Source of the DNA: an uncultured virus (IMG/VR IMGVR_UViG_3300035696_000032) | Taxonomy: Duplodnaviria > Heunggongvirae > Uroviricota > Caudoviricetes | IMG/VR virus record: IMGVR_UViG_3300035696_000032 | Direction: 5' to 3' (one strand) | Length of the DNA stretch: 64,000 nucleotides | Shown here: positions 1-64,000 of the stretch, piece by piece | Position numbering within the stretch: position 1 is the first letter of the stretch | Layout: every line of letters begins with the position of its first letter | Position numbers and translations under genes: made by a program | Notes under the pieces: model-generated | What the model was told of the DNA's origin: nothing | Database searches by the model: none | The model's input: only the letters and a program-made list of their open reading frames with translations

Positions 1-386
1 TCCTCCTCGGAGCGGTGGGAGCCGCGGTCGGCTACTTCGCATGGGGGTTCGTCCCGATTGGCGACCTCGGCAATCTCATCGTCGGGTCGACCGGCGCCTC
101 GGGCAGTGGCCTGCCACCCGTGTGGCTACCGGCGGTCGTCAGCGACGCCATCACCATCGCAATCGGCGGGACCATCCTCGGAGTTGCGTACTACTTCCGC
201 GCCAAGCAGCGATACGTCATGCCGGTCCTCGCCGGGGTCGGTGCCGGAATCTTGGCGAACGGCGTGGTCTCGCTCGCCGAATTGGGCTACGGACAACTTG
301 CCTCGCCGGCCCTGGAGTTCGGCCCCCACGCGCAAATCACCAACCCCAACATGGGCAACGGATACTCGCGCTCCGGGGTCGTGTGA
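1..386 (+). CDS. Membrane protein, 5'-partial
   Basis: Gly/Ala-rich hydrophobic helices; frame appears open from the window edge. Confidence 0.65.
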   Translation, partial: LLGAVGAAVGYFAWGFVPIGDLGNLIVGSTGASGSGLPPVWLPAVVSDAITIAIGGTILGVAYYFRAKQRYVMPVLAGVGAGILANGVVSLAELGYGQLASPALEFGPHAQITNPNMGNGYSRSGVV

Positions 387-412
387 GGTCTCATAAGCCG
401 AGAGCCGGGTGG
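384..412 (+). promoter_or_regulatory. Class L (putative late) promoter motif, variant copy
   Basis: AGGTCTCATAAG-N7-CCGGGTGG upstream of ATG 421. Confidence 0.6.
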
Positions 413-420
413 GGAAAGCG

Positions 421-687
421 ATGAAGGTCGTCCGAGTCCGCAGGAAGGACGGCTCCTCCTACATGGCGGAAATGGTCGCGGACAATCCCTACATCAAGCC
501 CTCCGCGATGCGACGCCACGAGTGCGCGGAGATGCGCTTGGTCAGGACGATGGAGCACCGTTGGAATCGGATTGCCGTCATGCTGAGCGCGGGCGCAATT
601 CGCCGCGCCGGCCCTGAACTCAAGGCCCTGAGGGGTGACATTCGCAGTCTGAGGGCCATGCACAAGGGGATGTTCCGATGCAGCTAG
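421..687 (+). CDS. Leader-tagged protein 1 (basic, unknown function)
   Basis: N-terminus MKVVRVRRKDGSSYMAEMVADNP. Confidence 0.8.
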   Translation: MKVVRVRRKDGSSYMAEMVADNPYIKPSAMRRHECAEMRLVRTMEHRWNRIAVMLSAGAIRRAGPELKALRGDIRSLRAMHKGMFRCS

Positions 688-878
688 TCCGCGTACGCCG
701 AAAGGATGGAACGAGCTACCTCGCGCAGGTCGTGAGCAGCAATCCGGGATACCGTGTCCAGCGGCTGGAGCACGCCGCGTTCGGGGCCGTCACGCGGAGA
801 GAGTACGCGCTGTGGCAGGTCGGCGCGGTCGGAGCAGTCGGATTGCTCTTCGGATACCTGCTGGGCAAGGGGGCATGA
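678..878 (+). CDS. Leader-tagged protein 2 with C-terminal TM helix
   Basis: MQLVRVRRKDGTSYLAQVVSSNP ... LWQVGAVGAVGLLFGYLLG. Confidence 0.8.
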   Translation: MQLVRVRRKDGTSYLAQVVSSNPGYRVQRLEHAAFGAVTRREYALWQVGAVGAVGLLFGYLLGKGA

Positions 879-879
879 A

Positions 880-1176
880 ATGCAGCTAGTACGAGTGCGC
901 CGCAAAGACGGAACGTCCTACCTCGCCGAGGTCATCGAAGAGAACCCGCGCCTCTCCTACGCGAAGCGTCAGAGGCTGCGGACGAGTTCGTTCGCGTGCC
1001 CGCTCCAGCGCAAGTACCCCATCAACGATGCCGCGCACGTTCGGAACGCGCTCGCCCGCTACCGCCAGAAGCGGACGCTGAAGTGCCCCGGAGGGCTATA
1101 CCGCATCTGTCACGCGGCCCACCGTCACGGAATCAACAGTCCAGTGTGCATCGGGGCGCACCTGCACCGCGAGTAG
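880..1176 (+). CDS. Leader-tagged protein 3, DUF6582-like domain
   Basis: MQLVRVRRKDGTSYLAEVIEENP, then FA-P-xRKYPINDAAHVRNALARY as recalled for DUF6582. Confidence 0.75.
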   Translation: MQLVRVRRKDGTSYLAEVIEENPRLSYAKRQRLRTSSFACPLQRKYPINDAAHVRNALARYRQKRTLKCPGGLYRICHAAHRHGINSPVCIGAHLHRE

Positions 1177-1192
1177 ATGGGAGGGATAGCAG

Positions 1193-2674
1193 ATGGTCCC
1201 TCCGAGAAAGTCCCCGAAACTCCTCGTTAGACCGGTACTCCGGCCGCGGCCCCAGAAGAAGAACCCCTCGGCTGCTGGGAACGTCGCCATCATCGGCGGC
1301 GTCACGGCCGCCGGAATCGGCATCGGCGTCCTCGTGTGGTACCTGACGTCGAAGCCCGGAGGCACGGCGTGCGAATCGCCGGACATGCCGATGACGACGA
1401 GCGGCATCTGCCCGTCGGGCTACGTGGCCGACCCGAGCAGCACCGGCTGCTGTATGCCATCCACGGGATGCACGTCCACGTCGCCCTGCTCTTCTACATG
1501 CCCCAACGGCACCTGTACCTCGGGCACCTGCCAAAACGGCGTCTGCTCCGGCGGTGCGTGCGGTGCCTGCTCGTCCTCCTGCCCTAACGGAACCTGCTCC
1601 CTCGCTGGGCAGACCTGCATCAACGGGAAATGCGGCTGCACGGCGTGCGGGGGTCCGAACTGCTACGACGGGCCCTGCCCCTCGGGTCAGGTCTGTCAGT
1701 CGCCCGGAATGTGCGTGACCAAGGTCAACTGCCCACCGGGCGAGGAGATGATTAACGTCTACGCGGACACCTGCCCGCCGGGCTACCCCTATCGGGACCC
1801 GAACAACCTGACCTGCTGCATGTCGACCGCGCCAAGCTGCGGCGCTTGCTCGCCGTCCTGCACGAAGGGGACGTGCACGTCGGGTACCTGCATCAGCGGA
1901 GGTGCGTGTTGTGGAAGCACCGACGATGTCTACGCCGCGGCCGGAAGCTCCTGTCCTTCGGGCACGACGCGGTACCCGGACGGCCAATACCCGGACTGCT
2001 GCACGGCCCAGTGCCTGTCGCCGAACACGGGCTTCGTCAGCGGGAAGTGCCCGAACTGCACGAAGCAGATTCCCGGCATGAACTGCTGCGAATCCGCCAT
2101 CCCGTCGGGATGCCCCAACACCGAGCCCGAGGCGTACTGCCGCACCGTGGACGACTGCACGACCGGCTACACCTGCACCAACTGCTGCTGCACGAAGGTT
2201 GTCACGGCGGCGACTCCGACCATCACGGTCTCGCCCTCGTCGTTGACCCCTTCGGGCTCAAGCTGTTCGGGCTGCTTCACCGTGAGCGTCACCGGCGCCG
2301 ACTCGGGCGACAACATCGAGGTCTACGACACGGGCGGCACGTACTGGGGCAGCACGAACGCGAACTCCAGCGGCGTGGCGAGCTTCAAGGCGTGCGTGGA
2401 CCAGCAGTACACCGCCGAGAACCTCACCTTCTACGTCAAGGACAACACCTCAGGCACGACCTCGAACCAGGTGACGGTCTCGGTCGCCGGCGGCTGCACG
2501 CTCCCCGACTCGTGCACCCAGTACGGCTGCGGGAAGGACGCCGGGTGCCCAGCGGGCTGCTCCTGCCAGACCGGTAAGGGCGGCTCGGGGACTTGCCACT
2601 CGACCTCCGGCTCGCCGTCTAACGTGAGCCCACCGGCGATGCTCGCCTACGGCTACAACGTGGTGAGGGCATGA
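1193..2674 (+). CDS. Membrane-anchored Cys-rich protein with C-terminal Ig-like domain
   Basis: Basic N-terminus ending KKNP, TM helix, dozens of Cys in CP-G-C repeats, beta-sandwich ending SNQVTVSV. Confidence 0.8.
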   Translation: MVPPRKSPKLLVRPVLRPRPQKKNPSAAGNVAIIGGVTAAGIGIGVLVWYLTSKPGGTACESPDMPMTTSGICPSGYVADPSSTGCCMPSTGCTSTSPCSSTCPNGTCTSGTCQNGVCSGGACGACSSSCPNGTCSLAGQTCINGKCGCTACGGPNCYDGPCPSGQVCQSPGMCVTKVNCPPGEEMINVYADTCPPGYPYRDPNNLTCCMSTAPSCGACSPSCTKGTCTSGTCISGGACCGSTDDVYAAAGSSCPSGTTRYPDGQYPDCCTAQCLSPNTGFVSGKCPNCTKQIPGMNCCESAIPSGCPNTEPEAYCRTVDDCTTGYTCTNCCCTKVVTAATPTITVSPSSLTPSGSSCSGCFTVSVTGADSGDNIEVYDTGGTYWGSTNANSSGVASFKACVDQQYTAENLTFYVKDNTSGTTSNQVTVSVAGGCTLPDSCTQYGCGKDAGCPAGCSCQTGKGGSGTCHSTSGSPSNVSPPAMLAYGYNVVRA

Positions 2675-3063
2675 CGCTGGTCCGTGTGGTCCGCAAGGAC
2701 GGGACGAAGTACCTGGCCGAGGTCATGGAGAACCCCGCGACGACCCACGACCATCCCCACAAGCACTGGATGATTGTGAAGGGCAAGGGGATGATTCAGT
2801 TCGAGCACAAGCACCGTCACGTTCACGCCAAGGGCTCGCTGAAGTTCCACGCCCACAAGCACACGCCCGAGCAGTTGAAGGGAATCTTCCGCGGCTCCAA
2901 GATGAACGAGCGGAGGTACCCCTACAAGGACCTCCGGGAGGATGTCGCCAAGGTCGGTGCGGCCTCCGGCTGCCCGGCGTGCAAAGAGGGGCGTCCGCAT
3001 CGCGCCGGAGAAGACTTTAGGTACCACGCTATGCCGGTCGGCATGGCGTGGGTGGGGTCGTAA
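2671..3063 (+). CDS. Leader-tagged protein 4 (His-rich, CxxC)
   Basis: MTLVRVVRKDGTKYLAEVMENP; ATGA overlap with upstream gene. Confidence 0.8.
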   Translation: MTLVRVVRKDGTKYLAEVMENPATTHDHPHKHWMIVKGKGMIQFEHKHRHVHAKGSLKFHAHKHTPEQLKGIFRGSKMNERRYPYKDLREDVAKVGAASGCPACKEGRPHRAGEDFRYHAMPVGMAWVGS

Positions 3064-3419
3064 TGCCGATTGAAGAGCCCGGATTCGTGCGCCCGATGCC
3101 GGTGAAACTTGACGCCCCGTTCCGCGAGCGGAAGATGGGGAGTCCGTGCACGTTCCCCGGCTGCCACTTCGTCTCCGTCGGCCGCGACATCGAGGAGATG
3201 AAGTACGACATGGAGATGCACTGCCGCAACATCCACTACCGTGACTCCCGCGAGAACTACCGTCTCGCACGGCGCGGTCTCATGGACCACGTCTTCCCCA
3301 CCCCCGGCACGGCCGGCGTCCCTCCGATGCTCACGCGTCGGGTCCCGCAGCCTCCGAGCTACCCGCCACCGCCCGCCGTCGAATACCTCAAGTCCATCGC
3401 ACCCAGGAAGGTAGCGTAG
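3063..3419 (+). CDS. Hypothetical protein with possible C2H2-type Zn site
   Basis: CTFPGC...HCRNIH; TAATG coupling. Confidence 0.65.
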   Translation: MPIEEPGFVRPMPVKLDAPFRERKMGSPCTFPGCHFVSVGRDIEEMKYDMEMHCRNIHYRDSRENYRLARRGLMDHVFPTPGTAGVPPMLTRRVPQPPSYPPPPAVEYLKSIAPRKVA

Positions 3420-3743
3420 GTGCAGCCCTTCACGGAGCGTGCCACGCTCATCACCGACTACGGGAACGTGACACTGGACTTCGCGCTCGACACGCTCGCC
3501 TCGTGGTCGCTGCTCCCACAGGACATCGCCGCCGAACTCAACATCCAGCCGTACCAGGAGGTCCCCATCGAGACGGCGAACGGGCCGACGATGATTCCGA
3601 TGGCGACCGTTATGGTCTCCTTCCACGGCGGTCCGGCGATGCCGGTTCAGTTCCTCCTCGTGCCCTCGACGGTGACGGCCTTGGGCCAGGACGTCATCCG
3701 AAGGTATTCTCTACTGACGCAGAATACCGTCATCGAGCAGTGA
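3420..3743 (+). CDS. Retropepsin-like aspartic protease (DTL in place of DTG)
   Basis: FALDTLASWSLLP, flap ETANG, ALGQDVI; 107 aa single domain. Confidence 0.75.
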   Translation: MQPFTERATLITDYGNVTLDFALDTLASWSLLPQDIAAELNIQPYQEVPIETANGPTMIPMATVMVSFHGGPAMPVQFLLVPSTVTALGQDVIRRYSLLTQNTVIEQ

Positions 3744-3744
3744 C

Positions 3745-3927
3745 ATGAGCTTCACGCTGCACTTCCCCGGTCAGTCGTCCAACGCGCAGCAACGGTTCAA
3801 CATCTGCCTCGACTGCGAGAACGCGATTGTCTACCCCGCCGGGCAGTTGCAGTGCCACATCTGCAAGTGCTGGATGAACCTCAAAACGCGGATGCCGAAC
3901 CAGCACTGCCCCATCGGGAAGTGGTGA
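3745..3927 (+). CDS. Small Cys-rich protein (DUF6171-like)
   Basis: RxxICxxC...CxxCxC-M-LKT...CPxGKW. Confidence 0.7.
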   Translation: MSFTLHFPGQSSNAQQRFNICLDCENAIVYPAGQLQCHICKCWMNLKTRMPNQHCPIGKW

Positions 3928-3936
3928 CGCTCGACT

Positions 3937-3964
3937 TAGGGCTCAAATAGGCTGAGCCGGGTGG
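3937..3964 (+). promoter_or_regulatory. Class L promoter motif
   Basis: AGGGCTCAAATA-N7-CCGGGTGG upstream of ATG 3973. Confidence 0.7.
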
Positions 3965-3972
3965 CTCTAGGG

Positions 3973-5175
3973 ATGCCCCCCGTGAAGGTAGCACCCCTCA
4001 AGGTCCGTGCCATCGCGGCAAAGTCTTCGAAGCCGAACCCCTCGTCTCGGGACCTGGCCATCGTGGTGGGCGGGCTCGGAGCCGTAGCTGTCGGGGCCAC
4101 TGTGCTCTACGTCGTCACGAAGCAGTCCTCGGGCGGCGGGTCGCCAGCCTCGCCCGTCATGCCGGGCTCGACCTCGACGCAGAACGTAGGAGTCAACCCG
4201 TCGGCCACCGTCGCGGGCCAACAGGTGCCCCAGTCGTCCGGCCCCTCGGCATGGGCCTCGACGCCCCCCGGAATCGAGCCCGTCCCAGCCGTCCAGTCCC
4301 CTCCCGCCTACGGCGGAAAGGTTGGCGCCGGCGGCCTCGAAACATGGGGTCCGTACGTGACGAAGCCGCTTCCGCAGATGATGCCGACGATTCCCCAACT
4401 CAAGGAAATCGGAACGGTCGGGCATGGCGTGTGGCCCGCGAGGGCCGCGCCCGTCATCCCAGGGACCAAGATTCCGTTGCAGTACGGTTACTGGGGTCCG
4501 CGCACCGGCTCCGGCATCGTCTCGCCCCGCGCTCCCATGCCGAGCTACGGAGCGGGCGGTGGAGGGACCGGTCAGCGAATCTACCAGTCCGGAAGGACCT
4601 ACGCCGCGCCCGCCGTCCCGTCTCGCATCGGTGACTACGGCGCTCAGTTTGGGAACATCGGAGGAAACAACATGCAGGTAGTCCTGCCCGTGATTGGCGC
4701 GCGCCCGCTCTACGCCCGACCGAAGGTCTACACCATCATGGACAACGTGACCATGACCGGGCCCGGCCCTCGCGTCGCCCAGTACGGCGCGGGCGGTACC
4801 GGCATCGCCATGCCGGTCATCGGCTCGCGTCCCCTCCCCACGCGCCCGAGGGTCTACACCATCATGGACAACGTGACGATGACGGGCCCCGGTCCGCGCG
4901 TGCGCCAGTACGGTGCGGGCGGCGGCGGTCTCGCCTTCTCCATCATGGACAACGTCACGATGACCGGTCCGGGCCCGTTGGTCCGGCAGTACGGCGCGGG
5001 CGGGAACAAAGCCTGCTGCGGCAAGGCTTTCCCGGCGCGCGAGACGGCCTTCCCCGCGATTGCTGCCGCGGGCCGTGGCGGGACCATCCGCAGTGACCGT
5101 TACCCGACGGGTGACAACGGGAACGGCCAGGACTACGGTTTCACCTACTACAAGAACCGAGTGAACATGGTGTGA
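3973..5175 (+). CDS. Membrane-anchored low-complexity protein with internal repeats
   Basis: Basic-NP-TM N-terminus; three IMDNVTMTGPGPxVxQYGAGG repeats. Confidence 0.75.
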   Translation: MPPVKVAPLKVRAIAAKSSKPNPSSRDLAIVVGGLGAVAVGATVLYVVTKQSSGGGSPASPVMPGSTSTQNVGVNPSATVAGQQVPQSSGPSAWASTPPGIEPVPAVQSPPAYGGKVGAGGLETWGPYVTKPLPQMMPTIPQLKEIGTVGHGVWPARAAPVIPGTKIPLQYGYWGPRTGSGIVSPRAPMPSYGAGGGGTGQRIYQSGRTYAAPAVPSRIGDYGAQFGNIGGNNMQVVLPVIGARPLYARPKVYTIMDNVTMTGPGPRVAQYGAGGTGIAMPVIGSRPLPTRPRVYTIMDNVTMTGPGPRVRQYGAGGGGLAFSIMDNVTMTGPGPLVRQYGAGGNKACCGKAFPARETAFPAIAAAGRGGTIRSDRYPTGDNGNGQDYGFTYYKNRVNMV

Positions 5176-5177
5176 AA

Positions 5178-5804
5178 ATGGCGACCAAACCGAAGCTGAA
5201 AATCCGCCTCCAGCCGTCGAAACTAGGCATCAAGCCGAACCCGATGGCCGCGAAGAAGAAGAAGCAGTTGGGCATCGCACTGGGGCTTGGGCTCGCCGCC
5301 GCCGCCGTCATCGGCCTCGCCTACTACCTCACTCGAAAGCAGCCCGCGAGCGGCAACGGGTCCATCGTTACCGGCACGGGCTCGCCTGGCCCGACGCTGA
5401 CCGTCAACGGTGACACGGGCCTGGCCAACGTCATGCCGGGCATCACGGTGCCCATCGCGGTGACGAACGGCAAGCCCGGCGACGCGGTCGTCATCAACTC
5501 GGCGGTCATTTCCGGCACGAACATGGGCTCGACCACGACCATCGCAGCCGGGACGTTCGACCAGAACGGGAACTTCAACGCCAGCACCATCTTCGGCCTG
5601 AACCCGAACGGGCCCGTCCCCAACCCACGTCTCCTGCTGACGTCGTCTCTGCCCGCGAACATGATGACAACGTACAACATCGTGGCCCAGGACACGTCGG
5701 CCGGCGCTTCGAGCAACACCGTCCAGGTGACGGTCTCCCTCGCTTCCTCGAACGGGCCGAAGACGAACGGGCCGAGCAGCAGAAACGGGCCGACATCGGT
5801 CTGA
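5178..5804 (+). CDS. Membrane-anchored Ig-like protein
   Basis: KPNP-basic-TM, then beta-rich domain ending SNTVQVTV. Confidence 0.75.
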   Translation: MATKPKLKIRLQPSKLGIKPNPMAAKKKKQLGIALGLGLAAAAVIGLAYYLTRKQPASGNGSIVTGTGSPGPTLTVNGDTGLANVMPGITVPIAVTNGKPGDAVVINSAVISGTNMGSTTTIAAGTFDQNGNFNASTIFGLNPNGPVPNPRLLLTSSLPANMMTTYNIVAQDTSAGASSNTVQVTVSLASSNGPKTNGPSSRNGPTSV

Positions 5805-5812
5805 GGGCCGCC

Positions 5813-6799
5813 ATGAGTGGTCCGGCCCCCGTTCGAGCCAGGGTAGCGCCCCTTCGGGTTCGACCCATCCCCGTCGTTCGGCATCGAACGAACCCGGCGG
5901 CTCCTGCCCCGGCGCCCCCCAAGAAGACGTCGGTATGGATTCCCCTCGCCATCGGCGGCGCGGTCGCCGCGGCGGCGGGCGTTGGCGTCTACTACCTCAT
6001 CAAGACCTACGGGGGAGGCGGGGGCGGCGGTGGGTGCACGAGCGATTCCCAGTGCCCTTCGGGTGAGCAGTGCTCGGGAGGCACCTGCATAAGTGCCGGC
6101 GTCGCCTGCACGAACAACAGCGAGTGCATGGCGGGAGAGACCTGCCAGAACGGCTACTGCGTCGAGGGGACGGGCTGCGCGGGAACCTGCACCTGCGCGA
6201 ACGGAGCCTCCTGCCAGAGCGACTGTGGCTGCCTCGGCTCGCAGGATTTCTCCTGCAACCAGGGTGCCTGCTACGTCCCGGTGGCAACGAGCCTCACGGC
6301 GCAGGACAGTTCCATCACGATTCCCACCACGGCGAACTACAGCTACACCGAGTGCTACTGGGTCTTCGACTGCACGAGCGCGGGGCCATGCAACTTCAGC
6401 TACCAGGGCGGCAGCGCGGCGACGAACGTCCGCGTGCTTGACCAGTACGGATTCCCGATGGCGGGCGTCCTCCTGAGCTACACGATTAACGGGCAGGCGA
6501 GCCTTTCTGAGACCTCCGGAACGACCAACTCCGACGGCTACGCTCTCGTTCCCGTGCAGATGGGCACCGTCCCGACGTCCTTCCAGAACGGAGGCAACCC
6601 GCCGTACACCAACTGCATCTCGAATCTCTGCGGCGGCAACGGGCAGGGCTCGCAGTGCTCGGAGGTGGACGGTGGTCAGGTAGGGACCATCACCGTGACC
6701 GTATCGGGGACGTCCATTCAGACTCAAATCGTCGTGGCCGCGAGCGTCGATATGTGTTGCGACAACACAGGAGTTGACAACGGGTGCTCATGTACGTGA
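5813..6799 (+). CDS. Membrane-anchored Cys-rich protein with Big-1-like domain
   Basis: RTNP, TM, CTSDSQCPSGEQC repeats, VRVLDQYGFPMAGV...TNSDGYA. Confidence 0.8.
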   Translation: MSGPAPVRARVAPLRVRPIPVVRHRTNPAAPAPAPPKKTSVWIPLAIGGAVAAAAGVGVYYLIKTYGGGGGGGGCTSDSQCPSGEQCSGGTCISAGVACTNNSECMAGETCQNGYCVEGTGCAGTCTCANGASCQSDCGCLGSQDFSCNQGACYVPVATSLTAQDSSITIPTTANYSYTECYWVFDCTSAGPCNFSYQGGSAATNVRVLDQYGFPMAGVLLSYTINGQASLSETSGTTNSDGYALVPVQMGTVPTSFQNGGNPPYTNCISNLCGGNGQGSQCSEVDGGQVGTITVTVSGTSIQTQIVVAASVDMCCDNTGVDNGCSCT

Positions 6800-7782
6800 A
6801 AGTGAGGCCGAAGAAGGTTCCGCGACTGGTGAACAACAAGGTCGTCTACGTTCCGGTCCTCCGCGTCCGTACGAACCCGGCCAAGAAGAAGACGGTGCGT
6901 CAGCGCGTTCGTGCGACGTACCAGACGGTCAAGACGAAGACCACCGCGGCAGCGCAGAAGGCGACCAAGGGCACATGGTTCGAGAAGCACGGCAAGACGG
7001 TCCTCATCGCCGCAGGGGTCGCCGCCGTGGTCGGAGTGGTCGGGGTCGTCCTCTACTACCTCGTCGGCACGGTCGCCGGGGCCCTCAACCCGCCCGCGAA
7101 CAACCCCGCGGCCTGCAACCAACTGACCAGCGAACTCGCATCCCTCTACACGCAAATCAACAACGTCAACCTCGCGGCCTACAAGGTCGGGGGTTCGTAC
7201 ACCTCCCAGCAGCAGGCGGAAATCCAGTCCCTCCAGAGCCAGGCCGCGACGGTGCAGTCGCAGATGGCCGCGGCCTGCGGACCGTCGGCTCCTACCCCGG
7301 GTCAGACCCTCGACAACACCCTGAAGGAGGTCGGCTGGGCGTTCGCTCTCTTCGCGGGTGGCCTAGCGGCCATCGGCGTCGGCGCCTTCGCTTACCGTGC
7401 CTACGTGTGGAGCAAAGTCTACTCGGCCAAGAACGGAAAGGGCAACCCGCCCGAGGACCCGGACGACGTCGAGGTCGGGGACGACTTCAGTCCCGGAGCG
7501 GCCGGGCAGGCCGGGGCTCAGGCCAAGGCCATCACGGACGTGGACAGCGGCGCGACCAGCGCCGACGACGCGAGCACGGCGCTGCGGACGATGGCTTCGG
7601 GCGACCCTGCGATTGCGAGCGCCGACAGCCTCAGCGCGTCGTTCACGGACCTCGCTGCCGCGACGAGCGAGTCCGACCTGGCGGCGACCTACTCGTCGTT
7701 CGCGGACATCTACGCGGCGACTGCGGCGGACGATGCGGAGGCGGCCGAGTCGGCCATCGACGTGATTGCGGAAGTGCACTGA
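6790..7782 (+). CDS. Two-TM protein with coiled coil and acidic tail
   Basis: Basic N-terminus with RTNP; two hydrophobic helices. Confidence 0.75.
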   Translation: MYVKVRPKKVPRLVNNKVVYVPVLRVRTNPAKKKTVRQRVRATYQTVKTKTTAAAQKATKGTWFEKHGKTVLIAAGVAAVVGVVGVVLYYLVGTVAGALNPPANNPAACNQLTSELASLYTQINNVNLAAYKVGGSYTSQQQAEIQSLQSQAATVQSQMAAACGPSAPTPGQTLDNTLKEVGWAFALFAGGLAAIGVGAFAYRAYVWSKVYSAKNGKGNPPEDPDDVEVGDDFSPGAAGQAGAQAKAITDVDSGATSADDASTALRTMASGDPAIASADSLSASFTDLAAATSESDLAATYSSFADIYAATAADDAEAAESAIDVIAEVH

Positions 7783-7798
7783 GGTGTGTTGAGGGGGT

Positions 7799-8137
7799 AT
7801 GCAGTGGCAACTCCCAATCGTCTGGCCTCCCTCCAACGAGATGCCGGTGAGCCCGCCGAGCCTTCGGCTGGTCGCCGACCTGCTCCACCTCTCGTTCGGC
7901 GCCCTCGTCGTGACGGCGGCGGCCGTGTTCTGGCCGAAACGCCCGGACGCGATACCCGCGGGCATCTTCGCGGTCTTCGCCTTCGCCACCATCAAGGACC
8001 CCATCTACGACACCATCTACGAGGGGGACACCTACGAGGCGAGCTTGCTCGACACGGCGGAGTACCTCGCGGGGGCAGCGGTTGCGGCCCTGGCCATCTA
8101 CGCGGCCCGGCAGGGGAAGCACCATGATGGACTGTAG
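7799..8137 (+). CDS. Small multi-TM protein
   Basis: Three hydrophobic segments. Confidence 0.65.
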   Translation: MQWQLPIVWPPSNEMPVSPPSLRLVADLLHLSFGALVVTAAAVFWPKRPDAIPAGIFAVFAFATIKDPIYDTIYEGDTYEASLLDTAEYLAGAAVAALAIYAARQGKHHDGL

Positions 8138-8366
8138 AGCGGAGGAAATCGTCGTCCGCCACCTGACCCTCCACCACATGGACGAGATAGAGCGCGGCGG
8201 GTGGGACGGCATCGACGCCGCGAAGGTGGCTCAGGCGGTCCGACTCCCCGAGGAACAGGTCGTGCGCGTGCTGGACGGCCTCGAAGGCCGCATCTGGCCC
8301 TATCGCCCCGTCTCGATGGACGTCTGCTACGCTCGTGTGCATCCTCAAGTAGCCGGAGGTGGGTAG
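8124..8366 (+). CDS. Small HTH-like protein
   Basis: IDAAKVAQAVRLPEEQVVRVLDGL. Confidence 0.55.
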   Translation: MMDCRAEEIVVRHLTLHHMDEIERGGWDGIDAAKVAQAVRLPEEQVVRVLDGLEGRIWPYRPVSMDVCYARVHPQVAGGG

Positions 8367-8380
8367 AGGGTCCGAGCACC

Positions 8381-8851
8381 ATGCGCGAGCAACTTCCTCC
8401 AAAGCTCAAGTCGAATCCGGTGGTGCCGATGGACTCGTACGACGACCGGCCCACGGACAAGTTCCAGACGAACGACCCCATCGCGCTTGCCATCGCCAAG
8501 TACTACTACGAGCGCGAGTGGAGCGTGAAGCCCATCATCCCCAGGGGCATCGACGACCCCGACCAACCGTACTTCGCCATCATCACCCGATTCGAGGTCG
8601 AGAAGGGCGACTACCTGACCATCCCCATCGGCTACATCCCGGGCGACCTTCCGGACAGCGAGGAGTTGCGGCGCCGGCGGTTCGACTACGGAGAGAACCG
8701 CATGGCCGGCCCCCTCGTCGGCCAGGGCGAGATTTGGATTACCCGCGCCAAGGGGCGCGGGAAGTGGGAGGCCGAGCGATGGGTCCTCTACCCCCCTAAC
8801 AGCGGCCCACGGTGGCGCAAGGCGGAGACGATTGCGTTCTCCACGGAGTGA
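8381..8851 (+). CDS. Hypothetical protein
   Basis: Operon position; N-terminal KLKSNP. Confidence 0.65.
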   Translation: MREQLPPKLKSNPVVPMDSYDDRPTDKFQTNDPIALAIAKYYYEREWSVKPIIPRGIDDPDQPYFAIITRFEVEKGDYLTIPIGYIPGDLPDSEELRRRRFDYGENRMAGPLVGQGEIWITRAKGRGKWEAERWVLYPPNSGPRWRKAETIAFSTE

Positions 8852-8853
8852 AG

Positions 8854-10464
8854 ATGGCGATTGAAGAGCCGAAATGGAAGCAGTGGTTCCAGGAGGTCCT
8901 GGACTCCACGGGCGGAACCATCGGCGGCACCGCGCTCAGCGACGCGGTGATGCAGAAGTACCAGGCCGATACCGGGTCCACCGTTGCAAGAGGAACGGTC
9001 GACTACTGGCGGTCGAGGCTCCTAGAGAGCCAGATGGTCGGAGGCACGCGTCGCTACTTCTTCCGTGGAGCCGGTGCAGTCCCTGCCACGGCCCCGTCCG
9101 CACAGACGACCACGCCGACGGTTGCGGTACAATCCCCGCCCGCGGGCCCCGAACCGGTGGCCGAGCAGACAGTTCAGGCCGAGAAGGCCGGCCCCGTCCA
9201 GGCGCCGCCGCAGGCCCCGCCCGAGCCCGAGCCGGTCCCGGACGTCCCTCCCTCCCCTCCGCTGACGCCGGAGGAGGTCGACTTCGTTCTGCCCGAAGGC
9301 GTCCGGATTGAGGAGGTCAAGAAGTACAACGGCGACGATACGCTGTTCGAGGGCTCGTACTGGATGCCCCGCGACGTCGGGAGCGACGCCTACTCCCAAA
9401 AGTGGACCGTCATCTGGAAGGCCGACCCGCGGAAGAAGGCCCATCCTTACGGCGACACCTGGGACGTCCTCATCCCGACCGAGGTGGCGACCAAGCAGTA
9501 CACCCCTCAGTTGATTGGTACCCCCTCGCCCATCGACCCGAAGGTCGGCACGGACGTGTGGCTGCTCCAGCAGATGTTCGAGCCGAAGCAGGAGCCGGGG
9601 CACCCGTTCACCGAAGGCCCCGGTCCGGTCCTGATGATGGGCCACTCGGGAACCGGGAAGACGCACTCGGTCTTCGCCGCCCTGGGCGACCCCAAGCTGG
9701 ACGCGAACAAGCGTGCGATGAACGGCGCGCGGCCCTGGGAGGCCCCTCGTGTCTACCGTGCCATCATGTCTTCGATGACGCCCGAGCAAATCATCGGGCA
9801 GTGGATTCCGAACGAGAACGCCTCGCCGGACAAGACGGGCAAGGTCCCGGCGTTCGTGTGGGTCGACGGCGTGCTGACGAAGATGGTCCGGTACGGCGGC
9901 ACGTTTATCGCGGACGAATTGAACATGACGTCGGCGGACGTCCTGGCCGCGGTCAACTCCCTCCTCGATGACCAGCACTTCCTCACGCTCACGCAGCGCA
10001 ACGGCGAAATCGTGCCGGCCCACCCAAAGTTCTGGTTCATCGGCGCGGGCAACCCGGTCGGCCCTGGCTACATCGCCGTCAAGCCGCTGAACATCGCGCT
10101 GCGGTCCCGGTTCTCGATGGTCTTCTGGTACATCTGGAACACCAAGTACGAGGAGAAGACCTACCCGCCCCACGAGATGATTGGGCAAATCCGCAACGAG
10201 TGGGTCCACCGGATGTTCGGCGACCTTCGCACCGCTTTCCTCCCCGGCCGCGTCCACTACCCCGTCTCGTCGCGCGACATGGGCCACTTCTTCAAACTCC
10301 TGAAGCTCGGCGACCGAACCGGCGCCGGCCCCTCGCCCGCGTTCATCTCCCTGGTCTACCTGTTCGAGACCATCAAGGAGCGCAACCTCGTCAAGGGCAT
10401 CATCTCGAACATCATCCCCGCGAACATCAACATCCAGTGGCCTTCGGAGTCCACGGAGGAGTAA
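8854..10464 (+). CDS. MoxR/CobS-like AAA+ ATPase
   Basis: Walker A GHSGTGKT, Walker B FIADELN, sensor AGNP, Arg finger LRSRF. Confidence 0.9.
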   Translation: MAIEEPKWKQWFQEVLDSTGGTIGGTALSDAVMQKYQADTGSTVARGTVDYWRSRLLESQMVGGTRRYFFRGAGAVPATAPSAQTTTPTVAVQSPPAGPEPVAEQTVQAEKAGPVQAPPQAPPEPEPVPDVPPSPPLTPEEVDFVLPEGVRIEEVKKYNGDDTLFEGSYWMPRDVGSDAYSQKWTVIWKADPRKKAHPYGDTWDVLIPTEVATKQYTPQLIGTPSPIDPKVGTDVWLLQQMFEPKQEPGHPFTEGPGPVLMMGHSGTGKTHSVFAALGDPKLDANKRAMNGARPWEAPRVYRAIMSSMTPEQIIGQWIPNENASPDKTGKVPAFVWVDGVLTKMVRYGGTFIADELNMTSADVLAAVNSLLDDQHFLTLTQRNGEIVPAHPKFWFIGAGNPVGPGYIAVKPLNIALRSRFSMVFWYIWNTKYEEKTYPPHEMIGQIRNEWVHRMFGDLRTAFLPGRVHYPVSSRDMGHFFKLLKLGDRTGAGPSPAFISLVYLFETIKERNLVKGIISNIIPANINIQWPSESTEE

Positions 10465-13064
10465 TGGCCCTGTCCGGGTCCGCGGCCCGGACCGTGATGC
10501 CCACGACCTCGGCCGGGCGGGTCGTCGCCGTCGCGCATCAAGTCCGCACCGACCTGGACGGGCTGCCGATGCTCCAGCACCGTCTCCAAATCGTCGCGCG
10601 CGCGCTCGGGGAGTTGGCGTTCATCATCTCGGGCCAGCAAATCCCGATGTCGCTCAAGGTCGAGCCGGAGCACGCGGACCAGCTCGCCTACACGAAGACC
10701 GAGGGGGACCGGTCGCGCGTCTTCATCAACGGCAACGAGGTCATCGCGCGGAACATCAGCGCCGATTCCTCGGGGCACGCCGTTCCCGACACCTCGGGCA
10801 TCTGGAAGATGATGGGCGGGCTCGTCTACCACGAGATGGGCCACATCATGCTCACCCCACGGTGGGTGGACGACTTCCCGGCCGCAGCCCTGGCGCTGCG
10901 CGACAACCTGGTGTCGCTGCGGACCTACCTCGAAAGCATCGCGCCGAGTGACGCGATGGAGTTCGTCTTCCTCTACTACATGATGGCCTCCTACCTGGAC
11001 GCGAGCGTCATCGACGAGGAGACGCGGAAGGCCCTTCAGCTTCAGCCCGTCATGGCGCGCCTGTCCGGACGGATGGAGGAAATCATCCACCCCTGGCTGA
11101 CGGAGCGGCTCGACTACGTGCCCGGTCCGGAGCGACTCGGAGCCGTGGAGGACTTCATCAACACGTTCGGAACCTCGCCGGAGATGGTCAAGAAGGTCGA
11201 GGACCTGGAGAAGCAAGTCGAGAAGATTCAGGCCGAGATGGACCAGAAGCAGGCGCAACTGAACACGTTCGTCGCCGCCGAGAAAGCGAAGTACGACAAG
11301 ATTCAGGCCGACATGGACAAGAAGGGCGTCTCGAAGCGCGTCGCCCGGCGCCACAGCACTCAGGAGGTCACCCTCAAGGCCGACGTGGACCTCGCCGCCC
11401 GACGCATCGTATCGCTCAACAACGAACTGAGCCAGGTCCGTTCCGACGCGGGTCACGGCGGTCAGATGGTCGAGGCGCTGAACAACGCGCGGACGCTGAA
11501 GCAGGTCAAGGGCGAGGAGTACGAGCAGCAGTCCGAGCGGGACATCATGGAGTTGTTCCAGGAGATGATGGTCAACGTCATGCGGTACGACCGGTCGAGG
11601 CCCAGCGAGGGCTGCGTGGTAAGGTACCAGCCCGCCACCACCCTGCCCCACGAGGCGGCGAAGGAGCGCATCGTCGCGCTCTTCAACGAGGTGCTGCCGA
11701 CGATGACGCTGCCCCCGAAGGTCGGCGCGGCGCAGGTCGCCAAGAACTTCGAGACGCTGCTCGAACGCGCCATCGGCGTCGCGGAGAGCCAGAGCCAGAG
11801 CGACACGGCGGGGAACAACTGGGTCATGCTCGTGCAGTCCGAGGCTCCGAACGGTAACTCGGTGATGATGCAGTTCGCCATGCAGCGCAATCTCATCGAG
11901 GACCAGCGGCTCGAAACGCAGCTATCGCAGATGCGCGCCGGGCTGCCGCGGTGGTTCACCTACAACGTGGCGAAGGTCTTCGACCCGAACTTCCGCTACG
12001 GCCTCACCGCGGGGCGCTTCTTCCTCGACCCGAAAGAGTTGAGCACGGACCAGGAGACGACCCGTGCGACGGGCCGGTCGGACGCGACGAAGCCGCCCAT
12101 CGAGGGGATGCTGGAGTGGATGGGCCCCATCGCCGCCGTCTACGTTCCGCTGACGTCCCCTCGCGGCAAGGACGAGCCGAACGACGTCGCCCTCATGGGC
12201 CACATCCAGGCGTTCTCCTACCTCGTGGAGCGCATCTTTTGGCCGACCGAGAGGGACCTGCTCGCGCCGCTCACGTCGGGCATCGAACCCGGCGACATCA
12301 TCAAAATCGACGCGCCCGTGCCGACGGGCGTCCATCACGCGAGCGACAAAGAGGCGGCCACCAAGGGCGCGAAAGAGCGCGCGCAGAAGATTGTGAAGGT
12401 CCAAATGGAGGAAAGCCCGGACCCGTTCGACGCGCAGCGGAAGGTCCTGGCCGGCCTCCTCGATGGCATGGCGCGGTGGGTACGCCGCCGCGCCGCGGTC
12501 CACTCCGTGATGGACGACCTGAACCTGCCACCGGTCGAGTTGCCCGAAACCAAGCCGCTTACCAAACCGCTCAAGCTGCCACAGGCCCCCGCCCCGCCTC
12601 CGCCCGTCGCGGTAGCTCCACCGACCGCGCCCGGCGGGCCCACCCCCTCGGGACCGGTCGCCCCCGTACCCGTGGCCCAGGCCCCGGTGATGCTTCCGGG
12701 CGTGCCGACGCTCGGCCCGAACTCCCCGCCGGCTCGGACCCTGCCGACCAACAAGCAGGCATCCAAGGACCTGGAACTTAAGGTGCTGGCGATTCCCGGG
12801 AATCAGCGTGTCCTCGTCACTGTGAACGCTGGGGCAGATGCCCCGGACAAGGGGACGACGGGGCACGTCAACATCACAGGCGCCGGAATCTCGCGCGGAG
12901 TTGACTTCTCGCTGAAGCCGGTGACCCAGAACACGTTCTACCCCATCACCGTGGACATCTACGACCTGCCGAAGGGCACGAAGTTCGAAGTCGACGTGTG
13001 GGCCACAGCCCCGGGCTACAGCCCCGGGCCCGTCAAGCACATGGAGGTGACGACCTTCTCGTGA
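10464..13064 (+). CDS. CobT-like/VWA-associated zincin metallopeptidase-domain protein
   Basis: HEMGH (HExxH) and distal NLIEDQRLE, separated by a long coiled-coil insert; follows the MoxR ATPase. Confidence 0.75.
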   Translation: MALSGSAARTVMPTTSAGRVVAVAHQVRTDLDGLPMLQHRLQIVARALGELAFIISGQQIPMSLKVEPEHADQLAYTKTEGDRSRVFINGNEVIARNISADSSGHAVPDTSGIWKMMGGLVYHEMGHIMLTPRWVDDFPAAALALRDNLVSLRTYLESIAPSDAMEFVFLYYMMASYLDASVIDEETRKALQLQPVMARLSGRMEEIIHPWLTERLDYVPGPERLGAVEDFINTFGTSPEMVKKVEDLEKQVEKIQAEMDQKQAQLNTFVAAEKAKYDKIQADMDKKGVSKRVARRHSTQEVTLKADVDLAARRIVSLNNELSQVRSDAGHGGQMVEALNNARTLKQVKGEEYEQQSERDIMELFQEMMVNVMRYDRSRPSEGCVVRYQPATTLPHEAAKERIVALFNEVLPTMTLPPKVGAAQVAKNFETLLERAIGVAESQSQSDTAGNNWVMLVQSEAPNGNSVMMQFAMQRNLIEDQRLETQLSQMRAGLPRWFTYNVAKVFDPNFRYGLTAGRFFLDPKELSTDQETTRATGRSDATKPPIEGMLEWMGPIAAVYVPLTSPRGKDEPNDVALMGHIQAFSYLVERIFWPTERDLLAPLTSGIEPGDIIKIDAPVPTGVHHASDKEAATKGAKERAQKIVKVQMEESPDPFDAQRKVLAGLLDGMARWVRRRAAVHSVMDDLNLPPVELPETKPLTKPLKLPQAPAPPPPVAVAPPTAPGGPTPSGPVAPVPVAQAPVMLPGVPTLGPNSPPARTLPTNKQASKDLELKVLAIPGNQRVLVTVNAGADAPDKGTTGHVNITGAGISRGVDFSLKPVTQNTFYPITVDIYDLPKGTKFEVDVWATAPGYSPGPVKHMEVTTFS

Positions 13065-14092
13065 CTCCCGCGACCGATGTCATGTCGCCCCGACGGCGGA
13101 AGGGCAAGAAGATGCGGGTCGCGCGCCGGGCCACACTGCCCGGCGCTCCTGCCGTGCCTACGACCCCGACTGGCGAGGAGACCGTTCCGTTCCCACTCTC
13201 CGACGAGGAGTTGGCGGAGATGGCGGCTGGCATCGGCGACCTGTTCGCCGAGCAGACCCCATTCGAGCGTGAGGTCGCGCTGGAACTGATGAAGGCGCAG
13301 GCTTCCGGGGTTCAGCCGAAGAAGCCGGCCCCAGGGGAGGAGGCCCCAGAGAAGCCCTCCGTCATCGACAACCTCAACGAGGCGCAGGGCCAGCTCGCCG
13401 CGCTCGCGCAGGGCAAGGGCTTGCACCCCATCAAGGCCATCGACGACTTCGTCCCGATTCTGGAGGAGATGATGCGCGAGAGCCCCGCTTTCGCCGCGTC
13501 CTTCCCCGCAACGCTGAAGGCCCTCCTCGTCACGAACGACGTAATCGGCCTATGGGCCTCGGCGAACTCTACGAACGACCCGCGGTACGCGGACGCGCTA
13601 AAGGACGAGGAGGACCCCGTCGGGCACCTCTTGGAAACGGCGATGAAACTCTTCCCGCCCAAGGACCCCGAGGGCATGGAAGCGGTCGTAATCGCGTGCC
13701 GGAACGCGACGCTCGACCTGTGGCCGAAGGTCGATGCACTTCCCATCAAGGAAAAGGCCATCATCGCGGCCACGCTTCTCGGTCTCGCGGGCGACCGCCC
13801 GACCCAGAAGCCGAGCGAGCAGAAGGTTCGGGACCTGATGAAAAGCATGGAGGAGCAACTCGGTAAGTACCGCTACTCGGTGATGATGACCGAGGGGACG
13901 TACATGAGCCTCCAGAAGCTCCGCGAGGTCCTCACGCGGTGGCAGTTGGAGAAGCAGGAGACCGAAGCCGCCGGCAACATCTGGAAGCCCCCGACCATCA
14001 AGAAGCTGCTCGACTTTCACGGCAAGCCGACCGGCCTGTGGCAGGTCGTGGATGAACCGCAGGTCATCCCGAAGGGAGGGAAGACACCGTAG
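13061..14092 (+). CDS. Hypothetical helical protein in the MoxR-VWA operon
   Basis: GTGA coupling; long open frame. Confidence 0.7.
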   Translation: MTPATDVMSPRRRKGKKMRVARRATLPGAPAVPTTPTGEETVPFPLSDEELAEMAAGIGDLFAEQTPFEREVALELMKAQASGVQPKKPAPGEEAPEKPSVIDNLNEAQGQLAALAQGKGLHPIKAIDDFVPILEEMMRESPAFAASFPATLKALLVTNDVIGLWASANSTNDPRYADALKDEEDPVGHLLETAMKLFPPKDPEGMEAVVIACRNATLDLWPKVDALPIKEKAIIAATLLGLAGDRPTQKPSEQKVRDLMKSMEEQLGKYRYSVMMTEGTYMSLQKLREVLTRWQLEKQETEAAGNIWKPPTIKKLLDFHGKPTGLWQVVDEPQVIPKGGKTP

Positions 14093-14093
14093 C

Positions 14094-16199
14094 ATGGTGA
14101 CCAAGGACCCCGTCGCTCGGTCATCCGCGGTCGAGATGACCAAAGCCATCAGCGAAGCCCGCCAGGAACTCGCGGCCGTCCGCGGCAAAGTGCGGAAGGA
14201 GCAGAGCGAGCAGGCCGCCATCATGCACGACCTGGGCGTGAAGGGCAAGGCGGAGCGGGTCACCGAGAAGCCCCCGGTGGGCGCTGAGGGCGAGAGCGAG
14301 GGCGAAGGTCCGATTCCCCCGCCCGACTTCCCCATCGAGGAATGGGAACCCCCGAAGCCCGAAGGCATCGAAGGGGAGAGCGAGGCCGAAAGCGAGGCCG
14401 AGGCAGAAGCGGAGGCGGAGGCAGAAGCGGAAGCCGAGGCCGAATCCGAGAGCGAGGCTGAGTCCGAGGCCGAGAGCGAAGCCGAGTCCGAGTCCGAGGC
14501 CGAGGCTGAGGGAGAGGGCGGCGAGGGCGAAGGGGAAGGCGAGGGCGAGGGCGAAGGGGAAGGCGAGGGCGAAGGCGAGGGCGAAGGGGAAGGCGAGGGC
14601 GAAGGCGAGGGCGAGGGCGAAGGCGAAGGGGAAGGCGAGGGAGAGGCAGAGGCCGAGTCCGAAGGGGAGGCAGAGGCCGAGGCCGAAGCGGAAGCCGAGG
14701 CCGAAGCGGAGGCGGAAGCCGAGGCCGAAGCTGAATCAGAGGCCGAGGCGGAAGCAGAGGCCGAGTCCGAAGCGGAGGCTGAAGCTGAGGCGGAGGCCGA
14801 GTCCGAAGCGGAGGCGGAAGCCGAGGGCGAGGGAGAGCCGCCTGGCCACGACATCCGGCGGCACAAGGGCAGGGGAGGTCAGGGGCGGAGCGGCGGCGGA
14901 AAAGGACCCAGTCGGTCAGGCGCCGGAGGCGGCGTCAAACCGACCGGCAAAGCCCCTCTCGGCGGTACGACGACCGTGGAGTCCGAGGTATGGGTATCGG
15001 ACGACGCGGTCCTTTCCCCGCTGCCCGACATCATCGCCGAGGTCGAGGCCCAATTCGGCGGCCCCAGCGATACCTGCTCAACGGCCTCGCAGTTGGGGAT
15101 TTGGCTACCCGCGCCCCCGTACTGGGACACCCACCGCCAGGAGATGGCCCGAATCCTCAACGAGGCGCTTGGTCGTCTCGCGCCCCAGGAAATCCCACGG
15201 CAGTTGTCCGGATTCCTCGACCTGCCTCGGGCCATGACCTGGGACCGGGGAAACACCCGCATCTGGAAGCGCGCCATCCCCGACCTCCGGCTCGAAGCCG
15301 GCGTGTTCGTCATCATCTCCTCCGACCTGAGCGGCTCGATGCAAAGGCCGGACGTGGGCGCCGGCGACCCCGTGGTCATGGACTACCATCCCGCCGGCAT
15401 CGACCCACAACTCGTCTCGCGCGGAGGCCGCGATTGGAGCCAACTCGGCGCTGCCCTGCGCGCCATCGGAGAGGTCGTCGAGCCGACGTGGATGGAGGGA
15501 ACCCGACGCGGCACGGCGGGGGACGACGACATCGGACAGGGCTACGCGAGCTTCTACACGGTCAACAGCCAGAGCCGACGTGAAATCCCGGCCTACGTCT
15601 CCCGCGTCCACGCGACGGCCGGGATGTCGTACGTCGTGGGCCAGGCGCTCGCGGACGTCGGCTCCGAGGTCGAACTGATTTGGTGGGGAATCGGCGACCG
15701 CAACTGGTACAACGTGGTCAAGGACCACCAGACCGTCAAGGAGAGTCAGATGTACTACCCGCTGGACATGCACTTCGGCGGCACCGGCCCGTGGCAGCCT
15801 GCCGCGTTCGCGCTCAAGCAGTTCAAGGAATCCCCGGCCCCCGGCAAGCTCTACGTCACCATCACGGACGCGGCCTGGTCCGACGTCAAGACGGACGAGA
15901 ACACGCAGAAGTACGTCGCGGCTGTCAAGGAGATGAGCAACAGCGGCGTGACGACGCTCCTGTTGGTCGTCGGCCAGGAGATGTCGGGCACCATCAAGGC
16001 GCTGAAGGAGAACAAGGAACTCGACAACTACCGGCGCGAGGATGGGTCCTACATGACCATCGACGACTTCATCCTGGGTCACGACTACGCCGCCGCGGGC
16101 AGCACGGTCGAGGCGCTCATGGAGGCCGTCCCGGACCTCATCATCGAACTCCAACGCGACCTCGTGGAGAAGGCCCTCCGCAACACGGGCATCACGTAG
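14094..16199 (+). CDS. VWA (MIDAS) protein with long acidic EG/EA tract
   Basis: IISSDLSGSM (DxSxS), GGT, VTITDA; about 150 aa of (E-G/A/S)n. Confidence 0.85.
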   Translation: MVTKDPVARSSAVEMTKAISEARQELAAVRGKVRKEQSEQAAIMHDLGVKGKAERVTEKPPVGAEGESEGEGPIPPPDFPIEEWEPPKPEGIEGESEAESEAEAEAEAEAEAEAEAESESEAESEAESEAESESEAEAEGEGGEGEGEGEGEGEGEGEGEGEGEGEGEGEGEGEGEGEGEGEGEAEAESEGEAEAEAEAEAEAEAEAEAEAEAESEAEAEAEAESEAEAEAEAEAESEAEAEAEGEGEPPGHDIRRHKGRGGQGRSGGGKGPSRSGAGGGVKPTGKAPLGGTTTVESEVWVSDDAVLSPLPDIIAEVEAQFGGPSDTCSTASQLGIWLPAPPYWDTHRQEMARILNEALGRLAPQEIPRQLSGFLDLPRAMTWDRGNTRIWKRAIPDLRLEAGVFVIISSDLSGSMQRPDVGAGDPVVMDYHPAGIDPQLVSRGGRDWSQLGAALRAIGEVVEPTWMEGTRRGTAGDDDIGQGYASFYTVNSQSRREIPAYVSRVHATAGMSYVVGQALADVGSEVELIWWGIGDRNWYNVVKDHQTVKESQMYYPLDMHFGGTGPWQPAAFALKQFKESPAPGKLYVTITDAAWSDVKTDENTQKYVAAVKEMSNSGVTTLLLVVGQEMSGTIKALKENKELDNYRREDGSYMTIDDFILGHDYAAAGSTVEALMEAVPDLIIELQRDLVEKALRNTGIT
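14370..14838 (+). repeat. Coding hexanucleotide-period repeat encoding (EA/EG/ES)n
   Basis: GAGGGC/GAGGCC/GAAGCG arrays with synonymous variation. Confidence 0.9.
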
Positions 16200-16204
16200 C
16201 CGGC

Positions 16205-16233
16205 TGAGGTCTCAAATAGCCTGGGCCGGGTGG
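16205..16233 (+). promoter_or_regulatory. Class L promoter motif
   Basis: AGGTCTCAAATA-N7-CCGGGTGG upstream of ATG 16242. Confidence 0.7.
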
Positions 16234-16241
16234 TCCCAGGG

Positions 16242-16799
16242 ATGACCATCGGTCACATGCCCTCTCCCCGGACGGGTTTCAGTTCCATCAAGAACGGCCG
16301 GGTCGTCCGCTACATCTTCTACGACAAGACCTCGGACGTCGAGAAGGCCGCCAAGGTCCTGGAGTCGCGGGGCCTGCGCGTCGCGGACCAGGGTCCCAAC
16401 TTCGTCTCTTACTACGGAACCCCGTCGAAGCGCGAGGAGAGGATGCTCGCGCGTCACGAGGACGTGACCCAGTACAACCCGCACTACCGTCAAATCGCCA
16501 CTGCCTCCTTCCGCCGCAAGTTCGAGTCCTGTGTAATGCAGGTCAAGCGGTCGGGCAGCCCGGTGAATCCCTGGGCGGTCTGCACGACCACGCTCAAAGG
16601 CTACCCGAAGCGGAACCCGGGCGGGCCGACGATATACCTCGTGGTGTTCCAGGGCTTGGCCTCCAAGGTCTTCCGAAACCGGGCGTTCCGTTCGGAGCGG
16701 TTGGCAAAGGAGGCGGCGGACCGGGCAAGGAACAAGCGGTGGAACCTCTTCTCGACGGGCGCCAGCCGCGTGCAGGTCATCCCGATGGTATTGGAGTAG
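16242..16799 (+). CDS. Basic modular protein with internal NP motifs
   Basis: QYNP, VNP, KRNP; KFESCVMQVK...NPWAVC module. Confidence 0.7.
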   Translation: MTIGHMPSPRTGFSSIKNGRVVRYIFYDKTSDVEKAAKVLESRGLRVADQGPNFVSYYGTPSKREERMLARHEDVTQYNPHYRQIATASFRRKFESCVMQVKRSGSPVNPWAVCTTTLKGYPKRNPGGPTIYLVVFQGLASKVFRNRAFRSERLAKEAADRARNKRWNLFSTGASRVQVIPMVLE

Positions 16800-16801
16800 A
16801 C

Positions 16802-17200
16802 ATGAAACTGGTACGAGTGCGACGGAAGGACGGGAGTCGCTATCTGGCCGAGGTCATCGGGCCGAATCCGCGGACGAGCGTCCGCGAGCCGAGCCTTCAG
16901 CAGCGGCTGATGGCGCTGAAGCGGGCCGGGGTCAAGGAGTACAAGGCGGACCTCCGATTCAACCCGCGGATGTCCATGAAGGGGTACGCGCGCGGGTTCA
17001 AGGTTCCCCCGGAGTACCTGGCGGCATGGCGCCGGACGCCACAGGCAATCAGGAAGGCGCTTCGTGAGATGTTCCTGCTCCGTCAGTCGCTCCTGGAAAG
17101 GGACCTTCCGTCCGATGTCAGGGACGAGATTCTGGAGGGGATGACGCGAGCGCGGCTGGCGCTGAAAGCGTACTACAAGATAGGAGGGGTCAGCGCGTGA
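16802..17200 (+). CDS. Leader-tagged protein 5
   Basis: MKLVRVRRKDGSRYLAEVIGPNP. Confidence 0.85.
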   Translation: MKLVRVRRKDGSRYLAEVIGPNPRTSVREPSLQQRLMALKRAGVKEYKADLRFNPRMSMKGYARGFKVPPEYLAAWRRTPQAIRKALREMFLLRQSLLERDLPSDVRDEILEGMTRARLALKAYYKIGGVSA

Positions 17201-17763
17201 TGAAACTCGTCCGCGTCCGCCGCAAGGACGGCACCAAGTACCTGGCGCTCCTCGTCGAGCCCAACCCGCGGCAAACGGTTCGGAAGGCGCTGCCCTATGG
17301 TCTTGTTGTCCGACGCGGCCATGTGGCGATAGGACCGGCGGAGTTTGCCCGTGCCTACTGGAACCTGAGCAACCTCGGCGACCGCCAAGAGATGGCCTCG
17401 ACTCGGGTAGCGTACGCACGGGGGGGTGCATCCTGGCATAGCAAAGAGGTGGCACGCATGGACTTCGAACGCCTCCCGGGATGGTTCAAGAAGCTCGTTC
17501 TCAAGTACGCCTACATCGCCCTCAAGGAATGGAAAGAGAACCCGCGTCACCTGAAGAACCCCATCGTCCTCCGGCGTGAAGCCGCGGGCCACCTCGACCG
17601 AGCGCGGTCGCAAATCGAGATGGCCGCGGAGGCCCTGTCCCCAGCCCGGATGGTTGTGGCGACGGGCGACCCGGAGTCGATGGAAATGGCCGGGCTCCTA
17701 CAGTACATGCGGCGGCTGGAGCGGTCGGTCGACGCCGCGGCCAGGATGCTCCGGCGCCGATGA
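17200..17763 (+). CDS. Leader-tagged protein 6
   Basis: MKLVRVRRKDGTKYLALLVEPNP. Confidence 0.85.
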   Translation: MKLVRVRRKDGTKYLALLVEPNPRQTVRKALPYGLVVRRGHVAIGPAEFARAYWNLSNLGDRQEMASTRVAYARGGASWHSKEVARMDFERLPGWFKKLVLKYAYIALKEWKENPRHLKNPIVLRREAAGHLDRARSQIEMAAEALSPARMVVATGDPESMEMAGLLQYMRRLERSVDAAARMLRRR

Positions 17764-18527
17764 AGCTCGTCCGCATCCGACGAAAGGATGGGTCGAGCTA
17801 CCTCGCACAGGTCGTCGGGAACCCGCTCGACCCCGATACCAAGCGCGCCTACGACGAAGCGCGCCAGGAAATCGGCCACGCTCGTGGTATGCTCATCAAA
17901 ATCGCGCACAACCGCACCATCGGCACGGTGATGGTGGGGCGAGCCCTTCGGGCACAGCTTCTTCTCCTGCGGGCCCAGGAAGCCCTTCGCTTACCCAGCG
18001 AGTACCGGCAGAATCCACGGGCCCCGACCCCGAAAGCGCCTCCCAGGGAGGTCCCCATCGTTCGGTGCGTCACAGAGGTCGACAAGGAAGCCTATCCCGA
18101 TTCGGACGAGGCGCGTGTCGCCGAGATTTGGTTGGCCGGTCAGAAAATCACCGGCGGTCACGGCTTCTGGGGTTCCACCGAGTTGTACCACCACAAGAAC
18201 CCCAAGGACATGGTTGGGGCTTGGACGGCAGGCTGCGGTCGCGCCGGTCTCTGCGACATCGACATCGTCCTCTATGGGGACTGGACCGACGGCCGCCACC
18301 TCGCCGACAGCATCGAGTACGACACCTCGCCGAGCGAGTTCGCCGACCGCGTCGAGAGGGCCGCCAAGGACCGTGGCAGGGCGTACATCGAGAAAGAGAA
18401 CGAGACGTATTTCGACCGCGATGAGGTCATCTACGCGGCCTACGTCTTCCTGCACGTAATCGACGACCTGCCGTTCCCCAGGGACAACGTGCGCCTCGTT
18501 CGGACGGCCGCGACCAGGTCCCCGTGA
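17760..18527 (+). CDS. Leader-tagged protein 7
   Basis: MKLVRIRRKDGSSYLAQVVGNP. Confidence 0.85.
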   Translation: MKLVRIRRKDGSSYLAQVVGNPLDPDTKRAYDEARQEIGHARGMLIKIAHNRTIGTVMVGRALRAQLLLLRAQEALRLPSEYRQNPRAPTPKAPPREVPIVRCVTEVDKEAYPDSDEARVAEIWLAGQKITGGHGFWGSTELYHHKNPKDMVGAWTAGCGRAGLCDIDIVLYGDWTDGRHLADSIEYDTSPSEFADRVERAAKDRGRAYIEKENETYFDRDEVIYAAYVFLHVIDDLPFPRDNVRLVRTAATRSP

Positions 18528-18572
18528 CCAACTTATTTATTTAGCCGACCGCCTTCCGTCGGGTAAGGTGCG

Positions 18573-18722
18573 ATGCCGCACTACGTGGTCCTCGACGAGC
18601 ACACGACCTGTTTCGTCTGTGGGAAGCCGATGCGGAAGGGGACCCGCGCGGTGACGGATGGCAAATCGTATTGGCACGACCGGCCCTGCGAAACGAAGTC
18701 GATGTCGGTGATACCAAGATGA
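18573..18722 (+). CDS. Small Zn-finger-like protein (49 aa; not in ORF track)
   Basis: CFVCGK...WHDRPC; AT-rich box near 18533 upstream; ATGA coupling downstream. Confidence 0.6.
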   Translation: MPHYVVLDEHTTCFVCGKPMRKGTRAVTDGKSYWHDRPCETKSMSVIPR

Positions 18723-18979
18723 CAGAGGAACTCGAAGCGTTGGCCGCGTTGGAACACGACCAGTGGATGGCATGGGCGAAGACGCTCCTCTCCAGCGAGC
18801 CCGGCATCTCGGCCGAGCGACGGAAGCGGTGGCAGTCCCTGATGGTCCCGTACAAGGACCTCCCCGAGGACCAGAAGGAGCACGACCGCAAGTGGGCGAG
18901 GAAGGCGCTCGTCGTCCTGGCGTCGACTCCTCGCGGGCGCGTCAACCCGGACGGCTCGGCCAAGACCGTAACGGTGTAG
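18719..18979 (+). CDS. RyR-domain-like protein
   Basis: LAALEHDQW...LMVPYKDLPEDQKEHDR. Confidence 0.7.
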   Translation: MTEELEALAALEHDQWMAWAKTLLSSEPGISAERRKRWQSLMVPYKDLPEDQKEHDRKWARKALVVLASTPRGRVNPDGSAKTVTV

Positions 18980-18983
18980 AACC

Positions 18984-20018
18984 GTGAGGCACACGCAGAC
19001 CCTCAAGGTCTGGTCCGTGGCGATGGACGGCGATATGTTCGACGTTCGGCTCGTCGAGGACTTGGACGACCCGAACCGGCAGAAGGTCCACTTCCGCTAT
19101 CCGCGCGCCGTGAACTCGAACGGCTGCCCGTTCCGTATGGGCTCGACCTGGGAGTACACGGTAGAGGAGAGCGGAGAAATCCGCGTGCGCGAGGCAACTC
19201 CGTGACCTGCGACGACCCCGCGCACCGGGCGCTCGTAAGCGAGGTCCAGGGGCTTCGGACGTTCAAGAAACGTATCGAGGCAGCATGGAAAACCGCGAAC
19301 GAAACGACCGCGAAGCGGAGGAACTTCATCATCGGTCAGAAGCTCCGGCGCCTGGTGCGCGAAGCCCTGGAGGACGCTGGCGTTCGGACTTGGGTCGACC
19401 GCCCCTGCCCCGAGTGCGGTGAGATTCATCCCGGGGGCGTGGTCATCCTCGACGACAACCCCGCCAGCCTCGCCATGTACGCGGAACTGCACCCGAAGAC
19501 GTGGAAGTCCATCGAGGACGCGCTCCCATGAAGACCAAGGCCGAGCGGTTGGAGGAGTTCGTGAGGTACCTCGCGTCCCGAGAGTGGACCGTGACGATTG
19601 CACCGCCCGCGACGACTGGCTGGGCCGACCTCCAACGAGAGGCGATGGATTTGACGCACACCGAGAGGTGCCGCTGCCACGCGCTGAAGGACATCGGCAA
19701 GCCGTGCCGGGAGTGCGGTTGGAACGGGCCATGACCGACGGCGCGAGCGCGAAGGCGCAGTTCCGGACCGCCGCGTTGCTGATGGACCAGGCCGCTCAAC
19801 ACCGCTTGGATGCACGGTTCGTCAAGATGCTCGAAGACCGGTTCGACGGGGACGCGGAGACATGGGAGCAGGATTTCGACACCCTCCCGGGGCACCTCCA
19901 GGAGTTCTTCGAGCGGTTGGGCGGCAAGATTATCGGGCTAGGGGGCCATCGGGCCAGCATCGCGTTCGCCGCAGCCTACGCGGAAGGAATCCGGATGGGT
20001 CGAGAGGGTCAGCCGTGA
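18984..20018 (+). other. Four coupled hypothetical ORFs (18984-19205, 19202-19531, 19528-19734, 19731-20018)
   Basis: 4-bp start/stop overlaps; CxxC motifs in two. Confidence 0.6.
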
Positions 20019-20023
20019 TGGAT

Positions 20024-20158
20024 GCCGGGGTAGCTCAGCTTGGCAGAGCACCTCTGAAAGGCGCCGCGGAGACGGCCATTAGGCCGCAGTACTCGGCAAC
20101 TTGGGGCCTAGGACCCAAGCAATCGGAGGGGTCAGCGGTTCAAATCCGCTCCCCGGCG
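20024..20158 (+). ncRNA. tRNA-scaffold RNA with a structured insert replacing the anticodon loop
   Basis: Acceptor GCCGGGG/CCCCGGC, D arm GCTC/GAGC, T arm AGCGG-TTCAAAT-CCGCT; about 65-nt insert. Confidence 0.75.
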
Positions 20159-20289
20159 CCCAATCAGGGTCCGCCCGCTCGTATGCCGGTCAGGTTAACC
20201 AAAGCCCTTCCGGGGGTGAGGGGAGTTCCCAAGGCGCTGGTACCGGACCAGACTCCCCGTAGGCGCCGGCCGAGACATGGACGGACAAC

Positions 20290-20368
20290 GCCGGGGGGAG
20301 GGCCCATGAATCGCGGGGGAGGGCGCCCGAGCCCGCGGGGAAGGCGGGTTCAAATCCCGCCCCCGGCT
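20290..20368 (+). ncRNA. Degenerate tRNA-like element
   Basis: Acceptor GCCGGGG/CCCCGGC and T arm GCGGG-TTCAAAT-CCCGC; no canonical D or anticodon arm. Confidence 0.5.
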
Positions 20369-20390
20369 TAGGGCGGTTGGTGAGCCCGGA

Positions 20391-20768
20391 TTGACCGAAA
20401 TCCTACCGGACCTGCATGTTGGGGACATGGCTGACGGGGCCATATGGCCCGGAGCGAAGGTATGCGTGCTGGAGGCCCCGTGCGGCCACCCAGGCTGCGA
20501 ATGGGTTCCCATCCTCTCCGTGGTCGATGGACAGCTCCGGGCGGCCCGTACGGCCCTGGATAAGGCCGCCGGGCTATACGACCGACACCACGGGCTCGGT
20601 CCGGTGCTCTTTCACTGCGGGGCGGGCATCGAGCGGTCCCCGCTCGTGGTGGCTTACATCCTCGTGACCCGCCACGGGATGACATGGGAGGCCGCCTACA
20701 GCCTACTCCGGTCGCGGCGACCACAGGTGCAGGACCGGTCGGTCTGGTTCGCGGATTCCCATGTGTGA
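20391..20768 (+). CDS. Dual-specificity (Cys-based) phosphatase
   Basis: VLFHCGAGIERS (HCxxGxxRS); AYSLLRSRRP. Confidence 0.85.
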   Translation: MTEILPDLHVGDMADGAIWPGAKVCVLEAPCGHPGCEWVPILSVVDGQLRAARTALDKAAGLYDRHHGLGPVLFHCGAGIERSPLVVAYILVTRHGMTWEAAYSLLRSRRPQVQDRSVWFADSHV

Positions 20769-20881
20769 CTGCCTCCCCGGCCTCTTCTGCGAGTGCTGGC
20801 AGGTTCCGGGCTGCGATGGGGTCTGCGGGGAAGCGATGGCCGAGAAGGCACGTCTAAATAGCGCGAAGCTATCCTCGGCTC

Positions 20882-21532
20882 GTGCGCGCGGCGGACCTCC
20901 CCGAGGTCAAGAGCCTGGATGAAGAAGCGCCCGCAGTCATCGCCGACCTGTTCAACGAACTGAAGGCGACCCTATCCCGCGCTCAGCGGGATGGCGAGGG
21001 AATCGAACTCAGCAACGCGGTCCGTCGGTTTCTCGACCGCTGCGGTCAGAAGGGTCCCCTCGTCGAGGCGCTGGACCACGCACTGTCGATGCTTCGCGTC
21101 CTGGCCGAGTACCTCGGATTCGACTGGGAGGACATGGAGGTTATCGCCAAGGAACGCGAGAGGGATGGGCTGTCGGTCCTCCCCGACCCCATCGAGCGCG
21201 TTCCCGAACTGCCGGTGTTCCCGTCCCCGCCCGTGCCGCCGTCCGCTCCGAACTGGCCCGGCCCATTCACACCGGGCACGGGGACGATTCCAATCATCAT
21301 CACAACCCAGCCGAACACGACGGGGACCATCACCATCACGACAACCCCGGCCGTCGACACGACCTGGTCCTCCGCGGTCACGAACGCGAGCGCGACGGTA
21401 TGCCTGCCACAGGGTTCCTCCTACGCGGTCTACGACGCCAACGGCAACGCGGTCCAGTTCAACGCTTGCAACGGGAGCGCCTTTACGGCGCCCACCTCGT
21501 TCTTCGTCAAGTCCCGGAAGCCCGGGAAATAG
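20882..21532 (+). CDS. Hypothetical protein
   Basis: Helical N-terminus, Pro/Thr-rich C-terminus. Confidence 0.65.
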   Translation: MRAADLPEVKSLDEEAPAVIADLFNELKATLSRAQRDGEGIELSNAVRRFLDRCGQKGPLVEALDHALSMLRVLAEYLGFDWEDMEVIAKERERDGLSVLPDPIERVPELPVFPSPPVPPSAPNWPGPFTPGTGTIPIIITTQPNTTGTITITTTPAVDTTWSSAVTNASATVCLPQGSSYAVYDANGNAVQFNACNGSAFTAPTSFFVKSRKPGK

Positions 21533-21540
21533 GCCCAACC

Positions 21541-21566
21541 TAGGGCTCAAATAGCCTCAGCCGGGT
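21541..21566 (+). promoter_or_regulatory. Class L promoter motif
   Basis: AGGGCTCAAATA-N7-CCGGGT. Confidence 0.7.
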
Positions 21567-21639
21567 TGTGTTGTCAGGTCGAAGAAACCCCGCGGCCTGC
21601 CTCCGGGCCCCGAACGATTGGTCCGGCGGGTAGGGGGCG

Positions 21640-22194
21640 ATGTACATGGCATCGAACAACAAGACCTTCAGCATCACCCTGACGAGCACGCAACTCTACT
21701 GGGCATACCTGTTCCTGGTCATCGGTGACGTTGCCCTCGCCTACGTCGCCAAGATTCTGCCGGCCAGCTACGGAGCGGACGGGCTGAGCGCGATTGCGAT
21801 TGCGTTCTTCGCAACCCTCTCGCACGACTACTCGACCGCGCACACGCCGAACGGTATCCCAACGTGGCTGGCGTACGTCATCACGACCGCTGCCGGCGCG
21901 GCAGTGGGAGCGATTGGCTACTTCACCGGCAACGGGGACATCACGACGACCGCCTTCATCGCGTGGCTCATCGTGGTGCTGTCGACCATCTCCACCGACG
22001 TCGCGGAGGACGCGGGCGAGAACCTGCCAGTCTACGCGGAGACGTACGTCACGACCTTCATCGGCGTGGCCGTCACGTTCCTGACGTGGTACTCGAACAA
22101 CACTGGCGCGACTCTGTCCGCAGTGATTGCGACCATCATCGCAATCATCGTGTCGTACTTCCACGTCTCGTCGGCGGCGAAGAAGTCGGCCTGA
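21640..22194 (+). CDS. Multi-pass membrane protein (possibly holin-like)
   Basis: About six hydrophobic helices; short basic C-tail. Confidence 0.7.
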   Translation: MYMASNNKTFSITLTSTQLYWAYLFLVIGDVALAYVAKILPASYGADGLSAIAIAFFATLSHDYSTAHTPNGIPTWLAYVITTAAGAAVGAIGYFTGNGDITTTAFIAWLIVVLSTISTDVAEDAGENLPVYAETYVTTFIGVAVTFLTWYSNNTGATLSAVIATIIAIIVSYFHVSSAAKKSA

Positions 22195-22288
22195 ACGGGC
22201 CGTGCGGCACGCTCTGGACTAACCCTTTCCCCCCTCTTCTTCCCTCACGCAGCGTTTAAGTAGACCCGATGACGTCCGGCAACTCCGA

Positions 22289-23332
22289 ATGGGGGCCAAA
22301 TCCGTTCGGACCTATACCTCGTCGTCAGACATCTTCGCCACCGGGACGACGCTTTCGATGACAAACGCGGGCACTTTGTCTGCCGCTTGTACGCACCCGT
22401 CTCAGGTGACCGACGTGCACACGTCGGAGCGGATTTGCACGGAGTGCGGTCTCGTCCTGGACTCCTCCCCGGTTGACATGCGCGGCATCAACACGTACGA
22501 CGTGATGGGCGCTCGACACGGGAGCGGTCTCTCGCACGGGCCAGCGACGCCGAGCTTCCGGTCGCTCTCCTCGCATCGCCCCATCGGATGGCAGGGCGTA
22601 CAGGGCTCCGAGAGGGTGAAGCGTCAGTGGCGCCGAGTCGCCGCCGCCGACCGGCACGACCTGGGGCATCGCTCGCGGTTCCTCGCGGGAGCCCACCAGG
22701 TCCGGTCGGTCGCGCTCGAACTCGGCTTACCCCCGCGGTCGGCCGACGAGGCGCTCAAGCTCCTCGTCCTGTGGCGCGAGTGCAAGTCGCGCCGCGTCCT
22801 CCCCAGGGTCGAGGTCACGATGGCGGCGGTCATCATCTACATCTCTCGCCGCGACCACCTTTTCATCAGCACGAGCCGAATCATCCACGCCTTCGGCCTG
22901 CGCTCTCGGTTCACCGCGCTGAAGGCGATGAACATGATGGAGCGAGACATGGGCTTCATGCCCGTCCAGCACTCGGCTCCCGAAATCATCGCTCACCTCG
23001 TCAACGAGTTCTCGCTGCCCACCGCCGTCGCGCGGGAGGCGGCAGGCTACGTCAGCGGTCCGCTTGAAGGTCCGTACATGCCCCAGGGTGTCGCGGGGGG
23101 AGCGGTCTACATGGCCGCGCGACAGCGGAACCTCACGGGCATCGGCGTTAATCAGGAGACCCTGGCACGGGCTTGCGGCGTCACGGCAGTGACCATCCGA
23201 AACCACTACCACAAGATTGCGAAAGCGAACGGCATCGACCCCGACGCGCCCGCCACACTGCACGGTCGATTCTCCGCCCCAGGGCACACTACATTCTGCC
23301 CGCAGTGGGCGGCCCTGGTCGGCGAGATGTGA
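22289..23332 (+). CDS. tfb: Transcription factor B (TFIIB family), divergent; start uncertain
   Basis: Zn ribbon C-x-H...ICTECGLVLD; two cyclin repeats; HTH QETLARACGVTAVTIRNHY; TTTAAGTA box near 22255. Confidence 0.85.
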   Translation: MGAKSVRTYTSSSDIFATGTTLSMTNAGTLSAACTHPSQVTDVHTSERICTECGLVLDSSPVDMRGINTYDVMGARHGSGLSHGPATPSFRSLSSHRPIGWQGVQGSERVKRQWRRVAAADRHDLGHRSRFLAGAHQVRSVALELGLPPRSADEALKLLVLWRECKSRRVLPRVEVTMAAVIIYISRRDHLFISTSRIIHAFGLRSRFTALKAMNMMERDMGFMPVQHSAPEIIAHLVNEFSLPTAVAREAAGYVSGPLEGPYMPQGVAGGAVYMAARQRNLTGIGVNQETLARACGVTAVTIRNHYHKIAKANGIDPDAPATLHGRFSAPGHTTFCPQWAALVGEM

Positions 23333-24075
23333 CGACGCTCCTCTTCGCGTGCAGGTACGGCGAAGAGTTCGAGAAGCAGCAGCAGCAGTCGCGCGAGTAC
23401 CTGAAGACGGTCCCGAAGGACTGGGAGGTCGTCGTGCTCGAAGGACGGGTCGAGGACCCCGGCGATTACGCGCGGGAACTGAACCGGCTCTGGTCCTGCG
23501 ATGGGGACCTCATGGTCCTGGAAGGCGACATCGTCCCAGGGCCTGGGCAGATGGAGGAGATGGTCCGTTGCACCGAGTGCTGGTGCGCGGTCGACTACGT
23601 CCTGCACCTCTGCGACCTCGAAGTCGTCCACATGGGCGACAAGGCGGTGGCGTCCATCTGCATGGAGCATGAGATGCCGTTACATTCGTACCGGACGAAG
23701 GACGAGTTCGCCACGAAGGGCTACAGCTTTCCGGAGGCGCAGTTGGAGCACGCGGACCTCGTCGGCCTGGGATGCACGAAGATGGGACCGGCCATGCGCG
23801 AGAGGATTCCTCCTCCGCGGGACGAAATCCCCTGGAACATCCTCGACGATTGGATTGCTCGCAAGGCCAACTTCTTCGGGCTGACCGCGCACATCCACTA
23901 CCCCCAGGCGCAGCATAACCATCCGCGCCACCCCGACAATCCGCACATCCCGATTCGGGTGGACGGGGTCTACTGCCCCTGCTATTCGCTCGCGGCTATG
24001 GCGGGCCCGGGCGCGGCGAAGCCCGTCGTCGTCCGACGGCGGCCTGGCGAACCCATTCGGGTGGTGCCGACATGA
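23329..24075 (+). CDS. GT-A-fold glycosyltransferase-like protein
   Basis: LMVLEGDIVP, GLGCTKM, late H-x-H. Confidence 0.6.
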   Translation: MTTLLFACRYGEEFEKQQQQSREYLKTVPKDWEVVVLEGRVEDPGDYARELNRLWSCDGDLMVLEGDIVPGPGQMEEMVRCTECWCAVDYVLHLCDLEVVHMGDKAVASICMEHEMPLHSYRTKDEFATKGYSFPEAQLEHADLVGLGCTKMGPAMRERIPPPRDEIPWNILDDWIARKANFFGLTAHIHYPQAQHNHPRHPDNPHIPIRVDGVYCPCYSLAAMAGPGAAKPVVVRRRPGEPIRVVPT

Positions 24076-24395
24076 GTCAAGGAGCGCAGGTGTTCGATTA
24101 CGGAGAGCGGGATTCGGCGAGCGGTCAGTACGAGCGGCACCCGGTGCAAATCGGGAAGAAACGGGTCCAGCCGCTCCGCGACACCTATCGGCACCTGGCC
24201 TGCGGAAAGACGACCTCCATCAACGACCCCAACATCGTCCTGACGTACGCCACCTCGCCGAGGTTCTACACCGGCACGTTCTGCGCTCCCTGCAAGTCGT
24301 ACTACAACCTGACCGAGTTCGTCTGGCTGCCGGACAATACGCCGATGAACGCGGTCTGCGGGGACCCGAAACTCGACCTGCGGCTGCGGAAGTAA
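24072..24395 (+). CDS. Zn-binding hypothetical protein
   Basis: HLACG...FCAPC. Confidence 0.65.
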   Translation: MSQGAQVFDYGERDSASGQYERHPVQIGKKRVQPLRDTYRHLACGKTTSINDPNIVLTYATSPRFYTGTFCAPCKSYYNLTEFVWLPDNTPMNAVCGDPKLDLRLRK

Positions 24396-24396
24396 C

Positions 24397-24936
24397 ATGG
24401 GAACCGCCCATGCCATCTACCCCTCCATCGAGGGGTGGATGTTTGACCAGGACCTCCTTCACCTGCGAAGGCGGTGCGCGGAGACGCGACCGATGGGCGG
24501 GCCCATCCTGGAGGTGGGCTCCTTCTGCGGGCTTTCGACCGCCATCCTGACCGAGGACGGGGCAGAGGTGACGTGCATCGACCCGTTCCTGGGCGGCGAG
24601 GACCTGCCCGAGCGGAACACGTACGAGACGTTCGAGGCCAACCTGCGGTCCCTGGGACGGTTCGAGCAGACCACGGTCCTGCGGAAGAAGTCGAAGGACG
24701 CCTTCCCGTACCTGGATGACGACCGCTTTCGATTGGTCTTCATCGACGGCTCGCACGAGTACCTGAACGTCCTCTTCGACATCCTGGAGGGCTACCGCGT
24801 GCTGAAGCCCGGCGGGTGGCTCGTTGTGGACGATTTCAACTGGGGCGAGCGCCTTCCCGTTCTCAACGCGCTCATCGCATCGGGGTATCGCTGGAACATC
24901 GTCCACGAGACCAAACTGGCGGAGATACGGAAGTGA
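24397..24936 (+). CDS. Class I SAM methyltransferase (Methyltransf_24-like)
   Basis: ILEVGSFCGLS, VFIDGSHEY, LKPGGWLVVDD. Confidence 0.9.
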   Translation: MGTAHAIYPSIEGWMFDQDLLHLRRRCAETRPMGGPILEVGSFCGLSTAILTEDGAEVTCIDPFLGGEDLPERNTYETFEANLRSLGRFEQTTVLRKKSKDAFPYLDDDRFRLVFIDGSHEYLNVLFDILEGYRVLKPGGWLVVDDFNWGERLPVLNALIASGYRWNIVHETKLAEIRK

Positions 24937-25493
24937 CGGTCAGTGTGGTCGTGCCCGCGCGCCGCGGACAGCACTTCGATACGTCCAGCCTTAAGGGATA
25001 CGACCAACTCATCATCGAGCGGGCGCCCGGTGGTGTGGCGCGCGCCCGGAACCTGGGCGCGGAGAAGGCCACCGGAGACGTCCTCGTGTTCATCGACGTG
25101 GATACCATCGCTGTCGGGGACCTCTCGAAGCTCGACCCATCCCGAGCGGATTACTGGACCGCGGAGTGGTTCACGCCTTTTGCGAAGCGCCCGTACACCA
25201 TCCTTGGCCTCTACTGGGCCAACATGATTCCACGCATCTTCCGCTACCCGTTCACCATCGGGCCGTTCATCGCGGTCACGCGAGCGGCCTTCGACGCGGT
25301 CGGTGGATTTCGCTTGGACGTCCTGTTCGAGGACCTCGACCTGGGCCTGCGACTCTGGCAGCACGACTTCCGACTCGGCTTCGCGCCCGGCGTCCGCGTG
25401 CACATCATCCGCCCCTTCCTGCTTCCCAGCAACGGGGCTCACACCGCGAGCAGTCGGGCGCGCCTCGGGCTTCGATATGCCGGTCGCAAGTGA
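24933..25493 (+). CDS. Family 2 glycosyltransferase
   Basis: VSVVVP, ARNLG, FIDVD, GGF...EDLDL. Confidence 0.9.
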   Translation: MTVSVVVPARRGQHFDTSSLKGYDQLIIERAPGGVARARNLGAEKATGDVLVFIDVDTIAVGDLSKLDPSRADYWTAEWFTPFAKRPYTILGLYWANMIPRIFRYPFTIGPFIAVTRAAFDAVGGFRLDVLFEDLDLGLRLWQHDFRLGFAPGVRVHIIRPFLLPSNGAHTASSRARLGLRYAGRK

Positions 25494-25494
25494 C

Positions 25495-25580
25495 CGGAGG
25501 GAGGGGGATTCGAACCCCCAACTTGCTTTCGCAAGACGGCGTTAGCACCGCCGCGCCGTACCGGGTTGGGCCATCCCTCC
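25495..25580 (-). tRNA. trnS: tRNA-Ser(GCT)
   Basis: Cloverleaf, long variable arm, G73; loop GT-GCT-AA (G32). Confidence 0.9.
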
Positions 25581-25584
25581 ATAG

Positions 25585-25668
25585 TGGTGGGCGCCGGATT
25601 CGAACCGACGAAGGACCTACGCCCAGGGGCTCTTGGGGCCCCCGCAGTTGCCGCTGTGCCAGCCCACC
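25585..25668 (-). tRNA. trnL: tRNA-Leu(CAA), C33
   Basis: GGGGC-CCCAAGA-GCCCC; long variable arm. Confidence 0.88.
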
Positions 25669-25677
25669 GATGAGGAG

Positions 25678-25753
25678 CGCGCCCGGCAGGATTTGAACCC
25701 GCATCGTTCCACGTTCGAAGCGTGGCGCCATGTCCAGGTTAGGCGACGGGCGC
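25678..25753 (-). tRNA. trnR: tRNA-Arg(TCG)
   Basis: CCACG-CTTCGAA-CGTGG. Confidence 0.9.
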
Positions 25754-25754
25754 A

Positions 25755-25832
25755 TGGCGGGCTCGGCGGGATTTGAACCCGCGACCTTCAGGTTCGCAAC
25801 CTGACGCGATGTCCAGGCTACGCTACGAGCCC
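25755..25832 (-). tRNA. trnR: tRNA-Arg(GCG), encoded CCA
   Basis: TCAGG-TTGCGAA-CCTGA. Confidence 0.92.
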
Positions 25833-25835
25833 AAG

Positions 25836-25923
25836 TGGTGCTGAGAGGATTTGAACCTCTACGCGGGCTGACCCCACGCCTGCTTCTAAGGCAGGTGCGA
25901 TTACCTGATTCCGCCACAGCACC
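25836..25923 (-). tRNA. trnL: tRNA-Leu(TAG)
   Basis: CCTGC-CTTAGAA-GCAGG; long variable arm. Confidence 0.9.
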
Positions 25924-26033
25924 GAACGCCCGAGGCGCCCGGTTCTTACCGTAGCCGACGCAGGAGGAGCGGGCCCAAACTACTTCGCCGACGGTCCTCG
26001 CGCGTCATCGCGGTGCCCATACACGCTTTACTA

Positions 26034-26303
26034 TTAAAATCCGCCGCTCATCAGTCCGAGCTTCGCGGCGCAGCCACACGCCACTCCGATGTGGCGCTCG
26101 ATGTAGAAGACCCAGCCGCCGTACTCGACCGAATAGGTCTCCGGCTTGAGATGGAAGACCGGTCCAGTAATCGTCATTCCGCAGTTCGCGCAGATGATGA
26201 CGCGCGGTCCGTCTGTGAGAATGACCTCGCCCAGAGCGCCCTTTTCGAAGGGCACTGTCCCCTTCGACCGGGGAATCGTTGGGTCCCAGGAGTCTTCGCC
26301 CAT
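26034..26303 (-). CDS. Small CxxC hypothetical protein within the tRNA cluster
   Basis: CANCG...ACGC. Confidence 0.55.
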   Translation of the reverse strand: MGEDSWDPTIPRSKGTVPFEKGALGEVILTDGPRVIICANCGMTITGPVFHLKPETYSVEYGGWVFYIERHIGVACGCAAKLGLMSGGF

Positions 26304-26314
26304 CCGTCGCCGCA

Positions 26315-26407
26315 TGGGCCTCCCAGGATTTGAACCCGGACCTCATCGTCTCTTGCTGTCTCCGACAGTCCCAAGCGACGGGTGCTACCAAGTTACACCA
26401 AAGGCCC
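26315..26407 (-). tRNA. trnP: tRNA-Pro(TGG) with a 20-nt BHB intron at 37/38
   Basis: CTTG/CAAG central helix with GGA and AGA bulges; intron hairpin CTGTC-GGA-GACAG. Confidence 0.92.
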
Positions 26408-26419
26408 GCGTGGTGCGGA

Positions 26420-26493
26420 TGGGGTCGGAGCGATTCGAACGCCCATTCGCGGTTCTGGAGACCGATGTCCTAGCCGAGTTAGACGACGACCCC
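26420..26493 (-). tRNA. trnW: tRNA-Trp(CCA), intronless
   Basis: TCGGT-CTCCAGA-ACCGC. Confidence 0.9.
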
Positions 26494-26508
26494 GAAGCGG
26501 ATGCTGAG

Positions 26509-26593
26509 CGGGCGCGGCAGGATTCGAACCTGCACCTTCCAGAGGAAGAGCGGTTTTCGGGACCGCCGCATTACCGGATTGTGCCACGCGCCC
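26509..26593 (-). tRNA. trnS: tRNA-Ser(CGA), C33
   Basis: GCGGT-CCCGAAA-ACCGC; long variable arm; G73. Confidence 0.88.
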
Positions 26594-26746
26594 TCGCGGC
26601 CTGAGTCGCTATCGCCATCCCGGCGATGAGCGGCCAGACCGCGACAGGGGTCGCGGTGGCTGAAGGCGCGTGAGCTTCATGGTATGTTTCCCATGCAGGG
26701 ACTAGTATTAAATCCCAGCGGCGCTCATCCACTTCAGAGGTGAAAT

Positions 26747-26819
26747 GGGCCCGTGGCGTCAACGGTAGCGCACCAGGCCCTTAACCTGCGAGGTCGGGGT
26801 TCGAATCCCCGCGGGCCCA
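26747..26819 (+). tRNA. trnK: tRNA-Lys(CTT), C33
   Basis: CCAGG-CCCTTAA-CCTGC. Confidence 0.88.
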
Positions 26820-26847
26820 TCGGAGGCTCGAAGGCTCGCATGACAAT

Positions 26848-26918
26848 CCGGCCGTGGCGGATGGGGACGCGCCCGGCTGTAGACCGGAGCCATGCAGGTT
26901 CGAATCCTGCCGGCCGGA
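26848..26918 (+). tRNA. trnY: tRNA-Tyr(GTA), archaeal/eukaryal type
   Basis: C1-G72, short variable loop, CT-GTA-GA. Confidence 0.88.
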
Positions 26919-26965
26919 CTACAGTCGGCTATCGTGAGCGGCCGAGCGGACCCGGAGATAGGTCC

Positions 26966-27039
26966 GCTCCTCTGGCGTAACCGGTAAGCGCACCTCGTTC
27001 TCGGCGAGGGGTGTGTGGGTTCGAATCCCACGGGGAGCA
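26966..27039 (+). tRNA. trnE: tRNA-Glu(CTC)
   Basis: CCTCG-TTCTCGG-CGAGG. Confidence 0.88.
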
Positions 27040-27045
27040 TCTCAT

Positions 27046-27119
27046 GGTTCCGTGGTCCAACCCGGTTAGGATGCGCGGTTGTCAGCCGCGTGGTCCGGGT
27101 TCAAATCCCGGCGGAACCG
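27046..27119 (+). tRNA. trnD: tRNA-Asp(GTC)
   Basis: CGCGG-TTGTCAG-CCGCG; G73. Confidence 0.9.
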
Positions 27120-27120
27120 C

Positions 27121-27873
27121 TCAGTGCGCGAAGCTCAGCATGTGCTTCCGCAGGTACCGCCGCACCGCGCGGACGAACGTGTCGTCGAACTGACCGCGCT
27201 TGTTGGGGTCCTGGAGGATGTCGCCGTAGAAGTCCGTCCGGTAGCCGGTGTCCTCCATCGCCTGCATGATGAGCGAGTATGGGAACATATCCCGGTCGAT
27301 GGCCTCCTTCAGGTCGCCGGTCCACCGCGTCTCGTCCGTGCCAGGGTCCCAGGAGACGTCGATGAGCTTTCGCCGCAGCAGCTTCAGGTAGTGCTCGATG
27401 GACTCGGAGATGGCAGTGTCCTCGGGCTTTTCACCGCCAGGGCGCGCGTTGAGGACCTTACCGGCGTAGTCGAGCGCGAGCCCCTCGTCGAACGGGAACC
27501 TCTGCCCATCCGTCGCGGTGTAGAGCCAGGGGCCGCCGACCCCCCGACCGGTCGTGCTGATGCTGCCGCCGATGTGGGCGAGGCGGAGCCCCAGCTCGAT
27601 GCGGTCGCGGGTCGTCATCGTGTGCCAGCCCCCGGTCCGCAGTACGAGTTTGTCGGGATAGTAGTGGACCACGTCCGTCTGGTGAAGGATGAGGCTGACG
27701 CTGCCATCCCCTTCCTGGACGAGGTAGGTGTTCCGGTCGACCTTCTTCCGACCCTTGCGACCGTGCAGTAGGAGTGTCTCCACCTGCTGCGGAAGGGGAT
27801 TGGACTTCGGGAGGACCCACGCCAGGTACGCCGAGCCGTCGCGGCGGCGCACGCGGACGAGGTTCTGCCACAC
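27121..27873 (-). CDS. Leader-tagged protein 8
   Basis: MWQNLVRVRRRDGSAYLAWVLPKSNP, then a domain with LRTGGWHTMTTRDRI. Confidence 0.8.
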   Translation of the reverse strand: MWQNLVRVRRRDGSAYLAWVLPKSNPLPQQVETLLLHGRKGRKKVDRNTYLVQEGDGSVSLILHQTDVVHYYPDKLVLRTGGWHTMTTRDRIELGLRLAHIGGSISTTGRGVGGPWLYTATDGQRFPFDEGLALDYAGKVLNARPGGEKPEDTAISESIEHYLKLLRRKLIDVSWDPGTDETRWTGDLKEAIDRDMFPYSLIMQAMEDTGYRTDFYGDILQDPNKRGQFDDTFVRAVRRYLRKHMLSFAH

Positions 27874-27890
27874 GGCTTAGCCCGTGCCGG

Positions 27891-28793
27891 TCATCCGGGA
27901 GTTGCGATATAAGACGTGGCTCGGGGCGAACCGGTCCAAACAACGCGGTCAAAGTTCGTGGCGTATATCTGCATGAGGACGTCCGTGTCCAGCGCCAGCC
28001 CGTTCAGTCGAAGGCCATCGAACCGGTAGTGCTCGCGCTCCATCATCCGCCGGTAGGTCCCCGACACCCACGCGAGCCACGCCGCGGTCTTGTACTCCGC
28101 CATCGTCACGACCATGTCGGTGCCGAAGAGGATGCGGTCGGCGTACTTCGTGAGCACCTCGCGGAAGGCTCGCGGCCTCTTCGAGATGCGGCGGAGCCCA
28201 TCGCGCAGGAAGTCAATCTGCCCCAGGCTCACGTCGGTGTAGAGCCCTGGGTTGTTGTCCATGAACTCCTGGAAGCGGACGAGGTTGGAGGTCGAGAGGC
28301 AGAAGTGCGGACAGATGACCTTCATCCTGGGGAAGGCCGACAGGACCCGGCGGAACTCCTCGCCGTACTTCCCGCAGTTGACGTGAAAGAGGACCGGGAT
28401 TCCCTCCTTCTCGCAGAGGTCGTAGACGCCGAGCATCGACGGGCAATCGAGGGGCGTCTCGCCGTGAAAGTTCGAGTGGCCGCCGTACAGCTTGAGGCCA
28501 CTGGCGCCCTTCCTGAGGTAGCCGCGCAATCGCTCGACGTTGTCCGTGTCGGCCGGGTCCAGGGTCGGGAAGGCGAGGAACCGCAGCGGCCACCGCCTCG
28601 CAATCTCCAGGACTACCTCGTTGTAGTGGGTCTCGCGCTCGAACCCCGACCGGTCGAGCATGATGGTCGCCTCGGGGCTGCCGACGGCGACGCTCGCGTT
28701 GACCCCGACCGCCTCCATCGCCTCCAGGTACTTCGGCACGCAGGCGACCGATTGGAAGTGTTCGTGGACGTTGACGATGCCCTGCGGTCTCAT
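27891..28793 (-). CDS. Amidohydrolase-family (TIM-barrel) metallohydrolase
   Basis: VNVHEH, GLKLY, VLFH, ICPHF, ILFGTD. Confidence 0.88.
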   Translation of the reverse strand: MRPQGIVNVHEHFQSVACVPKYLEAMEAVGVNASVAVGSPEATIMLDRSGFERETHYNEVVLEIARRWPLRFLAFPTLDPADTDNVERLRGYLRKGASGLKLYGGHSNFHGETPLDCPSMLGVYDLCEKEGIPVLFHVNCGKYGEEFRRVLSAFPRMKVICPHFCLSTSNLVRFQEFMDNNPGLYTDVSLGQIDFLRDGLRRISKRPRAFREVLTKYADRILFGTDMVVTMAEYKTAAWLAWVSGTYRRMMEREHYRFDGLRLNGLALDTDVLMQIYATNFDRVVWTGSPRATSYIATPG

Positions 28794-28829
28794 CGGAACC
28801 GCTAAATCCCAGGTACTTCATGGATTTAC

Positions 28830-28926
28830 GATGTCCGCTCGTTCGGTCGAGTCGCCCGGCGTACGGCCGGTGGTACCCCGCTACCCCGGCGGGGAGATGG
28901 AAGGCCCCCTCGAACGGGTGGACATC
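28830..28926 (+). ncRNA. Putative structured RNA upstream of a tRNA cluster
   Basis: 16-bp closing stem with two G-U pairs enclosing two hairpins. Confidence 0.45.
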
Positions 28927-28967
28927 CCAATTCTCGGTGACCCCGGGCCCTTTACCAAACCGTAGAC

Positions 28968-29040
28968 GCTCCCTGAGTCTGTTGGTAGAGGATGCACCGC
29001 CTTCGACGGTGCGGGCCGAGTTCGATTCTCGGAGGGAGCA
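28968..29040 (+). tRNA. trnE: tRNA-Glu(TTC), C33
   Basis: CACCG-CCTTCGA-CGGTG. Confidence 0.85.
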
Positions 29041-29046
29041 CTTCAT

Positions 29047-29118
29047 GGGTCCGTGGCGTAGTGGTCGCGCAGCCGGCCTTTAACCGGTCAGATGCGGGTT
29101 CGATTCCTGCCGGGCCCA
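29047..29118 (+). tRNA. trnK: tRNA-Lys(TTT), C33
   Basis: GCCGG-CCTTTAA-CCGGT. Confidence 0.88.
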
Positions 29119-29121
29119 TAT

Positions 29122-29192
29122 GCGGGCCTGGTTCAGTAGGAGAACGCTCCGCTGAAGACGGAGGGAGGCCGGTGCAATTCCGGCGGCCCGCA
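29122..29192 (+). tRNA. trnF: tRNA-Phe(GAA), atypical T loop
   Basis: CTCCG-CTGAAGA-CGGAG; T loop TGCAATT. Confidence 0.85.
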
Positions 29193-29194
29193 CC

Positions 29195-29371
29195 TCATCC
29201 TGTCGGCGCGCCCCATCCTGGAGCGTCGATGAGAACGCCGCAACGGGAACACCACCGCAGCGTCCCGTTGACCTCGCCGTTCTCGTCCGCGATTGGGACC
29301 CCGAGGACGGGCGGCACATGGCCGAGGAGGGCGCAAGCCAGCGACCGCAGTAGCCCGGGTCTCTTGCTCAT
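29195..29371 (-). CDS. Small Zn-binding protein (58 aa; not in ORF track)
   Basis: LACALLGH...WCSRCG. Confidence 0.6.
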   Translation of the reverse strand: MSKRPGLLRSLACALLGHVPPVLGVPIADENGEVNGTLRWCSRCGVLIDAPGWGAPTG

Positions 29372-29380
29372 GCGTTTCCT

Positions 29381-30847
29381 TCAGACCCCGTACCAGGACC
29401 AGGTCCCCGGGACAGCGGTTGCCCAGTAGATAGAGCAACCGGTGTCGAGCGTGACCTCGCCCGGGGAACTCCCGATGTCGTGGTCGACGGGCGTCGTGTC
29501 GATGATGTGCATGTCCACGCCGCCGTTCGAGTAGATGCGGACGGGGAACGGATTGTTGTTCGGGGCCGCGTTCGCCGACCCGGTTCCTGCTGGCAGGGAC
29601 GGCGTCGTGATGCCCCAACCCTGCGGATTGAATCCCTGGTTCCAAACGACGTACGCCGCGTACGCATAGTTGTTGATGGGCGCGGTGAGGTTGTGGTAGA
29701 ACTTGTTGCTGATGATTTGGAGCCCAGCGGACGCGGAGTCGATGGTGACCCCGTAACTCTGGGTCGTCGAACCGCTCGGGTGGGTCGGCAGGCCCTGGTC
29801 ATCGAATAGCTCGTTGCCGATGAGTTCGCACTGGATGGGGATGTTCAAGCCGCCGCCCGACGCGACGTGGATGCCAGCGAATCCTGGGCCAGATTGGCCG
29901 TTGTTGTAGCAGTGGTTCCCGCTGACGATAGCGTAGTCGCACTGGCGCAGGTAGATGCCATCGGTCGCCCCGGTGTTGACGTCGTTCCCGAGGATGCGGT
30001 TGTAGAACGCCGATTGGTCGAGCGAGATGCCGGCCGAGCCCAGGGTCCCCTCGATGAGGTTCCCTTCGATGAGGTTGTCCATCGACTCATAGACGAGGAC
30101 CGCGTGCGGGTACAGGCCGCCGGGCGCGCCATAGCCAGTCGTCAGGAAGGTGTTCTTCGTGACTGTGTTCCCGAACGAACCGCCCGCAATCGAGCCGTCC
30201 AACTCGAACGCGAAGACGCCGACCTGACTCATGTAGTTCCGCTCCAGGTGGCAGTACCGCATGGCTCCGGAGATGGCGGAGTTGCCGCCGTAGAACTGGT
30301 TCGCGGTGAACTCGCCGCTCTGGAGGTAGGCGGGCTGGACGTCGCGTCCGACCGCGATTCCGATGTTGTAGATGTCCTGGAAGGTGCACCGCTTGACCTT
30401 CAGGTTCGTGGTGTTCGCAGTGACGCTGACGCCGTAGTAGCCGACGTTCGCGTAGCTCGGGGTCGGCTGTAGGCCGTTGAAGCCGAGGTCGTAGATTTCG
30501 ACGTTCGGCTGACCGACCTCGAACGCGCTGAACGAGGAGGAGTCCCATGCGACGGTGGCGCCCTTGCCCAAAAACTTGACCGGCTGCGGCGGGACGACCG
30601 GAGCGGTGAACGTGTACGTCCCGGGCGTCAGGTCGACGATGGTGGCTGCGGTCGCCGCCTCCATGACGCCGTTCGTCACGGTGTAGCCATCGTCCCCCGC
30701 CCCGGGTGTGTCGGGCCCGAAGTCACAGCGGTTGTTGTCAAAGCCGGTCTGGTCAAAGCCAACCGCGGAGACCGTAACAACCGGCTTGCCGATGACCGCA
30801 GTCAGGCCGTTCAGCGTGCTTTGTGGGAACTGTGGTCGAAAACTCAT
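29381..30847 (-). CDS. Parallel beta-helix protein (putative spike/adhesin)
   Basis: Asn/Gly ladders (IEGNLI, ILGNDV, VSGNHC); paralogue of 30844-32463. Confidence 0.85.
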   Translation of the reverse strand: MSFRPQFPQSTLNGLTAVIGKPVVTVSAVGFDQTGFDNNRCDFGPDTPGAGDDGYTVTNGVMEAATAATIVDLTPGTYTFTAPVVPPQPVKFLGKGATVAWDSSSFSAFEVGQPNVEIYDLGFNGLQPTPSYANVGYYGVSVTANTTNLKVKRCTFQDIYNIGIAVGRDVQPAYLQSGEFTANQFYGGNSAISGAMRYCHLERNYMSQVGVFAFELDGSIAGGSFGNTVTKNTFLTTGYGAPGGLYPHAVLVYESMDNLIEGNLIEGTLGSAGISLDQSAFYNRILGNDVNTGATDGIYLRQCDYAIVSGNHCYNNGQSGPGFAGIHVASGGGLNIPIQCELIGNELFDDQGLPTHPSGSTTQSYGVTIDSASAGLQIISNKFYHNLTAPINNYAYAAYVVWNQGFNPQGWGITTPSLPAGTGSANAAPNNNPFPVRIYSNGGVDMHIIDTTPVDHDIGSSPGEVTLDTGCSIYWATAVPGTWSWYGV

Positions 30848-32463
30848 AGACCCTCCCACGCCCAGGTTGGAGAACCGGCGTACGTGAGCGCGATTCCGTA
30901 GGCGACCTCAAGTTCCCACCATGCCCCGATGTACCATGTATTCGTGTACGTCCGCGAGCCGCCGTACGGGTCGGTGATTTGGACCGCGCTGACCCCGCCG
31001 CCCAGACCGGTCAGCGAGACGCGGGTCTTGAACCCAAAGGAGTTGAACTGCGTCGACGCGGAGGCCGGGACCGCGGGCTGGGGAGCCGAGAATCCCTGTG
31101 GGTTCCAACCGCCGACCTGCGAGGAGAAGGAGTGAAGGCCGGTCAGCGCAACGGCCTTGGCGGCGGTGTAGTTCTGCATCTTGCCGCCGATAACCTGATT
31201 GTAGTCGCCGCCGACGGCCTCCTTGACCGCGTACCAGGTCTTGCCGGTGCTGTCGGTCTCGATGCAGTCCCGCATCGTGTTGTTCTGGCTCGACGCGCCG
31301 AAGACGTAGGCGTTGTACGAGTTCGCCGCCGCGTAGCCGCAGTTGTAGGCGACGCAGTTGGTGAGGACCGCGGTCGCGGCGTCCATGATGAAGCCGTGGT
31401 TCGCGGTGGTGTCCGCGATGCAGTCGACCAGGTGCGCGGTGTTCCCGCCCTCGATTTGGAAGCCGTTCCCACCGGTGTTGTAGGCGTGGACGTCCCTGGC
31501 GTGGACGTCCGTCCCAGTGTGGTACCATCCATGCAGCATCGGACTGCCGATGTTGACCTCGTTGAAGTCGGAGTCCCCGGTGTTGTCCACGATTCCGCTG
31601 CCGCCGACGTTCTCGATGTCGAGGTGGTCCAGGAGGAGTTCCTCGGTGTTCGACGCGCCCTCGGGATTGTTGGCCCAGACGCCGTCACCGTAAGCGTTCA
31701 GAATCTTCAGTTCCTGGAGATGCGTCCGCCAGCAGTTCCCGACCCCCGCTCCGGTCCCACCGACGTTGATGGCTGCGGTTCCACCGCTCTGATGCGTACG
31801 GGTCCCGTCGAGCGTGAGGCTGCTGACGAGCGTCTCCTCCACCGTGACCGGGATGTCAATCATGTCGCAGTTCGCACCGTCCGCCAGGCCGATGTAGGTG
31901 TAGTCAAGCCCGGAGCCCACGACCTTCTGGCCCGATGTGGTGGGGACGATTGGGTCCGAGATGGTGAAGTCGCCGGGCAGGATGAGGACCGAGTAACCGC
32001 TCGCCAGGGCCGAGTTGATTCCGTTCGTGGTGTCGCCGCTGTCGGGCCCGTACTGCGCGTAGTTGTTCTTGGGATAGCCCTGCGCGGTTCCGACCGCGGA
32101 GACGGTGTAGAACGGCGGGGCCTGAACCGTGTTCCAGGGCGGCGATGTCGCCGCCGCGCCCAACTGCGATGGCGTGAGGAAGTAGTTCCCGGTCGACGGC
32201 ACGATGAGCTTGGTCGCGCCGTTCATCAGGAGGCAGATGCCGGTGCCGTGGGCGTTCAGGTAGGCATCCGCTTCGGCCTGACCGTACGTCACGCTGTAGC
32301 CGTCAGGCCCCGGTCCGGGGCTGTCGGGCCCGAAATCGCACCGCGCGTTGTCGAATCCGGTCTGCTCGTAACCGGTCAGCGACGCGGTGACAAATGGTTT
32401 GCCGATGACGGCGGTCTGACCGGTAAGCGCGCTCTGCGGCGGAAGGGGCCGGAAGCCGCTCAT
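30844..32463 (-). CDS. Parallel beta-helix (pectate lyase-like) protein, paralogue
   Basis: Shared N-terminus GKPxVT...GFDNxRCDFGPDxPG and C-terminus NPQG...TWxWxG. Confidence 0.85.
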   Translation of the reverse strand: MSGFRPLPPQSALTGQTAVIGKPFVTASLTGYEQTGFDNARCDFGPDSPGPGPDGYSVTYGQAEADAYLNAHGTGICLLMNGATKLIVPSTGNYFLTPSQLGAAATSPPWNTVQAPPFYTVSAVGTAQGYPKNNYAQYGPDSGDTTNGINSALASGYSVLILPGDFTISDPIVPTTSGQKVVGSGLDYTYIGLADGANCDMIDIPVTVEETLVSSLTLDGTRTHQSGGTAAINVGGTGAGVGNCWRTHLQELKILNAYGDGVWANNPEGASNTEELLLDHLDIENVGGSGIVDNTGDSDFNEVNIGSPMLHGWYHTGTDVHARDVHAYNTGGNGFQIEGGNTAHLVDCIADTTANHGFIMDAATAVLTNCVAYNCGYAAANSYNAYVFGASSQNNTMRDCIETDSTGKTWYAVKEAVGGDYNQVIGGKMQNYTAAKAVALTGLHSFSSQVGGWNPQGFSAPQPAVPASASTQFNSFGFKTRVSLTGLGGGVSAVQITDPYGGSRTYTNTWYIGAWWELEVAYGIALTYAGSPTWAWEGL

Positions 32464-32472
32464 CGACCGGCT

Positions 32473-32499
32473 CACCCGGCCCTCGGTATTTGAGACCTG
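32473..32499 (-). promoter_or_regulatory. Class L promoter motif
   Basis: AGGTCTCAAATA-N7-CCGGGTG on the minus strand. Confidence 0.7.
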
Positions 32500-32518
32500 A
32501 TACGGCGGCCCGAACCAG

Positions 32519-35500
32519 TCAGACCCCGAACTGGGGCGGGCGGACGACCACGCGGTAGTAGGAGACCCCGTTAATCTCGACCACGTCGGGAACCTCGTAG
32601 GGCCGATGGAGGCTTATCGAGTCGATTTTCAGGCACAGGGTCTTGAACTTCCCCGGGGCCTCGTACTCGGCCTGAACGGCGAACGTCGGCATCTGCGAAC
32701 CCCCCGGTCGCCTACCGGGACGCTTCCTCCGCCGCGCGCGCTTCCTGAATCAGCCGCTCCTTGTCCGCGGTCCCAGCGACCGCGAGGTCCTCGATGATGC
32801 CGTTCTTCTCGGCGTGGCGAATCGTCAGCGGGTCGCCGCGACCGCCCTTTCCGGTGACGGGCCATCCCTTCTCTTCCGCGTAGGCTTTGAGTACGTTGAA
32901 GACCGGGCTAGCGGACTTGCTGGGCCCGCCTTTGGCGACGAACCACTCCTGAAACTCCTTCATGGTCGTGGCCGGGCGGTTGGTGATGAACTGCAACCAC
33001 TCGCGCCGGAGCGAGAGCGTCTTGTCGCCGGCCGACTTCTTCCAGGTGACCGGTCCGAACTTGCGCTCCGCCTCTTCCTTCGTCATGTTCTGGCGCTTGG
33101 CGGGCGGCGCGGCGCCGCTCACTGGGACCACCGCTCGCTCGGGCGTCGGCGTGAAACTCTGGTGCAGCGCCTTTGCCTCGACCGTCAGTTCCTTCGAGAG
33201 GTCGCTGAGCTTGTCGTGCGCGCGATGGAGTTTGGCGAGCGCGTTCTGCCGGTTCGTCTCGTACTCGGTCTTCAACCTCACGAGCGTGCGCTCGGCCTCG
33301 TCCTGTTCGCGCTTGGCGTAGTCTATCTGCTGCGCCAGGGCGAGGACGCGGGACTTCGGCGCGGTCTCGTTCTGCTTCTCTTGCTCGCTCACTTTCCTCC
33401 TCCGTTTCCATTCTCCTCTTCGACCAGCATCTCCTTCTTCTTGCGCGCTCGGGACTTATGCCAGGGAATCGCCATCTGAACGCACATCCCGCACATGATG
33501 GTCCCGGGCGCGGCCGGCTTCCCGCAGGTTTTGCAGACCGCTTCGGTGTGGCGTTGTTTCTTGGGAGCGCCCCGGGACCGGGCCTTCTCGTGGCCCTTGC
33601 GCTTGGTAACGGCCCGGGGCCGGGGTGGAGAGGCCGCCGCCGGAGAGACAGCGACGACCTGAGGTTCCCGGCTCCGGGTCTGGGCATCGTGATGGGTCAT
33701 GGTCACTCGACCTCCGCGGTCGAGTCCTGGGTGGGCGCGAGCCCTTCGTTCGCGGCAGCCGGGTCGGACGGGACCGGGGCGACCGGGGGTAGGGGCGGTG
33801 CGTCGATGGGGACGTGATTCGTCAGGTCCGGCTTCGGCTCCCCGGGCCGCCAGGACACTCGCGCGTCCGGTGCGCCGTCAGGGATGATGACGACCTTGAC
33901 ACCGCGAGCCTCCTCCTTGGCGATGCGCTCGGCGGTCGCCTCGGACTCGAACAGGATGATTTCGATGGCCTGCGGGACGAACGCCTGGAAGATGCCGGGC
34001 GCCCGGTAGACCTCGCCGTCTTCGAACAGCCAGTGCATGGCCCACGAGAGCGGTTCCTGACAGGCGTCGGGGTGACCCATGAAGACCCACGTCTTCCCGA
34101 CCACGAGCCCGTCCGGGATGTCGGGGATGCGCTTCGAGATTCCGAGCTTCGCAGCCTCGGCCGCGAACTCGTCCGGCGAGTAGAACTTGCGGCCGACCCA
34201 CATGAGCAGTCGCGGCTCGCCAGAGCCGGAGCAGACCGGGTCGGTCTTCTTGTCCGGGCAGCGCGGTCCGCGGTGCCGGTTGCTGGACTTGCCGTCCACC
34301 GTCCCGACCGCTCCGCGGTGGTCGCCGAGCCAGTTGCCCGGCACCCAGGTGAAACTGCGGAACTGCTTCGGCTCGAACCCGCAGCACTCACATGGAGCGA
34401 TGGGGACCGGCAGCCGGTCGCAGGAAACGCCCGGGCCCAGGGTGATGAGGTACATGCCGTGGGGCTTGCGGTATCCGCAGCCCCGCTCGACCTCGAACGT
34501 CATCTACGCCGCCCCCTGCGGGACCTCGGGCTGGGCGGCCTTCTTCGGCTTGTCCGTTATGCAGATGATTCCGCAAAGGACCAGCACGGCGCCGACGAGC
34601 ATACCGACCGTAGATGGGTCCGCGACCGTTTGGCAGGCCCACTGCGCTCCCGTGAAGATGCAGGACTGGCTCGTGGCGGTCGCGCTTGCGACGAAGTCGA
34701 TGACGCCGATGGCGCCCAACGCGATTCCGACGTACTGAACCCACGTCATCCGTACACCACCTTCCCCATCACCGCACACTGGAACCAAGCGTCCGCGTCG
34801 TCCGCGTCGTAATCCTCGGCGACGATTCGGCTCGCGCACTGCGTGTACTTGGATGCGTACATGCGGTCGAGCGCGGCGAGGATTCCGTCCTTCGTGATGG
34901 ACCCGAGCGGGCTCCGGTCCTCGATGTCCTGGACCGGGACCGTGGCGCCGTCCCATACCGCCTTGGCGATTCGGATGCTCAAGCAGTCGCCGTTCGGGCG
35001 GTCGACCAGCTTCGGTATCATCGTGATGTCGGGCAGAAAGTACCAGTAGTTCGACCCGCCTTCGAGAGCGGTCACGATTAGGCCCTCGGCCAGGTCGTAG
35101 TCCGGAACCGCGTGCACGAGCGTCATTCATCCACCTCGTACGGGAGTTCCATCTCCCATCGCTCGTCCGGGCCGAGGCGTTCGCCGGGGTCGCAGCCAAG
35201 CTCCTCCGGGGTGAGAGAGCAGATGGTCGTATCGCGGGTCTTGAGCGAGGCTCCCCACCATGCGAGCGGGAAGCCTCCCTCTCCGCCGGCGGGGTAGACC
35301 GGGAAGCCCTTCGCGTCCCGGTACTCGGTCGGCTGACCGATTCCGCCGAACGCGCCTCCGGTCTGCGGGTCGAGCCGCGCCAGGTACTCGACGAAGGTCT
35401 CCTGCGCCATCAGAACCCCCGGCACCGGCCCTTGTGGCCGGGTTCGCGGTCGCACGGTCCGTCCTTGGTCGGCTTGTTGCAGTAGACCAGGGGGACGGCC

Positions 35501-37124
35501 CTGGCGAGTTGTGCCTTGGTGGGCTTGACGGCCTTCATCCGTCCCTCCGCTGGACTGCCCGCTTGACGTCCATTTCGAACCGGTCCAGTAGTTCCATCGT
35601 CCGGCTCGTGGGCCACGGCCCGCCGATGATGCTCGCCCCGTTCAGGTACATCGTCTTGTTGTCGTACCGGCTGAGGTTGCAAATCAGCGTCATCGCGTCG
35701 CGCGCCTCTTCCTCGGTGAATCGCTCGCCGCTCGGCAGCCACCGGGTCATGCCCCGGATTCGCGGCTCGGGAATCTCGGTGGCTGCGCGGACCTCGCCGT
35801 CGGTGGCTACCCAGAGGTGGTACTCACGGCCGCTCACTGGCGCCATGCGATGACCTCCGTTCGGCGAACCTTGCGAACCCGGATTCGCCGGGTGTGCTTC
35901 CCGTCCGGGTCCGGGCCTTCCCACTCGTGACCCTTGGTCGCCAGGGCCGAGGCCATTTCGGGCGTCAGGCCCGCGACGGCCTGCCATCGGCCGTTCCGCC
36001 ACCAGCCCCGCTGACCTACCGACTTGCCCGGGACCTGCTGCCCCGGGACGAACACCTCCAGGACGTACGCCGGGCAGACCATCGTCCGGATGTAGTTGTC
36101 GTAGACCGGTCCCGGAAGGTATGCGCCGCCGGTCATCTTACTCCCTCCCGCGGAGCGCGAGGAGCGCCAGGATGACCCCGTCGATTCCGATGGCGTTGTA
36201 GCCCTGGCGGTCGAGGTTCTTCAGGACCCGCTTGGCCGCCGTCACTCGGTCTGCCCATTCCTCAGGCCGGCGCGACATGCCGCCGGGGAAGGAGCCCGCG
36301 AAGACCATCATGCCGAGCTTGGCCGCGTCGTCGGCCGTCGCGGGGAGCGTCTCGTCCTTTGCCATCCGAACCGCCATCTACTCCACCTCCTGGTGCAGAA
36401 GGTCGCACAGGGCTCGGTAGGCTTCCATGAAGTCGCCCCCTTCGTCGGAGGAGTCGTGGACCCGCTGTAGCGCCGCCCCGATTTCGGGGCGGTCGGCCTT
36501 GAGCGCCGCGAGGAACGGCTCCCACTCTTCGGTCTGGTGAAGGAGGTTGCGCCCGCCTTCCCATCCGCCGTCCTGCGTCCGTTCGGCGTTCCGCCAGGCG
36601 TAGCCCATCCCGTAGGCGATGACCTTGATGGCCCCCGCCTCGGTCCGGGTCAGGGGCGGCGTCGCGTCGTAGTCCTTGCGGCGCCGTTCGACCTCGCGGT
36701 CGCTCTCGCTGATTTCCATCCCCGTCTTCTTGCGCGCCATCTACGCCGCCTCCCGCTGGTCCTTCGGGACTCGGAAGAGTCGGCCATAGTCGCCGACTTC
36801 CCACGCTCGGAGGATGTTGGCCTTGAGGGCGGCCTTGTAAAGCTGGCGGGCTCCGTGCAGGATGTCCCGCACGTCGTCCCGCTCGCCTGCCTTGGCCGCG
36901 GCCTGCTCGATTCCCCGCAGTCGGGCGTCGTCTTCCTTGTCAGTCAGTTTCTCGGCAAGCGCCTGGACCCGCCGTGCCTGCTTGCCCAGAGCCCGGAGTT
37001 TGCGGCGGACTTCGCCGAGGTCGAAGTGCATCTCGTCGGCGTCTTCCTCAAGTTCAGTCGCCATGCCGTTCAGAGTCTCGCCGGCCGTTTCGGCCCGCTT
37101 GTTTCTCCCGCGTCGGTTGCTCAT
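32519..37124 (-). other. Operon of small hypothetical ORFs (32519-32692, 32712-33392, 33389-33706, 33703-34503, 34504-34749, 34746-35126, 35123-35410, 35410-35538, 35535-35837, 35834-36136, 36138-36377, 36378-36740, 36741-37124)
   Basis: Abutting or overlapping start-stop junctions downstream of the TATA box at 37172; several CxxC proteins. Confidence 0.7.
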
Positions 37125-37182
37125 GTTTCTCTCCTGCTCGCCCTTTCGGGCAAGAATGATATGCGCCTGAGATATATAAATA
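37125..37182 (-). promoter_or_regulatory. Class E TATA promoter with hairpin/SD leader
   Basis: TATTTATATAT; GCCC-GAAA-GGGC hairpin; AGGAGAG. Confidence 0.75.
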
Positions 37183-37188
37183 AGTATC

Positions 37189-38448
37189 TCAGGCTCGCAC
37201 CTCCACGTCAGGCTTGCGCCCCCGACCCATCAGGTAGTTTCGGACGGCCAGGGGCACGTACTGCCACTTGACGTCGAAGCCCCAGTGCATCATGCTCCCA
37301 GCGAGGTCCTTCGTCTCGGTCCACTCGGCGGGCCAGGGCTCGCCGGGTCGGCGGACCTGGTAACGGCAGGGCTTGAACTCGGGGCCCTTGCCCTCGGCCC
37401 GCACGTCGACCCGGGTGTCCGTCTCGTCCCAGTCGAAGACGGCGTAGCCGCGGCGCGTCGACTTGGTCTCGGTCAGGGCTTGGTCGGCGCAACAGACGTC
37501 ACACATTCAGACCAACCCCTTGGCCTGGGTCAGGCCGTCGAACGCCTGCCGGAGTCGGGCCATCTTGGCCTTGAAGTCCGCGTCCCACTCGGCTGCCTCC
37601 CAGTACAGGTAGGAAGACAGAATCGAGCGGACGTCCTTGGCCGCCTCCTCAAGCGCCATCGCCTTCTTGTCGACGTCCGCGGGGTCGAAGGGACACTGCT
37701 TGGTCCTGGCGTCCCGTCGGGCGTTCTCTTCCTTCTCTTCGCGCTCTTGCTGCTCGGCCTGAGTCTTGGCCTCGTGTTCGTCCCACCCGCACTTGGCCTG
37801 GTCCCGACAGACTCGGCCGACCGACGTCACTCGGCAGGGCTTCCCGCAGATGGGGCAGCCGTTGGGGTCGAGGGTGTGCCAGTCCTTGGCGTCAAAGTGG
37901 AATCGCTTGCGCTTCTCGATGGCAAAGTGATACCCGCAGGCAACGAGCTTCTTGCCTTGGTGGAAGATGTCGTCCCGAACCCAGAGAGGCTTGAACGTGC
38001 ACTTCTCGGACTGACCCCAGTGGCTCCGTCGGGGTTTGTCGAAGTCGCACGACGCGGGAATCTGCTCGGCGAGCCCCATCTACGCCACCACCTTGAGCAA
38101 GTCGACGGGGAAGGCCAGGACGTTGAGCCCGTCGGTGAACTCGCGCCGAGCCTCGACGTCGGCCTTGGCCTTGTCGGCCTTAACCTTGGTCGAAAAGACG
38201 CCCAGGACCTCGGTCGCCTCGTCGCATCGTTCGGTCAGAACCCAGGCGAGGGGGCCGCCGTCGGCCGCCGCGACAGACTCGCACTCGTGACAGACGGGCC
38301 GAGCCGGGGTCCGAACTCCCTTGTCAACCATGACGTAGACGTCGGCCGACCCACAGTCGGCACACTTGGCGAAGGTCACGTATCTCTCGGGCAGGGCGCC
38401 TCGGGCCATCTAGGCCACCCCCGCCTCGCCCGTCTCTCTCGCTTGCAT
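37189..38448 (-). other. Small Zn-finger-rich ORFs (37189-37506, 37507-38079, 38080-38409) plus a 12-codon ORF at 38410-38448
   Basis: Abutting junctions; CxxC pairs. Confidence 0.65.
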
Positions 38449-38505
38449 CTTTCTCTCCTGCGCCCTCACGGGCAAGTAAGATATGTCTCGGGAGATATAT
38501 AAATA
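38449..38505 (-). promoter_or_regulatory. Class E TATA promoter with hairpin/SD leader (paralogue of 37125-37182)
   Basis: TATTTATATAT; GCCC-GTGA-GGGC; AGGAGAG. Confidence 0.75.
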
Positions 38506-38512
38506 TACTCAC

Positions 38513-38740
38513 GAGGGGGCCCGCGCGCCTAGGCCGAGGGGGGCCTAGGCCCGCCCGGGGGCCCTCCCCCTTACCCCCTTCTAGAAGGGCGCGAGCCGTC
38601 CGACCCGCCTCCCTCGGCCGACACGGGGCCCTCGCTCGACCCGCCCCCGTCGACCCGCCCTGGGCCCAGGGCCCTCACGCCCGAGCTTGCGAGCTTGGAG
38701 CTTGCAGCTCCGAGATGAGACGACCCTGGGCCAGGGTCGG
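38513..38740. repeat. Non-coding cluster of palindromes and short direct repeats
   Basis: GCCTAGGC x2, CCCTTCTAGAAGGG, GCCCTGGGCCCAGGGC, CGACCCGCC x3, GAGCTTG x3. Confidence 0.75.
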
Positions 38741-38742
38741 CC

Positions 38743-39411
38743 TCACCAACCCTTCTCGGCCAACTCTTCGGCGATTTGGCGAGGCGTCCTCTCGGCGTAT
38801 CTTCGGAGGGTGCTCTCGGTCGTCGCCATGATTCGGGTGATGTCGGCCAGGGGGAAGCCGAACTCATCGTGCAGGAGCCTCATGCAGGTGTGACGGAATC
38901 TCTTCGGGTTCAGGTGAAGCCTCAACCCATGTCGGTCGAGGACGTCCTGCTCCAGGGCTCGTAGCATCTGATGGTAGCGGGCACGAGTGTGGGGCTTCTT
39001 CTGGTCCAGGAACTCGGGCAGCCACGGCCACAGGTTCTTTGAGATGGGCACATGGGTCACGTTGTCCCGTTTCTTCTTGACACGTCGGAAGACCAGGAGC
39101 CGGATGACCTTCCCGTCCTTGGTCGTCTCGATGATGTCCTCCGAGGTGAGCGACGGAATCCGGTGAGCCTTGACGGTCGCTATCCGGGTCCCGTCCTTCC
39201 AGCGTCCCCGTTCCTGGGCGCGGCGCCCGCACAGGTTGGAGATGTGAATCCCAGTGTAGAGGAGGACGCGCAGCAACCGACCCATGAACTCGGGGTCGTC
39301 TCCTCGGCCGACGAGCCAGGCGGTCGTCCGGTCGGCGGAGTCCAGGATGGCCGCGACTTCCTCGTCAGAGAATCCTTCGCTGGCATCGCCGTGGGGAATC
39401 GCACCTGACAC
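38743..39411 (-). CDS. Tyrosine recombinase-like protein, catalytic domain only, degenerate active site; start uncertain
   Basis: FSDEEVAAIL, LLYTGIHISNL, NPKRFRHT, IMATTESTLRRY. Confidence 0.75.
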   Translation of the reverse strand: MSGAIPHGDASEGFSDEEVAAILDSADRTTAWLVGRGDDPEFMGRLLRVLLYTGIHISNLCGRRAQERGRWKDGTRIATVKAHRIPSLTSEDIIETTKDGKVIRLLVFRRVKKKRDNVTHVPISKNLWPWLPEFLDQKKPHTRARYHQMLRALEQDVLDRHGLRLHLNPKRFRHTCMRLLHDEFGFPLADITRIMATTESTLRRYAERTPRQIAEELAEKGW

Positions 39412-39736
39412 AAATGACCTCGGAGGCTTGACTACCTGAAGGATAGTCAAATCATAAACGTGACGACGTCGCGGACCCTGCCCGGGCGGGGCGGATTCCG
39501 GGCCCAAACCATTATTTATATTGCATATGCGTGCACATATGTGCGGAGGTGAAGCGGACCGTGGGGGTGTGGGGGCGGGTGCGCGGGCGCGCGAGCGTGA
39601 GCGTGAGAGCCTGCGCGGAAACATCTGCACGGTTTGCCCTCCGACGATTCGACCGCACTGGGAAGGAACGCACTACTCGATGCGGCTCGTCAAGTTCGTA
39701 CGGGAGGGGAAGGAAGATGGCGAAGGGAAGTGAGTT

Positions 39737-42700
39737 GTGAGGGACGACGTGAAGAGTCTGCTCGTCCGCGCCGAGGCCGCACTGATGGTCGAGCACCGCG
39801 ACGCGCACCCGGTCCACGGAGACAACCTCGGGATTTTCATCGAGGGTCCGTGGAAGGGTCACGTCGCACCGCAGCCGAAGGAGTGTCGCATCTGCGCGCT
39901 GGACATGGAACTGATGGACGCCATCCACCCGGGCTGGAGGAATCCGTGACCGAGCGCGAGAAGGACGAGCGCCCGCGCTGCAAGTGCGGGATTCGGTTCG
40001 ACCCGTACGCGGACGTCGGGACGGCGCGCAACCACCCGGACAAGCCGCCGCTCAGTTCCTTCGGCGAGAACAAGACGCACTGGTACGACAAGAAGTGCGG
40101 TCGGTGCGGAGGCCCGGTCGAGTTCATGACCGAGCGCGAGCGCGCGTCATCCTCCGGCTACGATACATGGTACGAGTGCCCGAAGGACCACTGGGTGAGC
40201 GCATGACTCCGCGGACGATTGAGAACCCCCGGCTCAGGACGCTGCTGACCGAACGGGATAGGCTAGACCGCGAGATTGGCAGCATCAAGGCCGCCTGTAA
40301 GGTCCACGCGGTGAAGCGGAGCGGCGACTCTGCTTATTGCTCCAACTGCGGGGACGACCTGGGCTGGTGGTGCCCCAAATCGCCCGACCACCTTTGCCGC
40401 TATCTCCCGGGGCGTGAGGACTGCTCGCTCTGCGGCGAGCCTACGGAGCGGAAATGAACGAGGAGCAAGAGAAGGCGCACGACCTGCTGGCCCGGGCGGG
40501 CCTCTTCTACGACAACGGAAAGCCGGACGAGGCCGACCCGGACGAGACCGAGGAAGAGCGGAAGAAGAACCGGCAGACGCTCAACCAGAACGACGTGTGG
40601 TGCTGGGGGAGCGCATGGGGCGAGTACGTTCCCGACGAGAAGCTCCCCGAGTTGGCCGCACTGTTCCGCCAGTACGGATGGGCGGGCGTGCTCTACTACG
40701 TCAGCCACGCGAACGACGACATGCAGTCGGAGTTCGAAGACAACCAACGGTTCATCGACTTCGTCCGCAACGAGCAGCGGATTCGAGCGGAGGTCCCGGA
40801 CTACGACGAGCGGGCGTACAAGCAACGGTCGTACATGCTCGGGGTGCCCAGGTGCAAGAGGTGCTGGAAGCCCTTCGCGGACGGCGACAGGTACGACTTC
40901 AGGCCGTACAGCAAGCAGCCCGAGGTGGTCTGGAAGGTCTGCACCGAGTGCCACCTGAAGGCGGAGGAGAACCGTGATTGACCTCAAGCCCTCCGAGCGC
41001 CGCGAGTTCGAGGCGCTGCGCCGGGACTGGGTGAAGGGTTACGACTGCGGGGGGCGGCCCGACTGCCCGCTGATGAAGCGCATGGGCGACCTCAACCGCC
41101 GCGTCCACGAGCGCGTCGAGCGCGAGCACTGGCAGCGGGTCGGCGCCATCATGCAGTTCTTCAGCATGAAGGGGGACGAGCGGTGATGGGCTTCCCACTT
41201 CCGAAAGGGCAGACGCGCTGCCCTGGCTGCGGTGGGCCGACCGAGCGAATCGCGCAGACCAACTTCTACCGCTGCCTCAACCACCACGCGATGAAGCTCG
41301 AAGACATCAAGAAGCTCCCCGAGAAGTGGGACTCCGAAGCGGCCCAGTACCCGGGCACCTACCTCGGCGCGCACGCCGCGGCAGCGGTCCGGCTTTGTGC
41401 GAAGGAACTGCGCGAAGCGTTGGGGGTGAAGTGATGCCCGAGACGGTGCAGCGACTGGGGTACATGGACAAGCCGAAGGAGGTCCCGCTGATGCTGCGGG
41501 AACAGGTCGCGTCGGGCGAAATCGACGGCGTCTCGTACACCGTCGCCATGTCGATTCCCCCGGGGCGGACCTGGGTCGAGTTCGAGGTGGGCAAACGCAG
41601 GCTCGTGGTCGAGGCACGCCACGACCTGGCCGACCTGCTTCAGGAAGCCTACGAGCTGGTCCGGACCGAGGTGAAGGAGGGGAAGTGACCGACTGGCTAT
41701 CGCTCCTTCCGTACATCCTGGGCCTCGTGGTCGCGTTCCTCGTTGGCTTCAACCTCGCCATGTGGTGGTCCAACCGAGTGCTGCGCCGCGCGCTCGCCCA
41801 TGCCCGCGGGGAGGACCTGGTATGAGCCACTTCTACTGCGCCGGCCACGTCTCGTACGCGGTCCGGTACCTCGCCACGCCCGAGCGGCCGTACGTCGAGG
41901 TGCGGTGGCTTCCGCCCGGGCACCCCGAACGCCGTTACGGATGCGACTACCCGAACCAGGGACGCGGCAAGCCCTGCCCGCGTCGCGCGCGTTACCGCGC
42001 GCATGTGAACTGATGACCGACACACCGGAGACTGAAATCGAGCGCCGCGGCGAACTCATACGTCGGTTCCACGCCATCGTGGACTGGGACGTCCGCTCGT
42101 GCGAGAGCCAACAGGCGAAGGGCTCTCCCTGCCCGGACCCGGACACGCATGAGGTCATGGCCGAGCTTCGGGACGAGGCGGCTCCCATCGCGGCGGAGGC
42201 GGAGGCCAAGTTCCGGGGCGGACTGGTCGACGTCGACCACCCGGACCCGATGAAGGAGACGTTCCCCCTGTCGGACCTGCGGAAGCACGAACTGCACCGC
42301 GTCATCGAGCGGACGAAGACGCCCGAGGAGCAGAAGGTCTTCGAGGACGCGCTGAAGGCCCTGGACGACCTGCCCAAGACCGGCGAGGGACCGCCGTGCC
42401 CGGTCTGCGGCTACGACCCCTCCAAGTTCGAGTACTTCGACGAGATGCGCCACGGGCTCGGCTATCACGTCGAGCACGCACACCGAAGGATACAGGAGAA
42501 ATGAAATGGTGAAAGTGGTCCTGAGACCGAGGGAACCGAGCGCGACCGTAGCCGACGAGGGGTCCTACTGCGACGCGCCCTGCGGGTGCCGGGCCGGGGC
42601 GAGGAGCAGTCCCGCCACGGGCCAACCGCGGGCCGAGTTCTGGTTCGATTCGTCGAAGTGCAGATACTTTAACTTCCCCGGTCCGAGGGAGATGGACATG

Positions 42701-42982
42701 ATGCCCCCAGGCATGGCCGAGCCTCCCCGCGGTCCGCTGGAGAGGCTCTTCGGAGAGCCCGGGCCCGACGTCGGCCAGGGCTCACTGAAGATGGGCATCT
42801 ACCTGAAGCAGGAGGTCGCCGACAGGGTCCGGCAGGAGGCCGCGGCCCTGGGCCAGCCGGTGGGCGTCGTCATCCGCAAAGCGGTCGAGCGGGCGTTCCC
42901 GGGCGTCGCCGTGGAGCCACCCGTCCTCGAAGAGGGCCGCGGCGAGCACATCGGCCGGCGGAAGTACCGCAAGAAGCGATGA
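39737..42982 (+). other. Operon of small hypothetical ORFs (39737-39949, 39946-40206, 40203-40457, 40454-40981, 40974-41186, 41183-41434, 41434-41688, 41685-41825, 41822-42013, 42013-42504, 42506-42982)
   Basis: ATGA/GTGA overlaps; many CxxC motifs; last ORF has an RHH-like segment. Confidence 0.7.
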
Positions 42983-43305
42983 GAGGCGCCGGCGGGATTC
43001 AGCGGACAGTGATGCTTCCGCTGCCCTACTGGCAGACCTTGCAGTACTTCCAGGGGCAACTCAACCTGTCCGAGTTCATCCGGCGAGCATGGTACGAGGA
43101 CCGCCACTCGATGCGGCGCGACTGGCCGACCGGGATGACCTCGGCGAACGTCCCGCTCAAGCGGACGACGGTGTCGCTCGACCGCGGGACCGCCGACGAC
43201 ATGGATGCGGTCCGGAACGCGATGCCGGGGTTCAACTTCTCGCGGTGGGTCGCGCGGGCGCTCACCGAGAGGATGCGCGAGCAGTTCCCGAACCTCGGCT
43301 ACTAG
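42979..43305 (+). CDS. Tandem ribbon-helix-helix-like DNA-binding protein
   Basis: NLSEFIRRA...TTVSLD...FNFSRWVARAL; paralogue of 62367-62738. Confidence 0.7.
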   Translation: MRGAGGIQRTVMLPLPYWQTLQYFQGQLNLSEFIRRAWYEDRHSMRRDWPTGMTSANVPLKRTTVSLDRGTADDMDAVRNAMPGFNFSRWVARALTERMREQFPNLGY

Positions 43306-43320
43306 TATCCTCTTGGGATA

Positions 43321-43599
43321 CTACTCCACCATCGCGCGGAGCCACATCGCGCGACGCTTCCGCCACCCCTTCATCTTCGCGTACTCGGCGGCGGTGCAGC
43401 ACCACCGGCCGTGCGCGCCGTTGGACTTGCGGTAGTGACCGACCGGCGTGGTCGTCCACCGCAGCACCGCGAATCCCACAACCTGGCGGCGGTACGGGTT
43501 GAAGTCGGCCGGCATCGTACGGTAGAGGTACGGCCATAGCTGCACGCAGTACCGGTGCCGCGCGATGCGCTGCGCCTGGCGGAGGCGACGCCCGAACAT
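43321..43599 (-). CDS. Basic hypothetical protein
   Basis: ATG abutting an upstream TAG; Arg-rich. Confidence 0.5.
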   Translation of the reverse strand: MFGRRLRQAQRIARHRYCVQLWPYLYRTMPADFNPYRRQVVGFAVLRWTTTPVGHYRKSNGAHGRWCCTAAEYAKMKGWRKRRAMWLRAMVE

Positions 43600-43831
43600 C
43601 TACGGGCGCACCTCCCGACCCTTGTGGTTACGCCGGCAGGGGGCCTTGGGGTTCGGGTGGCCCTTCGGGTTCCGGTACTTCACGTACCGGTTCAGTCGGG
43701 AACAGAACGTCTTGTAGTGCCTTCGCGCGCCGCTCGTTTGTCCTCACCTACGGGTTATCGTTTCGATAACCGCGTAGGTTCGCGGGCTTGCGCCATGCAG
43801 CGACTCTATTCGACTCCTGGGATATAGAGCT

Positions 43832-43948
43832 TCAGGGGTAGAGGTAGGCGACCGCAATCAGCAGCACGCCCGCGATGCCGAGCGCGAAGAGGACGTAGCG
43901 GTCGCGCCGGCGCGTCGCCGGGTTGGGGACCATCCATCGGCTGGTCAT
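43832..43948 (-). CDS. Small NP-basic-TM peptide (38 aa)
   Basis: VPNPATRRRDR followed by a TM helix; ATGA coupling. Confidence 0.6.
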   Translation of the reverse strand: MTSRWMVPNPATRRRDRYVLFALGIAGVLLIAVAYLYP

Positions 43949-44223
43949 AGCATGACGAAGAGGAGGCCGATGAGGATTCCAATCACGTAGAACGTGAAGT
44001 CCTGGACGCCCTCGGGCCAGAACGGTTGGTCCTGTTCGTGGACCGGGTCCCAGAACGCTTCCTTGACGAGCACGACGATGAGCAGGGCCGCGATGGCGGC
44101 CACGAACCACGTCATCCCGTACGGGTGAAAGACACGGTAGTAGACCGCGACCAGGAAGCCGAACCCGATGGCGCCGTGGACCTCCTGCGCGAGGAGTTCG
44201 GGGTCCAGCGGGTTCCACTTCAT
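43945..44223 (-). CDS. Three-TM membrane protein
   Basis: Hydrophobic helices; KEAFWD. Confidence 0.7.
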   Translation of the reverse strand: MKWNPLDPELLAQEVHGAIGFGFLVAVYYRVFHPYGMTWFVAAIAALLIVVLVKEAFWDPVHEQDQPFWPEGVQDFTFYVIGILIGLLFVML

Positions 44224-44828
44224 CACTTCGACACCGTCAGGTCGATGGGGTAGGTCCCGGGCCAGTACGGAACGCCCAGCAGGACGTCGACCGTGATGGT
44301 CTCAGGCGTGGAGCAGTCGCGGTCGGAGAGCAGGACCCAGGGCGCGTTGACCGTGATGTCGTACTGCGGGCAGCACTTGGTCACGTTGACAGTCACGAGG
44401 ACCCAGGTCACCGTCCCGACCGGGAGCGAGTAGTTCTCGGGAATCGGCACGGTCGCGTTGACGCCGAGCGTGGCGTTCGTGTAGTTCACGAAGATGCCCG
44501 TCACGTTGACCACCGGGATGAGTTCGATGATGGTCGTGTTGACGTAGACCGTGCTGTTGCGGTAGACCGTGTTGGTCGTGTTGTCCCAGTGCGTCGTGTT
44601 GACCCAGACCGTGGTGTTGTGCCAAATCGGCGTCGTCGTGTTGACCGTCGTGTTGCGATAGACGGTCGAGTTGTGCTGGATGGTCTGATTGTCCCAAACC
44701 GTGTTCACGGTGTTCGTCTGGTGTGTGCCCGGGTTCGCGTAAGCATACGTTCCGATGCCCCCGAGAATCAGGGCGGCAATCACACCTGCGGCGAGAGCGT
44801 AATCCTTGAAGCGACTGAGAGACGCCAT
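44223..44828 (-). CDS. Signal-anchored putative glycoprotein
   Basis: N-terminal TM helix; 15 N-x-T/S sequons in 201 aa. Confidence 0.8.
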   Translation of the reverse strand: MASLSRFKDYALAAGVIAALILGGIGTYAYANPGTHQTNTVNTVWDNQTIQHNSTVYRNTTVNTTTPIWHNTTVWVNTTHWDNTTNTVYRNSTVYVNTTIIELIPVVNVTGIFVNYTNATLGVNATVPIPENYSLPVGTVTWVLVTVNVTKCCPQYDITVNAPWVLLSDRDCSTPETITVDVLLGVPYWPGTYPIDLTVSK

Positions 44829-45007
44829 CGGCCGGCGCTACCCACCTCTCGCTATAAGAGCGTGGGGGCGGGCACAGCTTCGGAGGAGCCGCCCCGCGGA
44901 GCCCATCCTCCTCTCGGTCCGCTCGACTCGGCTTGGAGCTACTAGTCGAACCTACCTTTGTTGCCTTGCGGACCGCGGCCGTGCCTACTCGACCATCGGC
45001 CCGGTGA

Positions 45008-45018
45008 TATTTATATAT
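45008..45018 (+). promoter_or_regulatory. Class E TATA box of the aRF1 gene
   Basis: TATTTATATAT; GGAGG before ATG 45055. Confidence 0.75.
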
Positions 45019-45054
45019 TGCGAGGGCCATCCTGAATCGGGAGGCACAGGAACG

Positions 45055-46182
45055 ATGAGTTCAGAGCCGAATCGGCAGGGCTCCGCCAAAGGGCCCGGGA
45101 TGCCTCCCGACGCCACGGACGCCCGCGGTCGCATCTGACTCCGCCGCCTCCTCCACGACCTTGAGTCGGAGGAGGGACGGGCGACCGAACTGGTCTCGCT
45201 TGTCCTGCCGCCCACGCGCAACATCCTCGACGCGCAGAAGCGTATCGCCGACGAACTGACCCAGGCGGCGAACATCAAGAGCCGCACCACGCGGATGGGC
45301 GTCCTTGACTCCCTCCAGAAGGTCCTCTCGACCCTGCGTCAGTACCGCTTTACTCCCTCGAACGGCCTCGCCGTCTACGCGAGCCCCGAATCGGTCCGTG
45401 TCGTGGAGCCGTCCGAGCCATTCCTTCGGGAGGTCTACTTCTGCGGTCCGAAGTTCATGCTCGACCCGCTGCGCGAGCAGTTGGAGGATAAGGCACAGTA
45501 CGCTCTCATCGTCCTCGACCGGAAGGAGGTCACGCTCGGGCTCCTCCGCGGCTCGCGGGTCATCGAGTTGGACTCGAAGGAGAGCCACGTCCCGCCGAAG
45601 CACGACGCGGGAGGCCAGTCCCAGCACCGGTGGGAACGGCAGACGGAGCAGGCGGCGCACGAGTTCTTCGTGAAAATCGGGGACATGGCGAACCGCTCGT
45701 TCCTCGACCAGGTCGACAGGCTGGACGGGGTGCTCATCGGCGGACCCGGGGACACAAAGCGTCAGTGGGCGGAAGGTGAGTTTATGGACTACCGCCTGGT
45801 CCGGAAGGTTCTCCGCCCGCTCGTGGACGTCAGCTACACCAACGAGTTCGGGCTCCAGGAGTTGGTCCGCTCCGCGGGAGACCTTCTCGCACATTTGTCA
45901 CTACAAAAGGACCAAATCGTAGTGACGAAGTTCGCAGATGCGGTGCGCCAGGGGCTGGCCGAGTACGGCCATGCTGAGGTGCTGCGGGCCCTCGAAGAGC
46001 GGCGCGCGAGCGCGCTCGTCCTCTACGAAGGCGTCGACTCCCGATTCCACGACGTGGTGGATGTCGCCGTGGGCCAGGGCGTGCCGGTGCACCTCCTCGC
46101 TGAGGAGGGCGCGTCGGGCGCGGAGTTCCTGAAGGGCTTCGGGGGCCTCGGCGTTATCCTTCGCTATCGGCCAACCGCTTGA
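45055..46182 (+). CDS. prf1: Peptide chain release factor aRF1/eRF1 with in-frame TGA at 45136-45138
   Basis: GRATELVSL, NIKS, YFCGPKF (YxCxxxF), GGQS, FGGLGVILRY; NIKS lies upstream of the ORF-track start at 45295. Confidence 0.9.
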
Positions 46183-46360
46183 GGACTTCCTCGACCTTGT
46201 CCAGGGCCTCCAGGATTTTCGCCCGGTCGATGTCCTCGGGGTGGTTACGGATGTAGCGCGCGATGTTCCGCAGCAGGTGGATGACCCGCAGCAGGATTTG
46301 CCGGTCGGACTCCGGCCCGGCTTCCAGCGTCACGGTCACGACGTTGGACGCGACGGCCAT
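46154..46360 (-). CDS. Small protein: SNVVTVT strand plus helical tail
   Basis: MAVASNVVTVTLE. Confidence 0.65.
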   Translation of the reverse strand: MAVASNVVTVTLEAGPESDRQILLRVIHLLRNIARYIRNHPEDIDRAKILEALDKVEEVLKRLADSEG

Positions 46361-46369
46361 CGGCCGAGC

Positions 46370-46657
46370 CTAGTTCGTGACCTGATAGGCAATCGAAATC
46401 GCCGTGGTCGTGGTGTTGGCCGCGACTGTTTCCGTGAAAGCCGCCGCTCCGCCAGTCGAAGTGGTGCTGTCAATCTGAGCGCCGTTCGCCAGTAGGTTGA
46501 GGGTCGTCCCATCGGGGAGGTTGGTCGTCACTAGGATGGTGACGGCACCGCCCGTGTACGGGAGCGTGAGCGGGGTCGCGGTGATGGCGATGGTGAACGG
46601 GGCCGCTGCTTCTGTCACCGTCACGACGTTGCTGAGGACTGAGCCAGGGGCTGCCAT
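46370..46657 (-). CDS. Small Ig-like module protein
   Basis: SNVVTVT...TTNLPDGTTLNL...VTN; resembles the C-terminus of 46692-47831. Confidence 0.75.
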   Translation of the reverse strand: MAAPGSVLSNVVTVTEAAAPFTIAITATPLTLPYTGGAVTILVTTNLPDGTTLNLLANGAQIDSTTSTGGAAAFTETVAANTTTTAISIAYQVTN

Positions 46658-46667
46658 ACGCCCCTCC

Positions 46668-46695
46668 CACCCGGTCTCCGGGATTTAAGCCCTAG
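46668..46695 (-). promoter_or_regulatory. Class L promoter motif
   Basis: AGGGCTTAAATC-N7-CCGGGTG. Confidence 0.7.
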
Positions 46696-47831
46696 TTCGT
46701 GACCACGACGGGGATGTCGACCGTACTTTGCGCCGTGCTGGCGGGAATGGTCACGGCGAACAGGGCAACTCCCTCGGACACGGTCGCGGTCCCGCTCTGG
46801 ACGCCGTTCACCAGGACGTTCAGGGTCGTCCCGTCGGGGAGGTTGGTGGTCGCTGTGACCACGACTTCGCCGCCCGTAGGTCCGACTGTGCGCGGCCTCA
46901 GCCGGATGCGGATGCTTGACGTCCCGCCGGTGGTGGGCGTCTCCTTGACGTAGGCCGTGTTCGAGACGACAGAGGCCGGGGGTGTGATGGGGGGCGTAGG
47001 CCCCGGCGTCGGTGTGGGGGTCGGCGTGGGTGTGGGCGCCGGCGGTGTGACGACCGGCGGGGCGGAGCCAATCGCCGCGAGGTCGGCCTGGAGTTGGGCC
47101 ATGTTGAACCCCTCGATGGACGTGCCCTGCGCGCTCAGCCAGTCGGGCGAGAGGATGGCGTACGCCTCGTCCGCGTAGGCGTAGAAGAAGGCCCAGGACA
47201 TCGCCTTCACCGTGCCCCATGTGATGACGTAGACGTTGTTCGCGTCGTAGCCGACGATGGGGACGCAGTGGCCGTTGTCCGGGTCGGGCGGGTTCGCAGC
47301 GAAGCCTCCGGCGGGGACCGCGGTCCAGTCCACGTCGAGGAGGTTCCCGTCCGGCGGATTGACCGCGTAGTCGGGGAGGGCGAGGCCGATGTAGCAGCCG
47401 CCGAAGATGGCGACGGCGTCCTGGACCTCGGTCTGATTGCTGACAGTGACGGAAGCGTACGCACCAATCTTGTCCGGCGTGGTCGTGGTCGGGATGCCCG
47501 TGTTCTGCCAGTACTGGAGGACCGTCAGCATGTCCGCGCCTTGGTCCACGCCACCGTCCACGACGTTGTACGCCGCGAGGATGTCGGCATCGGGGATGAT
47601 TTCCGGCGTCCCGTCGGCCTGCTGTGTCCACTGTTCGACAAGGTGGCCCGCAGCGGCGCAGGTGCAGTCGCCGTAGGTGTCGTTCCCCATCATGGGCCAT
47701 GTCGAGACCGCCGTGTAGTACGTGACCGTCGCGGGCGGAGAAGGAAGGGCCGCGGTGAGGTACTTTCCGAACTTCAGGGTCCGCTTGTCGAGGCGGGGTG
47801 GCTTCTTGCCCAGGCGGAACTTCGGTGGCAT
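46692..47831 (-). CDS. Papain-like cysteine peptidase with PT linker and Ig-like module
   Basis: NDTYGDCTCAA (Cys), GHCVPIVGYD (His), ITWG. Confidence 0.8.
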   Translation of the reverse strand: MPPKFRLGKKPPRLDKRTLKFGKYLTAALPSPPATVTYYTAVSTWPMMGNDTYGDCTCAAAGHLVEQWTQQADGTPEIIPDADILAAYNVVDGGVDQGADMLTVLQYWQNTGIPTTTTPDKIGAYASVTVSNQTEVQDAVAIFGGCYIGLALPDYAVNPPDGNLLDVDWTAVPAGGFAANPPDPDNGHCVPIVGYDANNVYVITWGTVKAMSWAFFYAYADEAYAILSPDWLSAQGTSIEGFNMAQLQADLAAIGSAPPVVTPPAPTPTPTPTPTPGPTPPITPPASVVSNTAYVKETPTTGGTSSIRIRLRPRTVGPTGGEVVVTATTNLPDGTTLNVLVNGVQSGTATVSEGVALFAVTIPASTAQSTVDIPVVVTN

Positions 47832-47838
47832 GACCCAG

Positions 47839-47866
47839 CCACCCGGTTCGGCGGATTTAAGCCCTG
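47839..47866 (-). promoter_or_regulatory. Class L promoter motif
   Basis: AGGGCTTAAATC-N7-CCGGGTGG. Confidence 0.7.
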
Positions 47867-47869
47867 GTC

Positions 47870-48685
47870 TCAGACCCAACTGAACAGCCACTTGATGAAG
47901 CGGACGATGGCAGCCCACCAGGACTCGGCCGGACTCTCGGTGACCGCTGAGAGGTCGGACTGAAGTTGGGCGAGGTCGACGCCGGAGGGCGCTTCGCCCT
48001 GAGCGAGCCAATCCGTGTCGATGAGCGCGTACGCTTCGTCACAGTACGTCGTAACGAACGCCCAGGTCGCCTGATACCGTGCTCCCCAGGAGATGACCGT
48101 GACCCCGTTCGCGTCGTAGGCGACGACCGGGACCGCATGTCCGCCCCAGGAGCCGGGAGCCCCGTTGCCCGTGGCCCCACCGGGTGGAACCGTCCATGTC
48201 GTCTGGCCCTGGGCCGACAACGGCATCTGGAGCCCGAGGTAGGTGTTGCCGAAGATGTCCGTGGCCGTCTCGACCATCTGTTGGTCGACCTCGACCTCCG
48301 CGTAGGCGTTGAGCGTGTCGCCGCCGACGCCGTTCTGACGCCAGTAGTTCAGGACGTCGAGGACGACCGCTCCGTCGTCGTTCGCGCCCGTCGTGGGGTT
48401 GTAGCCGCTGACCGCCTCGTAGAACGACAGGATGGTCGAGTCGGGCAGGATGACCGGTGCCGCCTCGGTGTCGGACGTCCACTCCTGGATGCAGTGCCCG
48501 ACGGCCGCGCAGGTGCAGTCGCCAAGCGTGTCGTTGAGCATCGCGCCGAGCGGTCCCATCTTCTCGGACCAGTCGACGGAAGCCGGGGGCGCGGGCAAAG
48601 CCTCGGGCTTCAGGTACTTCTTCAGTTGGAGTGTTCGCGGGTCTACGCGCTTCGGTTTCTTGCCGAGCTTGAACTTGCCGACCAC
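47870..48685 (-). CDS. Papain-like cysteine peptidase, paralogue with amphipathic C-terminal helix
   Basis: NDTLGDCTCAA, GGHAVPVVAYD, ISWG; WWAAIVRFIKWLF; AGGGCTTAAATC near 48706-48718. Confidence 0.8.
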   Translation of the reverse strand: MVGKFKLGKKPKRVDPRTLQLKKYLKPEALPAPPASVDWSEKMGPLGAMLNDTLGDCTCAAVGHCIQEWTSDTEAAPVILPDSTILSFYEAVSGYNPTTGANDDGAVVLDVLNYWRQNGVGGDTLNAYAEVEVDQQMVETATDIFGNTYLGLQMPLSAQGQTTWTVPPGGATGNGAPGSWGGHAVPVVAYDANGVTVISWGARYQATWAFVTTYCDEAYALIDTDWLAQGEAPSGVDLAQLQSDLSAVTESPAESWWAAIVRFIKWLFSWV

Positions 48686-48799
48686 GCCCGGTGAGCGGAC
48701 CCTATGGATTTAAGCCCTCGTGCGGTCATGGGTGGACGATGGCGTTCCGCCGTTCCGACCCCGGCCAACAGCGCGGCCTTCAGCATAGCTGCTGAACAT

Positions 48800-48876
48800 A
48801 GCCCCGTTGGCTAATCGGAAAGGCTACCTCGTTCTGGCCGAGGATTGTGGGGGTTCGAATCCTCCCGGGGCTACCA
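48800..48876 (+). tRNA. trnQ: tRNA-Gln(CTG), encoded CCA
   Basis: A1-U72; CCTCG-TTCTGGC-CGAGG. Confidence 0.9.
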
Positions 48877-48878
48877 GC

Positions 48879-48950
48879 AGCCCCGGGGAGAGACGGCAAT
48901 CTCGGCACTCCTTGAAAGTGCAGAACTCGGTTCGACTCCGGGCGGGGCTA
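48879..48950 (+). tRNA. trnQ: tRNA-Gln(TTG), C33
   Basis: A1-U72; GCACT-CCTTGAA-AGTGC. Confidence 0.85.
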
Positions 48951-48968
48951 TGGAGAACCCATTCGCGT

Positions 48969-49040
48969 GGCCTCCGTAGTGTAGCGGGTGCACAGCGGTC
49001 TGTGAAGCCGCGGGGCCGAGTTCAACCCTCGGCGGAGGCC
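48969..49040 (+). tRNA. trnH: tRNA-His(GTG)
   Basis: Encoded G-1, C73, CT-GTG-AA. Confidence 0.88.
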
Positions 49041-49042
49041 CC

Positions 49043-49462
49043 TCAACCGAAGAGCGCGGACAACCCGCTGACCATTTCGTTCTCGGCGCGGAGGCGCTTG
49101 ACGATGCGGTCGATGAGCGCATCGCGCTCCATGTTGTCCTCCTCCTGACCGACCTGGATGAGGTCCTCCCATTCGTAGCCGAGTTCCCGGGCCAGCGACT
49201 GGAGCGCGTCCACCCATCCGCGACGGTAGGCTGCCAACCGCTGGTAGGTCTTCGGGTCGGCGCCGGGCCCAGGTCCGAGCGGGTCTTCGTAGACCGCGGG
49301 AACCTCCTGCGGGACGCGGATGTTCGCCTCCGTCACCATGTAAATCTTCTCGGGGAGTACGACTTCGAGCGGCAGGTCGACCGCGGCCTTGGGCGGCTTC
49401 ATCTCCTCCGGATTCGGGCGGACGGGCGGTGGGTGCTTCAGTCGAACCTTGGGGAAGCTCAT
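49043..49462 (-). CDS. Hypothetical protein with basic-NP N-terminus
   Basis: MSFPKVRLKHPPPVRPNP; LARELGYEWED. Confidence 0.7.
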   Translation of the reverse strand: MSFPKVRLKHPPPVRPNPEEMKPPKAAVDLPLEVVLPEKIYMVTEANIRVPQEVPAVYEDPLGPGPGADPKTYQRLAAYRRGWVDALQSLARELGYEWEDLIQVGQEEDNMERDALIDRIVKRLRAENEMVSGLSALFG

Positions 49463-49599
49463 ATCAGGCCCCTCCACCCACGAGCGAGGAATTAAGAACT
49501 AGTGCGAGCGTGGGTGGGGTAATGGCGCACGCACGGCAGGAGGCCGCAGCAGCAGTAGCCGAACTCGGTCCCACGAATCGGGGACCGGGCGTCGGGCGT

Positions 49600-49671
49600 G
49601 GGCCTGTGCGGTAATCGGAAACCTCCGGAGCCCGCAACTCCGAATTGCGCGTTCAACTCGCGCCAGGTCCA
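49600..49671 (+). tRNA. trnA: tRNA-Ala(CGC), C33
   Basis: G3:U70; CGGAG-CCCGCAA-CTCCG. Confidence 0.82.
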
Positions 49672-49682
49672 TTCACTCCGAC

Positions 49683-49754
49683 AGCCCGGTGGTGTAACGG
49701 CGAGCATGGGAACCCTACAAGTTCTCGGCGGGGGTTCGACTCCCTCTCGGGCTA
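49683..49754 (+). tRNA. trnV: tRNA-Val(TAC), C33
   Basis: GGAAC-CCTACAA-GTTCT; unusual A1-U72. Confidence 0.82.
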
Positions 49755-49755
49755 T

Positions 49756-49829
49756 GCGGACGTGGTGTCAATCCGGCAGCACGACGGCCTTCCAAGCCGA
49801 CGGTCTGGGTTCAAATCCCGGCGTCCGCA
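49756..49829 (+). tRNA. trnG: tRNA-Gly(TCC)
   Basis: ACGGC-CTTCCAA-GCCGA. Confidence 0.9.
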
Positions 49830-49839
49830 CCTCACATTT

Positions 49840-49911
49840 GCCGCGGAAGCTGAACGGCTAAGCGCCCGGCTGTTAACCGGAGGTTCGCAGGTTCGACTCC
49901 TGCCCGCGGCG
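49840..49911 (+). tRNA. trnN: tRNA-Asn(GTT)
   Basis: CCCGG-CTGTTAA-CCGGA; G73. Confidence 0.88.
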
Positions 49912-50075
49912 TTTGAGCGGGGGAAGCGGACGGATTTCGTACTCGTCCGGAGGGAACGTGAGCATCTTCAGGAGCGCGACGACCTCCGCCGCCCGTCGGC
50001 GAGTGAATGGCCCCAGCGCGTACGACCCATCGAGTCCAGGGCGGCGGACGATGACCTCGAACTTCGGACGTTCAG

Positions 50076-50146
50076 TGCGCCCGGCGAGAGTTGAACTCGC
50101 TCTGCCACGTTGGCAACGTGGCGTCATGCCGGTAGACCACGGGCGC
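50076..50146 (-). tRNA. trnG: tRNA-Gly(GCC)
   Basis: CCACG-TTGCCAA-CGTGG. Confidence 0.9.
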
Positions 50147-50152
50147 GTCGAA

Positions 50153-50227
50153 CGCCCTCGGTGAGATTCGAACTCACGACGCACCGCTTAGAAGGCGGCT
50201 CCTTTGTCCAGGCTAAGGTACGAGGGC
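50153..50227 (-). tRNA. trnR: tRNA-Arg(TCT)
   Basis: GCCGC-CTTCTAA-GCGGT. Confidence 0.9.
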
Positions 50228-50282
50228 ATCGCCGGCGTGTCGACCGACTTTCCCTCGTCTCCTCGTGAGCGCCATCGGCGGA

Positions 50283-50353
50283 TAGCGGAACCAGGAATCG
50301 AACCTGGGCTCCCGGCTTATGAGGCCGGCCCACGACCTTCGTGGTATCCCGCT
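50283..50353 (-). tRNA. trnM: tRNA-Met(CAT), initiator-like acceptor stem
   Basis: AGCGGGA/TTCCGCT (A1-U72); CCGGC-CTCATAA-GCCGG. Confidence 0.85.
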
Positions 50354-50405
50354 GCTCACGGGATGCACCCGCAGATATTTGAACCTGCGCGATTACTAGG
50401 AACTC

Positions 50406-50478
50406 GGGCTCCTGGCGCAATCGGAAACGCACCCGCTTGGCATGTGGGAGATTCCGGGTTCGAGTCCCGGGGGGTCCA
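50406..50478 (+). tRNA. trnA: tRNA-Ala(GGC)
   Basis: G3:U70; TT-GGC-AT. Confidence 0.9.
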
Positions 50479-51315
50479 CTAGGGCATCAAACGCTTCCTG
50501 GCGAGGAGGCGTTGCGCTTCCTTGGGAGACCGGGTGGGCAGACCCAGACGTTGAAACGCGCAGGTCAGGCCGGTCGCCGACAATCCATGCCGCGCTGCGA
50601 CTCGCTTGAGACTGTCGCCCGATTCAACATAGTCCCGGTGGGCAGACTCCACAGCCGCCCTGTCCGTAACGTTGAGCCCGCCTCCCGCGCGGTTATTTTC
50701 GCTGGGCTTGGCCCTAGACGACCGTACGAGATTCCACGTCTGCTGTGCGCTCAGCCCGAGAGTGCGGCCGGCTGCTGCCTTCGTCCTTCCCGCTTCAACC
50801 ATCCTCCAGAACTGTTCCCTCACCGCGGGTCGAACGCGCCGACGAGTTTCGTACCGGTTCCGTACGACCCCGGCCGCGTGAGCCAGTTTGTTGACGGCGC
50901 TGGGGCTAATGCCCAGTCGTCGTCCGGTGGCCTCTACGGACAGTCCATGTCTGTAGAACGATACGGCGGATGAAGCAGTCCATTCATCGAGTTCGAGGCT
51001 CTCTCCGTGCCCACGGATTCGAAGGCCGGCACGTCTGAAGCTCTTCAGGATTCCGGCCAGCGACATCCCGTACTTGCGGCCAACTGCTTCGGCGGAGAGA
51101 CGGTCGTTGATGTACTCCGCGTGGGCCTGACGAAGCTCCCGGTTGGAGAGTTTCCTTTTCGGCTTATGGCTTGGCAGTCCTGCCCGATGGACCCAGAGGA
51201 GAACGGTAGACTTGGGAAGCTGTAATGTGATTCCAACCTGCTTCGCCGTGTTGCCCTTCGAATACAGGTCCAACGCCTTTTGATGGATGGCGGGGGGGTA
51301 GCTATCCCAGGTCAT
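50479..51315 (-). CDS. Multi-HTH DNA-binding protein
   Basis: About five HTH-like units, e.g. SLKRVAARHGLSATGL. Confidence 0.75.
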   Translation of the reverse strand: MTWDSYPPAIHQKALDLYSKGNTAKQVGITLQLPKSTVLLWVHRAGLPSHKPKRKLSNRELRQAHAEYINDRLSAEAVGRKYGMSLAGILKSFRRAGLRIRGHGESLELDEWTASSAVSFYRHGLSVEATGRRLGISPSAVNKLAHAAGVVRNRYETRRRVRPAVREQFWRMVEAGRTKAAAGRTLGLSAQQTWNLVRSSRAKPSENNRAGGGLNVTDRAAVESAHRDYVESGDSLKRVAARHGLSATGLTCAFQRLGLPTRSPKEAQRLLARKRLMP

Positions 51316-51323
51316 CGCAACGC

Positions 51324-52406
51324 CTACCGCTGGAACGGCTTCCCCGGTTTGACCTCGTTCTTGACGATGGGGACGTGGTCCCACCGCTCCTCGCTCTGGA
51401 CGTGGCCCTCGCGGACGTACTTAGCTATGGCGTTGACGCGCCATGTTTCTCCGCTGTTGGAGTTACGACTTTCGTAACCCTCGTGCATCCCGAACACGTA
51501 CGGGTACGCGAGGCGGACGACGATTCCCTCGTGGCCGCGCTTGATGACGTCGTTGGCGAGGCGGAAGAGCCGGACGCGGAGCGCATCCTCGTTCGGGTAC
51601 TCCTTCCCGTACTCCAGGACCGGGACCGTCGGGAAGCCGATGAGCTTCGCGGCCTGCACGACGTGCGGCCAGGAGCCGAACATCTGCTCCTTCTGGTCGT
51701 AGACGCCAAAGACCATGAACAGCGAGTCGAGCTGGAGCTTCCCGGTGTAGTGGATGGAGTGCCGCGCGTAGAGGTTCTCTCCGAAGATTTGGACGCCCTC
51801 GGGGATTTGCTTAGCGAACCCGGCGTGTGCCGCCTTCAGCCAGTCGAACGAGGCGTGGTCCGCGGAGTGTCCGTTCCGCGCCGCGACCAGGTCGCGCGTC
51901 AGGAGCGTGTTGCCGCCGTCCATCTTGATGGTGATGCAGAGCGGCTGGTGGACGAACGGCTTCAGGTCGGGGAGGTTGATGTCGTTCTCCTCCACGCCCG
52001 GGCTCATGGGGAGGTACGGCGTGGAGGGGTACTTCACGCGCTCCCGGTTCGGCTGCTTGAGCACGACGCCCCACTTGTCGTACCGTTGGGCCGGGTCCCA
52101 TCCGGACGGCAGGACGACGTCCTCGATTTCGGCCCAGTAGCGGAGGACGTCGGGTTGAAGCGTGCAGGTTTCCGCCCCCCATAGGTGGTGGAACGGACAG
52201 AGGGTGGCGCCGTTCTCGACGAAGTAACCGGCCTCCTCGCCCGCGGCGGTCCAGAGCCGTCGCTCGATGATGTGGTGAGCGACGACCTCGACCTCGTGGC
52301 CTGCCTCGACCTCCTGGGCGTACCCGCAGCCCGGGACGACGCAGGTCTTGTCATCGCGTTCGAAGACCGCCTCGCGGAACTCCTCGCGCGTCAGGAGTGT
52401 CGGCAT
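51324..52406 (-). CDS. HNH-like domain fused to an ATP-dependent RNA ligase
   Basis: FERDDKTCVVPGC, AHHII, NGATLC; KYPSTPYLP, KMDGGN (KxDG), FGEN, EGIVVR, AKYV. Confidence 0.85.
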   Translation of the reverse strand: MPTLLTREEFREAVFERDDKTCVVPGCGYAQEVEAGHEVEVVAHHIIERRLWTAAGEEAGYFVENGATLCPFHHLWGAETCTLQPDVLRYWAEIEDVVLPSGWDPAQRYDKWGVVLKQPNRERVKYPSTPYLPMSPGVEENDINLPDLKPFVHQPLCITIKMDGGNTLLTRDLVAARNGHSADHASFDWLKAAHAGFAKQIPEGVQIFGENLYARHSIHYTGKLQLDSLFMVFGVYDQKEQMFGSWPHVVQAAKLIGFPTVPVLEYGKEYPNEDALRVRLFRLANDVIKRGHEGIVVRLAYPYVFGMHEGYESRNSNSGETWRVNAIAKYVREGHVQSEERWDHVPIVKNEVKPGKPFQR

Positions 52407-52524
52407 CTTTCCTCAATCGAGCAGCCGAACGGGGAGGGCTCGACCCCTCCGCGACCCAAGAGGGTGTCGAGCCCCTCAGAGGCTGCTTTCATAGCCGCCC
52501 GGCAGAGACGATTAGGTCTCTCCG

Positions 52525-52535
52525 ATATATAAATA
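52525..52535 (-). promoter_or_regulatory. Class E TATA box of the ligase operon
   Basis: TATTTATATAT. Confidence 0.7.
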
Positions 52536-52538
52536 TAG

Positions 52539-52609
52539 AGCCACCGGCAGGAGTTGAACCCGCATCCCCAACTTACCATGCTGGGATTCGTCCGCCGAAC
52601 TGCGGTGGC
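52539..52609 (-). tRNA. trnT: tRNA-Thr(GGT)
   Basis: CCAGC-ATGGTAA-GTTGG (A32); U73. Confidence 0.85.
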
Positions 52610-52616
52610 ATGTGAG

Positions 52617-52687
52617 AGCCCCAGGAGGGAGTTGAACCCTCTTGGACGATTTTGCGGACCGTCGCGTATCCGACCTGCCCCTGGGGC
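52617..52687 (-). tRNA. trnC: tRNA-Cys(GCA), C33
   Basis: ACGGT-CCGCAAA-ATCGT; U73. Confidence 0.82.
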
Positions 52688-52688
52688 A

Positions 52689-52759
52689 AGCCGCTAGAGG
52701 GAGTCGAACCCCCGCTCGGACTTTACGAAAGTCCTGGACTGCCGTTATCCTACAGCGGC
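52689..52759 (-). tRNA. trnT: tRNA-Thr(CGT)
   Basis: GGACT-TTCGTAA-AGTCC. Confidence 0.88.
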
Positions 52760-52760
52760 A

Positions 52761-52835
52761 TGGAGCCGCTCGTCGGATTTGAACCGGCATCCCCGATTTA
52801 CAAGACCGGGATTCTGCGGATTGAACTAGAGCGGC
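52761..52835 (-). tRNA. trnT: tRNA-Thr(TGT), encoded CCA
   Basis: CCGGT-CTTGTAA-ATCGG. Confidence 0.88.
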
Positions 52836-52940
52836 AGGGGCGAATGGTCTACCGACCCGGTGTGCCGGGACAGGTAGTACATCGCGTTCGCCCGAACCGC
52901 ATGGCGAATCCGCTACGCGCGTCCCGGGATTTAATGGGTG

Positions 52941-53717
52941 CTACCCTTCGGTCGGCTCCTGCCGGAACCCGAACATCGTCTCGGGGGAGTAGCCGTAGTA
53001 GGAGAGCGGGTTCGTGTTGGTCGTGCCGGCGACGACTGGCGGGCCCATGATGCTCACGCCCATCATCTGAACGACGCCATTCGCTGCGCCCTCGTTCGAG
53101 GTGCCGTTGTAGGCCATCCTCCCGGGAATTGGGTTCGGGTCGTACGCGACAACGAGGTCGTAAAAACCGTTCGCATCCGTGTCCATCACCTCGGTCCCGC
53201 CGGTGAGCGGTGGAGAGAGGGTCTGAGCGCCGGGCAGGAACGCGGCACTGTCGCCGGCAACAGCGAAGACGAAGGCGAGTTCGCCGCCCTGGGTAATGCC
53301 GAGGTCGCACGGGCCGATGGCCTGGACAGCGCCGGTCCCCGTCATCCTTGTGGAAAGGGCAAACGCATCGAGGGAGGGGGTGACGGTCCCGCTGAGGGCG
53401 GCGGCGGACACGATGCCCGTGAAGTTCAGCGCACCCATCGTCACGGTGACGTTGAGACTGCCCCCGGGGCACTGGACGTTGTCGCAGTAGTACGCGAAGA
53501 GGCAGACGGTGCTGGTGCCCTGTTGGATGTTGCTTCCGTCGATGCGCGTGTAGACGTTGGGCGGCGATTGGTCGTCCGTGACCGCGCTCGGGCCGATGCC
53601 TCCGGTCGCGTCGCCGCCGACGAAGACGTAGACCGACTCCCCGGTGGTGCAGGTGATGTCAACGCTTGTCGTTCCGGTGTCACTCGACCCAACGGCCCAA
53701 TTTGTTATGGTCGGCAT
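52941..53717 (-). CDS. Beta-rich putative virion structural protein
   Basis: Thr/Gly/Val-rich; last gene of the class L operon starting at 59258. Confidence 0.7.
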   Translation of the reverse strand: MPTITNWAVGSSDTGTTSVDITCTTGESVYVFVGGDATGGIGPSAVTDDQSPPNVYTRIDGSNIQQGTSTVCLFAYYCDNVQCPGGSLNVTVTMGALNFTGIVSAAALSGTVTPSLDAFALSTRMTGTGAVQAIGPCDLGITQGGELAFVFAVAGDSAAFLPGAQTLSPPLTGGTEVMDTDANGFYDLVVAYDPNPIPGRMAYNGTSNEGAANGVVQMMGVSIMGPPVVAGTTNTNPLSYYGYSPETMFGFRQEPTEG

Positions 53718-53732
53718 CAGGGCTCCGTCGGC

Positions 53733-56381
53733 CTACCATCCGGCTCCGGTCTGATAAGACCTGCGCCGCTTCAGCGCGACCTTCGGAAGGGCTTGCCGAG
53801 CCCGCCGGCCCCGCGGGCGGCGCTTCTTCCGTGGGTTCGTCCTGGGAGGGAGTGGCCGCGGCGCAGGGCCCTCAGGTGGCTGCGGGCGAGGGCGCGGCCC
53901 GAAGTTCCAGCGCGAGGCGGCCCACAGGATTCCGATGGTGGCCGCGGCGCCAACGGCGACACCCGCGAGCGCAATCGCCCACGTCGGGATGGCCGTTCCG
54001 CTGACGGCTGGCATGGCCGTGGGCGGCTCGGCGAACGCGATGGCCTCGGAGACCGCCTGCTCGGGGGGTTGGACCAGGATGTACGCCGGCGGGTAGTTCC
54101 GCTTGACGTAGGAGCGTTCCATGTTGCCGATGGTCTGGTCGAAGTACGCCTGGGTCTCGGCGGGCCACCGGTCGTACTGGTAGGGGTAGTAGCCACCGCC
54201 TCCACCGCCTCCGCCCGAGGGTCGGGGCGGGTTCACGACGACGAGCGTCGCGGTCTCTCCGACCGTGCCCTGCACAGCGGGCCGGACGGAGACCACGAGA
54301 TTCGCCGCGTCGAGGATGGCCTCCGCGCCGGCGATTCCGCTGGCGACCTTCAGACTCGCAACCTCATCCACGGCCTCCGTGCCGGTGACGAAGTGACCGG
54401 TCTGGACGATGCCCGACTCGAAGATGGTGCCGGAGCCGGAGACCGGGCCGGAGACCGTCAGGCCGACGACCTCGGCGATGCGGCCGTAGGCGGTGGCCGC
54501 GCCGTATGCGACGGCGCGCCCGAACTCCGTGACGAACTCGGAGACCTTCGGATACTCGGAGACGATGAGTTCGAAGGTCTCGGAGACGGCCTCCGTGCCG
54601 GTGGCGACCGCCCCGGCAAAGGCGGTGCCGGTTTCCTGGACCTCCTCGGCCCCCGTGACGGGGATGACTACTTGGGAGGTTGCGACCTCGGCGACCGCCT
54701 CGGCGCCTGTCGGGCGGGACGGGACGAAGACGACCCCCGCCTCGCCGACGATTTCCAGTACGGGCAGGCCGATGCTGGTCGTGATGACACCGTGTACGTT
54801 GACCGCTTCTTCGCCGACCGGTTTGAACCCGGCGCCGGCCACGCCCGTCTCGTAGACGGTCTCGGTCCCCTGGACGGCCTGAGAGTAGACGATGCTGAAC
54901 GTCTCCTGGACCTGCTCGGTGCCGGTCGGCTTCTCCGATACCACCACGTAGGACGTCTCAGTGATGGCCTCCGCCCCGGTGACTACCTCCGAGGTGACCG
55001 AGACACCGACCTCGGCGACGTGCTCGGCTCCCGTCGGCTTCTCCGACGTGACCGAGACCCCGGTCTCGGAGACCTGCTCCGTTCCGGTCGGCTTCTCCGA
55101 GGTGACGGAGACGCCGGATTCCGCGACATGCTCCGCACCGGAAACGACCGACGTGCCGATGGCAACGCCGGTCTCAGAAACCTGCTCCGCGCCGGTGGGC
55201 TTCTCCGACGTGACGGAGACCCCGGTCTCGGAGACCTGCTCGGTCCCGGTGACCGGGTTCTTGCCGATAGCCGCGCCGGCCTCAGCGACGTGCTCCGCAC
55301 CGGCGACAACCTCCGACGTGACGGAGACGCCGGTCTCGGCTACGTGCTCTGCGCCAGTAGGGGCCTCGGAGGTGACCGAAACGCCGACCTCCGCGACGTG
55401 CTCAGCACCCGTCGGTTTCTCCGACGTGACGGAGACACCCGTCTCCGCGATGTGTTCCGCGCCGGTGGGCTTCTCCGACGTCACCGAGACGCCCGTTTCG
55501 GCGACGTGCTCCGCGCCGGTGGGCGCCTCCGACGTAACCGAGACCCCCACCTCGGCGACGTGTTCCGCGCCAGTGGGCTTCTCCGACGTGACGGAGACGC
55601 CGGTCTCGGCTACGTGCTCTGCGCCAGTAGGGGCCTCGGAGGTGACCGAAACGCCGACCTCCGCGACGTGCTCAGCACCCGTCGGTTTCTCCGACGTGAC
55701 GGAGACACCCGTCTCCGCGATGTGTTCCGCGCCGGTGGGCTTCTCCGACGTCACCGAGACGCCCGTTTCGGCGACGTGCTCCGCGCCGGTGGGCGCCTCC
55801 GACGTAACCGAGACCCCCACCTCGGCGACGTGTTCCGCGCCAGTGGGCTTCTCCGACGTGACGGAGACGCCGGTCTCGGCTACGTGCTCTGCGCCAGTAG
55901 GGGCCTCGGAGGTGACCGAAACGCCGACCTCCGCGACGTGCTCAGCACCCGTCGGTTTCTCCGACGTGACAGAGACTCCCGTTTCGGCGACGTGTTCCGC
56001 GCCGGTGGGCTTCTCCGACGTGACCGAAACGCCGGCCTCGGCTACGTGCTCCGCGCCGACGACTACCTCAGAGGTGACGGATACGCCGGATTCAGCAACG
56101 TGCTCGGCGCCAGTGGGCTTCTCCGACGTGACCGAGACGCCGGCCTCGGCTACGTGCTCCGCGCCGGTGGGCTTCTCGGACGTGACCGAAACGCCGGTTT
56201 CGCTGACGAGTTCGACGCCGGTAGGTTTCTCGGAGACGACGAGGCTGTAGGTCTCGGCGATTAGCTCGGTGCCGACCCCACGGGCCCCCGCGTAGGCGAC
56301 TCCGACCTCGGCTACGAACTCCGCGCCGCTGACGAAGTACTCATAGCCGGTGAGGTCCCAGATTTTCCACGCATCCGCCAT
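53733..56381 (-). CDS. Repetitive stalk/fibre protein with C-terminal TM anchor and NP-basic tail
   Basis: More than 20 copies of the 18-aa unit GAEHVAETGVSVTSEKPT; TM helix, then RTNPRKKRR. Confidence 0.85.
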   Translation of the reverse strand: MADAWKIWDLTGYEYFVSGAEFVAEVGVAYAGARGVGTELIAETYSLVVSEKPTGVELVSETGVSVTSEKPTGAEHVAEAGVSVTSEKPTGAEHVAESGVSVTSEVVVGAEHVAEAGVSVTSEKPTGAEHVAETGVSVTSEKPTGAEHVAEVGVSVTSEAPTGAEHVAETGVSVTSEKPTGAEHVAEVGVSVTSEAPTGAEHVAETGVSVTSEKPTGAEHIAETGVSVTSEKPTGAEHVAEVGVSVTSEAPTGAEHVAETGVSVTSEKPTGAEHVAEVGVSVTSEAPTGAEHVAETGVSVTSEKPTGAEHIAETGVSVTSEKPTGAEHVAEVGVSVTSEAPTGAEHVAETGVSVTSEVVAGAEHVAEAGAAIGKNPVTGTEQVSETGVSVTSEKPTGAEQVSETGVAIGTSVVSGAEHVAESGVSVTSEKPTGTEQVSETGVSVTSEKPTGAEHVAEVGVSVTSEVVTGAEAITETSYVVVSEKPTGTEQVQETFSIVYSQAVQGTETVYETGVAGAGFKPVGEEAVNVHGVITTSIGLPVLEIVGEAGVVFVPSRPTGAEAVAEVATSQVVIPVTGAEEVQETGTAFAGAVATGTEAVSETFELIVSEYPKVSEFVTEFGRAVAYGAATAYGRIAEVVGLTVSGPVSGSGTIFESGIVQTGHFVTGTEAVDEVASLKVASGIAGAEAILDAANLVVSVRPAVQGTVGETATLVVVNPPRPSGGGGGGGGYYPYQYDRWPAETQAYFDQTIGNMERSYVKRNYPPAYILVQPPEQAVSEAIAFAEPPTAMPAVSGTAIPTWAIALAGVAVGAAATIGILWAASRWNFGPRPRPQPPEGPAPRPLPPRTNPRKKRRPRGRRARQALPKVALKRRRSYQTGAGW
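55311..55970 (-). repeat. Higher-order 270-bp tandem repeat (5 x 54 bp), about 2.4 apparently identical copies
   Basis: Same sequence starts at 55321, 55591 and 55861. Confidence 0.9.
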
Positions 56382-56401
56382 CGGAGTCTACCTCCGAGGC
56401 G

Positions 56402-56635
56402 CTAATGTGTGGCGGCCGGGGGTGGCTCGACCGTCGGGGCGAGCGTGGTGGAGGTCCGTCCGACGTGGGTCGCCACGCCCTGGAGCACCGCCTTGAGCTG
56501 GTCGAGCGCGAAGGTCAACTCCTCGGAGGAGAAGTCGCCGCGGACGGCGAAACGGTAGCGGCCGGGGCCGAGCTTCGTGAAGACGACCGTCTGCGTCCGT
56601 TGGATGTCGCCCTCTGGTATCTCGCGCTCCGCCAT
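56402..56635 (-). CDS. Small hypothetical protein
   Basis: MAEREIPEG...; operon position. Confidence 0.6.
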   Translation of the reverse strand: MAEREIPEGDIQRTQTVVFTKLGPGRYRFAVRGDFSSEELTFALDQLKAVLQGVATHVGRTSTTLAPTVEPPPAATH

Positions 56636-56640
56636 GTTGC

Positions 56641-57303
56641 TCACCCGGGGAAGATGGAGATGGGTAGCTCTTCCCACGTAAAAGACCCGAAGACGGTGAC
56701 CGCCGTGGTGACCGCGACCATCCCGACGCCCGTTCCGGGCTCCAGGATGATGGAGCCATCGAGCGCCTTCGTCGCGTTGTCCTGAAGCTCCGTCTCGTTG
56801 GTCGTGATGCCCAGGTAGGACTGCACTCCCCGGATGATGGGGGCCGTCGCCGTTCCGGGGTTCGCGCCCGTGGTCAGCGTCAGTCCCGCGTAGGCAGCGC
56901 ACTTCGAGGCGTTCGACGAGCCCTGGATGTTGGGCTGGACCTTCGAGGCGTAGGTCACCACCGCCGTGCCGAACGTAGGGGTTGTCGTGATTTCGAACAG
57001 GACGATGAGGGCGGCGGCGGCTGGCATCGCGTTCGCCGTGGCCGTGACCTCCAGGACCGATGCGATGACGGCGGACCCCGGCGGATTCCAGAGCGCGAGC
57101 CCGGTGTACGTCGTGGTGGACGCCAGCGATAACGCCGTCGCGGCCTGATGGGCGACGTTGAAGAGACGGTTGTTGTAGTTCGTGGTGAACTGCATCCCGT
57201 GGTCGTTGACGTAGATGATGCCGCCCTGCTGGTCGAGACGGAACGCACCGGGCGAACCGATGCCAAGCTGTTGTTCGCCAACGACGCCCTCGACCAGCAC
57301 CAT
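56641..57303 (-). CDS. Beta-sandwich putative structural protein, paralogue A
   Basis: LWNPPGS...GSIILEPG...FTWEEL; closely similar to 57316-57975. Confidence 0.8.
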   Translation of the reverse strand: MVLVEGVVGEQQLGIGSPGAFRLDQQGGIIYVNDHGMQFTTNYNNRLFNVAHQAATALSLASTTTYTGLALWNPPGSAVIASVLEVTATANAMPAAAALIVLFEITTTPTFGTAVVTYASKVQPNIQGSSNASKCAAYAGLTLTTGANPGTATAPIIRGVQSYLGITTNETELQDNATKALDGSIILEPGTGVGMVAVTTAVTVFGSFTWEELPISIFPG

Positions 57304-57315
57304 GTCTCGTCCTCC

Positions 57316-57975
57316 CTATCCGGGGTAGATGGAGAGGGGCAGTTCTTCCCAGGTGAACGACCCGATGACGGTGATGGCGGTGGTGGCGGCGACGATGCCG
57401 ACGCCCGTGCCGGGTTCGAGGATGATGCTGCCCTCGATGGCCTTCGTCACGACGCCCTGGATGGAGGTGGCGTCCGTGGTCACGCCGAGGTAGGACGCGA
57501 GCGCCCGGATGATGGGCGCGGTGGCAGCGTCGGGGGCCGCCGCCAGGGTGAGGGCCGTGTAGCCAGCGCACTTCGAGGCGTTGGACGAGCCCTGGATGGA
57601 CGGCTGCACCTTCGCGGCGTAGGTGACCTGCGCCGTGGTGAACGCGGAGGGGGTGCTCGTGATTTCGAAGAGCAGGATGGCGGCCGCCGCCGTGGGCAGC
57701 GTCGCCACGTTGACCGTGCACTCGTCGACGGACGCGATGACCGCGGACCCCGGGGGATTCCAGAGCGCGAGCCCGGTGTACGTCGTCGCGCCGATGAGGG
57801 TCAGCGCCTGCACGGACTGGTTCGCCACCGTGTAGAGACGGTTGTTGTAGTTGCCGGTGAAGCGCCATCCGTGGTCGTTCGCGGCCACGACGCCGCCCTG
57901 CTGGTCCATACGGGCCGCGCCCGGAGAACCGATGCCCAGTTGCTGCTCACCAACGACGCCTTCCGCTAGAACCAT
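57316..57975 (-). CDS. Beta-sandwich putative structural protein, paralogue B
   Basis: Tandem duplicate of 56641-57303. Confidence 0.8.
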   Translation of the reverse strand: MVLAEGVVGEQQLGIGSPGAARMDQQGGVVAANDHGWRFTGNYNNRLYTVANQSVQALTLIGATTYTGLALWNPPGSAVIASVDECTVNVATLPTAAAAILLFEITSTPSAFTTAQVTYAAKVQPSIQGSSNASKCAGYTALTLAAAPDAATAPIIRALASYLGVTTDATSIQGVVTKAIEGSIILEPGTGVGIVAATTAITVIGSFTWEELPLSIYPG

Positions 57976-57986
57976 CTTTCACCACC

Positions 57987-58343
57987 TCACCGTCGAATGG
58001 ACGTCCCGGTCCGGAGATACTCCCGGGCCTTTTGAACCTTGACCACATCCTCTGTGTAACGTCGGTCGAACTGCGTGAGGAAAATCTCCTCCTGCATCGC
58101 CCGCTGCTGGTACGGGTCGACGTGAAGCTCGCCCAGGTTGCTGACGTAGGCGAGGTTGTTCGGCGCGTTCGGGTCGCCGAGGTGAACGACCTCGGCCTCC
58201 TCGTAGTTGTAGGCGCCCACGACAGGGTCGAAGATAATCCACAGCCGCGTTCGCATCTTCTTGCCGGTGGAGTCCGGCGGAAGACCGATGTAGTCTTCCT
58301 CGGAGCCCGGGAACAGTTGCTGGAAGTCCGGATTGTAAGCCAT
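57987..58343 (-). CDS. Hypothetical structural-operon protein
   Basis: IGLPPDSTGKKMR; operon position. Confidence 0.7.
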   Translation of the reverse strand: MAYNPDFQQLFPGSEEDYIGLPPDSTGKKMRTRLWIIFDPVVGAYNYEEAEVVHLGDPNAPNNLAYVSNLGELHVDPYQQRAMQEEIFLTQFDRRYTEDVVKVQKAREYLRTGTSIRR

Positions 58344-58344
58344 C

Positions 58345-58647
58345 TCACCAGGTCACCAGGAAGACGCGCGCGGGAGAGCAGTAGCAACGCACCGGGGCGT
58401 CGCCGTGCTCCGTCGAGCCGATGATGGAGATGGTGTCCGAGCACTTCGGGCAGTCGGCAGTGATGCGCCAAATCGCCTTGCCCTTCATGGAGCCGTCCTC
58501 GGTCTGGGTCGCGGCGACCGCCGTCCCCGCGACCTTCGTCCACGCGAACTTCCGTCCGGTGGCGCCGTCGACTGGGGCGGGGGCCGAACCGGTCCACGCT
58601 TCGGGGGGGAGGCTCGGGGCTTCTGCGGGGATGGCCTTGTGCGGCAT
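58345..58647 (-). CDS. Small Zn-ribbon-like protein
   Basis: CPKC...CYC. Confidence 0.6.
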   Translation of the reverse strand: MPHKAIPAEAPSLPPEAWTGSAPAPVDGATGRKFAWTKVAGTAVAATQTEDGSMKGKAIWRITADCPKCSDTISIIGSTEHGDAPVRCYCSPARVFLVTW

Positions 58648-58649
58648 GT

Positions 58650-59258
58650 TCAGCTCCAGGTGTAGGTGAGGGTCGCCGCGGCGGTTCCGCTCGCGGAGAC
58701 GGCCTGACCCGTGAAGACGTCGTGGGTGATGGCGAAGGTCGAGTTGCTCGCCATGCCCGCCGTCGTCGTGATGTAGAGGGCAAGCTCGGTGATGGTGACG
58801 GTTCCGGCCGTGGTGTTGTTCCAGGTCGCGGTGACGGTGAACGTACCGCTCGCGCCGCCCGCGACGATGGCCGTGACGGAGGCGCCGACCGGGTTGGTGG
58901 CGCCGCCGGCCGACGTGCCGATGACGTAGTCGGACCACGTCGCCGCGGTGCCGTTCGTGCCGAACGCGATGGCCGGGGTGCCCGCGAGGACCTGCGCGGT
59001 CTGCGCGTGCGACGCCCCGCTCGTGTCCTTGAAGGACAGCCCGGAGACGTTGAGCTGGCTGACGACAAAGAACTGCGCCGACTGGAGCAGCGTCATGTCG
59101 CACTCCTTGTCGAACGTGCTCGTGACCTTACCGTCCGCGTCACGGCACACGAGGTTCAGATGGGCACTCACGTTCCCCTTTGCAGCCAGGCTGGGCCCGG
59201 GCGAAACAACGGCCCTCTCCCCCGCTCCCCCGCCGGGCGTATCAACAGCCGACGACAT
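58650..59258 (-). CDS. Putative virion/tail-like structural protein
   Basis: IAFGTNGTAATWSD...TITELAL pattern recalled from phage minor structural proteins. Confidence 0.7.
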   Translation of the reverse strand: MSSAVDTPGGGAGERAVVSPGPSLAAKGNVSAHLNLVCRDADGKVTSTFDKECDMTLLQSAQFFVVSQLNVSGLSFKDTSGASHAQTAQVLAGTPAIAFGTNGTAATWSDYVIGTSAGGATNPVGASVTAIVAGGASGTFTVTATWNNTTAGTVTITELALYITTTAGMASNSTFAITHDVFTGQAVSASGTAAATLTYTWS

Positions 59259-59267
59259 CGTCTCCTC

Positions 59268-59295
59268 CACCCGGTTGACGCTATTTGAGCCCTAG
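59268..59295 (-). promoter_or_regulatory. Class L promoter motif
   Basis: AGGGCTCAAATA-N7-CCGGGTGG. Confidence 0.7.
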
Positions 59296-59308
59296 GTCGA
59301 TGGAGAGG

Positions 59309-59379
59309 TAGGCCCGGGGAGAGTCGAACCCCCTTCTCCAATTTATCAGAATGGTGTCCTGCCGTTAGACGACGGGCCC
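59309..59379 (-). tRNA. trnI: tRNA-Ile(GAT)
   Basis: CCATT-CTGATAA-ATTGG. Confidence 0.85.
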
Positions 59380-59392
59380 GTTGCGATGCGAA

Positions 59393-59466
59393 TGGGCGCG
59401 GCGAGAATCGAACTCGCGTCTACGTCAGCTTATAAGGCTGGAGCAAGACCACTATGCGACGCGCCC
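59393..59466 (-). tRNA. trnI: tRNA-Ile(TAT)
   Basis: CCAGC-CTTATAA-GCTGA. Confidence 0.85.
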
Positions 59467-59533
59467 GCTCGGCCGAATCAGCGGACCGTCGCGTATGCGG
59501 GGCGTCACGAGGGGATGAACGGGCTCCCGCTAC

Positions 59534-60229
59534 TTAACGGTCGCGGAGCCGCACGACCCGTCGGGTGCGCCGCCCCATGAACGAACGGTCCTCGACCTGG
59601 GTCACGAGGTAGCCCGCCTTGCTGAACGAGATGACCTCGCCCTCGCCGATGTACTGGGAGAGGATGGAGACGTTCGTGCCGTAGCGGGTCGAGCAGATGA
59701 GCGTGGTCTCGCCCATGACGGCCTTCTCCGAGGCGCTCCAGGAGACCGGGCGCTCGCACTTCAACGTCCGGCCGGCCTTCGTGTCGAGGAAGCGCGGCTG
59801 CTCCCGGTAGATGAGCATCGGCTCGTCGCGCTCGAAGGTCGCAAGTTGCATGACGGCGGGCTTGAGGTCGGCGGGGAGCTTGTTGAACTTCCCATGCTGG
59901 AACCAGGTCGGCTGCATCGCGTCGACCAACGGGACGAGGTTGTAACGGACCCACTGCTCCTTGATTTGCGGCCGAAGTCCCTGGAGGAGAAACGAGCGGA
60001 GCCCGGAGTAGCCCTCCTGGAAGGGCATGTCCATCTCGTGCTGCTGCGCCTCCTCGATGGTCGTCCCGGCCTTCGCGTACTGTTCCTTCAGCTTCGGGTC
60101 CATCTCGGCGAGCTTGCGGAAGCCCTCCTGCGTCTGCTGATGGAACTCCTGGAAGCGTTCGTCGGCGACCTCGTTGACGCGGCGCGAGAGGGCGTCGATG
60201 ACGAGGACCTGCTGGGGAGTCAGCCGCAC
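59534..60229 (-). CDS. Hypothetical protein
   Basis: 231-aa ORF; degenerate class L-like motif near 60245-60263. Confidence 0.65.
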   Translation of the reverse strand: MRLTPQQVLVIDALSRRVNEVADERFQEFHQQTQEGFRKLAEMDPKLKEQYAKAGTTIEEAQQHEMDMPFQEGYSGLRSFLLQGLRPQIKEQWVRYNLVPLVDAMQPTWFQHGKFNKLPADLKPAVMQLATFERDEPMLIYREQPRFLDTKAGRTLKCERPVSWSASEKAVMGETTLICSTRYGTNVSILSQYIGEGEVISFSKAGYLVTQVEDRSFMGRRTRRVVRLRDR

Positions 60230-60277
60230 CCTGAGGCCAGGAGGCCCGGACTATTCAAGACCCGCGCCGCCGCGACC

Positions 60278-60288
60278 TATTTATATAT
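60278..60288 (+). promoter_or_regulatory. Class E TATA box
   Basis: TATTTATATAT about 20 nt before ATG 60309, consistent with a leaderless transcript. Confidence 0.7.
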
Positions 60289-60308
60289 CACGCTACCTGA
60301 GCCTAATC

Positions 60309-60764
60309 ATGGAGGCTGCCGCGGTCCCGGCCATCACCCGGTTCCGTGGTGACTACCACTTTCTCTCGAACTTCTACGAGGCGGACGTGCCGTACGGTGG
60401 GAAGCTCTACCCGACGGCCGAGCACGCCTACCAGGCCGCCAAGACCGGCGACCCCGAGGTGAAGGAGGCCATCCGGAGGGCCAAGACGCCGGGCGAGGCG
60501 AAGCGGATGGGGCGGCGCGCGGCGCGGCGGCTTGACTGGCTCGAAGTCCGACGGTCCATTATGTACGCCGTCGTGCAGGCGAAGTTCCTCCGCCATGCCG
60601 ACCTGCGCCAGAAGCTGCTCGACACCGGGGATGCCGTGCTCATCGAGGGCAACGACTGGGGCGACAGGTACTGGGGCATGGTCGAGAACGAGGCGGGCAC
60701 CTTGAAAGGGGAAAACCACCTCGGTCAGATTCTCATGCGGGTTCGAGCGGAGTTGCGACGATGA
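60309..60764 (+). CDS. NADAR (YbiA-like) protein
   Basis: FLSNFY, TAEHAYQAAK, AKRMGR, LIEGNDWGDRYWG, GENHLGQILM. Confidence 0.92.
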   Translation: MEAAAVPAITRFRGDYHFLSNFYEADVPYGGKLYPTAEHAYQAAKTGDPEVKEAIRRAKTPGEAKRMGRRAARRLDWLEVRRSIMYAVVQAKFLRHADLRQKLLDTGDAVLIEGNDWGDRYWGMVENEAGTLKGENHLGQILMRVRAELRR

Positions 60765-61342
60765 AGCCGTGGACGAAGAAGCAGCAGCGCGAGTACGGTC
60801 TGAAAATCCTGTGGGACGAGCATCGGAGGCTCCTCTCCGCCTACCTGTGGGCCCACCGGTACTTCGAGAGCCGCGGCGACGACCCGAACACCTACATGGT
60901 CCCGAAGGACGGCTCGCTCGACCCGATGCGGACTGCCAAGAGCGCCATCCAGGCGCAACTCAGCGAGAACGCCACCGCGCTCTACAAGGCGATGGGCCTG
61001 AAGGACGAGGGTCGGCAGTGCCGATACTGCCTCGTCCGCCCGGCCACCCACTTTTACGCCGGGCACTTCCTCGGTCCCCGCTACGGGGAGATGGGCCAGT
61101 CCGGCTGCGCCGACCCCGCCTGCGACAAGACCTGCGACGTGTGGGGCGGCAGCATCGGCTACGCTCGGCGCCATCCGTACTACTGGGTCACGGAGACGAG
61201 CAAGCACGGGAAGCGCCGGTACCAGCAGGCCGACCGGGAGAAGGCCGAACTCCTCGTGGACGGCAAGTGGGTCCGTGGCAAGTGGAACCCCGACGTGGTC
61301 GAGAAGGGCGTCCACATGGGCGGCCGTTGGGAGCCCGCGTAG
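60761..61342 (+). CDS. Hypothetical protein (Cys motifs)
   Basis: ATGA coupling to NADAR. Confidence 0.7.
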   Translation: MKPWTKKQQREYGLKILWDEHRRLLSAYLWAHRYFESRGDDPNTYMVPKDGSLDPMRTAKSAIQAQLSENATALYKAMGLKDEGRQCRYCLVRPATHFYAGHFLGPRYGEMGQSGCADPACDKTCDVWGGSIGYARRHPYYWVTETSKHGKRRYQQADREKAELLVDGKWVRGKWNPDVVEKGVHMGGRWEPA

Positions 61343-61345
61343 GCA

Positions 61346-61356
61346 TATTTATATAT
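61346..61356 (+). promoter_or_regulatory. Class E TATA box
   Basis: TATTTATATAT; GGAGG before ATG 61387. Confidence 0.7.
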
Positions 61357-61386
61357 GTCAGAACCCATGTCCAATATGGAGGAACC

Positions 61387-62341
61387 ATGAGCATCCCCAC
61401 ACCCCCGGCTCCCGGGCCGCAGGGCCCTGGTCACGAGTGCTTCGACTGCGGGTCTTCTTGCAAGACCTGCTGGCGACTCACGAGCGATAATCAGTGGGTC
61501 CACAAGGGCGACCCGTGGACGTGCCGCTGCCCTGCCTGTCCGATTTCTCGGTCGCCCATTCCGAACGAACTGCCCCCTCCGGTCCAGTGACCATGCGCGT
61601 GCGGCGCGTCGGCCTTCTGAGGAAGCAGGACCCGGCCCTGCGGAAGCCCTCGCCGGCTTCCCTTCGGACGGACCGCCTCATGGAACGACTCCACGCCGCG
61701 AAGGCGAAGGACTTCATCTGGAAGGAGACGTGGCAGGAGTTCGCGCGGCTCTCGAACAACGAGCCCGACATCTACGGGCGACGCATCTTCACCCCGCTCG
61801 CCACCGACAAGGCGGCCTACGTCGCCAAGGTCTGCCACCGCGCGTACCTCCGCGGCGTGCTTCCGATGGGCCGCTCCTGGTCGTATCTCTCGGGGGCCAT
61901 CCGTATGATATTTCACGAACTGGAGCAGAGTCCATGAAACTCCCTCCCCGCCCCCGCAAGGGAACGAAGTGCCGCAGCCACAAGTGCCGGCGGCCTGCGA
62001 CGGAGTTCGACTACCTCGGGCACCTCGTCCGCGGCTACAAGAAGCTCCCGAAGCGCCGGATGATGGCCTGGGAGCGCCTGCCGTACTGCACCGTCCACGG
62101 CCTCGCCAACCGGTTCGGCCTTGACGCCTACAAGTGCCCGAGCCGAGAGTGCCTTCGGAACCGGTTGGTCGCCGCCGGGGGCTGGCTCAACTCGCGGACG
62201 CACCCGGAGGACCTCTACGTCTACATCCCCGCCGAGGCCACGCTGGTCGAGCCGCCGACGGTCGAGGAAGGTCCGAAGCCCATCCCACCGGCGAAGGTCC
62301 ACTGCCCCTGGTGCGGCACGCTGATGCGCGAGGTGCGCTGA
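61387..62341 (+). other. Three hypothetical ORFs (61387-61590 Cys-rich, 61593-61937, 61934-62341 Zn-finger)
   Basis: Close coupling; CxxC motifs. Confidence 0.65.
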
Positions 62342-62366
62342 CCCACTATTTATTTAAGGTGAAACC

Positions 62367-62738
62367 ATGACCGATGCGATGAAGACCCCGGCCAAGCCTC
62401 CCCGCCCTAAGAAGCAGAACTCCGCGCCCCGGCTGATTCAGCTTCCGGAGGACGTCTCGAAGTGGCTGGGGAAGCACCCCGACTTCAACCTCTCAGAGTT
62501 CGTTCGTGAGGAATGGCGCCGATGGAACTCGGACGGCCGCACGGACTGGCCGGTCGGCCAGCACCGCGGTCGACTTCCCGACGGCGTACCTCGGCCCGTC
62601 CGCGTCGTGACGACCGTCGCACTCGACCCGGCCATCGTCCACCAAATCGACCGGCTGCGGAAGCGGAAGCCGAGCTTCAACATGAGCGCCTGGGTCGAGC
62701 AGATTATCCGGGAGAAGGTCGGCCTCCCGGCCTCGTGA
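62367..62738 (+). CDS. Tandem RHH-like DNA-binding protein
   Basis: FNLSEFVREE...TTVALD...FNMSAWVEQII; paralogue of 42979-43305. Confidence 0.7.
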   Translation: MTDAMKTPAKPPRPKKQNSAPRLIQLPEDVSKWLGKHPDFNLSEFVREEWRRWNSDGRTDWPVGQHRGRLPDGVPRPVRVVTTVALDPAIVHQIDRLRKRKPSFNMSAWVEQIIREKVGLPAS

Positions 62739-63109
62739 CGCTCAGGACGCGCTGGCTCCGCGTGGAGGGTGGCGTGACGAAGGCGCTTCCCCGCCTGGAC
62801 AAGATGGCGTTGGCCCGTGAGGAGCAGGCCCATCGTGACCTCGAAGCCAAGGTCAAGTGGCGGTACTGGGTCTTCATCGAGGGCGGGCTACCGGTCCCGG
62901 TCTCCGAGGGCTACTGCCCGATGTGCAAGGTCTACGTTTTTCGCTATTGGCATAATCCCGGCCATGAGCATATCTACCAGTGGCCGAACGAGACGACCAA
63001 AAAGGGCAAGCGCATCGTGGTCACGATGGGCGACCTCCCCGTCGAGTACGAGCCGATGACCTACGTCGAGATGCTGGAGCGCGTGGTTCAAGACCATCCG
63101 CCGGAATAG
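62735..63109 (+). CDS. Hypothetical protein (CxxC...H..H)
   Basis: GTGA coupling. Confidence 0.6.
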   Translation: MTLRTRWLRVEGGVTKALPRLDKMALAREEQAHRDLEAKVKWRYWVFIEGGLPVPVSEGYCPMCKVYVFRYWHNPGHEHIYQWPNETTKKGKRIVVTMGDLPVEYEPMTYVEMLERVVQDHPPE

Positions 63110-63115
63110 GGGAAC

Positions 63116-64000
63116 GTGCCCGCCCTCCTCGGACAGTGGAACGTCTCCGGGGCCTTCGGTACTGTCCTTCTCAACGTCACCGTCGCCATCGACGACTCGG
63201 TGAACCCGCACAAGGTCGGTGTCGGCTTTCAGTGGGAGCCGCGCGAGAGTGAGGACGGGCGTCGCCTCGTCTCCGGCTCGAACGGTCTCATCGACACGCT
63301 CCGCGTCTCCACGGACCTGCCCGACGGGCCGCTCACCTACGAGGCGAAGACAGGGCGACACTGGTTCCCCTGGACGGAGGTGCACCGCGCGGGCTTCTGG
63401 CGGTGGCTCCAGGAGTGGGTCGGGCGCGGGCTTTCGTCGATGCAGGTCGCCGTGCTCGTGCGCGAGTTGAATCAGTTCCCTCCTCTCTTCATCATCCCCT
63501 CGGTGACGCGCGTGCCGCAGGCCATCGGCTCCATCCCCGCGGGCTCGCTCATCCAACTCAGCAACGTGGAGCACTGCTCGGAGCGCATCTGGGAGCAGCT
63601 TCGGCAGGTCCCTGGCGTATTCGTCCTGACGGCGAGCGGGACACCGCAGCCCATCACGAGCAACTGGGTCGAGACGTTCATCGAGCGACGCGGCCTGAAG
63701 CCGAGCCCGGCGTTCGTCTCGGCCATCCATGTCGACGCCGTGGCTCGGCTCTTCCCAGAAATCAAGGCTCAGCAGCAGCAAATCCGGCGAGACATCGGCC
63801 TCGACTATCCGATGTACCCGCCGCAGGCGTTCCCGCTCCCGGGGCGCGACCCGTTCACGCGGCAGCACTTCCAACTCTACCCGTACCAGGCTGGCGGCGT
63901 CTCGAAGTTCCTGGCGATGCGCCGTCTCGTTTTGAACATGGAAATGGGACTCGGGAAGACGATGGCGGGCCTGGCGGCGGCCGAGACCCTCTTCGCGCAG
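63116..64000 (+). CDS. SNF2-family helicase/ATPase, 3'-partial (not in ORF track)
   Basis: Frame runs to the window end; Q motif LYPYQ and motif I EMGLGKT. Confidence 0.8.
   Translation, partial: MPALLGQWNVSGAFGTVLLNVTVAIDDSVNPHKVGVGFQWEPRESEDGRRLVSGSNGLIDTLRVSTDLPDGPLTYEAKTGRHWFPWTEVHRAGFWRWLQEWVGRGLSSMQVAVLVRELNQFPPLFIIPSVTRVPQAIGSIPAGSLIQLSNVEHCSERIWEQLRQVPGVFVLTASGTPQPITSNWVETFIERRGLKPSPAFVSAIHVDAVARLFPEIKAQQQQIRRDIGLDYPMYPPQAFPLPGRDPFTRQHFQLYPYQAGGVSKFLAMRRLVLNMEMGLGKTMAGLAAAETLFAQ

Follow-up and report, generated by a model that had tools for sequence, protein, structure and literature searches.

The stretch of viral DNA analyzed here (64,000 nt, hereafter the window) carries eight open reading frames (ORFs) for small and otherwise unrelated proteins that share the N-terminus M-x-LVRVRRKDG(S/T)xYLAxV..NP. 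These ORFs start at 421, 678, 880, 2671, 16802, 17200, and 17760 on the plus strand and at 27873 on the minus strand (Table 1). Aligning the eight leaders left V4, R5, R8, D10, G11, Y14, A16, N22, and P23 invariant, with the closing Asn-Pro present in 8/8 window copies and in 17/17 leaders compared, and the likeness among the eight N-termini ended right after NP, as a first-pass annotation of this DNA had described. When the six frames of the window were searched for VRVRRKDG with up to two substitutions, eight of the nine matches were the starts of the tagged ORFs; the match at 9463(-) was an internal chance occurrence and no copy of the tag. A hidden Markov model (HMM) built from 17 leaders and run on all six-frame ORFs of the window recovered exactly the same eight at 49.5 to 64.1 bits. 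As the next window match scored only 5.2 bits, no grey zone lies between tag copies and the rest, and besides these eight strong copies the six-frame scans of the window revealed none that were weaker. The common leader reported earlier on eight ORFs is thus confirmed by both methods, with a ninth copy on the same record (L059:11307-, about 105 to 380 nt upstream of the window start) and further copies in related records.

Table 1. Tagged ORFs and neighboring features of the window
Feature	Coordinates	Strand	Length	Content	Remarks
Tagged ORF 1	421..687	+	88 aa	Leader (421-492), then basic helical tail	Tail pI 11.5; orthologue L051:3731-3907
Tagged ORF 2	678..878	+	66 aa	Leader and C-terminal transmembrane segment	Orthologues L051:3740- and P0020
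Tagged ORF 3	880..1176	+	98 aa	Leader and DUF6582 domain	
Tagged ORF 4	2671..3063	+	130 aa	Leader and His-rich beta region	Family of 5 members
Retropepsin-like protein	3420..3743	+	107 aa		Just downstream of cluster 1
Promoter-like motif	16206..16241	+		GGTCTCAAATAGC ... CCGGGTGG	Directly upstream of operon 16242-18527 with 3 tagged ORFs
First gene of cluster 2 operon	16242..16799	+	185 aa		Kept in L071
Tagged ORF 5	16802..17200	+	132 aa	Leader and basic helical tail with internal NPR	
Tagged ORF 6	17200..17763	+	187 aa	Leader, middle module, internal NPR, C-terminal module	
Tagged ORF 7	17760..18527	+	255 aa	Leader, helical module, internal NPR, C-terminal domain	
Tagged ORF 8	27121..27873	-	250 aa	Leader and TGGW..TT..R domain	GTG start

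What follows the leader differs from one ORF to the next. The tail of ORF 3 matched Pfam PF20223 (DUF6582) at 37 bits, against a cut-off of 27.3, over residues 35 to 85, and its match to phrog_16160 began at residue 25, directly behind NP. ORF 8 matched phrog_19389 over residues 44 to 93, and its only relative in a large protein collection was the L071 orthologue. The membrane segment of ORF 2 reached its best 19-residue hydropathy, 1.71, at residue 43. Across compiled sequences, 26 of 32 tails had a pI of at least 9, against a window median of 7.7; some tagged proteins carry acidic or neutral tails (pI 4.7 to 6.8) or a membrane anchor (ORF 2, P0017, and P0020).

Tagged genes were gained, lost, or trimmed between the window and the related loci L051 and L071 while flanking genes remained syntenic, a cassette-like turnover in two fast-changing gene arrays. 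ORF 5 had no orthologue in L071, and the orthologue of ORF 7 there (L071:976) is reduced to MKLVRIRRK, an NP, and the C-terminal domain. The gene opening the cluster 2 operon is 92% identical to L071:63-695 over 130 aligned residues and matched no family in Pfam, PHROGs, or NCBIfam. It had been claimed that most tag copies lie behind a promoter-like (class L) motif; this held for the three copies at 16802-18527, which follow the motif at 16206, and failed for the 421-3063 cluster, where no such motif was found in either the window or L051. Further sites lie upstream of L071:63 and, in the window, at 3937+, 21541+, 59294-, 48719-, 47866-, 46694-, and 32499-, and the motif also precedes a 543-aa beta-helix protein, membrane proteins with Ig-like or Cys-rich ectodomains, and other ORFans. 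Genes that share this motif with cluster 2 are probably late genes.

With genes for aRF1 and a TFB-like protein, an A1:U72 initiator tRNA, and 32 tRNAs, this large, uncultured, virus-like element looks archaeal. Even at an E value of 0.5, neither the 64 kb nor L051 and L071 yielded a recognizable capsid, portal, terminase, or packaging ATPase. The sole capsid-like lead, a weak one, is an all-beta protein adjoining cluster 1 in L051, whose homologue P0040, at 81% identity, comes from a contig listed at 98,235 bp, as long as the record that holds the window; its model reached a pLDDT of 51.5, a best Foldseek E value of 5.5e-3, and VIA Z scores of at most 5.5.

A profile search over 1.84 billion proteins, combined with DNA-pattern scans, confined the tag to a small group of related metagenomic records, only about four of which offer DNA context, so that comparisons between them rest on few genomes. 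Of the 37 profile matches, 24 were true leaders at the N-terminus: the window supplied 7, the remainder of its record 1, and other sources 16. The tag was N-terminal in 24 of the 25 true matches rather than at random positions in homologues, and its hairpin began at residue 4 in 27 of 36 compiled sequences. One relative, P0018, carries two copies in tandem. The downstream parts had been called unrelated, and the eight window tails did fall into eight separate BLAST clusters (E < 1e-3); the tails of 32 compiled tagged sequences formed 19. Nor did the tag turn out to be a known stand-alone domain, as Pfam, PHROGs, NCBIfam, and PDB sequences gave no family or structure matching it. Five DUF6582 homologues were found: the two from this group bear the tag, and the three from outside it (P0048 to P0050) do not. 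The leader is therefore a lineage-specific, portable, N-terminal unit of about 22 residues, and we propose that recombination placed it before small proteins, most of them very basic, from at least about 19 families with no relation to one another.

AlphaFold2 modeled the leader as a confident beta-hairpin with strands at residues 2-7 and 13-18 (pLDDT about 90), in keeping with the hairpin and KDG turn suggested by the first-pass annotation. The predicted layout is a strand LVRVRR, a turn KDG(S/T), and a strand xYLAxVV, closed by the invariant Asn-Pro. For ORF 4, modeling with alignment A2 gave strands at 2-7, 13-18, 23-36, and 40-53 (pLDDT 90/91 for residues 1-20) and put NP, here residues 21-22, in the turn between the second leader strand and strand 23-36; VIA-align comparisons of this model gave Z scores of at most 2.4. 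Local sequence patterns of the form (V/I)R(x)RRxDG(S/T)x(Y/F)LA occur as in the leader in hairpins of PAS domains (P0019 and P0037), uL14, and UvrC-like matches, which by inference share its two-strand geometry and tight turn at Asp-Gly. Those hairpins, however, are internal parts of larger folds, while the leader stands at the very N-terminus and is followed by NP and unrelated sequence; the resemblance is one of a secondary-structure element, with no domain homology. PAS domains are folds of about 100 residues built on a five-stranded sheet and detectable by PAS profiles. No tagged protein matched a PAS family in Pfam, and only 12 to 17 residues match PAS hairpins, so the leader was rejected as a PAS domain.

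Conservation of the leader acts on the peptide. In its 16-codon core, amino acid identity was 76%, nucleotide identity at codon positions 1, 2, and 3 was 75, 88, and 46%, and of 342 comparisons between identical residues, only 46% showed identical codons. Synonymous sites are thus nearly saturated, which places selection at the peptide level, as had been claimed. It might still be argued that the nucleic acid is what is conserved, as an RNA structure in the 5' coding region, a recombination site, or a DNA repeat, given that a repeat finder grouped the tag copies into a family of 59 to 74 nt with 64 to 86% identity and that NPR junctions could serve as microhomology sites for recombination. The low third-position identity speaks against this, as does RNAalifold, which predicted 0 base pairs from 15 leader DNAs, and we consider such a reading disfavored and extremely improbable. 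Also disfavored, and improbable in our view, is that the leader merely reflects paralogy and now serves no common function, having been left by a duplicated small ancestor of which only the N-terminus can still be recognized or by a 5' end copied along with its start signal. The copies do cluster in tandem arrays, as duplication would have it, but in each orthologue no part is better conserved than the leader (85% identity, 104/123, versus 62%, 343/551, for the tails in six orthologue pairs), the peptide has been kept while synonymous sites approached saturation, and the tails come from families unrelated to each other, including a Pfam family in which the leader is otherwise absent.

The Asn-Pro pair recurs beyond the leader. 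Within the tails, in counts that take in homologous proteins, NP was counted 9 times where 2.5 were expected (shuffle p 0.0006) and NPR 4 times where 0.27 were expected (0/5000 shuffles), while NP across all window ORFs was enriched only 1.5-fold (60 versus 39). In two independent homologue pairs the difference is exactly the stretch between two NPR motifs; the ORF 6 homologue L071:692 (P0011), for example, lacks precisely that stretch. NP(R) therefore marks boundaries in the tails at which homologues gain or lose modules. Against the explanation preferred below, it counts that helices are commonly capped by this same pair. Membrane proteins encoded between the clusters carry a second basic, strand-like motif at their N-termini that likewise ends in NP. 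New here are the NP(R) at module junctions in the tails, the basic tails themselves, and the promoter-like motif that cluster 2 shares with probable late genes.

By sequence, no processing enzyme for the tag is evident. The retropepsin-like protein beside cluster 1, which has a 78% identical orthologue at the same position in L051, scored 24.7 bits to Asp_protease_2 (cut-off 24.3), 27.2 to gag-asp_proteas (cut-off 28.2), and 17.3, below cut-off, to TIGR03698. Both it and the orthologue read L-D-T-L-A and lack the catalytic D-T/S-G with its Gly, which makes this protein a doubtful processing enzyme.

Our best, though tentative, explanation is that the leader is a common address tag that docks proteins on one shared partner. 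The hairpin would bring every tagged protein to that partner, for which the particle under assembly or the genome packaged in it is the most plausible candidate, and the tagged proteins would then form a changing repertoire of internal or cargo proteins, with Asn-Pro as a hinge between tag and payload and a candidate cutting point. In favor of this explanation are the constraint on the peptide, the N-terminal position, the portability, the predicted hairpin, the cassette-like turnover, the basic payloads, the co-regulation suggested by the motif before cluster 2, and the NP junctions; the cargo-tag reading of the first-pass annotation is to that extent partly supported. Since no capsid, portal, or terminase was recognized, particle loading and cleavage at NP are inferences only, as are the single partner and its membership of the virus particle. 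Against the explanation, the hairpin is basic, has Arg flanking its conserved Tyr, and could itself bind nucleic acid and stay on the protein. It is possible, if rather unlikely, that the hairpin is just such a retained module, an Arg-rich beta-ribbon acting with basic tails and involving neither sorting nor cleavage, which would make the tagged set small DNA- or RNA-binding proteins (chromatin-like, or binding ribosomes or transcripts). The four to five basic residues of the hairpin, the invariant Tyr and Ala beside a conserved Arg, the prevalence of tails with a pI of at least 9, and the local matches to hairpins of the nucleic-acid-handling uL14 and UvrC, as well as of PAS domains, all fit this reading. 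However, acidic or neutral tails and membrane anchors ill suit a uniform binder, a 16-residue hairpin alone is rarely specific in binding, and the invariant NP and the cassette-like turnover are left unexplained. Nucleic acid binding is compatible with cargo loading through the genome.

More doubtful is a hub or oligomerization tag that gathers the tagged proteins into one complex in the infected cell with no link to the particle, the hairpins pairing mutually or with a single hub protein of virus or host. A two-stranded hairpin that is amphipathic requires another sheet to pair with, the tandem copies in P0018 are what side-by-side pairing would predict, and the membrane proteins next door, with their basic N-terminal motif ending in NP, could be partners, as could the retropepsin-like protein; these candidate hubs, however, are known only as neighbors. 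A signal for secretion or membrane insertion (Sec, Tat, or pilin-like) is highly improbable: the leader is N-terminal, basic, and contains Arg-Arg, and many membrane proteins are encoded alongside, but it has no hydrophobic core, with a charge every 2 to 4 positions and a longest uncharged run of about 6 (YLAxVV, where x is usually Glu), it has no signal-peptidase-type or prepilin-type motif, and the tails are mostly highly charged helical proteins.

The address-tag explanation has a bolder extension, which we regard as decidedly unlikely, in which the leader would be a self-processing tag belonging to large archaeal viruses of a new lineage, docking by its hairpin and autocleaving at Asn-Pro(-Arg) with no dedicated protease. 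Multimodule precursors would dock on the genome or on the particle during assembly, a particle that may have an inner membrane, and Asn-driven autocleavage of the kind seen in reovirus mu1 and RsgI would split them at every Asn-Pro(-Arg). The basic peptides and small domains set free, a collection that changes over time, would then travel with the DNA, and the NP on the basic N-terminal tails of the neighboring membrane proteins would be part of this system too.

Besides the hairpins of PAS domains, uL14, and UvrC, two known systems come closest. A conserved scissile Asn-Pro is found in reovirus mu1 and aquareovirus VP5 (Asn42-Pro43), where autocleavage releases a short N-terminal peptide, and in the bacterial anti-sigma factor RsgI, within its periplasmic domain (PMC10328401). 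Here, too, a conserved Asn-Pro lies between an N-terminal fragment and the rest of the protein. In contrast, Pfam, PDB sequences, and VIA-align detected no relation in sequence or fold to the present tag, and cleavage in those proteins depends on a specific folded environment, whereas about 19 unrelated tails follow NP here.

In phage T4, the prohead protease cuts at Leu/Ile-x-Glu, while the present leader ends in x-Asn-Pro without a conserved L/I-x-E, and searches of the window and related loci turned up no gene for a T4-type head, scaffold, or prohead protease. The T4 capsid-targeting sequence (CTS) has no sequence likeness to this tag, which spans about 22 residues and is expected from modeling to fold as a structured beta-hairpin, and the host signals here are archaeal. 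The internal proteins of T4 are highly diverse, and the short N-terminal CTS is all that is conserved among them (PMC3012670). The element described here likewise has a short N-terminal peptide as the only conserved part of unrelated proteins, with gene turnover between relatives and payloads that are small and mostly basic, and as an analogy only the comparison with the T4 CTS is apt.

In the window, eight ORFs begin with the same leader of about 22 residues, M-x-LVRVRRKDG(S/T)xYLAxV..NP. A six-frame regex for VRVRRKDG allowing up to two substitutions gave nine matches there; the ninth, at 9463 on the minus strand, proved to be an internal chance match and was rejected as a leader. When the eight N termini were aligned, V4, R5, R8, D10, G11, Y14, A16, N22, and P23 were invariant, and beyond the Asn-Pro these proteins, which run from 66 to 255 residues at full length, were no longer alike. 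An HMM made from 17 leaders scored exactly these eight window ORFs at 49.5 to 64.1 bits, against 5.2 bits for the next-best window match, and because of this gap we regard the copies as a discrete class and not as the tail of a distribution. Most tagged start codons have a purine-rich, Shine-Dalgarno-like stretch 6 to 12 nt upstream. Several tagged starts abut or overlap the stop codon of the preceding gene, and the leader is therefore the true N terminus.

Over a 16-codon core, amino acid identity among the copies is 76%, and nucleotide identity at codon positions 1, 2, and 3 is 75%, 88%, and 46%, respectively. Where residues are identical, their codons agree in just 46% of 342 comparisons. 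Judged from these codon patterns, selection on the leader acts at the peptide level, and the family of 59- to 74-nt repeats (64 to 86% identity) as which a repeat finder detected the copies is the shadow of a conserved peptide. RNA structure in the leader DNA was also considered and rejected, as RNAalifold predicted zero base pairs from 15 leader DNAs, each taken with 12 upstream bases.

The tails that follow the leader are diverse. Stripped of their leaders, 32 compiled sequences (a set in which two pairs are one protein called with different starts) formed 19 clusters in BLAST comparisons (E < 1e-3), with the window's eight tails in eight different clusters. In the case of ORF 880, the tail is a DUF6582 domain (residues 35 to 85; score 37 bits, cut-off 27.3), and the corresponding PHROG profile aligns from residue 25 onward, immediately behind the NP. 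A homology search with this protein gave six matches, one of which, P0003 (ORF 678), was reached via the leader alone. Among the five DUF6582 proteins matched, two carry the leader, both from this group, one begins at the domain, and two have a different, acidic N terminus. Tail pI is at least 9 in 26 of the 32 sequences, and a membrane anchor forms the C terminus of three tagged proteins. Two related metagenome loci, L051 and L071, provide six orthologue pairs with the window, in which leaders are 85% identical (104/123) compared to 62% (343/551) for tails. The arrays themselves differ: L051 has one tagged gene absent from the window, the window has an inserted gene for a 493-aa Cys-rich membrane protein relative to L051, and in L071, ORF 16802 is missing and a different tagged gene stands in its place. 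The first-pass annotation had claimed that eight ORFs share a leader with likeness ending at NP, that this leader is portable onto unrelated proteins, and that selection acts on the peptide rather than on a DNA repeat. The regex, alignment, and HMM bear out the first of these claims, the 19 clusters and leaderless DUF6582 homologues the second, and the codon variation, with its 46% third-position identity, the last.

No family in Pfam, PHROGs, or NCBIfam covers the leader. A leader profile search of PDB sequences gave a best E of 0.74, and an ESM Atlas feature search produced no usable match, its structure rows being generic hairpins. AlphaFold2, given an alignment of five family members of the His-rich protein (ORF 2671) plus 15 further leaders, predicted strands at residues 2 to 7 and 13 to 18 joined by a turn at R/K-K-D-G-S/T, with a pLDDT of 90 to 91 over the first 20 residues. 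The whole model, with a mean pLDDT of 73.2 and a pTM of 0.36, had no PDB look-alike (Z ≤2.4). Sequence look-alikes of the leader occur only as hairpins within larger folds, such as RKDGSxFLAEV in PAS domains (protein-search matches P0019 and P0037), VRRKDGS in ribosomal protein uL14, and an internal hairpin in UvrC; at the level of sequence, this resemblance does not show domain homology. Together, the model and these look-alikes support the beta-hairpin with a KDG turn that had been proposed from the DNA alone.

The first-pass annotation had also suggested searching for the leader beyond the window. A profile from the eight window leaders found 37 matches among 1.84 billion representative proteins (E ≤1e-3), and 24 of these are true leaders at the very N terminus of proteins 58 to 255 residues long (7 from the window, 1 from the same record outside it, and 16 from elsewhere). 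In one more match, P0033, the leader lies near the C terminus of what is apparently an over-extended or truncated gene call. The other 12 lie inside long or repetitive proteins and match in part only; of the five inspected, two contain PAS domains, one is leucine-rich-repeat-like, and two are simple repeats. With back-translated DNA patterns, true leaders were confined to four records among 52 metagenome loci. Two such patterns recovered true leaders in 0 of 5 and 0 of 16 IMG/VR loci, and in GTDB, with one genome per prokaryotic species, true leaders were present in 0 of 51 loci, the matches being UvrC, PAS, and chance matches; therefore, no host or provirus was identified there. Synteny with the window holds in L051 and L071 around both clusters of tagged ORFs (cluster 1, 421-3063; cluster 2, 16802-18527) and around 27873. 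The 27873 protein has a single relative in the large protein collection, and PDB sequence searches with it and with the 17760 protein returned nothing meaningful. The motif letters of the leader were not found in the literature searched, and the available portions of papers on large archaeal viruses with aRF1, TFB, or tRNAs and on N-terminal cargo packaging signals held no matching description.

The Asn-Pro that closes the leader is invariant in 17 of 17 aligned copies. Its distance from the turn Gly is 9 to 10 residues in 33 of the 36 sequences compiled, and Arg comes directly after it in 13 of 32. Tails contain 9 internal NP compared to 2.5 expected (5,000 shuffles, p 0.0006) and 4 internal NPR compared to 0.27 expected (0 of 5,000 shuffles), counts that take in homologous proteins. 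In two independent pairs, the shorter homologue lacks exactly the stretch from the leader NPR to an internal NPR, and between ORF 17760 and L071:976 the deletion spans mid-leader to an internal NP. Thus, NP(R) marks module junctions. This fits a hinge or helix cap tolerating recombination, and it fits a candidate cutting point. According to the available part of one source (PMC10328401), reovirus outer capsid proteins mu1 and VP5 undergo Asn-Pro autocleavage at Asn42-Pro43, and RsgI anti-sigma factors are autocleaved at an Asn-Pro in a turn between two strands. Cleavage at the leader NP is conceivable, whether via autolysis or via an enzyme. The recurrence of Asn-Pro(-Arg) leads to a definite chemical prediction, namely that this very site would be cut or act as a hinge, or would do neither. 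A stand-alone retropepsin-like gene lies directly after cluster 1 in the window and L051 alike. Its product has D-T-L in place of the catalytic D-T/S-G and would be a protease of unusual type or else a pseudo-enzyme that binds peptides; given this substitution, we did not count the gene as evidence for processing.

A promoter-like motif, TAGG(G/T)CT(C/T)AAATA.. then CCGGGTGG, occurs eight times in the window, 25 to 35 nt before an ATG. Its sequence resembles an archaeal TATA box joined to a short leader, and it would mark one co-regulated gene class. The copy at 16206 is directly upstream of operon 16242-18527, whose last three genes are tagged, an arrangement kept in L071; downstream of the remaining copies lie a beta-helix protein gene, membrane protein genes, and ORFans. 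The earlier statement that most leader copies lie behind this motif, there called class L, holds for the three tagged genes of that operon and fails for cluster 1, upstream of which the motif was not found. A second shared N terminus, which is basic, Pro-punctuated, and strand-like (P-K/R-V/L-K/R-V..P..K/R-x-N-P), is carried by proteins most of which have a transmembrane helix about 10 residues on, followed by Cys-rich or Ig-like ectodomains. Its NP ending, shared with the hairpin leader, suggests that it may be part of the same system. The tandem repeats of an 882-aa and a 715-aa ORF are long and in frame. Two adjacent paralogues represent phrog_19005, a family of uncharacterized function, and the only phage-record match stands under cysteine protease and amidase annotations.

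The window has a G+C content of 65% and holds 32 tRNA genes in five clusters. One tRNA-Met has an A1:U72 end and an AGCGGG start, which we take to be the archaeal/eukaryotic initiator signature. The closest solved relatives of an aRF1-type release factor are archaeal aRF1s (E 1e-41). A divergent TFIIB/TFB-like protein had no PDB sequence match, and the corresponding stretch of L071 has no TFB-like gene listed and no match to this protein. The RNA ligase is of a type typical of large phages and a haloarchaeal tailed virus, and a NADAR domain, a MoxR-type ATPase, and beta-helix proteins are also encoded; most window ORFs had no match in domain-family searches. The proteome shows no acidic bias (median pI 7.7). 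We read the whole as a large virus-like element whose host would be an archaeon that is not a halophile. The aRF1-type protein passes the NCBIfam equivalog cut-off and covers only model positions 59 to 315 of 403; some of the N domain that reads stop codons may be missing from its ORF, or its start may lie further upstream.

Capsid, portal, terminase, and packaging ATPase genes were not recognized in the window or related loci. Among 25 larger ORFs compared with PHROGs (E ≤0.5), no head, portal, or terminase match was better than E 0.046, and a Walker-A scan gave one non-convincing match only. In L051, four small ORFan genes adjoin cluster 1. One of them, L051:5019-5822, lies 1.1 kb from the cluster and encodes an all-beta protein of 267 aa. 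Its 81% identical homologue, P0040, is assigned to a contig of 98,235 bp, as long as the record from which the window comes, but the window itself does not encode it. The AlphaFold2 model of this protein is poor (pLDDT 51.5), with no Foldseek match at E ≤1e-3. Its weak top Foldseek rows are jelly-roll capsid proteins, e.g., P23-77 VP17; VIA-align placed it among generic beta-sandwiches (Z ≤5.5), and an Atlas feature search returned unnamed viral clusters at 0.92 and PRD1 P3-like capsid clusters at only 0.79. As modeled, it is a lead toward a candidate capsid protein, not a finding.

Coordinates of leader copies and other features in the window and related loci
Feature	Location	Strand	Remark
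Tagged ORF starts	421, 678, 880, 2671, 16802, 17200, 17760	+	six-frame regex
Tagged ORF start, GTG codon	27873	-	six-frame regex
Leader in the window's own record, 98,235 bp	L043, L059, L073		ninth copy, ~105-380 nt upstream of window start
Leader in 29.5-kb record	L051		five tandem copies
Leader in 20.5-kb record	L070/L071		three copies plus one trimmed
Leader in 2.2-kb record	L034		one copy
NPR-to-NPR difference pairs	ORF 17200 vs L071:692; L071:1482 vs P0035		
Retropepsin-like gene, stand-alone, 107 aa	3420-3743	+	downstream of cluster 1
Retropepsin-like gene, L051 orthologue	L051:1839-2162	-	78% identity
Promoter-like motif, window	3937+, 16206+, 21541+, 59294-, 48719-, 47866-, 46694-, 32499-		
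Promoter-like motif, relatives	L051:1645-; L071:39+, 5882+		
Second N-terminal motif, five consecutive membrane proteins between clusters	1193-2674, 3961-5175, 5172-5804, 5813-6799, 6784-7782	+	
Second N-terminal motif, further window ORF	49043-49477	-	
Second N-terminal motif, L051 orthologues	L051:1-378, 380-1621, 11100-11564		
Repeat (Y/F)(T/S)IMDNVTMTGPGP..(A/R)QYGAGG, ~three copies	4685-5003	+	in 404-aa membrane protein 3961-5175
54-nt (18-residue) tandem repeat, ~25 copies	53733-56381	-	882-aa ORF
GAG-GCN (Glu-Ala / Glu-Gly) tandem units, 12-18 nt	14052-16199	+	715-aa ORF
phrog_19005 paralogues, adjacent	46692-48011, 47870-48685	-	each behind promoter-like motif
tRNA clusters	25494-27120, 28968-29194, 48800-50479, 52538-52835, 59307-59466		
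tRNA-Met, A1:U72 end, AGCGGG start	50283-50353	-	
tRNA-like gene, 93 nt, four-base anticodon, possibly intron-bearing	26315-26407	-	ARAGORN
aRF1-type release factor	45295-46182	+	TIGR03676, 246 bits vs cut-off 234.7
TFIIB/TFB-like protein, zinc ribbon and one cyclin repeat	22289-23332	+	below NCBIfam cut-off
Four small ORFan genes (267, 115, 125, 207 aa)	L051:5019-7257	-	adjoin leader cluster 1

The hairpin lacks the size to fold alone, and in each protein no other part is as conserved; it therefore probably binds one partner common to the tagged proteins. The reading that we rank first, while holding it tentatively, is that the leader would be a tag for loading proteins into the particle or with the genome, since the setting resembles that of the T4 internal proteins: variable arrays of small basic proteins stand behind a constant tag, are partly co-regulated with probable late genes, and have membrane and fiber-like proteins as neighbors. 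In the available part of PMC3012670, the T4 internal proteins are described as a highly diverse set with only a capsid targeting sequence in common. An alternative that we consider rather unlikely, and rank second, is that the leader is a retained nucleic-acid-binding ribbon. More doubtful still is our third-ranked reading, a hub or oligomerization tag working in the cell.

If the leader is an address label, as the loading reading would have it, a set of otherwise unannotatable ORFans becomes one functional class, probably of internal or delivered proteins, in a virus group with no cultured member and no recognizable capsid genes. It would also provide archaeal virus systems with a natural tag, structured and compact at about 22 residues, by which proteins could be traced or loaded. 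In kind, a constant tag at the N terminus of variable viral proteins is already known from T4. New here are the structured hairpin form of the tag, the invariant Asn-Pro that recurs at module junctions, and the carrier, an archaeal-type and otherwise unclassifiable element; the leader would represent a structurally different version of the constant-tag strategy in an archaeal setting.

Follow-up and report, generated by a model that had tools for sequence, protein, structure and literature searches.

A short N-terminal stretch closed by Asn-Pro (NP) is a real and conserved element of five adjacent type II membrane proteins of an uncultivated, probably archaeal virus. Judging from their sequences, some 15 otherwise unrelated late proteins of this virus, soluble as well as membrane-anchored, are tagged in this manner, with what looks like an undescribed common label for sorting or processing.

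The virus and its relatives

The DNA analysed, here called the window, is the 64,000-nt stretch of record IMGVR_UViG_3300035696_000032. Its genes include a TFIIB-like factor, a truncated eRF1-like protein and 32 tRNA genes, a combination that marks the virus group as a new lineage; the group was absent from the deposited phage and archaeal-virus genomes that were searched. Comparisons were made with L008, L009, L010 and L011, of which the first two are the same virus, leaving three independent relatives with ATPase identities of 38–57%. Start codons were inferred throughout, that of the 3973 gene being backed by promoter spacing. Pfam and PHROG searches of the window picked out no gene for a capsid, portal or terminase protein, and the sole structural-looking proteins with look-alikes are a 219/220-aa pair resembling hypothetical proteins of tailed viruses. 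A membrane-containing particle, suggested in a preliminary description of this DNA, thus found no support in the window.

Leaders of five adjacent membrane proteins

All the motifs listed in the preliminary description were found in place (Table 1). The proteins encoded at 1193, 3973, 5178, 5813 and 6790 (class 2) begin with a basic, Val/Pro-rich tail carrying a single NP 21–29 residues from the start, followed by a 19-residue hydrophobic stretch on the Kyte-Doolittle scale. The claim that NP closes such a tail ahead of a transmembrane (TM) helix stands for these five, and NP is kept in orthologues of the 1193, 5813 and 6790 proteins. The tails are unusually long (29–71 residues) and contain 6–20 Lys and Arg and 0–1 Asp and Glu, while the 25 residues past the helix contain 0–2 Lys and Arg. 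This charge bias, with TM helices called from hydropathy only, predicts a single-pass, N-in/C-out, type II topology for all five, in agreement with the inner placement of the basic tails presumed earlier. By the same measure, residues 185–203 of the 6784 protein form another, weaker hydrophobic stretch.

Table 1. Leaders, other NP-bearing stretches and neighbouring features in the window
Feature	Position	Strand	Protein and details	Fraction of shuffles with NP
Class-1 hairpin leader closed by NP	421..489	+		
Class-1 hairpin leader	678..746	+	66-aa protein with terminal TM helix (807-863)	
Class-1 hairpin leader	880..948	+	98-aa DUF6582 protein; AlphaFold2 model is a two-stranded hairpin	
Class-2 leader	1193..1267	+	493-aa Cys-rich type II membrane protein (predicted); NP at residues 24-25; TM helix 1283-1339	
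Class-1 hairpin leader	2671..2736	+	His-rich 130-aa protein	
Retropepsin-like protein	3420..3743	+	between class-1 and class-2 genes	
Late-type TATA-like box	3939..3949	+	23 nt before ATG of first class-2 gene (3973)	
Class-2 leader	3973..4041	+	400-aa type II membrane protein (predicted); NP at residues 22-23; TM helix 4060-4116	
Class-2 leader	5178..5243	+	~208-aa type II membrane protein (predicted); NP at residues 21-22; TM helix 5268-5324	
Class-2 leader	5813..5896	+	328-aa Cys-rich type II membrane protein (predicted); NP at residues 27-28; TM helix 5933-5989	
Class-2 leader	6790..6879	+	330-aa membrane protein; NP at residues 29-30; TM helix 6997-7053	
Short N-terminus closed by NP	8381..8419	+	156-aa soluble protein; NP kept in L008, L010, L011	0.29
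AAA_5 (MoxR/CobS-like) ATPase, then 866-aa protein with conserved HExxH	8848..13064	+		
Class-1 hairpin leader	16802..16870	+	first of three consecutive in late-type unit	
Class-1 hairpin leader	17200..17268	+	protein also has internal half-copy ending in NP	
Class-1 hairpin leader	17760..17825	+		
Class-1 hairpin leader	27796..27873	-	250-aa protein	
NP-bearing stretch near 43948 (43933/43948)	43904-43948	-	motif present	0.17
Class-2-like basic Pro-rich N-terminus closed by NP	49409..49462	-	139-aa soluble protein	0.26
Last 57 residues of 882-aa protein (fibre C-tail)	53736-53906	-	motif present	0.23

With one TM helix and a strongly positive N-tail by hydropathy, the five resemble type II signal-anchor proteins, as they do in their large Cys-rich ectodomains, which show weak matches to Ig-like families and hold several N-x-S/T sequons. 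Unlike ordinary signal-anchors, they carry a conserved motif in the N-tail, one common to soluble proteins of the same virus.

Across orthologues NP is kept while its flanks change. The L009 orthologue of the 1193 protein retains NP and helix with a diverged upstream leader, and in L008/L009 the orthologue of the 5813 protein retains the second half of the leader and NP. At the NP site of the 6790 family, Pro is present in 4/4 sequences and Asn in three, the fourth having Thr. In a wider set of 24 matches to this family, NP occurs in 9 of 18 scorable N-tails against 2.9 expected, the remaining tails being poly-Pro without NP. We regard conservation in orthologues as stronger evidence than shuffling or position counts; to judge by these alignments, the NP that closes the basic N-terminal stretch is conserved and not accidental.

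That NP always lies on the basic side of the membrane, as first described, is true of the leader NP of the five and fails as a general rule: the 6790 family has an invariant outer-side NP ~10 residues past the TM helix (N100/P101 of alignment A4), the 44223 protein has one just past its helix, and the acidic tail of a multi-TM protein that runs into the window start bears one at residue 25.

Hairpin leaders on soluble proteins

A second set of leaders (class 1) occurs eight times in the window and once just upstream of it, heading nine or more proteins that are soluble or tail-anchored, none with an N-terminal TM helix; NP is thus common to membrane and soluble proteins, as the preliminary description held. 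The C-terminal parts behind the leaders are mutually unrelated. AlphaFold2 modelling of the 880 protein placed strands at residues 3–7 and 13–17 (block pLDDT 82–85), with residues 27–37 (pLDDT <50) forming a linker between hairpin and helical domain. In L010 one copy of the module is internal and another is C-terminal.

Among class-1 leaders, codons differ in 193 of the 381 pairs that encode identical residues, which places the leader under protein-level selection. A profile search of 5.8 billion proteins returned 11 leader proteins, every one of them encoded by a contig of this virus group; the leader is clade-specific. No Pfam or PHROG match covered residues 1–30 of any leader protein among the 93 proteins searched, and a PDB profile search with the leader gave a single chance-level match (E 0.06).

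One leader class or two

The class-2 leaders had been described as a class of their own, yet orthologous membrane proteins of the more distant relatives carry NP-closed hairpin leaders. In the 6790 family the L010 and L011 leaders are hairpin-like and align with the window leader with Pro invariant, and three more L010 type II membrane proteins begin with hairpin-NP leaders. Comparison of class 1 with five membrane-protein leaders of the relatives by hhalign gave a probability of 66% (E 5.7e-5, 21 columns). The same comparison with the window's own class-2 leaders aligned only NP (E 0.15), and an HMM trained on the class-1 leaders plus the bridging ones found no class-2 leader of the window. 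The hairpin-led protein L010:752 is a weak full-length match to the 5813 protein; BLASTP aligned the window leader with the relative's post-NP linker, making the orthology of these two leaders ambiguous. Class 2 is probably not a separate class, and its sequences look like degenerate class-1 hairpin leaders. The tagged proteins of the window then comprise eight class-1, five class-2 and two looser cases, in addition to the class-1 protein just upstream.

Late expression and neighbouring genes

When operon classes were compared, as proposed earlier, leaders proved confined to genes with late-type promoters: they occur in 8 of 35 of these and in 0 of 40 with early-type promoters (Fisher P 0.0014, with operons assigned by us). 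The 3973 gene is the first of a late-type unit. The retropepsin-like protein has the active-site triplet D-T-L in 4/4 clade members, compared with the usual D-T/S-G, and is a candidate leader binder or protease. The ATPase and HExxH genes come after the class-2 genes in all relatives, and the soluble 8381 protein, whose family has NP in 4/4 viruses, is encoded directly upstream of the ATPase in all of them as well. No peptidase family match was found for the HExxH protein; the pair is a candidate processing or assembly machine. No member of the prohead-protease family was found among the 93 proteins, in which the only protease-like genes are these two, retropepsin-like and HExxH.

A proposed common tag

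We put at about even the chance that the leader is a clade-specific, modular N-terminal docking or sorting tag, possibly also a propeptide. Both classes would be versions of one mini-module of ~17–30 residues, in which an Asn-Pro cap comes after a first strand that alternates hydrophobic and basic residues, or after a full beta-hairpin. In the membrane proteins of this virus the module would have decayed into a form rich in Pro and Arg. Late proteins with nothing else in common would be gathered by the tag at a single partner or site, most probably where the particle assembles or on its inner face, and the tag of the membrane proteins would lie on the cytoplasmic face. NP would be its end mark, and a candidate cut site as in the T4 capsid-targeting sequence.

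The T4 sequence is a short N-terminal tag common to unrelated virion proteins (PMC9026906); giant-phage head-protein propeptides offer a related comparison (PMC7411985). The shared features are a short N-terminal stretch on unrelated late proteins of one virus, which is the arrangement found here, its modular and evolutionarily transferable character, and a defined short end motif. The sequence itself differs, as does the closing motif, N-P here and a Glu-type protease site in T4. Further differences are that the tag here also heads type II membrane proteins, that searches of the window recognised no gene for a prohead protease, scaffold or capsid, that the host is in all probability an archaeon, and that cleavage and packaging are putative.

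A possible parallel is offered by encapsulins and bacterial microcompartments, in which short terminal tags dock diverse cargo to one shell protein. Those tags sit at the C-terminus or form a helix and are not known to end in NP; no shell protein was identified here.

Two other kinds of peptide were considered and rejected. Sec and Tat signal peptides have a short charged n-region, a hydrophobic core and then a peptidase site, while class III (prepilin-like) peptides have a basic residue and Gly just ahead of the core. Here the tails run to 29–71 residues and the motif occurs also on proteins without a hydrophobic core, a comparison made on consensus motifs. For 2A-like ribosome skipping, which requires an N-P-G-P core, no G-P follows any of the 62 listed NP sites; in the 678 leader NP is followed by G-Y.

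Possible cleavage at Asn-Pro

Cutting of the leader as a propeptide between Asn and Pro, by Asn cyclisation or a virus protease, is unlikely, if not strongly so, and could coexist with a tag, the T4 sequence being tag and propeptide at once. NP is the only invariant feature of leaders that differ widely in length and sequence, a protein of one relative is missing precisely the stretch that separates two half-repeats ending in NP, and the retropepsin-like gene and the AAA+/HExxH pair are conserved beside the leader genes. Asn-Pro autocleavage is established in RsgI, in a paper that also discusses reovirus mu1 and aquareovirus VP5 (PMC10328401), and the same bond is reported to be cut in the NPTH loop of FlhB-type proteins. 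The modules of RsgI, mu1/VP5 and FlhB/YscU share with the leaders an Asn-Pro beside beta-strands, conserved in the leaders with the exceptions given below; in RsgI, as here, it lies near the single TM helix of a signal-anchor-like protein, and in mu1 cleavage frees a short N-terminal peptide.

However, the known sites lie in conserved folded domains with helper residues, and that of RsgI sits at the outer membrane face, whereas here only a hairpin precedes NP, variable and low-confidence sequence follows it (the residues 27–37 noted above), no TH or other auxiliary residue is found after it, and it lies on the basic inner side. The Thr-Pro of one 6790-family orthologue is unable to cyclise, and half of the wider family lacks NP. 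The unusual D-T-L triplet and the HExxH protein's want of a peptidase family match also count against a virus protease.

An extended form of this reading, a virus-wide Asn-Pro punctuation, we consider rather unlikely. The leaders would be propeptides that target the capsid or the assembly site and are cut at N|P by assembly-triggered Asn cyclisation or by the conserved retropepsin-like or AAA+/HExxH proteins, mature proteins would begin with Pro, and the same rule would apply to soluble cargo and to the inward-facing tails of proteins in the envelope or membrane.

Spacing of NP and chance occurrence

It is improbable that the leader does no more than fix the N-in orientation as a long basic n-region, with NP a structural cap, made of an N-cap residue and Pro, having no part in sorting or processing. 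The strong positive-inside bias would fit, as would the gap of 5–6 residues that separates NP from the helix in the proteins encoded at 1193 and 3973; Thr in place of Asn is a conservative change at a helix N-cap, so the lone N-to-T change would fit too. Against this, the NP-closed module is found on the class-1 proteins, which have no N-terminal TM helix, and the soluble 8381 family keeps it. The gap between NP and helix ranges from 5 to ~40 residues, against a steady 16–31 between NP and the N-terminus, and the Asn is at residue 21–31 in 13 leader proteins; NP is positioned by the N-terminus and does not act as a TM-linked signal.

NP is not in excess proteome-wide: non-leader proteins have 37 NP in 15,208 residues, or 0.0024 per residue, where composition predicts 0.0021, and at residues 16–31 they have NP in 4 of 81 cases against ~3 expected, an arithmetic expectation from the background rate. 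Enrichment is found at the leader position alone. The Asn of NP is at residue 21–31 in 14 of 94 predicted proteins (2.7 expected), namely eight class-1, five class-2 and the 63116 protein, which is unrelated to either class; the Poisson probability of at least 13 is 5.6e-6, with the eight class-1 cases being paralogues and so not independent. When the class-2 tails were shuffled, NP arose in 14–43% of shuffles for each protein and with a joint probability of 4.7e-4. The contrast with shuffled sequence drawn earlier is thus borne out for these five jointly and by position, while overall frequency and the additional cases are at chance level. Among the latter, the inverted arrangement at the fibre C-tail and the 43948 stretch, both put forward as the same pattern, are within shuffle expectation, as is 49462, which has no orthologue for comparison and taken alone is compatible with chance; 8381 is likewise within shuffle expectation, with NP kept in its relatives. 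That Pro-rich basic tails yield N-P by accident, the cases being picked afterwards, is very improbable and for the five largely refuted, since the joint probability, the retention of NP with changing flanks at the ATPase identities given and the excess in the wider 6790 family outweigh what single tails and additional cases would allow.

Implications

Should NP be cut, protein chemistry would gain a natural Asn-Pro cleavage module of very small size; if the punctuation were virus-wide, it would be the first described propeptide or targeting system of an archaeal virus, and Asn-Pro cleavage would be seen in a new and minimal setting. If the tag serves as a common address label, one sorting signal can be used by soluble and membrane proteins alike, the list of tagged proteins is a cargo list, and the 20-residue tag could be used to fish out its partner, giving a direct handle on the assembly of a large uncultivated archaeal-type virus.

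Basic N-terminal tails of the membrane proteins

The preliminary description listed basic, Val/Pro-rich N-termini that close with Asn-Pro (NP) ahead of a transmembrane (TM) helix, and every motif it cited was found at its coordinates. In the five core genes, named by their starts (1193, 3973, 5178, 5813 and 6790), the N-terminal tail comprises 29–71 residues, with 6–20 Lys plus Arg and 0–1 Asp plus Glu, and carries one NP at residue 21–29 from the ATG, followed by a hydrophobic 19-mer. Tail charge and hydropathy of the 19-mer predict that all five are N-in/C-out signal-anchor proteins, in agreement with the cytoplasmic or particle-interior side first presumed for NP. The long part beyond the helix is either rich in Cys (58 and 26 residues) or matches Ig-like families weakly, below Pfam cut-offs.

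The further claim that NP always lies on the basic side of the helix did not survive. An outer-side NP ~10 residues past the TM helix is invariant in the 6790 family (N100/P101 of the four-member alignment; the 7084–7104 region in the window's 6784–7782 protein), the 44223 protein has an NP immediately after its helix, and the membrane protein running into the window start combines an NP at residue 25 with an acidic tail. The sequence of the 44223 product suggests a heavily N-glycosylated surface protein. At the extreme N-terminus, Met and one to three residues followed by N-P open the 43933(-), 44226(-) and 58343(-) proteins, as well as L007:43, just upstream of the window; the 3 such openings in the window compare with 0.68 expected (Poisson P 0.03), their start codons being uncertain.

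Chance expectation and conservation of NP

Genes were called with a self-trained codon model (93 genes), the 678–878 ORF was added by hand and four starts were corrected, giving a proteome of 94 proteins and 18,178 residues. There is no general excess of NP in this proteome: 37 occurrences in 15,208 non-leader residues (0.0024 per residue) compare with 0.0021 predicted by composition. It is by position that NP departs from background, its N falling at residue 21–31 in 14 of the 94 proteins where 2.7 are expected; 13 of these 14 are leaders, of which eight are mutually paralogous. When the tails of the core five were shuffled using their own residues, NP arose in 14–43% of trials, with a joint value of 4.7e-4. 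The additional cases do not exceed chance, the fraction of shuffles with NP being 0.23 for the C-terminal tail of the fibre, 0.17 for 43933/43948 and 0.26 for 49462.

Relatives were located through the neighbouring ATPase, at 57% identity for L008/L009 (loci of one virus), 42% for L010 and 38% for L011; a further 28 ATPase-matching loci, all at ≤30% identity, were left out of the comparison. Orthologues of 1193, 5813, 6790 and 8381 keep NP while the flanking residues change, the sole exception being the 6790-family protein of L010, which has T-P. Judged from these alignments, conservation among orthologues is better evidence than shuffling that NP is not a chance occurrence. A search of 1.84 billion representatives with the 6790-family profile gave 24 hits, in which NP is present in 9 of 18 scorable N-tails, against 2.9 expected from shuffles. 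Inspection by eye of the six unscored tails found two with NP and three without; family members that lack NP have mostly poly-Pro tails. At its core, what was first noted is genuine and is retained in the relatives.

Relationship between the two leader classes

The class-1 leader, a hairpin N-terminus closed by NP, is strongly conserved over ~22 residues, with NP at residue 21–26, and begins eight window proteins and one encoded just upstream. AlphaFold2 models it as a two-stranded hairpin (strands 3–7 and 13–17, block pLDDT 82–85) with a low-confidence linker between it and the remaining sequence. Among 381 residue-identical codon pairs, 193 differ synonymously, and selection therefore acts on the peptide rather than on an RNA or DNA element. 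The idea of a conserved DNA or RNA element beneath the leader, against which this variation speaks, was dropped, as was a 2A-like skip, NPGP being absent.

Several proteins bear on how this leader relates to the basic tails (class 2). The class-1 protein at 678–878 has a TM helix at its C-terminal end, three type II membrane proteins of L010 with Cys-rich outer parts begin with a shorter hairpin-NP leader, and a hairpin-NP start is also found in the L011 and L010 members of the 6790 family and in several of its 24 database members. Alignment of class 1 with five such bridging leaders from relatives using hhalign gave a probability of 66% (E 5.7e-5, 21 columns). With the window's own class-2 leaders, NP alone was aligned (E 0.15, not significant). 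An HMM trained on class-1 plus bridging leaders recovered only its training sequences from all ORFs of the window and of loci L007–L011, and BLASTP of 5813 with its weak L010 counterpart placed the window leader opposite the relative's post-NP linker. Because the bridging leaders match class 1, class 2 is likely a degenerate form of it, a reading tempered by the non-matches of the window's class-2 leaders. The designation "second leader class" holds in that the window's class-2 tails have no statistical match to class 1, but it probably does not denote a separate class, since orthologues in relatives bear hairpin-NP starts.

In both classes the first strand, close to the N-terminus, alternates hydrophobic residues with Arg/Lys, and NP lies 16–31 residues from the start. 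As the distance from NP to the TM helix varies from 5 to 40 residues while this N-terminal position is maintained, NP is not tied to the helix, and a single family of N-terminal tags closed by NP describes the leaders better than a second signal linked to the TM helix.

By eye, hairpin-plus-NP look-alikes were seen C-terminally in a Cys-rich protein of 95 aa (L010:5196-5483) and midway through a 234-aa ORF (L010:3368-4072); neither was scored by the leader HMM. The module may not be strictly N-terminal. In the window protein at 17197–17763 (P0011), ~90 extra residues lie between the leader's second strand with its NP and an internal NP-ending look-alike, and in a relative (P0016) the leader is joined directly to the C-terminal half, without these ~90 residues. 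Comparison of the two sequences suggests recombination between half-repeats.

Promoter-like boxes and probable late expression

The window has a marked excess of each of two promoter-like boxes. The late-type box, a G-rich TATA-like 11-mer, has 15 matches against 0.94 expected: five within tRNA genes, one between tRNA genes, one in a gene-free gap and the remaining eight before genes. For four of these eight the distance to the following ATG is exactly 23 nt (3973, 16242, 32463 and 59258), three lie 21–24 nt before a start codon and one has no assigned gene. The early-type box, an AT-only 8-mer, has 10 matches against 1.2 expected and precedes small-gene units. The box-to-start spacing implies that transcripts would be leaderless; on this spacing, starts were moved to 16242 and 59258, and that at 3973 was confirmed.

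With units assigned by us as late or early from the two boxes, 8 of the 35 genes that follow a late-type box bear NP leaders, as against 0 of the 40 that follow an early-type box (Fisher P 0.0014), bearing out the expected enrichment in late operons. Seven more leader genes (421–2671, 27873, 49462) belong to units with no visible promoter and stand outside this count.

Features of the window discussed in the text
Feature	Position	Strand	Remarks
Retropepsin-like protein	3420-3743	+	Pfam E 6e-6, just under cut-off
AAA_5 (MoxR/CobS-like) ATPase, then 866-aa coiled-coil protein	8848-13064	+	
tRNA T-loop-like 11-mer	20346-20356		outside predicted tRNAs, within 863-nt gene-free gap 20019-20881
TFIIB-like protein	22406-23332	+	cyclin repeat, weak zinc-ribbon match
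tRNA genes, five clusters	25494-29194, 48800-50479, 52538-52835, 59307-59466		ARAGORN, n=32; Rfam confirms 27
N-terminal TM protein	44223-44828	-	very high density of N-x-S/T sequons
eRF1-like protein	45295-46182	+	domain 2 (E 5e-35) and domain 3 only
882-aa repeat-rich "fibre"	53733-56381	-	TM helix at end, then 57-residue very basic Pro-rich tail
Two paralogues, 219/220 aa	56641-57975	-	71% identical
Late-type boxes	3939, 16208, 21543	+	structural-looking units
Late-type boxes	32487, 46682, 47854, 48707, 59282	-	structural-looking units
Early-type AT-only 8-mers	18533, 39512, 45011, 60281, 61349	+	
Early-type AT-only 8-mers	37172, 38495, 52525	-	

The virus, its host and its virion

The 64-kb window (64–69% G+C) is part of a 98,235-bp metagenome contig and begins 572 bases from one end. 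Its densely packed genes, with frequent few-base overlaps, include 32 tRNA genes, an RNA ligase, a NADAR protein, the AAA_5 ATPase and two beta-helix proteins. The tRNA at 26315–26407 (93 nt, read with a four-base anticodon) may contain an intron or resemble a frameshift suppressor, and the T-loop-like 11-mer could be what is left of a tRNA or of an attachment site. The eRF1-like protein has only ~67 residues in place of the stop-codon-reading domain 1; its sole match in GTDB genomes, 51 residues in an Actinomycetota MAG, is too weak for host assignment. Unled genes have a TATA-like box ~24–30 nt ahead of the start codon, which, with the virus-encoded TFIIB, points to a host of archaeal type, as we infer from sequence. 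The Atlas clusters nearest to the TFIIB-like protein comprise TFIIB-like proteins from giant viruses, from eukaryotes and from Nitrososphaerota, and serve as leads only. A literature search for archaeal viruses that encode a release factor, TFB and tRNAs yielded nothing relevant.

Searching 5.8 billion proteins with the class-1 profile gave 15 rows, of which 11 (E ≤2.7e-9) all have the leader, seven of them encoded on the same contig as the window and four on three further contigs; the remaining four rows (E ≥2) are unrelated GGDEF proteins. In IMG/VR, the exact degenerate class-1 core pattern hit 5 loci, all by chance, and the ATPase and alignments A1 and A4 (the latter of the 6790 family) found no relatives. 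Neither tblastn of deposited phage genomes with the 219-aa and TFIIB-like proteins nor a search of GTDB genomes with the 6790-family alignment gave a match. By these searches, neither IMG/VR nor the deposited phage genomes contain the lineage. The leader had no match in Pfam, PHROG or PDB, and a literature search on propeptides and N-termini of archaeal-virus virion proteins found no paper; as far as the literature searches and these family libraries reach, the NP-closed leader appears undescribed.

The membrane-containing particle proposed earlier is not borne out: no capsid gene was recognised in the 64-kb window of the 98-kb contig, the scope of our search for capsid, portal and terminase genes, which may lie in the other ~34 kb, and the look-alikes of the 219/220-aa paralogues are hypothetical proteins from tailed viruses. 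The 219-aa protein has one weak relative in IMG/VR, among fibre-like genes of a low-GC tailed-phage-like contig, and its AlphaFold2 model (mean pLDDT 37.8) was too poor for a fold search. The C-terminal anchor of the 882-aa protein is unusual for a fibre.

Possible role of the leader

Genes near the leader proteins were considered as candidate partners or processing factors. The 866-aa protein keeps an HExxH motif in the window, L008 and L010 and matched no peptidase family; no informative family emerged when this protein, the 8381 protein and the N-domain of the ATPase were scanned against Pfam at relaxed thresholds. Neither the retropepsin-like protein nor the leader profile had a useful match among PDB sequences. 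The active-site triplet of the retropepsin-like protein reads D-T-L in 4 of 4 clade members, and the protein may be a non-catalytic peptide binder.

This triplet bears on the possibility that the leader is a putative propeptide cleaved at NP, a reading that we regard as unlikely and that is compatible with a targeting role. NP is the single invariant feature of the leader, Asn-Pro is a known self-cleaving bond (PMC10328401), and one relative lacks exactly the segment bounded by two NP-ending half-repeats. However, one orthologue has T-P, NP has neither a conserved folded context nor helper residues, and the only nearby protease-like fold carries D-T-L invariantly in all four copies.

The leader is an N-terminal module specific to this clade, under selection at the protein level and linked to late units; it occurs on soluble proteins and, in type II membrane proteins, on the inner side. 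The suggestion that NP is a signal common to both kinds of protein therefore stands as regards its occurrence, while its function is only inferred. The reading we favour, at even odds, is that the leader is a docking or sorting tag for late proteins. The analogy is with the T4 capsid-targeting sequence, which delivers a variety of late proteins to a shared partner or site (PMC9026906), a role like that proposed here. A docking or sorting tag of this kind would bring the diverse late proteins of this virus to one partner or site.

Follow-up and report, generated by a model that had tools for sequence, protein, structure and literature searches.

Several described systems come close to the locus reported here. 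For cluster C1 mycobacteriophages, van den Berg et al. (2023, eLife) put forward the hypothesis of nuclease-insensitive phage tRNAs (PMC10264068); as in those phages, the virus analysed here has tRNA arrays with non-canonical anticodon loops, for which an escape from host tRNA-cutting enzymes has been proposed. Their argument draws on comparison with known host tRNAs as well as known VapC sites, neither of which is at hand here, and the main text mentions neither position 33 nor U33 or C33. Bxz1, from the same phage cluster, has C33 in tRNA-Val(CAC) and tRNA-Val(GAC) (2/32 tRNAs). Unlike the cluster C1 phages, the present virus has an archaeal host, and a single position is affected throughout, at frequencies of 23 to 46% among the tRNAs of three related viruses.

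C33 is also known from cellular tRNAs. In Sulfolobales, tRNA-Cys(GCA) is an elongator that functions with C33 in an archaeal cell (Wolff et al., 2020, RNA; PMC7668247), and the virus tRNA-Cys has C33 as well; there, however, a single cellular tRNA of one order is concerned, whereas the virus has C33 in nine isoacceptors, with turnover among its relatives. Initiator tRNA-Met of multicellular eukaryotes likewise has a natural C33 (PMC8887486), but it is not an elongator, and the virus tRNA-Met(CAU) has U33.

Among archaeal viruses, Halogranum tailed virus 1 (HGTV-1) has the most tRNA genes reported, 34 to 36 (PMC13532342). The present virus resembles it in being archaeal, in having a tRNA set that is nearly complete, and in encoding an RNA ligase (35% identity between the two ligases, versus 86% to that of the related virus L008); the DNA analysed, in contrast, was similar to no record in the phage collection. 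HGTV-1 is a hypersaline isolate with a tRNA region of 49% GC, in contrast to the 66% GC of the peat virus. In phage T4, an RNA ligase is used against anticodon nuclease (PMC10264068; PMC12409363), with Pnkp and Rnl1 acting against PrrC. Here too, an RNA ligase gene lies among tRNA genes; unlike in T4, it is of the PF09414 type, and no polynucleotide kinase was identified in the DNA analysed, where the sole find was a DSPc-type phosphatase domain (20391-20765). No PDB relative of the ligase was found by sequence.

tRNA genes with C33 in a virus assigned to archaea

The stretch of DNA analysed, hereafter the window, spans 64,000 nt and contains 32 tRNA genes (ARAGORN) covering all 20 amino acids (Table 1). 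C33 occurs in nine of these, each time as part of a C32-C33 loop. All nine tRNAs named in the preliminary description are present, their coordinates having been rechecked, as are the G32 of tRNA-Ser(GCU) and the A32 of tRNA-Thr(GGU) listed alongside them. A gap of 1 to 19 nt separates each C33 gene from an adjacent tRNA gene, in arrays that mix U33 and C33 members; tRNA-Leu(CAA), for instance, shares an array with tRNA-Ser(GCU), 2 nt away, and tRNA-Arg(UCG), 8 nt away, and tRNA-Lys(UUU) starts 4 nt downstream of tRNA-Glu(UUC). Such tight arrays make co-transcription with U33 tRNAs likely.

By its gene content, the element is assigned to the archaeal viruses, because it combines a class-I tRNA-Tyr, an intron in tRNA-Pro, TFB, aRF1, and TATA boxes; the preliminary description had not recognised this. 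The TFB-like gene aligns with NF001658 over profile positions 12-308 of 312, at a score under the curated cut-off.

Table 1. Coordinates of tRNA genes and neighbouring features in the window.
Feature	Position	Strand	Anticodon loop, C33 position	Basis and remarks
TFB/TFIIB-like gene	22289..23332	+		NF001658 3e-14; PF00382, PF08271
First tRNA block	25494..29194	.		Four arrays, 15 tRNA genes in total; 5 C33
tRNA-Leu(CAA)	25584..25668	-	CCCAAGA, 25636	ARAGORN; RF00005 41.3 bits, lax filters only
tRNA-Pro(UGG)	26315-26407	-		ARAGORN; 20-nt intron
tRNA-Ser(CGA)	26508..26593	-	CCCGAAA, 26560	ARAGORN; RF00005 52.8 bits
tRNA-Lys(CUU)	26746..26821	+	CCCTTAA, 26779	ARAGORN; RF00005 54.3 bits
tRNA-Tyr, class I	26848-26919	+		C1-G72
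Amidohydrolase	27891..28793	-		PF04909 6.9e-12
tRNA-Glu(UUC)	28968..29041	+	CCTTCGA, 29001	ARAGORN; no RF00005 match at E<=10
tRNA-Lys(UUU)	29046..29119	+	CCTTTAA, 29078	ARAGORN; RF00005 58.1 bits
aRF1	45055..46182	+		In-frame TGA at 45136
Second tRNA block	48800..52835	.		15 tRNA genes, 4 C33, around RNA ligase gene; syntenic with L008
tRNA-Gln(UUG)	48879..48950	+	CCTTGAA, 48911	ARAGORN; no RF00005 match at E<=10
tRNA-Ala(CGC)	49599..49672	+	CCCGCAA, 49632	ARAGORN; RF00005 42.8 bits, lax filters only
tRNA-Val(UAC)	49683..49754	+	CCTACAA, 49715	ARAGORN; RF00005 49.7 bits
RNA ligase	51324..52406	-		PF09414 8.5e-23; phrog_24030 'RNA ligase' 1e-73; between tRNA arrays
tRNA-Cys(GCA)	52616..52687	-	CCGCAAA, 52656	ARAGORN; RF00005 32.8 bits, lax filters only
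tRNA-Ile(GAU) and tRNA-Ile(UAU)	59307..59466	-		ARAGORN; both U33

The change is specific to position 33

Assembly error does not account for C33 in the first tRNA block, since positions 25400-29300 agree with contigs from four other peat DNA runs in all but one listed difference (G>T at 28851, outside any tRNA). The Rfam gathering threshold for tRNA (29 bits) is reached by seven of the nine C33 tRNAs, three of them only with laxer filters, versus 23/23 U33 tRNAs of the window (37.8 to 68.2 bits). tRNA-Glu(UUC) and tRNA-Gln(UUG), without a match even under those filters, are the weakest members of the set, so that the earlier depiction of otherwise well-paired cloverleaves is only partly borne out. 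At ten other conserved positions, departures per tRNA are also more numerous with C33 than with U33 (0.78 versus 0.32), which, like the two missing matches, counts against a role of C33 in evading host enzymes. The T arm displays no such relaxation: G53, T54, C56, A58, and C61 are intact in 31/31 tRNAs and T55 in 30/31, while position 33 holds no base other than C or U (U in 22/31).

One reading of the weaker scores is that C33 marks tRNA-like genes in decay or without a decoding function, such as pseudogenes or decoys; the lack of an Rfam match for two of them, the low score of tRNA-Cys(GCA), and the G8 and G14 shared by all three would fit such a fate. Against it stand the seven tRNAs above the cut-off, the intact T-arm invariants in 9/9, and the compensatory stem changes with unchanged loops in a related virus (below). 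Moreover, C33 tRNAs are the sole virus tRNAs for Cys, Val, and Lys and cover common codons (AAG for Lys, 89% of its codons; GCG for Ala, 44%; UCG for Ser, 37%), which argues against pseudogenes or decoys, and we consider this explanation very improbable. The change is position-specific and not general decay; the original point that nine parallel changes speak against random decay is borne out by the T-arm invariants, the tight arrays, and the compensatory changes in the relative.

C33 persists and turns over in related viruses

A survey of related genomes, as the preliminary description had suggested, found C33 in 6/13 tRNAs of L008 and 5/22 of a second, more distant relative, L068, and C33 is best explained as a heritable trait of the lineage to which the three viruses appear to belong. 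That C33 is retained while anticodon stems evolve in a compensatory manner is a direct observation: all four C33 tRNAs common to the window and L008 keep it, with stems rebuilt by paired changes, 58/292 aligned positions differing overall and 0/28 in the loops. In L008, tRNA-Gln(UUG) has all five anticodon-stem pairs replaced and scores 43.4 bits, tRNA-Ala(CGC) has two stem pairs swapped, and tRNA-Cys(GCA) is identical at 68/72 positions; tRNA-Val(UAC) is the only C33 tRNA common to all three viruses. The Rfam cut-off is passed by 5/6 C33 tRNAs of L008 and 5/5 of L068, and a C33 tRNA, with 63.1 bits, ranks first among all tRNAs of L008. Compensatory stem changes with unchanged loops, together with these scores, indicate tRNAs under selection.

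The set of C33 tRNAs is nevertheless reshuffled between the window and L068, where it comprises Arg(GCG), Val(UAC), Tyr, Gly(GCC), and Trp, and where Lys(CUU), Leu(CAA), and Ser(CGA) all have U33. Over 19 shared anticodons there are 1 C/C (1.05 expected), 3 C/U, 4 U/C, and 11 U/U pairs, a coincidence at chance level (Fisher P 1.0). Were the nuclease targets a fixed set, shared C33 would be expected, so this chance-level overlap counts against evasion. The tie first drawn between C33 and nucleases that target Lys, Glu, and Gln tRNAs is thereby weakened: in the window, 3/3 of their U34 tRNAs have C33 (hypergeometric P 0.017), whereas the C33 set of L068 is a different one.

The same reshuffling bears on host mirroring, in which host tRNAs themselves would have C33 and the virus would copy a peculiarity of the host lineage. 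The C33 of both Sulfolobales and virus tRNA-Cys(GCA) is in line with this, and most of the cellular relatives named for two virus proteins are MAGs of Thermoplasmata. However, related viruses would then be expected to have C33 in the same isoacceptors, contrary to the comparison with L068, and the Sulfolobales report calls U33 conserved in the three archaea studied (PMC7668247). We therefore hold mirroring to be improbable.

A close rival to evasion is near-neutral tolerance, whereby any pyrimidine at position 33 would suffice and, under weak selection, U and C would drift with a GC-biased push and no adaptive role. Chance-level reshuffling, the restriction to C or U, the greater deviance of C33 tRNAs elsewhere, and a cellular archaeal tRNA-Cys that functions with C33 (PMC7668247) are all as tolerance predicts. 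Of 13 orthologues in the window and L008, two differ at position 33, compared to 51/157 differences at four-fold degenerate sites in the ligase gene (dS 0.48), so that retention of C33 over this distance is not clearly better than neutral. On the other hand, the T-arm invariants are unrelaxed, and even at 56 to 66% GC, C33 falls short of half of the tRNAs in each of the three viruses, which implies that U is still favoured.

C33 is rare in other tRNA sets

An excess of C33 across the clade is evident from direct counts: 20/67 tRNAs in the three related viruses versus 13/257 in others (Fisher P 1e-7), a level approximately 5 times that of other phages and one that tolerance leaves unexplained. 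Five cultured jumbo phages have C33 in 7/153 tRNAs, compared to 9/32 in the window (binomial P 9e-6, Fisher P 2e-4), and seven bacteriophages have it in 13/222; this low level in every kind of phage examined is again what tolerance would produce. HGTV-1 has 0/35, with three A33 calls by ARAGORN (tRNA-Cys(GCA), a tRNA-Ile(GAU) of 71 nt, and a tRNA-Ala of 88 nt that is doubtful), and the lack of C33 in this other tRNA-rich archaeal virus counts against evasion.

GC pressure alone is insufficient to explain the excess, since C33 is rare or absent at high GC (1/28 in CcrBL9, whose tRNA regions have 61% GC, and 0/31 in a bacterial MAG of 70% GC) and present in a jumbo phage of 39% GC (4/37). The latter phage keeps both U33 and C33 copies of tRNA-Lys(UUU) and tRNA-Asn(GUU), which also sits poorly with tolerance. 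On balance, tolerance strikes us as possible but rather unlikely.

Editing and a virus-encoded tRNase

Two further suggestions of the preliminary description, an editing step and immunity to the element's own tRNase, found no support in the ORF scans. Were an undescribed deaminase to convert C33 to U33 in the transcript, C and U in the gene would be equivalent, permitting the free turnover observed, and C32 could provide a recognition context, as it precedes C33 in 9/9 window tRNAs versus 14/23 for U33 (P 0.035) and in 18/20 versus 32/47 across the clade (P 0.07). However, no cytidine-deaminase-family match was found by Pfam among 97 ORFs or by PADLOC among 88 (about 34 kb of the source contig lie outside the window), and C33 also occurs in unrelated bacteriophages and one cellular tRNA-Cys. 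The adjacent amidohydrolase, once named as an editing candidate, is a PF04909 protein whose only solved-structure relative, 2dvt, is weak and a gamma-resorcylate decarboxylase; no link between this gene and tRNAs was found, nor any homologue in L008, L068, or the whole G003 record (a fragment). We know of no C33-to-U editing, which likewise counts against such a step, and we judge it quite improbable.

Self-immunity, in which a virus tRNase would destroy the U33 tRNAs of the host and spare the virus's own C33 tRNAs, would fit a tRNA set for all 20 amino acids, with nothing more direct in its favour. Neither Pfam (97 ORFs) nor PADLOC (88 ORFs) returned a nuclease or toxin family match, and 23/32 of the virus's own tRNAs have U33 and would be destroyed as well, making self-immunity highly unlikely.

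A possible evasion of host enzymes

Evasion of host enzymes is plausible, and we tentatively favour a form of it, as a possible rather than a probable explanation: working virus tRNAs in which C33 would conceal the loop from U33-reading host enzymes. The nine genes would thus encode decoder tRNAs for an uncultured archaeal virus from peat, and these are expected to be expressed, aminoacylated, used in decoding, and resistant. Replacement of U33 by the other pyrimidine would leave the anticodon loop usable by the ribosome and may remove the base that serves host anticodon-loop enzymes as a handle; anticodon nucleases cutting at or beside U33 would be likewise affected. This would afford the virus a private, "stealth" tRNA pool, usable when, in the course of infection, host tRNAs come under attack or are re-modified. 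Two genes beside the arrays, for RNA ligase and release factor, may be part of the same contest over translation, and the position of the ligase gene between arrays counts in favour of evasion.

As to which enzymes might be evaded, published biochemistry has U33C abolishing the Elongator (Elp3) reaction that builds xm5U34, and C33 preventing bacterial TsaBCDE and yeast KEOPS from forming t6A37. C33 is described as a t6A anti-determinant in E. coli and yeast, and not in human (PMC8887486; PMC9654439); no statement on a need of archaeal Elp3 or KEOPS for U33 was found in the literature consulted. Elp3 would be irrelevant to the five of the nine C33 tRNAs that have C34 or G34, and t6A to seven, since, apart from the two Lys tRNAs, none decodes ANN codons; both points count against evasion.

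As a separate observation, the 17-nt anticodon arm of tRNA-Lys(UUU), C33 included, recurs in an unrelated 427-kb phage of 39% GC.

C33 in nine tRNA genes

ARAGORN identifies 32 tRNA genes in the window, with all 20 amino acids represented. The loops of its folds have C33 in 9/32 of these genes, preceded in each by C32, and every C33 coordinate was verified against the sequence; the nine C33 tRNAs of the preliminary description [Leu(CAA), Ser(CGA), Lys(CUU), Glu(UUC), Lys(UUU), Gln(UUG), Ala(CGC), Val(UAC), and Cys(GCA)] are thus borne out in full, and the G32 of Ser(GCU) and the A32 of Thr(GGU) that it also listed are both present. Because the loops are of 7 nt and their closing stems of 5 bp, no register shift can restore U33.

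The T-arm bases G53, T54, T55, C56, A58, and C61 are complete, together with a 7-nt T loop, in 9/9 C33 tRNAs. Across the 31 window tRNAs tabulated for conserved positions (the intron-bearing tRNA-Pro being left out), G53, T54, C56, A58, and C61 are kept in 31/31 each, T55 in 30/31, and U8 in 26/31, whereas U33 is kept in 22/31; position 33, which is never other than C or U, is therefore the outlier. Both U8 and A14 are present in 5/9 C33 tRNAs, with Lys(CUU) reading C at position 14 as counted from the 5′ end rather than by structural alignment. U8 and A14 are both replaced by G in Glu(UUC), Gln(UUG), and Cys(GCA), and Thr(GGU) of the window has C8 with G14. The G8/G14 pattern of Cys is kept in L008 (a close relative on a metagenome contig), the Gln(UUG) of which has U8.

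Run on the whole window, the model RF00005 (gathering score, 29 bits) matched 27/32 genes, all five misses being C33 genes. With laxer filters on two blocks, Leu(CAA), Ala(CGC), and Cys(GCA) scored 41.3, 42.8, and 32.8 bits, respectively; Glu(UUC) and Gln(UUG) gave no match to this model even with these filters at E ≤ 10. The cut-off was reached in all by 7/9 C33 genes (32.8 to 58.1 bits) versus 23/23 U33 genes, a deficit that is due partly to the penalty for C33 itself and partly to G8 and G14 in Glu(UUC), Gln(UUG), and Cys(GCA).

The stretch is present in six peat DNA runs, with no RNA run listed, and contigs of four of these runs over 25400-29300 agree with it letter for letter, save one listed G>T at 28851, outside any tRNA. 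The C33 calls are no artifact. As the contigs of the other runs are identical, there is no strain variation to compare.

Coordinates of features in the window and, where named, in related or compared records
Feature	Position (nt unless kb)	Strand	Basis
Tight tRNA arrays	25.5-29.2 kb, 48.8-52.8 kb, 59.3-59.5 kb		ARAGORN
tRNA-Pro(UGG), 20-nt intron at the canonical position after position 37	26315-26407	-	ARAGORN with intron option
tRNA-Glu(UUC)	28968-29041		
tRNA-Gln(UUG)	48879-48950		
tRNA-Cys(GCA)	52616-52687		
Gene-free stretch with tRNA-like pieces	20024-20370	+	
Dual-specificity-phosphatase domain protein	20391-20765	+	DSPc domain
aRF1 gene	45010-46182 (TATA-like box at 45010, ATG at 45055)	+	TIGR03676
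In-frame TGA of aRF1 gene	45136-45138	+	
Paralogous ORF calls of one family	46692-48011, 47870-48685	-	
ORF with transposase-type helix-turn-helix	50479-51384	-	HTH_23, 1.3e-9
NADAR-domain protein	60174-60761	+	5.5e-33
aRF1 gene of L008	10206-9068	-	
Weak C/D-box sRNA matches in L008	5823-5876	+	sR1, 27.4 bits; sR44, 25.6 bits
HGTV-1 record with A33 calls (L002)	42000-54000		ARAGORN

C33 in other tRNA sets

Position 33 was counted with the same ARAGORN script in all sets. Among the matches listed (regions with Rfam matches, 36 further matches standing outside the count), five cultured jumbo phages have C33 in 7/153 tRNAs in total (CcrBL9, 1/28; SCTP-2, 2/24; RsoM2USA, 3/46; XacN1, 1/28; Atu_ph07, 0/27). 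Mycobacteriophage Bxz1, of cluster C1, has 2/32, both of them Val tRNAs, and a 427-kb IMG/VR phage of 39% GC has 4/37; Halogranum tailed virus 1 (HGTV-1) has 0/35, with three A33 calls instead. An Actinomycetota MAG of 70% GC, used as a high-GC cellular control only, has 0/31 distinct tRNAs from the best 30 of 68 loci. With the jumbo phages counted among the matches listed, C33 is carried by 20/67 tRNAs in the clade of the window, L008, and the more distant relative L068 (an IMG/VR virus record), versus 13/257 in the remaining viruses counted, a background of ~5% (Fisher P = 1e-7). A high GC content does not by itself yield C33, as seen in CcrBL9 and the MAG, and low GC is no bar to it, as seen in the phage of 39% GC.

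In this last phage (record G002; L004 and L063 to L067), Lys(UUU) and Asn(GUU) each occur as a U33 copy and a C33 copy, and a further tRNA with anticodon UCA is labeled SeC by ARAGORN. The A33 calls of HGTV-1 fall in Cys(GCA), a 71-nt Ile(GAU), and a doubtful 88-nt Ala(AGC); a tRNA-Cys lacking U33 is thus seen in two archaeal viruses that are unrelated, as well as in cells of Sulfolobales.

Relatives of the virus and turnover of C33

A metagenome scan with the RNA ligase returned the source contig of the window (L007, 100% identity) and a single relative, L008, a 10.2-kb contig of 63.6% GC with a ligase 86% identical to that of the window. Its 13 tRNAs are syntenic with the second tRNA block of the window, and 6/13 have C33. 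L068 was found in IMG/VR with aligned virus-type aRF1 proteins as the query; it belongs to a 68.6-kb virus record (55.6% GC), and its aRF1 is 45% identical; 22 tRNAs lie directly downstream of its aRF1 gene, 22/22 above the Rfam cut-off, and five have C33 [Arg(GCG), Val(UAC), Tyr, Gly(GCC), and Trp]. These two are the only relatives for comparison, since other searches gave none: in IMG/VR the RNA ligase has no close relative and exact tRNA-Cys and tRNA-Thr words have no match, and no close relative was found for the first tRNA block [Leu(CAA), Ser(CGA), Lys(CUU), Glu(UUC), and Lys(UUU)]. The Lys(UUU) arm has three matches in IMG/VR, two of which (L005 and L006) contain no tRNA.

The C33 tRNAs of the window that are found in L008 [Cys, Val, Ala, and Gln(UUG)] keep C33 in 4/4 cases, and Asn(GUU) and Thr(GGU) have C33 in L008 and U33 in the window. 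Over the four shared C33 tRNAs, 58/292 aligned positions differ versus 0/28 loop positions, and the anticodon stems have been rebuilt by paired changes, with all five pairs differing in Gln(UUG). The Rfam cut-off is reached by 5/6 L008 C33 tRNAs; the top scorer of this contig is Asn, a C33 tRNA (63.1 bits), and its Cys tRNA is absent from the Rfam matches at E ≤ 0.01. Between two tRNA genes of L008 there are also weak matches to archaeal C/D-box sRNAs, short of the 45-bit gathering score, with no counterpart in the equivalent part of the window.

Position-33 states agree between the window and L008 (Fisher P = 0.02). Between the window and L068, the 19 shared anticodons comprise one C/C [Val(UAC)], three with C in the window only, four with C in L068 only, and 11 U/U, an overlap equal to that of independence (1.05 C/C expected; Fisher P = 1.0). 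From these comparisons, the C33 trait is thus stable at the level of the lineage, with the tRNAs that carry it turning over. Such a pattern fits near-neutral U/C drift at position 33 about as well as it fits working tRNAs whose C33 hides the anticodon loop from host enzymes that read U33. The window and L008 are close (ligase gene dS, 0.48; 51/157 four-fold sites differ), so that 2 switches in 13 orthologues are not clearly fewer than neutral. We regard mere tolerance of C33 as a somewhat unlikely account, and a role in concealing working tRNAs as a possible one that we tentatively prefer, while holding it short of probable.

The preliminary description had tied C33 to tRNAs for Lys, Glu, and Gln; this holds in the window (3/3 U34 tRNAs, P = 0.017) but does not carry over to L068, in which Lys(CUU) has U33 and there is no U34 tRNA for Lys, Glu, or Gln. 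C33 shows no clear association with C32 (window, 9/9 versus 14/23 of U33 tRNAs, P = 0.035; clade, P = 0.07) or with non-G34 (8/20 versus 1/12, P = 0.10). Counted by eye, A37 is found with C33 in 16/20 tRNAs versus 18/23 in the U33 set of the window, i.e., no difference. By codon usage, the codons served by C33 tRNAs are both common and rare.

A virus of archaea

The window (65.7% GC) has no DNA match, near or distant, in the phage collection; tblastn with its TFB, a 404-aa protein, and aRF1 likewise gave no match there, no record of the collection encoding an aRF1. It is identified as that of a virus by phage-family matches together with archaeal-type TFB, aRF1, and TATA boxes, and its relative L068 is an IMG/VR virus record. 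Class I tRNA-Tyr, a tRNA intron, TFB, aRF1, and the TATA consensus are archaeal marks. In the window, (i) tRNA-Tyr is of 72 nt and class I, with C1-G72 and A73 (that of L068 is also class I with C1-G72), (ii) tRNA-Pro(UGG) has an intron, (iii) the archaeal TFB model aligns over its full length (3e-14, under the curated cut-off), and (iv) aRF1 scores 246 bits with TIGR03676 (cut-off, 234.7), aligns to the Aeropyrum pernix aRF1 structure, and has the GGQ motif. Moreover, (v) the archaeal TATA consensus TTTAWATA occurs 6 times, upstream of genes, versus 0.04 expected. These marks, each independent of the others, indicate an archaeal virus. Among named cellular relatives of aRF1 (32 to 42% identity) and of a neighboring protein (55 to 58%), most are Thermoplasmata MAGs, which gives a lead only as to the host group; a genome-contig search with aRF1 returned a single weak match, in an Actinomycetota MAG.

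HGTV-1 is a haloarchaeal virus with the most tRNA genes of any archaeal virus reported, 34 to 36 (PMC13532342), a record to which the 32 of the window come close, and the RNA ligase of the window is 35% identical to the HGTV-1 ligase. The window combines tRNAs for all 20 amino acids with a TFB, an aRF1, and an RNA ligase.

The aRF1 gene is broken by an in-frame TGA. A TATA-like box at 45010 is followed by an ATG at 45055, 27 codons, the TGA, and then C; aRF1 homology begins directly after the TGA, with no ATG, GTG, or TTG before 45295. When the TGA is read through as X, the model score rises to 315 bits and the NIKS region is covered. In L008, whose aRF1 is 71% identical, a TGA precedes the same residues at the equivalent position, with a mini-frame of only 7 codons upstream of it; the aRF1 of L068 is uninterrupted. 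The bacterial RF2 gene has an in-frame UGA of comparable logic, by analogy with which the TGA of aRF1 may act as a switch that responds to termination activity through readthrough.

Genes beside the tRNA arrays

Immunity to a tRNase of the virus itself and a C33-to-U editing enzyme, with the adjacent amidohydrolase as a candidate, had also been put forward to explain C33. No nuclease, toxin, or deaminase family is found by Pfam in 97 window ORFs (81 + 16) or by PADLOC in 88, some 34 kb of the source contig lying outside the window; these scans thus lend no support to a tRNase of the virus, nor the Pfam matches to an editing enzyme of the CDAT8 type with a cytidine-deaminase fold. PADLOC returned a methyltransferase match and a NADAR match only. 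Among solved structures the amidohydrolase (PF04909) has a single weak relative, a decarboxylase, which speaks against the proposed role. It has weak PDB sequence matches only, the RNA ligase has none, and neither has a match in the G003 record (about 47% complete, so uninformative).

The RNA ligase lies between the tRNA arrays (PF09414, 8.5e-23; phrog_24030, 1e-73). A tRNA repair module would join such a ligase to an end-healing kinase/phosphatase; the ligase is present, whereas no polynucleotide kinase/phosphatase family was found among the window ORFs, which have a DSPc phosphatase domain only.

Two ORF calls overlap and represent paralogues within a single family, the only unknown one conserved beside the tRNA arrays in all three viruses. 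At E ≤ 1e-5 this family numbers 4,490 members, for which no Pfam domain is recorded; MAGs of Thermoplasmata, Bryobacteraceae, and others encode proteins with 55 to 58% identity to it. The Cys and His motifs that it conserves resemble those of papain-type cysteine proteases, with no family match, and the family was rejected as a tRNA enzyme on this account. The ORF with transposase-type helix-turn-helix matches, situated between the tRNA arrays and the RNA ligase, has an unusually low third-position GC (0.66) and may be a mobile insertion.

Possible roles of C33

U33 is among the most conserved bases in biology and shapes the anticodon U-turn. At least two anticodon-loop modification enzymes read it (PMC11096365, PMC8887486). 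In human and yeast Elongator, the flipped-out U33 triggers acetyl-CoA hydrolysis, which is abolished by U33C, and a U33C suppressor tRNA is without mcm5U in vivo (PMC11096365); for t6A37, C33 is an anti-determinant with E. coli TsaBCDE and yeast KEOPS but not with human or nematode KEOPS (PMC8887486, PMC9654439). A cellular archaeal tRNA with C33 is the tRNA-Cys(GCA) of Sulfolobales (PMC7668247), and archaeal translation can thus use a C33 tRNA. Many defense nucleases also cut anticodon loops, and escape from them has been proposed or shown for phage tRNAs whose loops are altered (PMC10264068, PMC12409363).

Given this literature, C33 would keep a pyrimidine for the loop yet remove the handle of host loop-binding enzymes. 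The Elongator and t6A effects would directly reach the 4/9 C33 tRNAs that have U34 and the 2/9 that decode ANN codons, respectively. A wider proposal, which we consider improbable, is that the C33 tRNAs form a virus-private set invisible to the U33-reading machinery of the host (xm5U34, t6A37, and a U33-dependent anticodon nuclease) and, with the UGA-gated aRF1 and the RNA ligase, would constitute a translation-takeover module; if true, it would be the first of its kind to be described in archaea. In a bolder variant, C33 would be converted to U33 by an undescribed editing enzyme.

A literature search at title and abstract level, outside subscription journals, found no description of C33 in virus-encoded tRNAs. 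Among described ideas, the nuclease-insensitive virus tRNAs of van den Berg et al. (PMC10264068) come closest; the main text of that paper does not mention position 33. New here are the archaeal host, a C33 rate well above those of the other sets counted (highest, 4/37), and turnover across three related viruses. A virus lineage with C33 in a quarter to nearly half of its tRNAs is a ready-made matched C33/U33 set, which could show what archaeal ribosomes require U33 for, which host enzymes depend on it, and whether viruses exploit that dependence. The case extends to archaea a tRNA-centered virus-host conflict so far studied in bacteria; if C33 is merely tolerated, the textbook picture of an invariant U33 would be corrected too.

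Other features of the window

When the intron option is omitted, ARAGORN reads tRNA-Pro(UGG) with a four-base anticodon. The gene-free stretch with tRNA-like pieces begins with a 5′ acceptor strand and D arm at 20024, followed by two separate T arms, each then with a matching 3′ acceptor strand (~20133-20160 and 20343-20369). It has no Rfam match, and ARAGORN calls appear at relaxed thresholds only and are mutually inconsistent; either disrupted tRNA genes or a tRNA containing a long intron could account for the stretch. The NADAR-domain protein probably starts at an ATG ~25 nt downstream of a TATA-like box at 60280.
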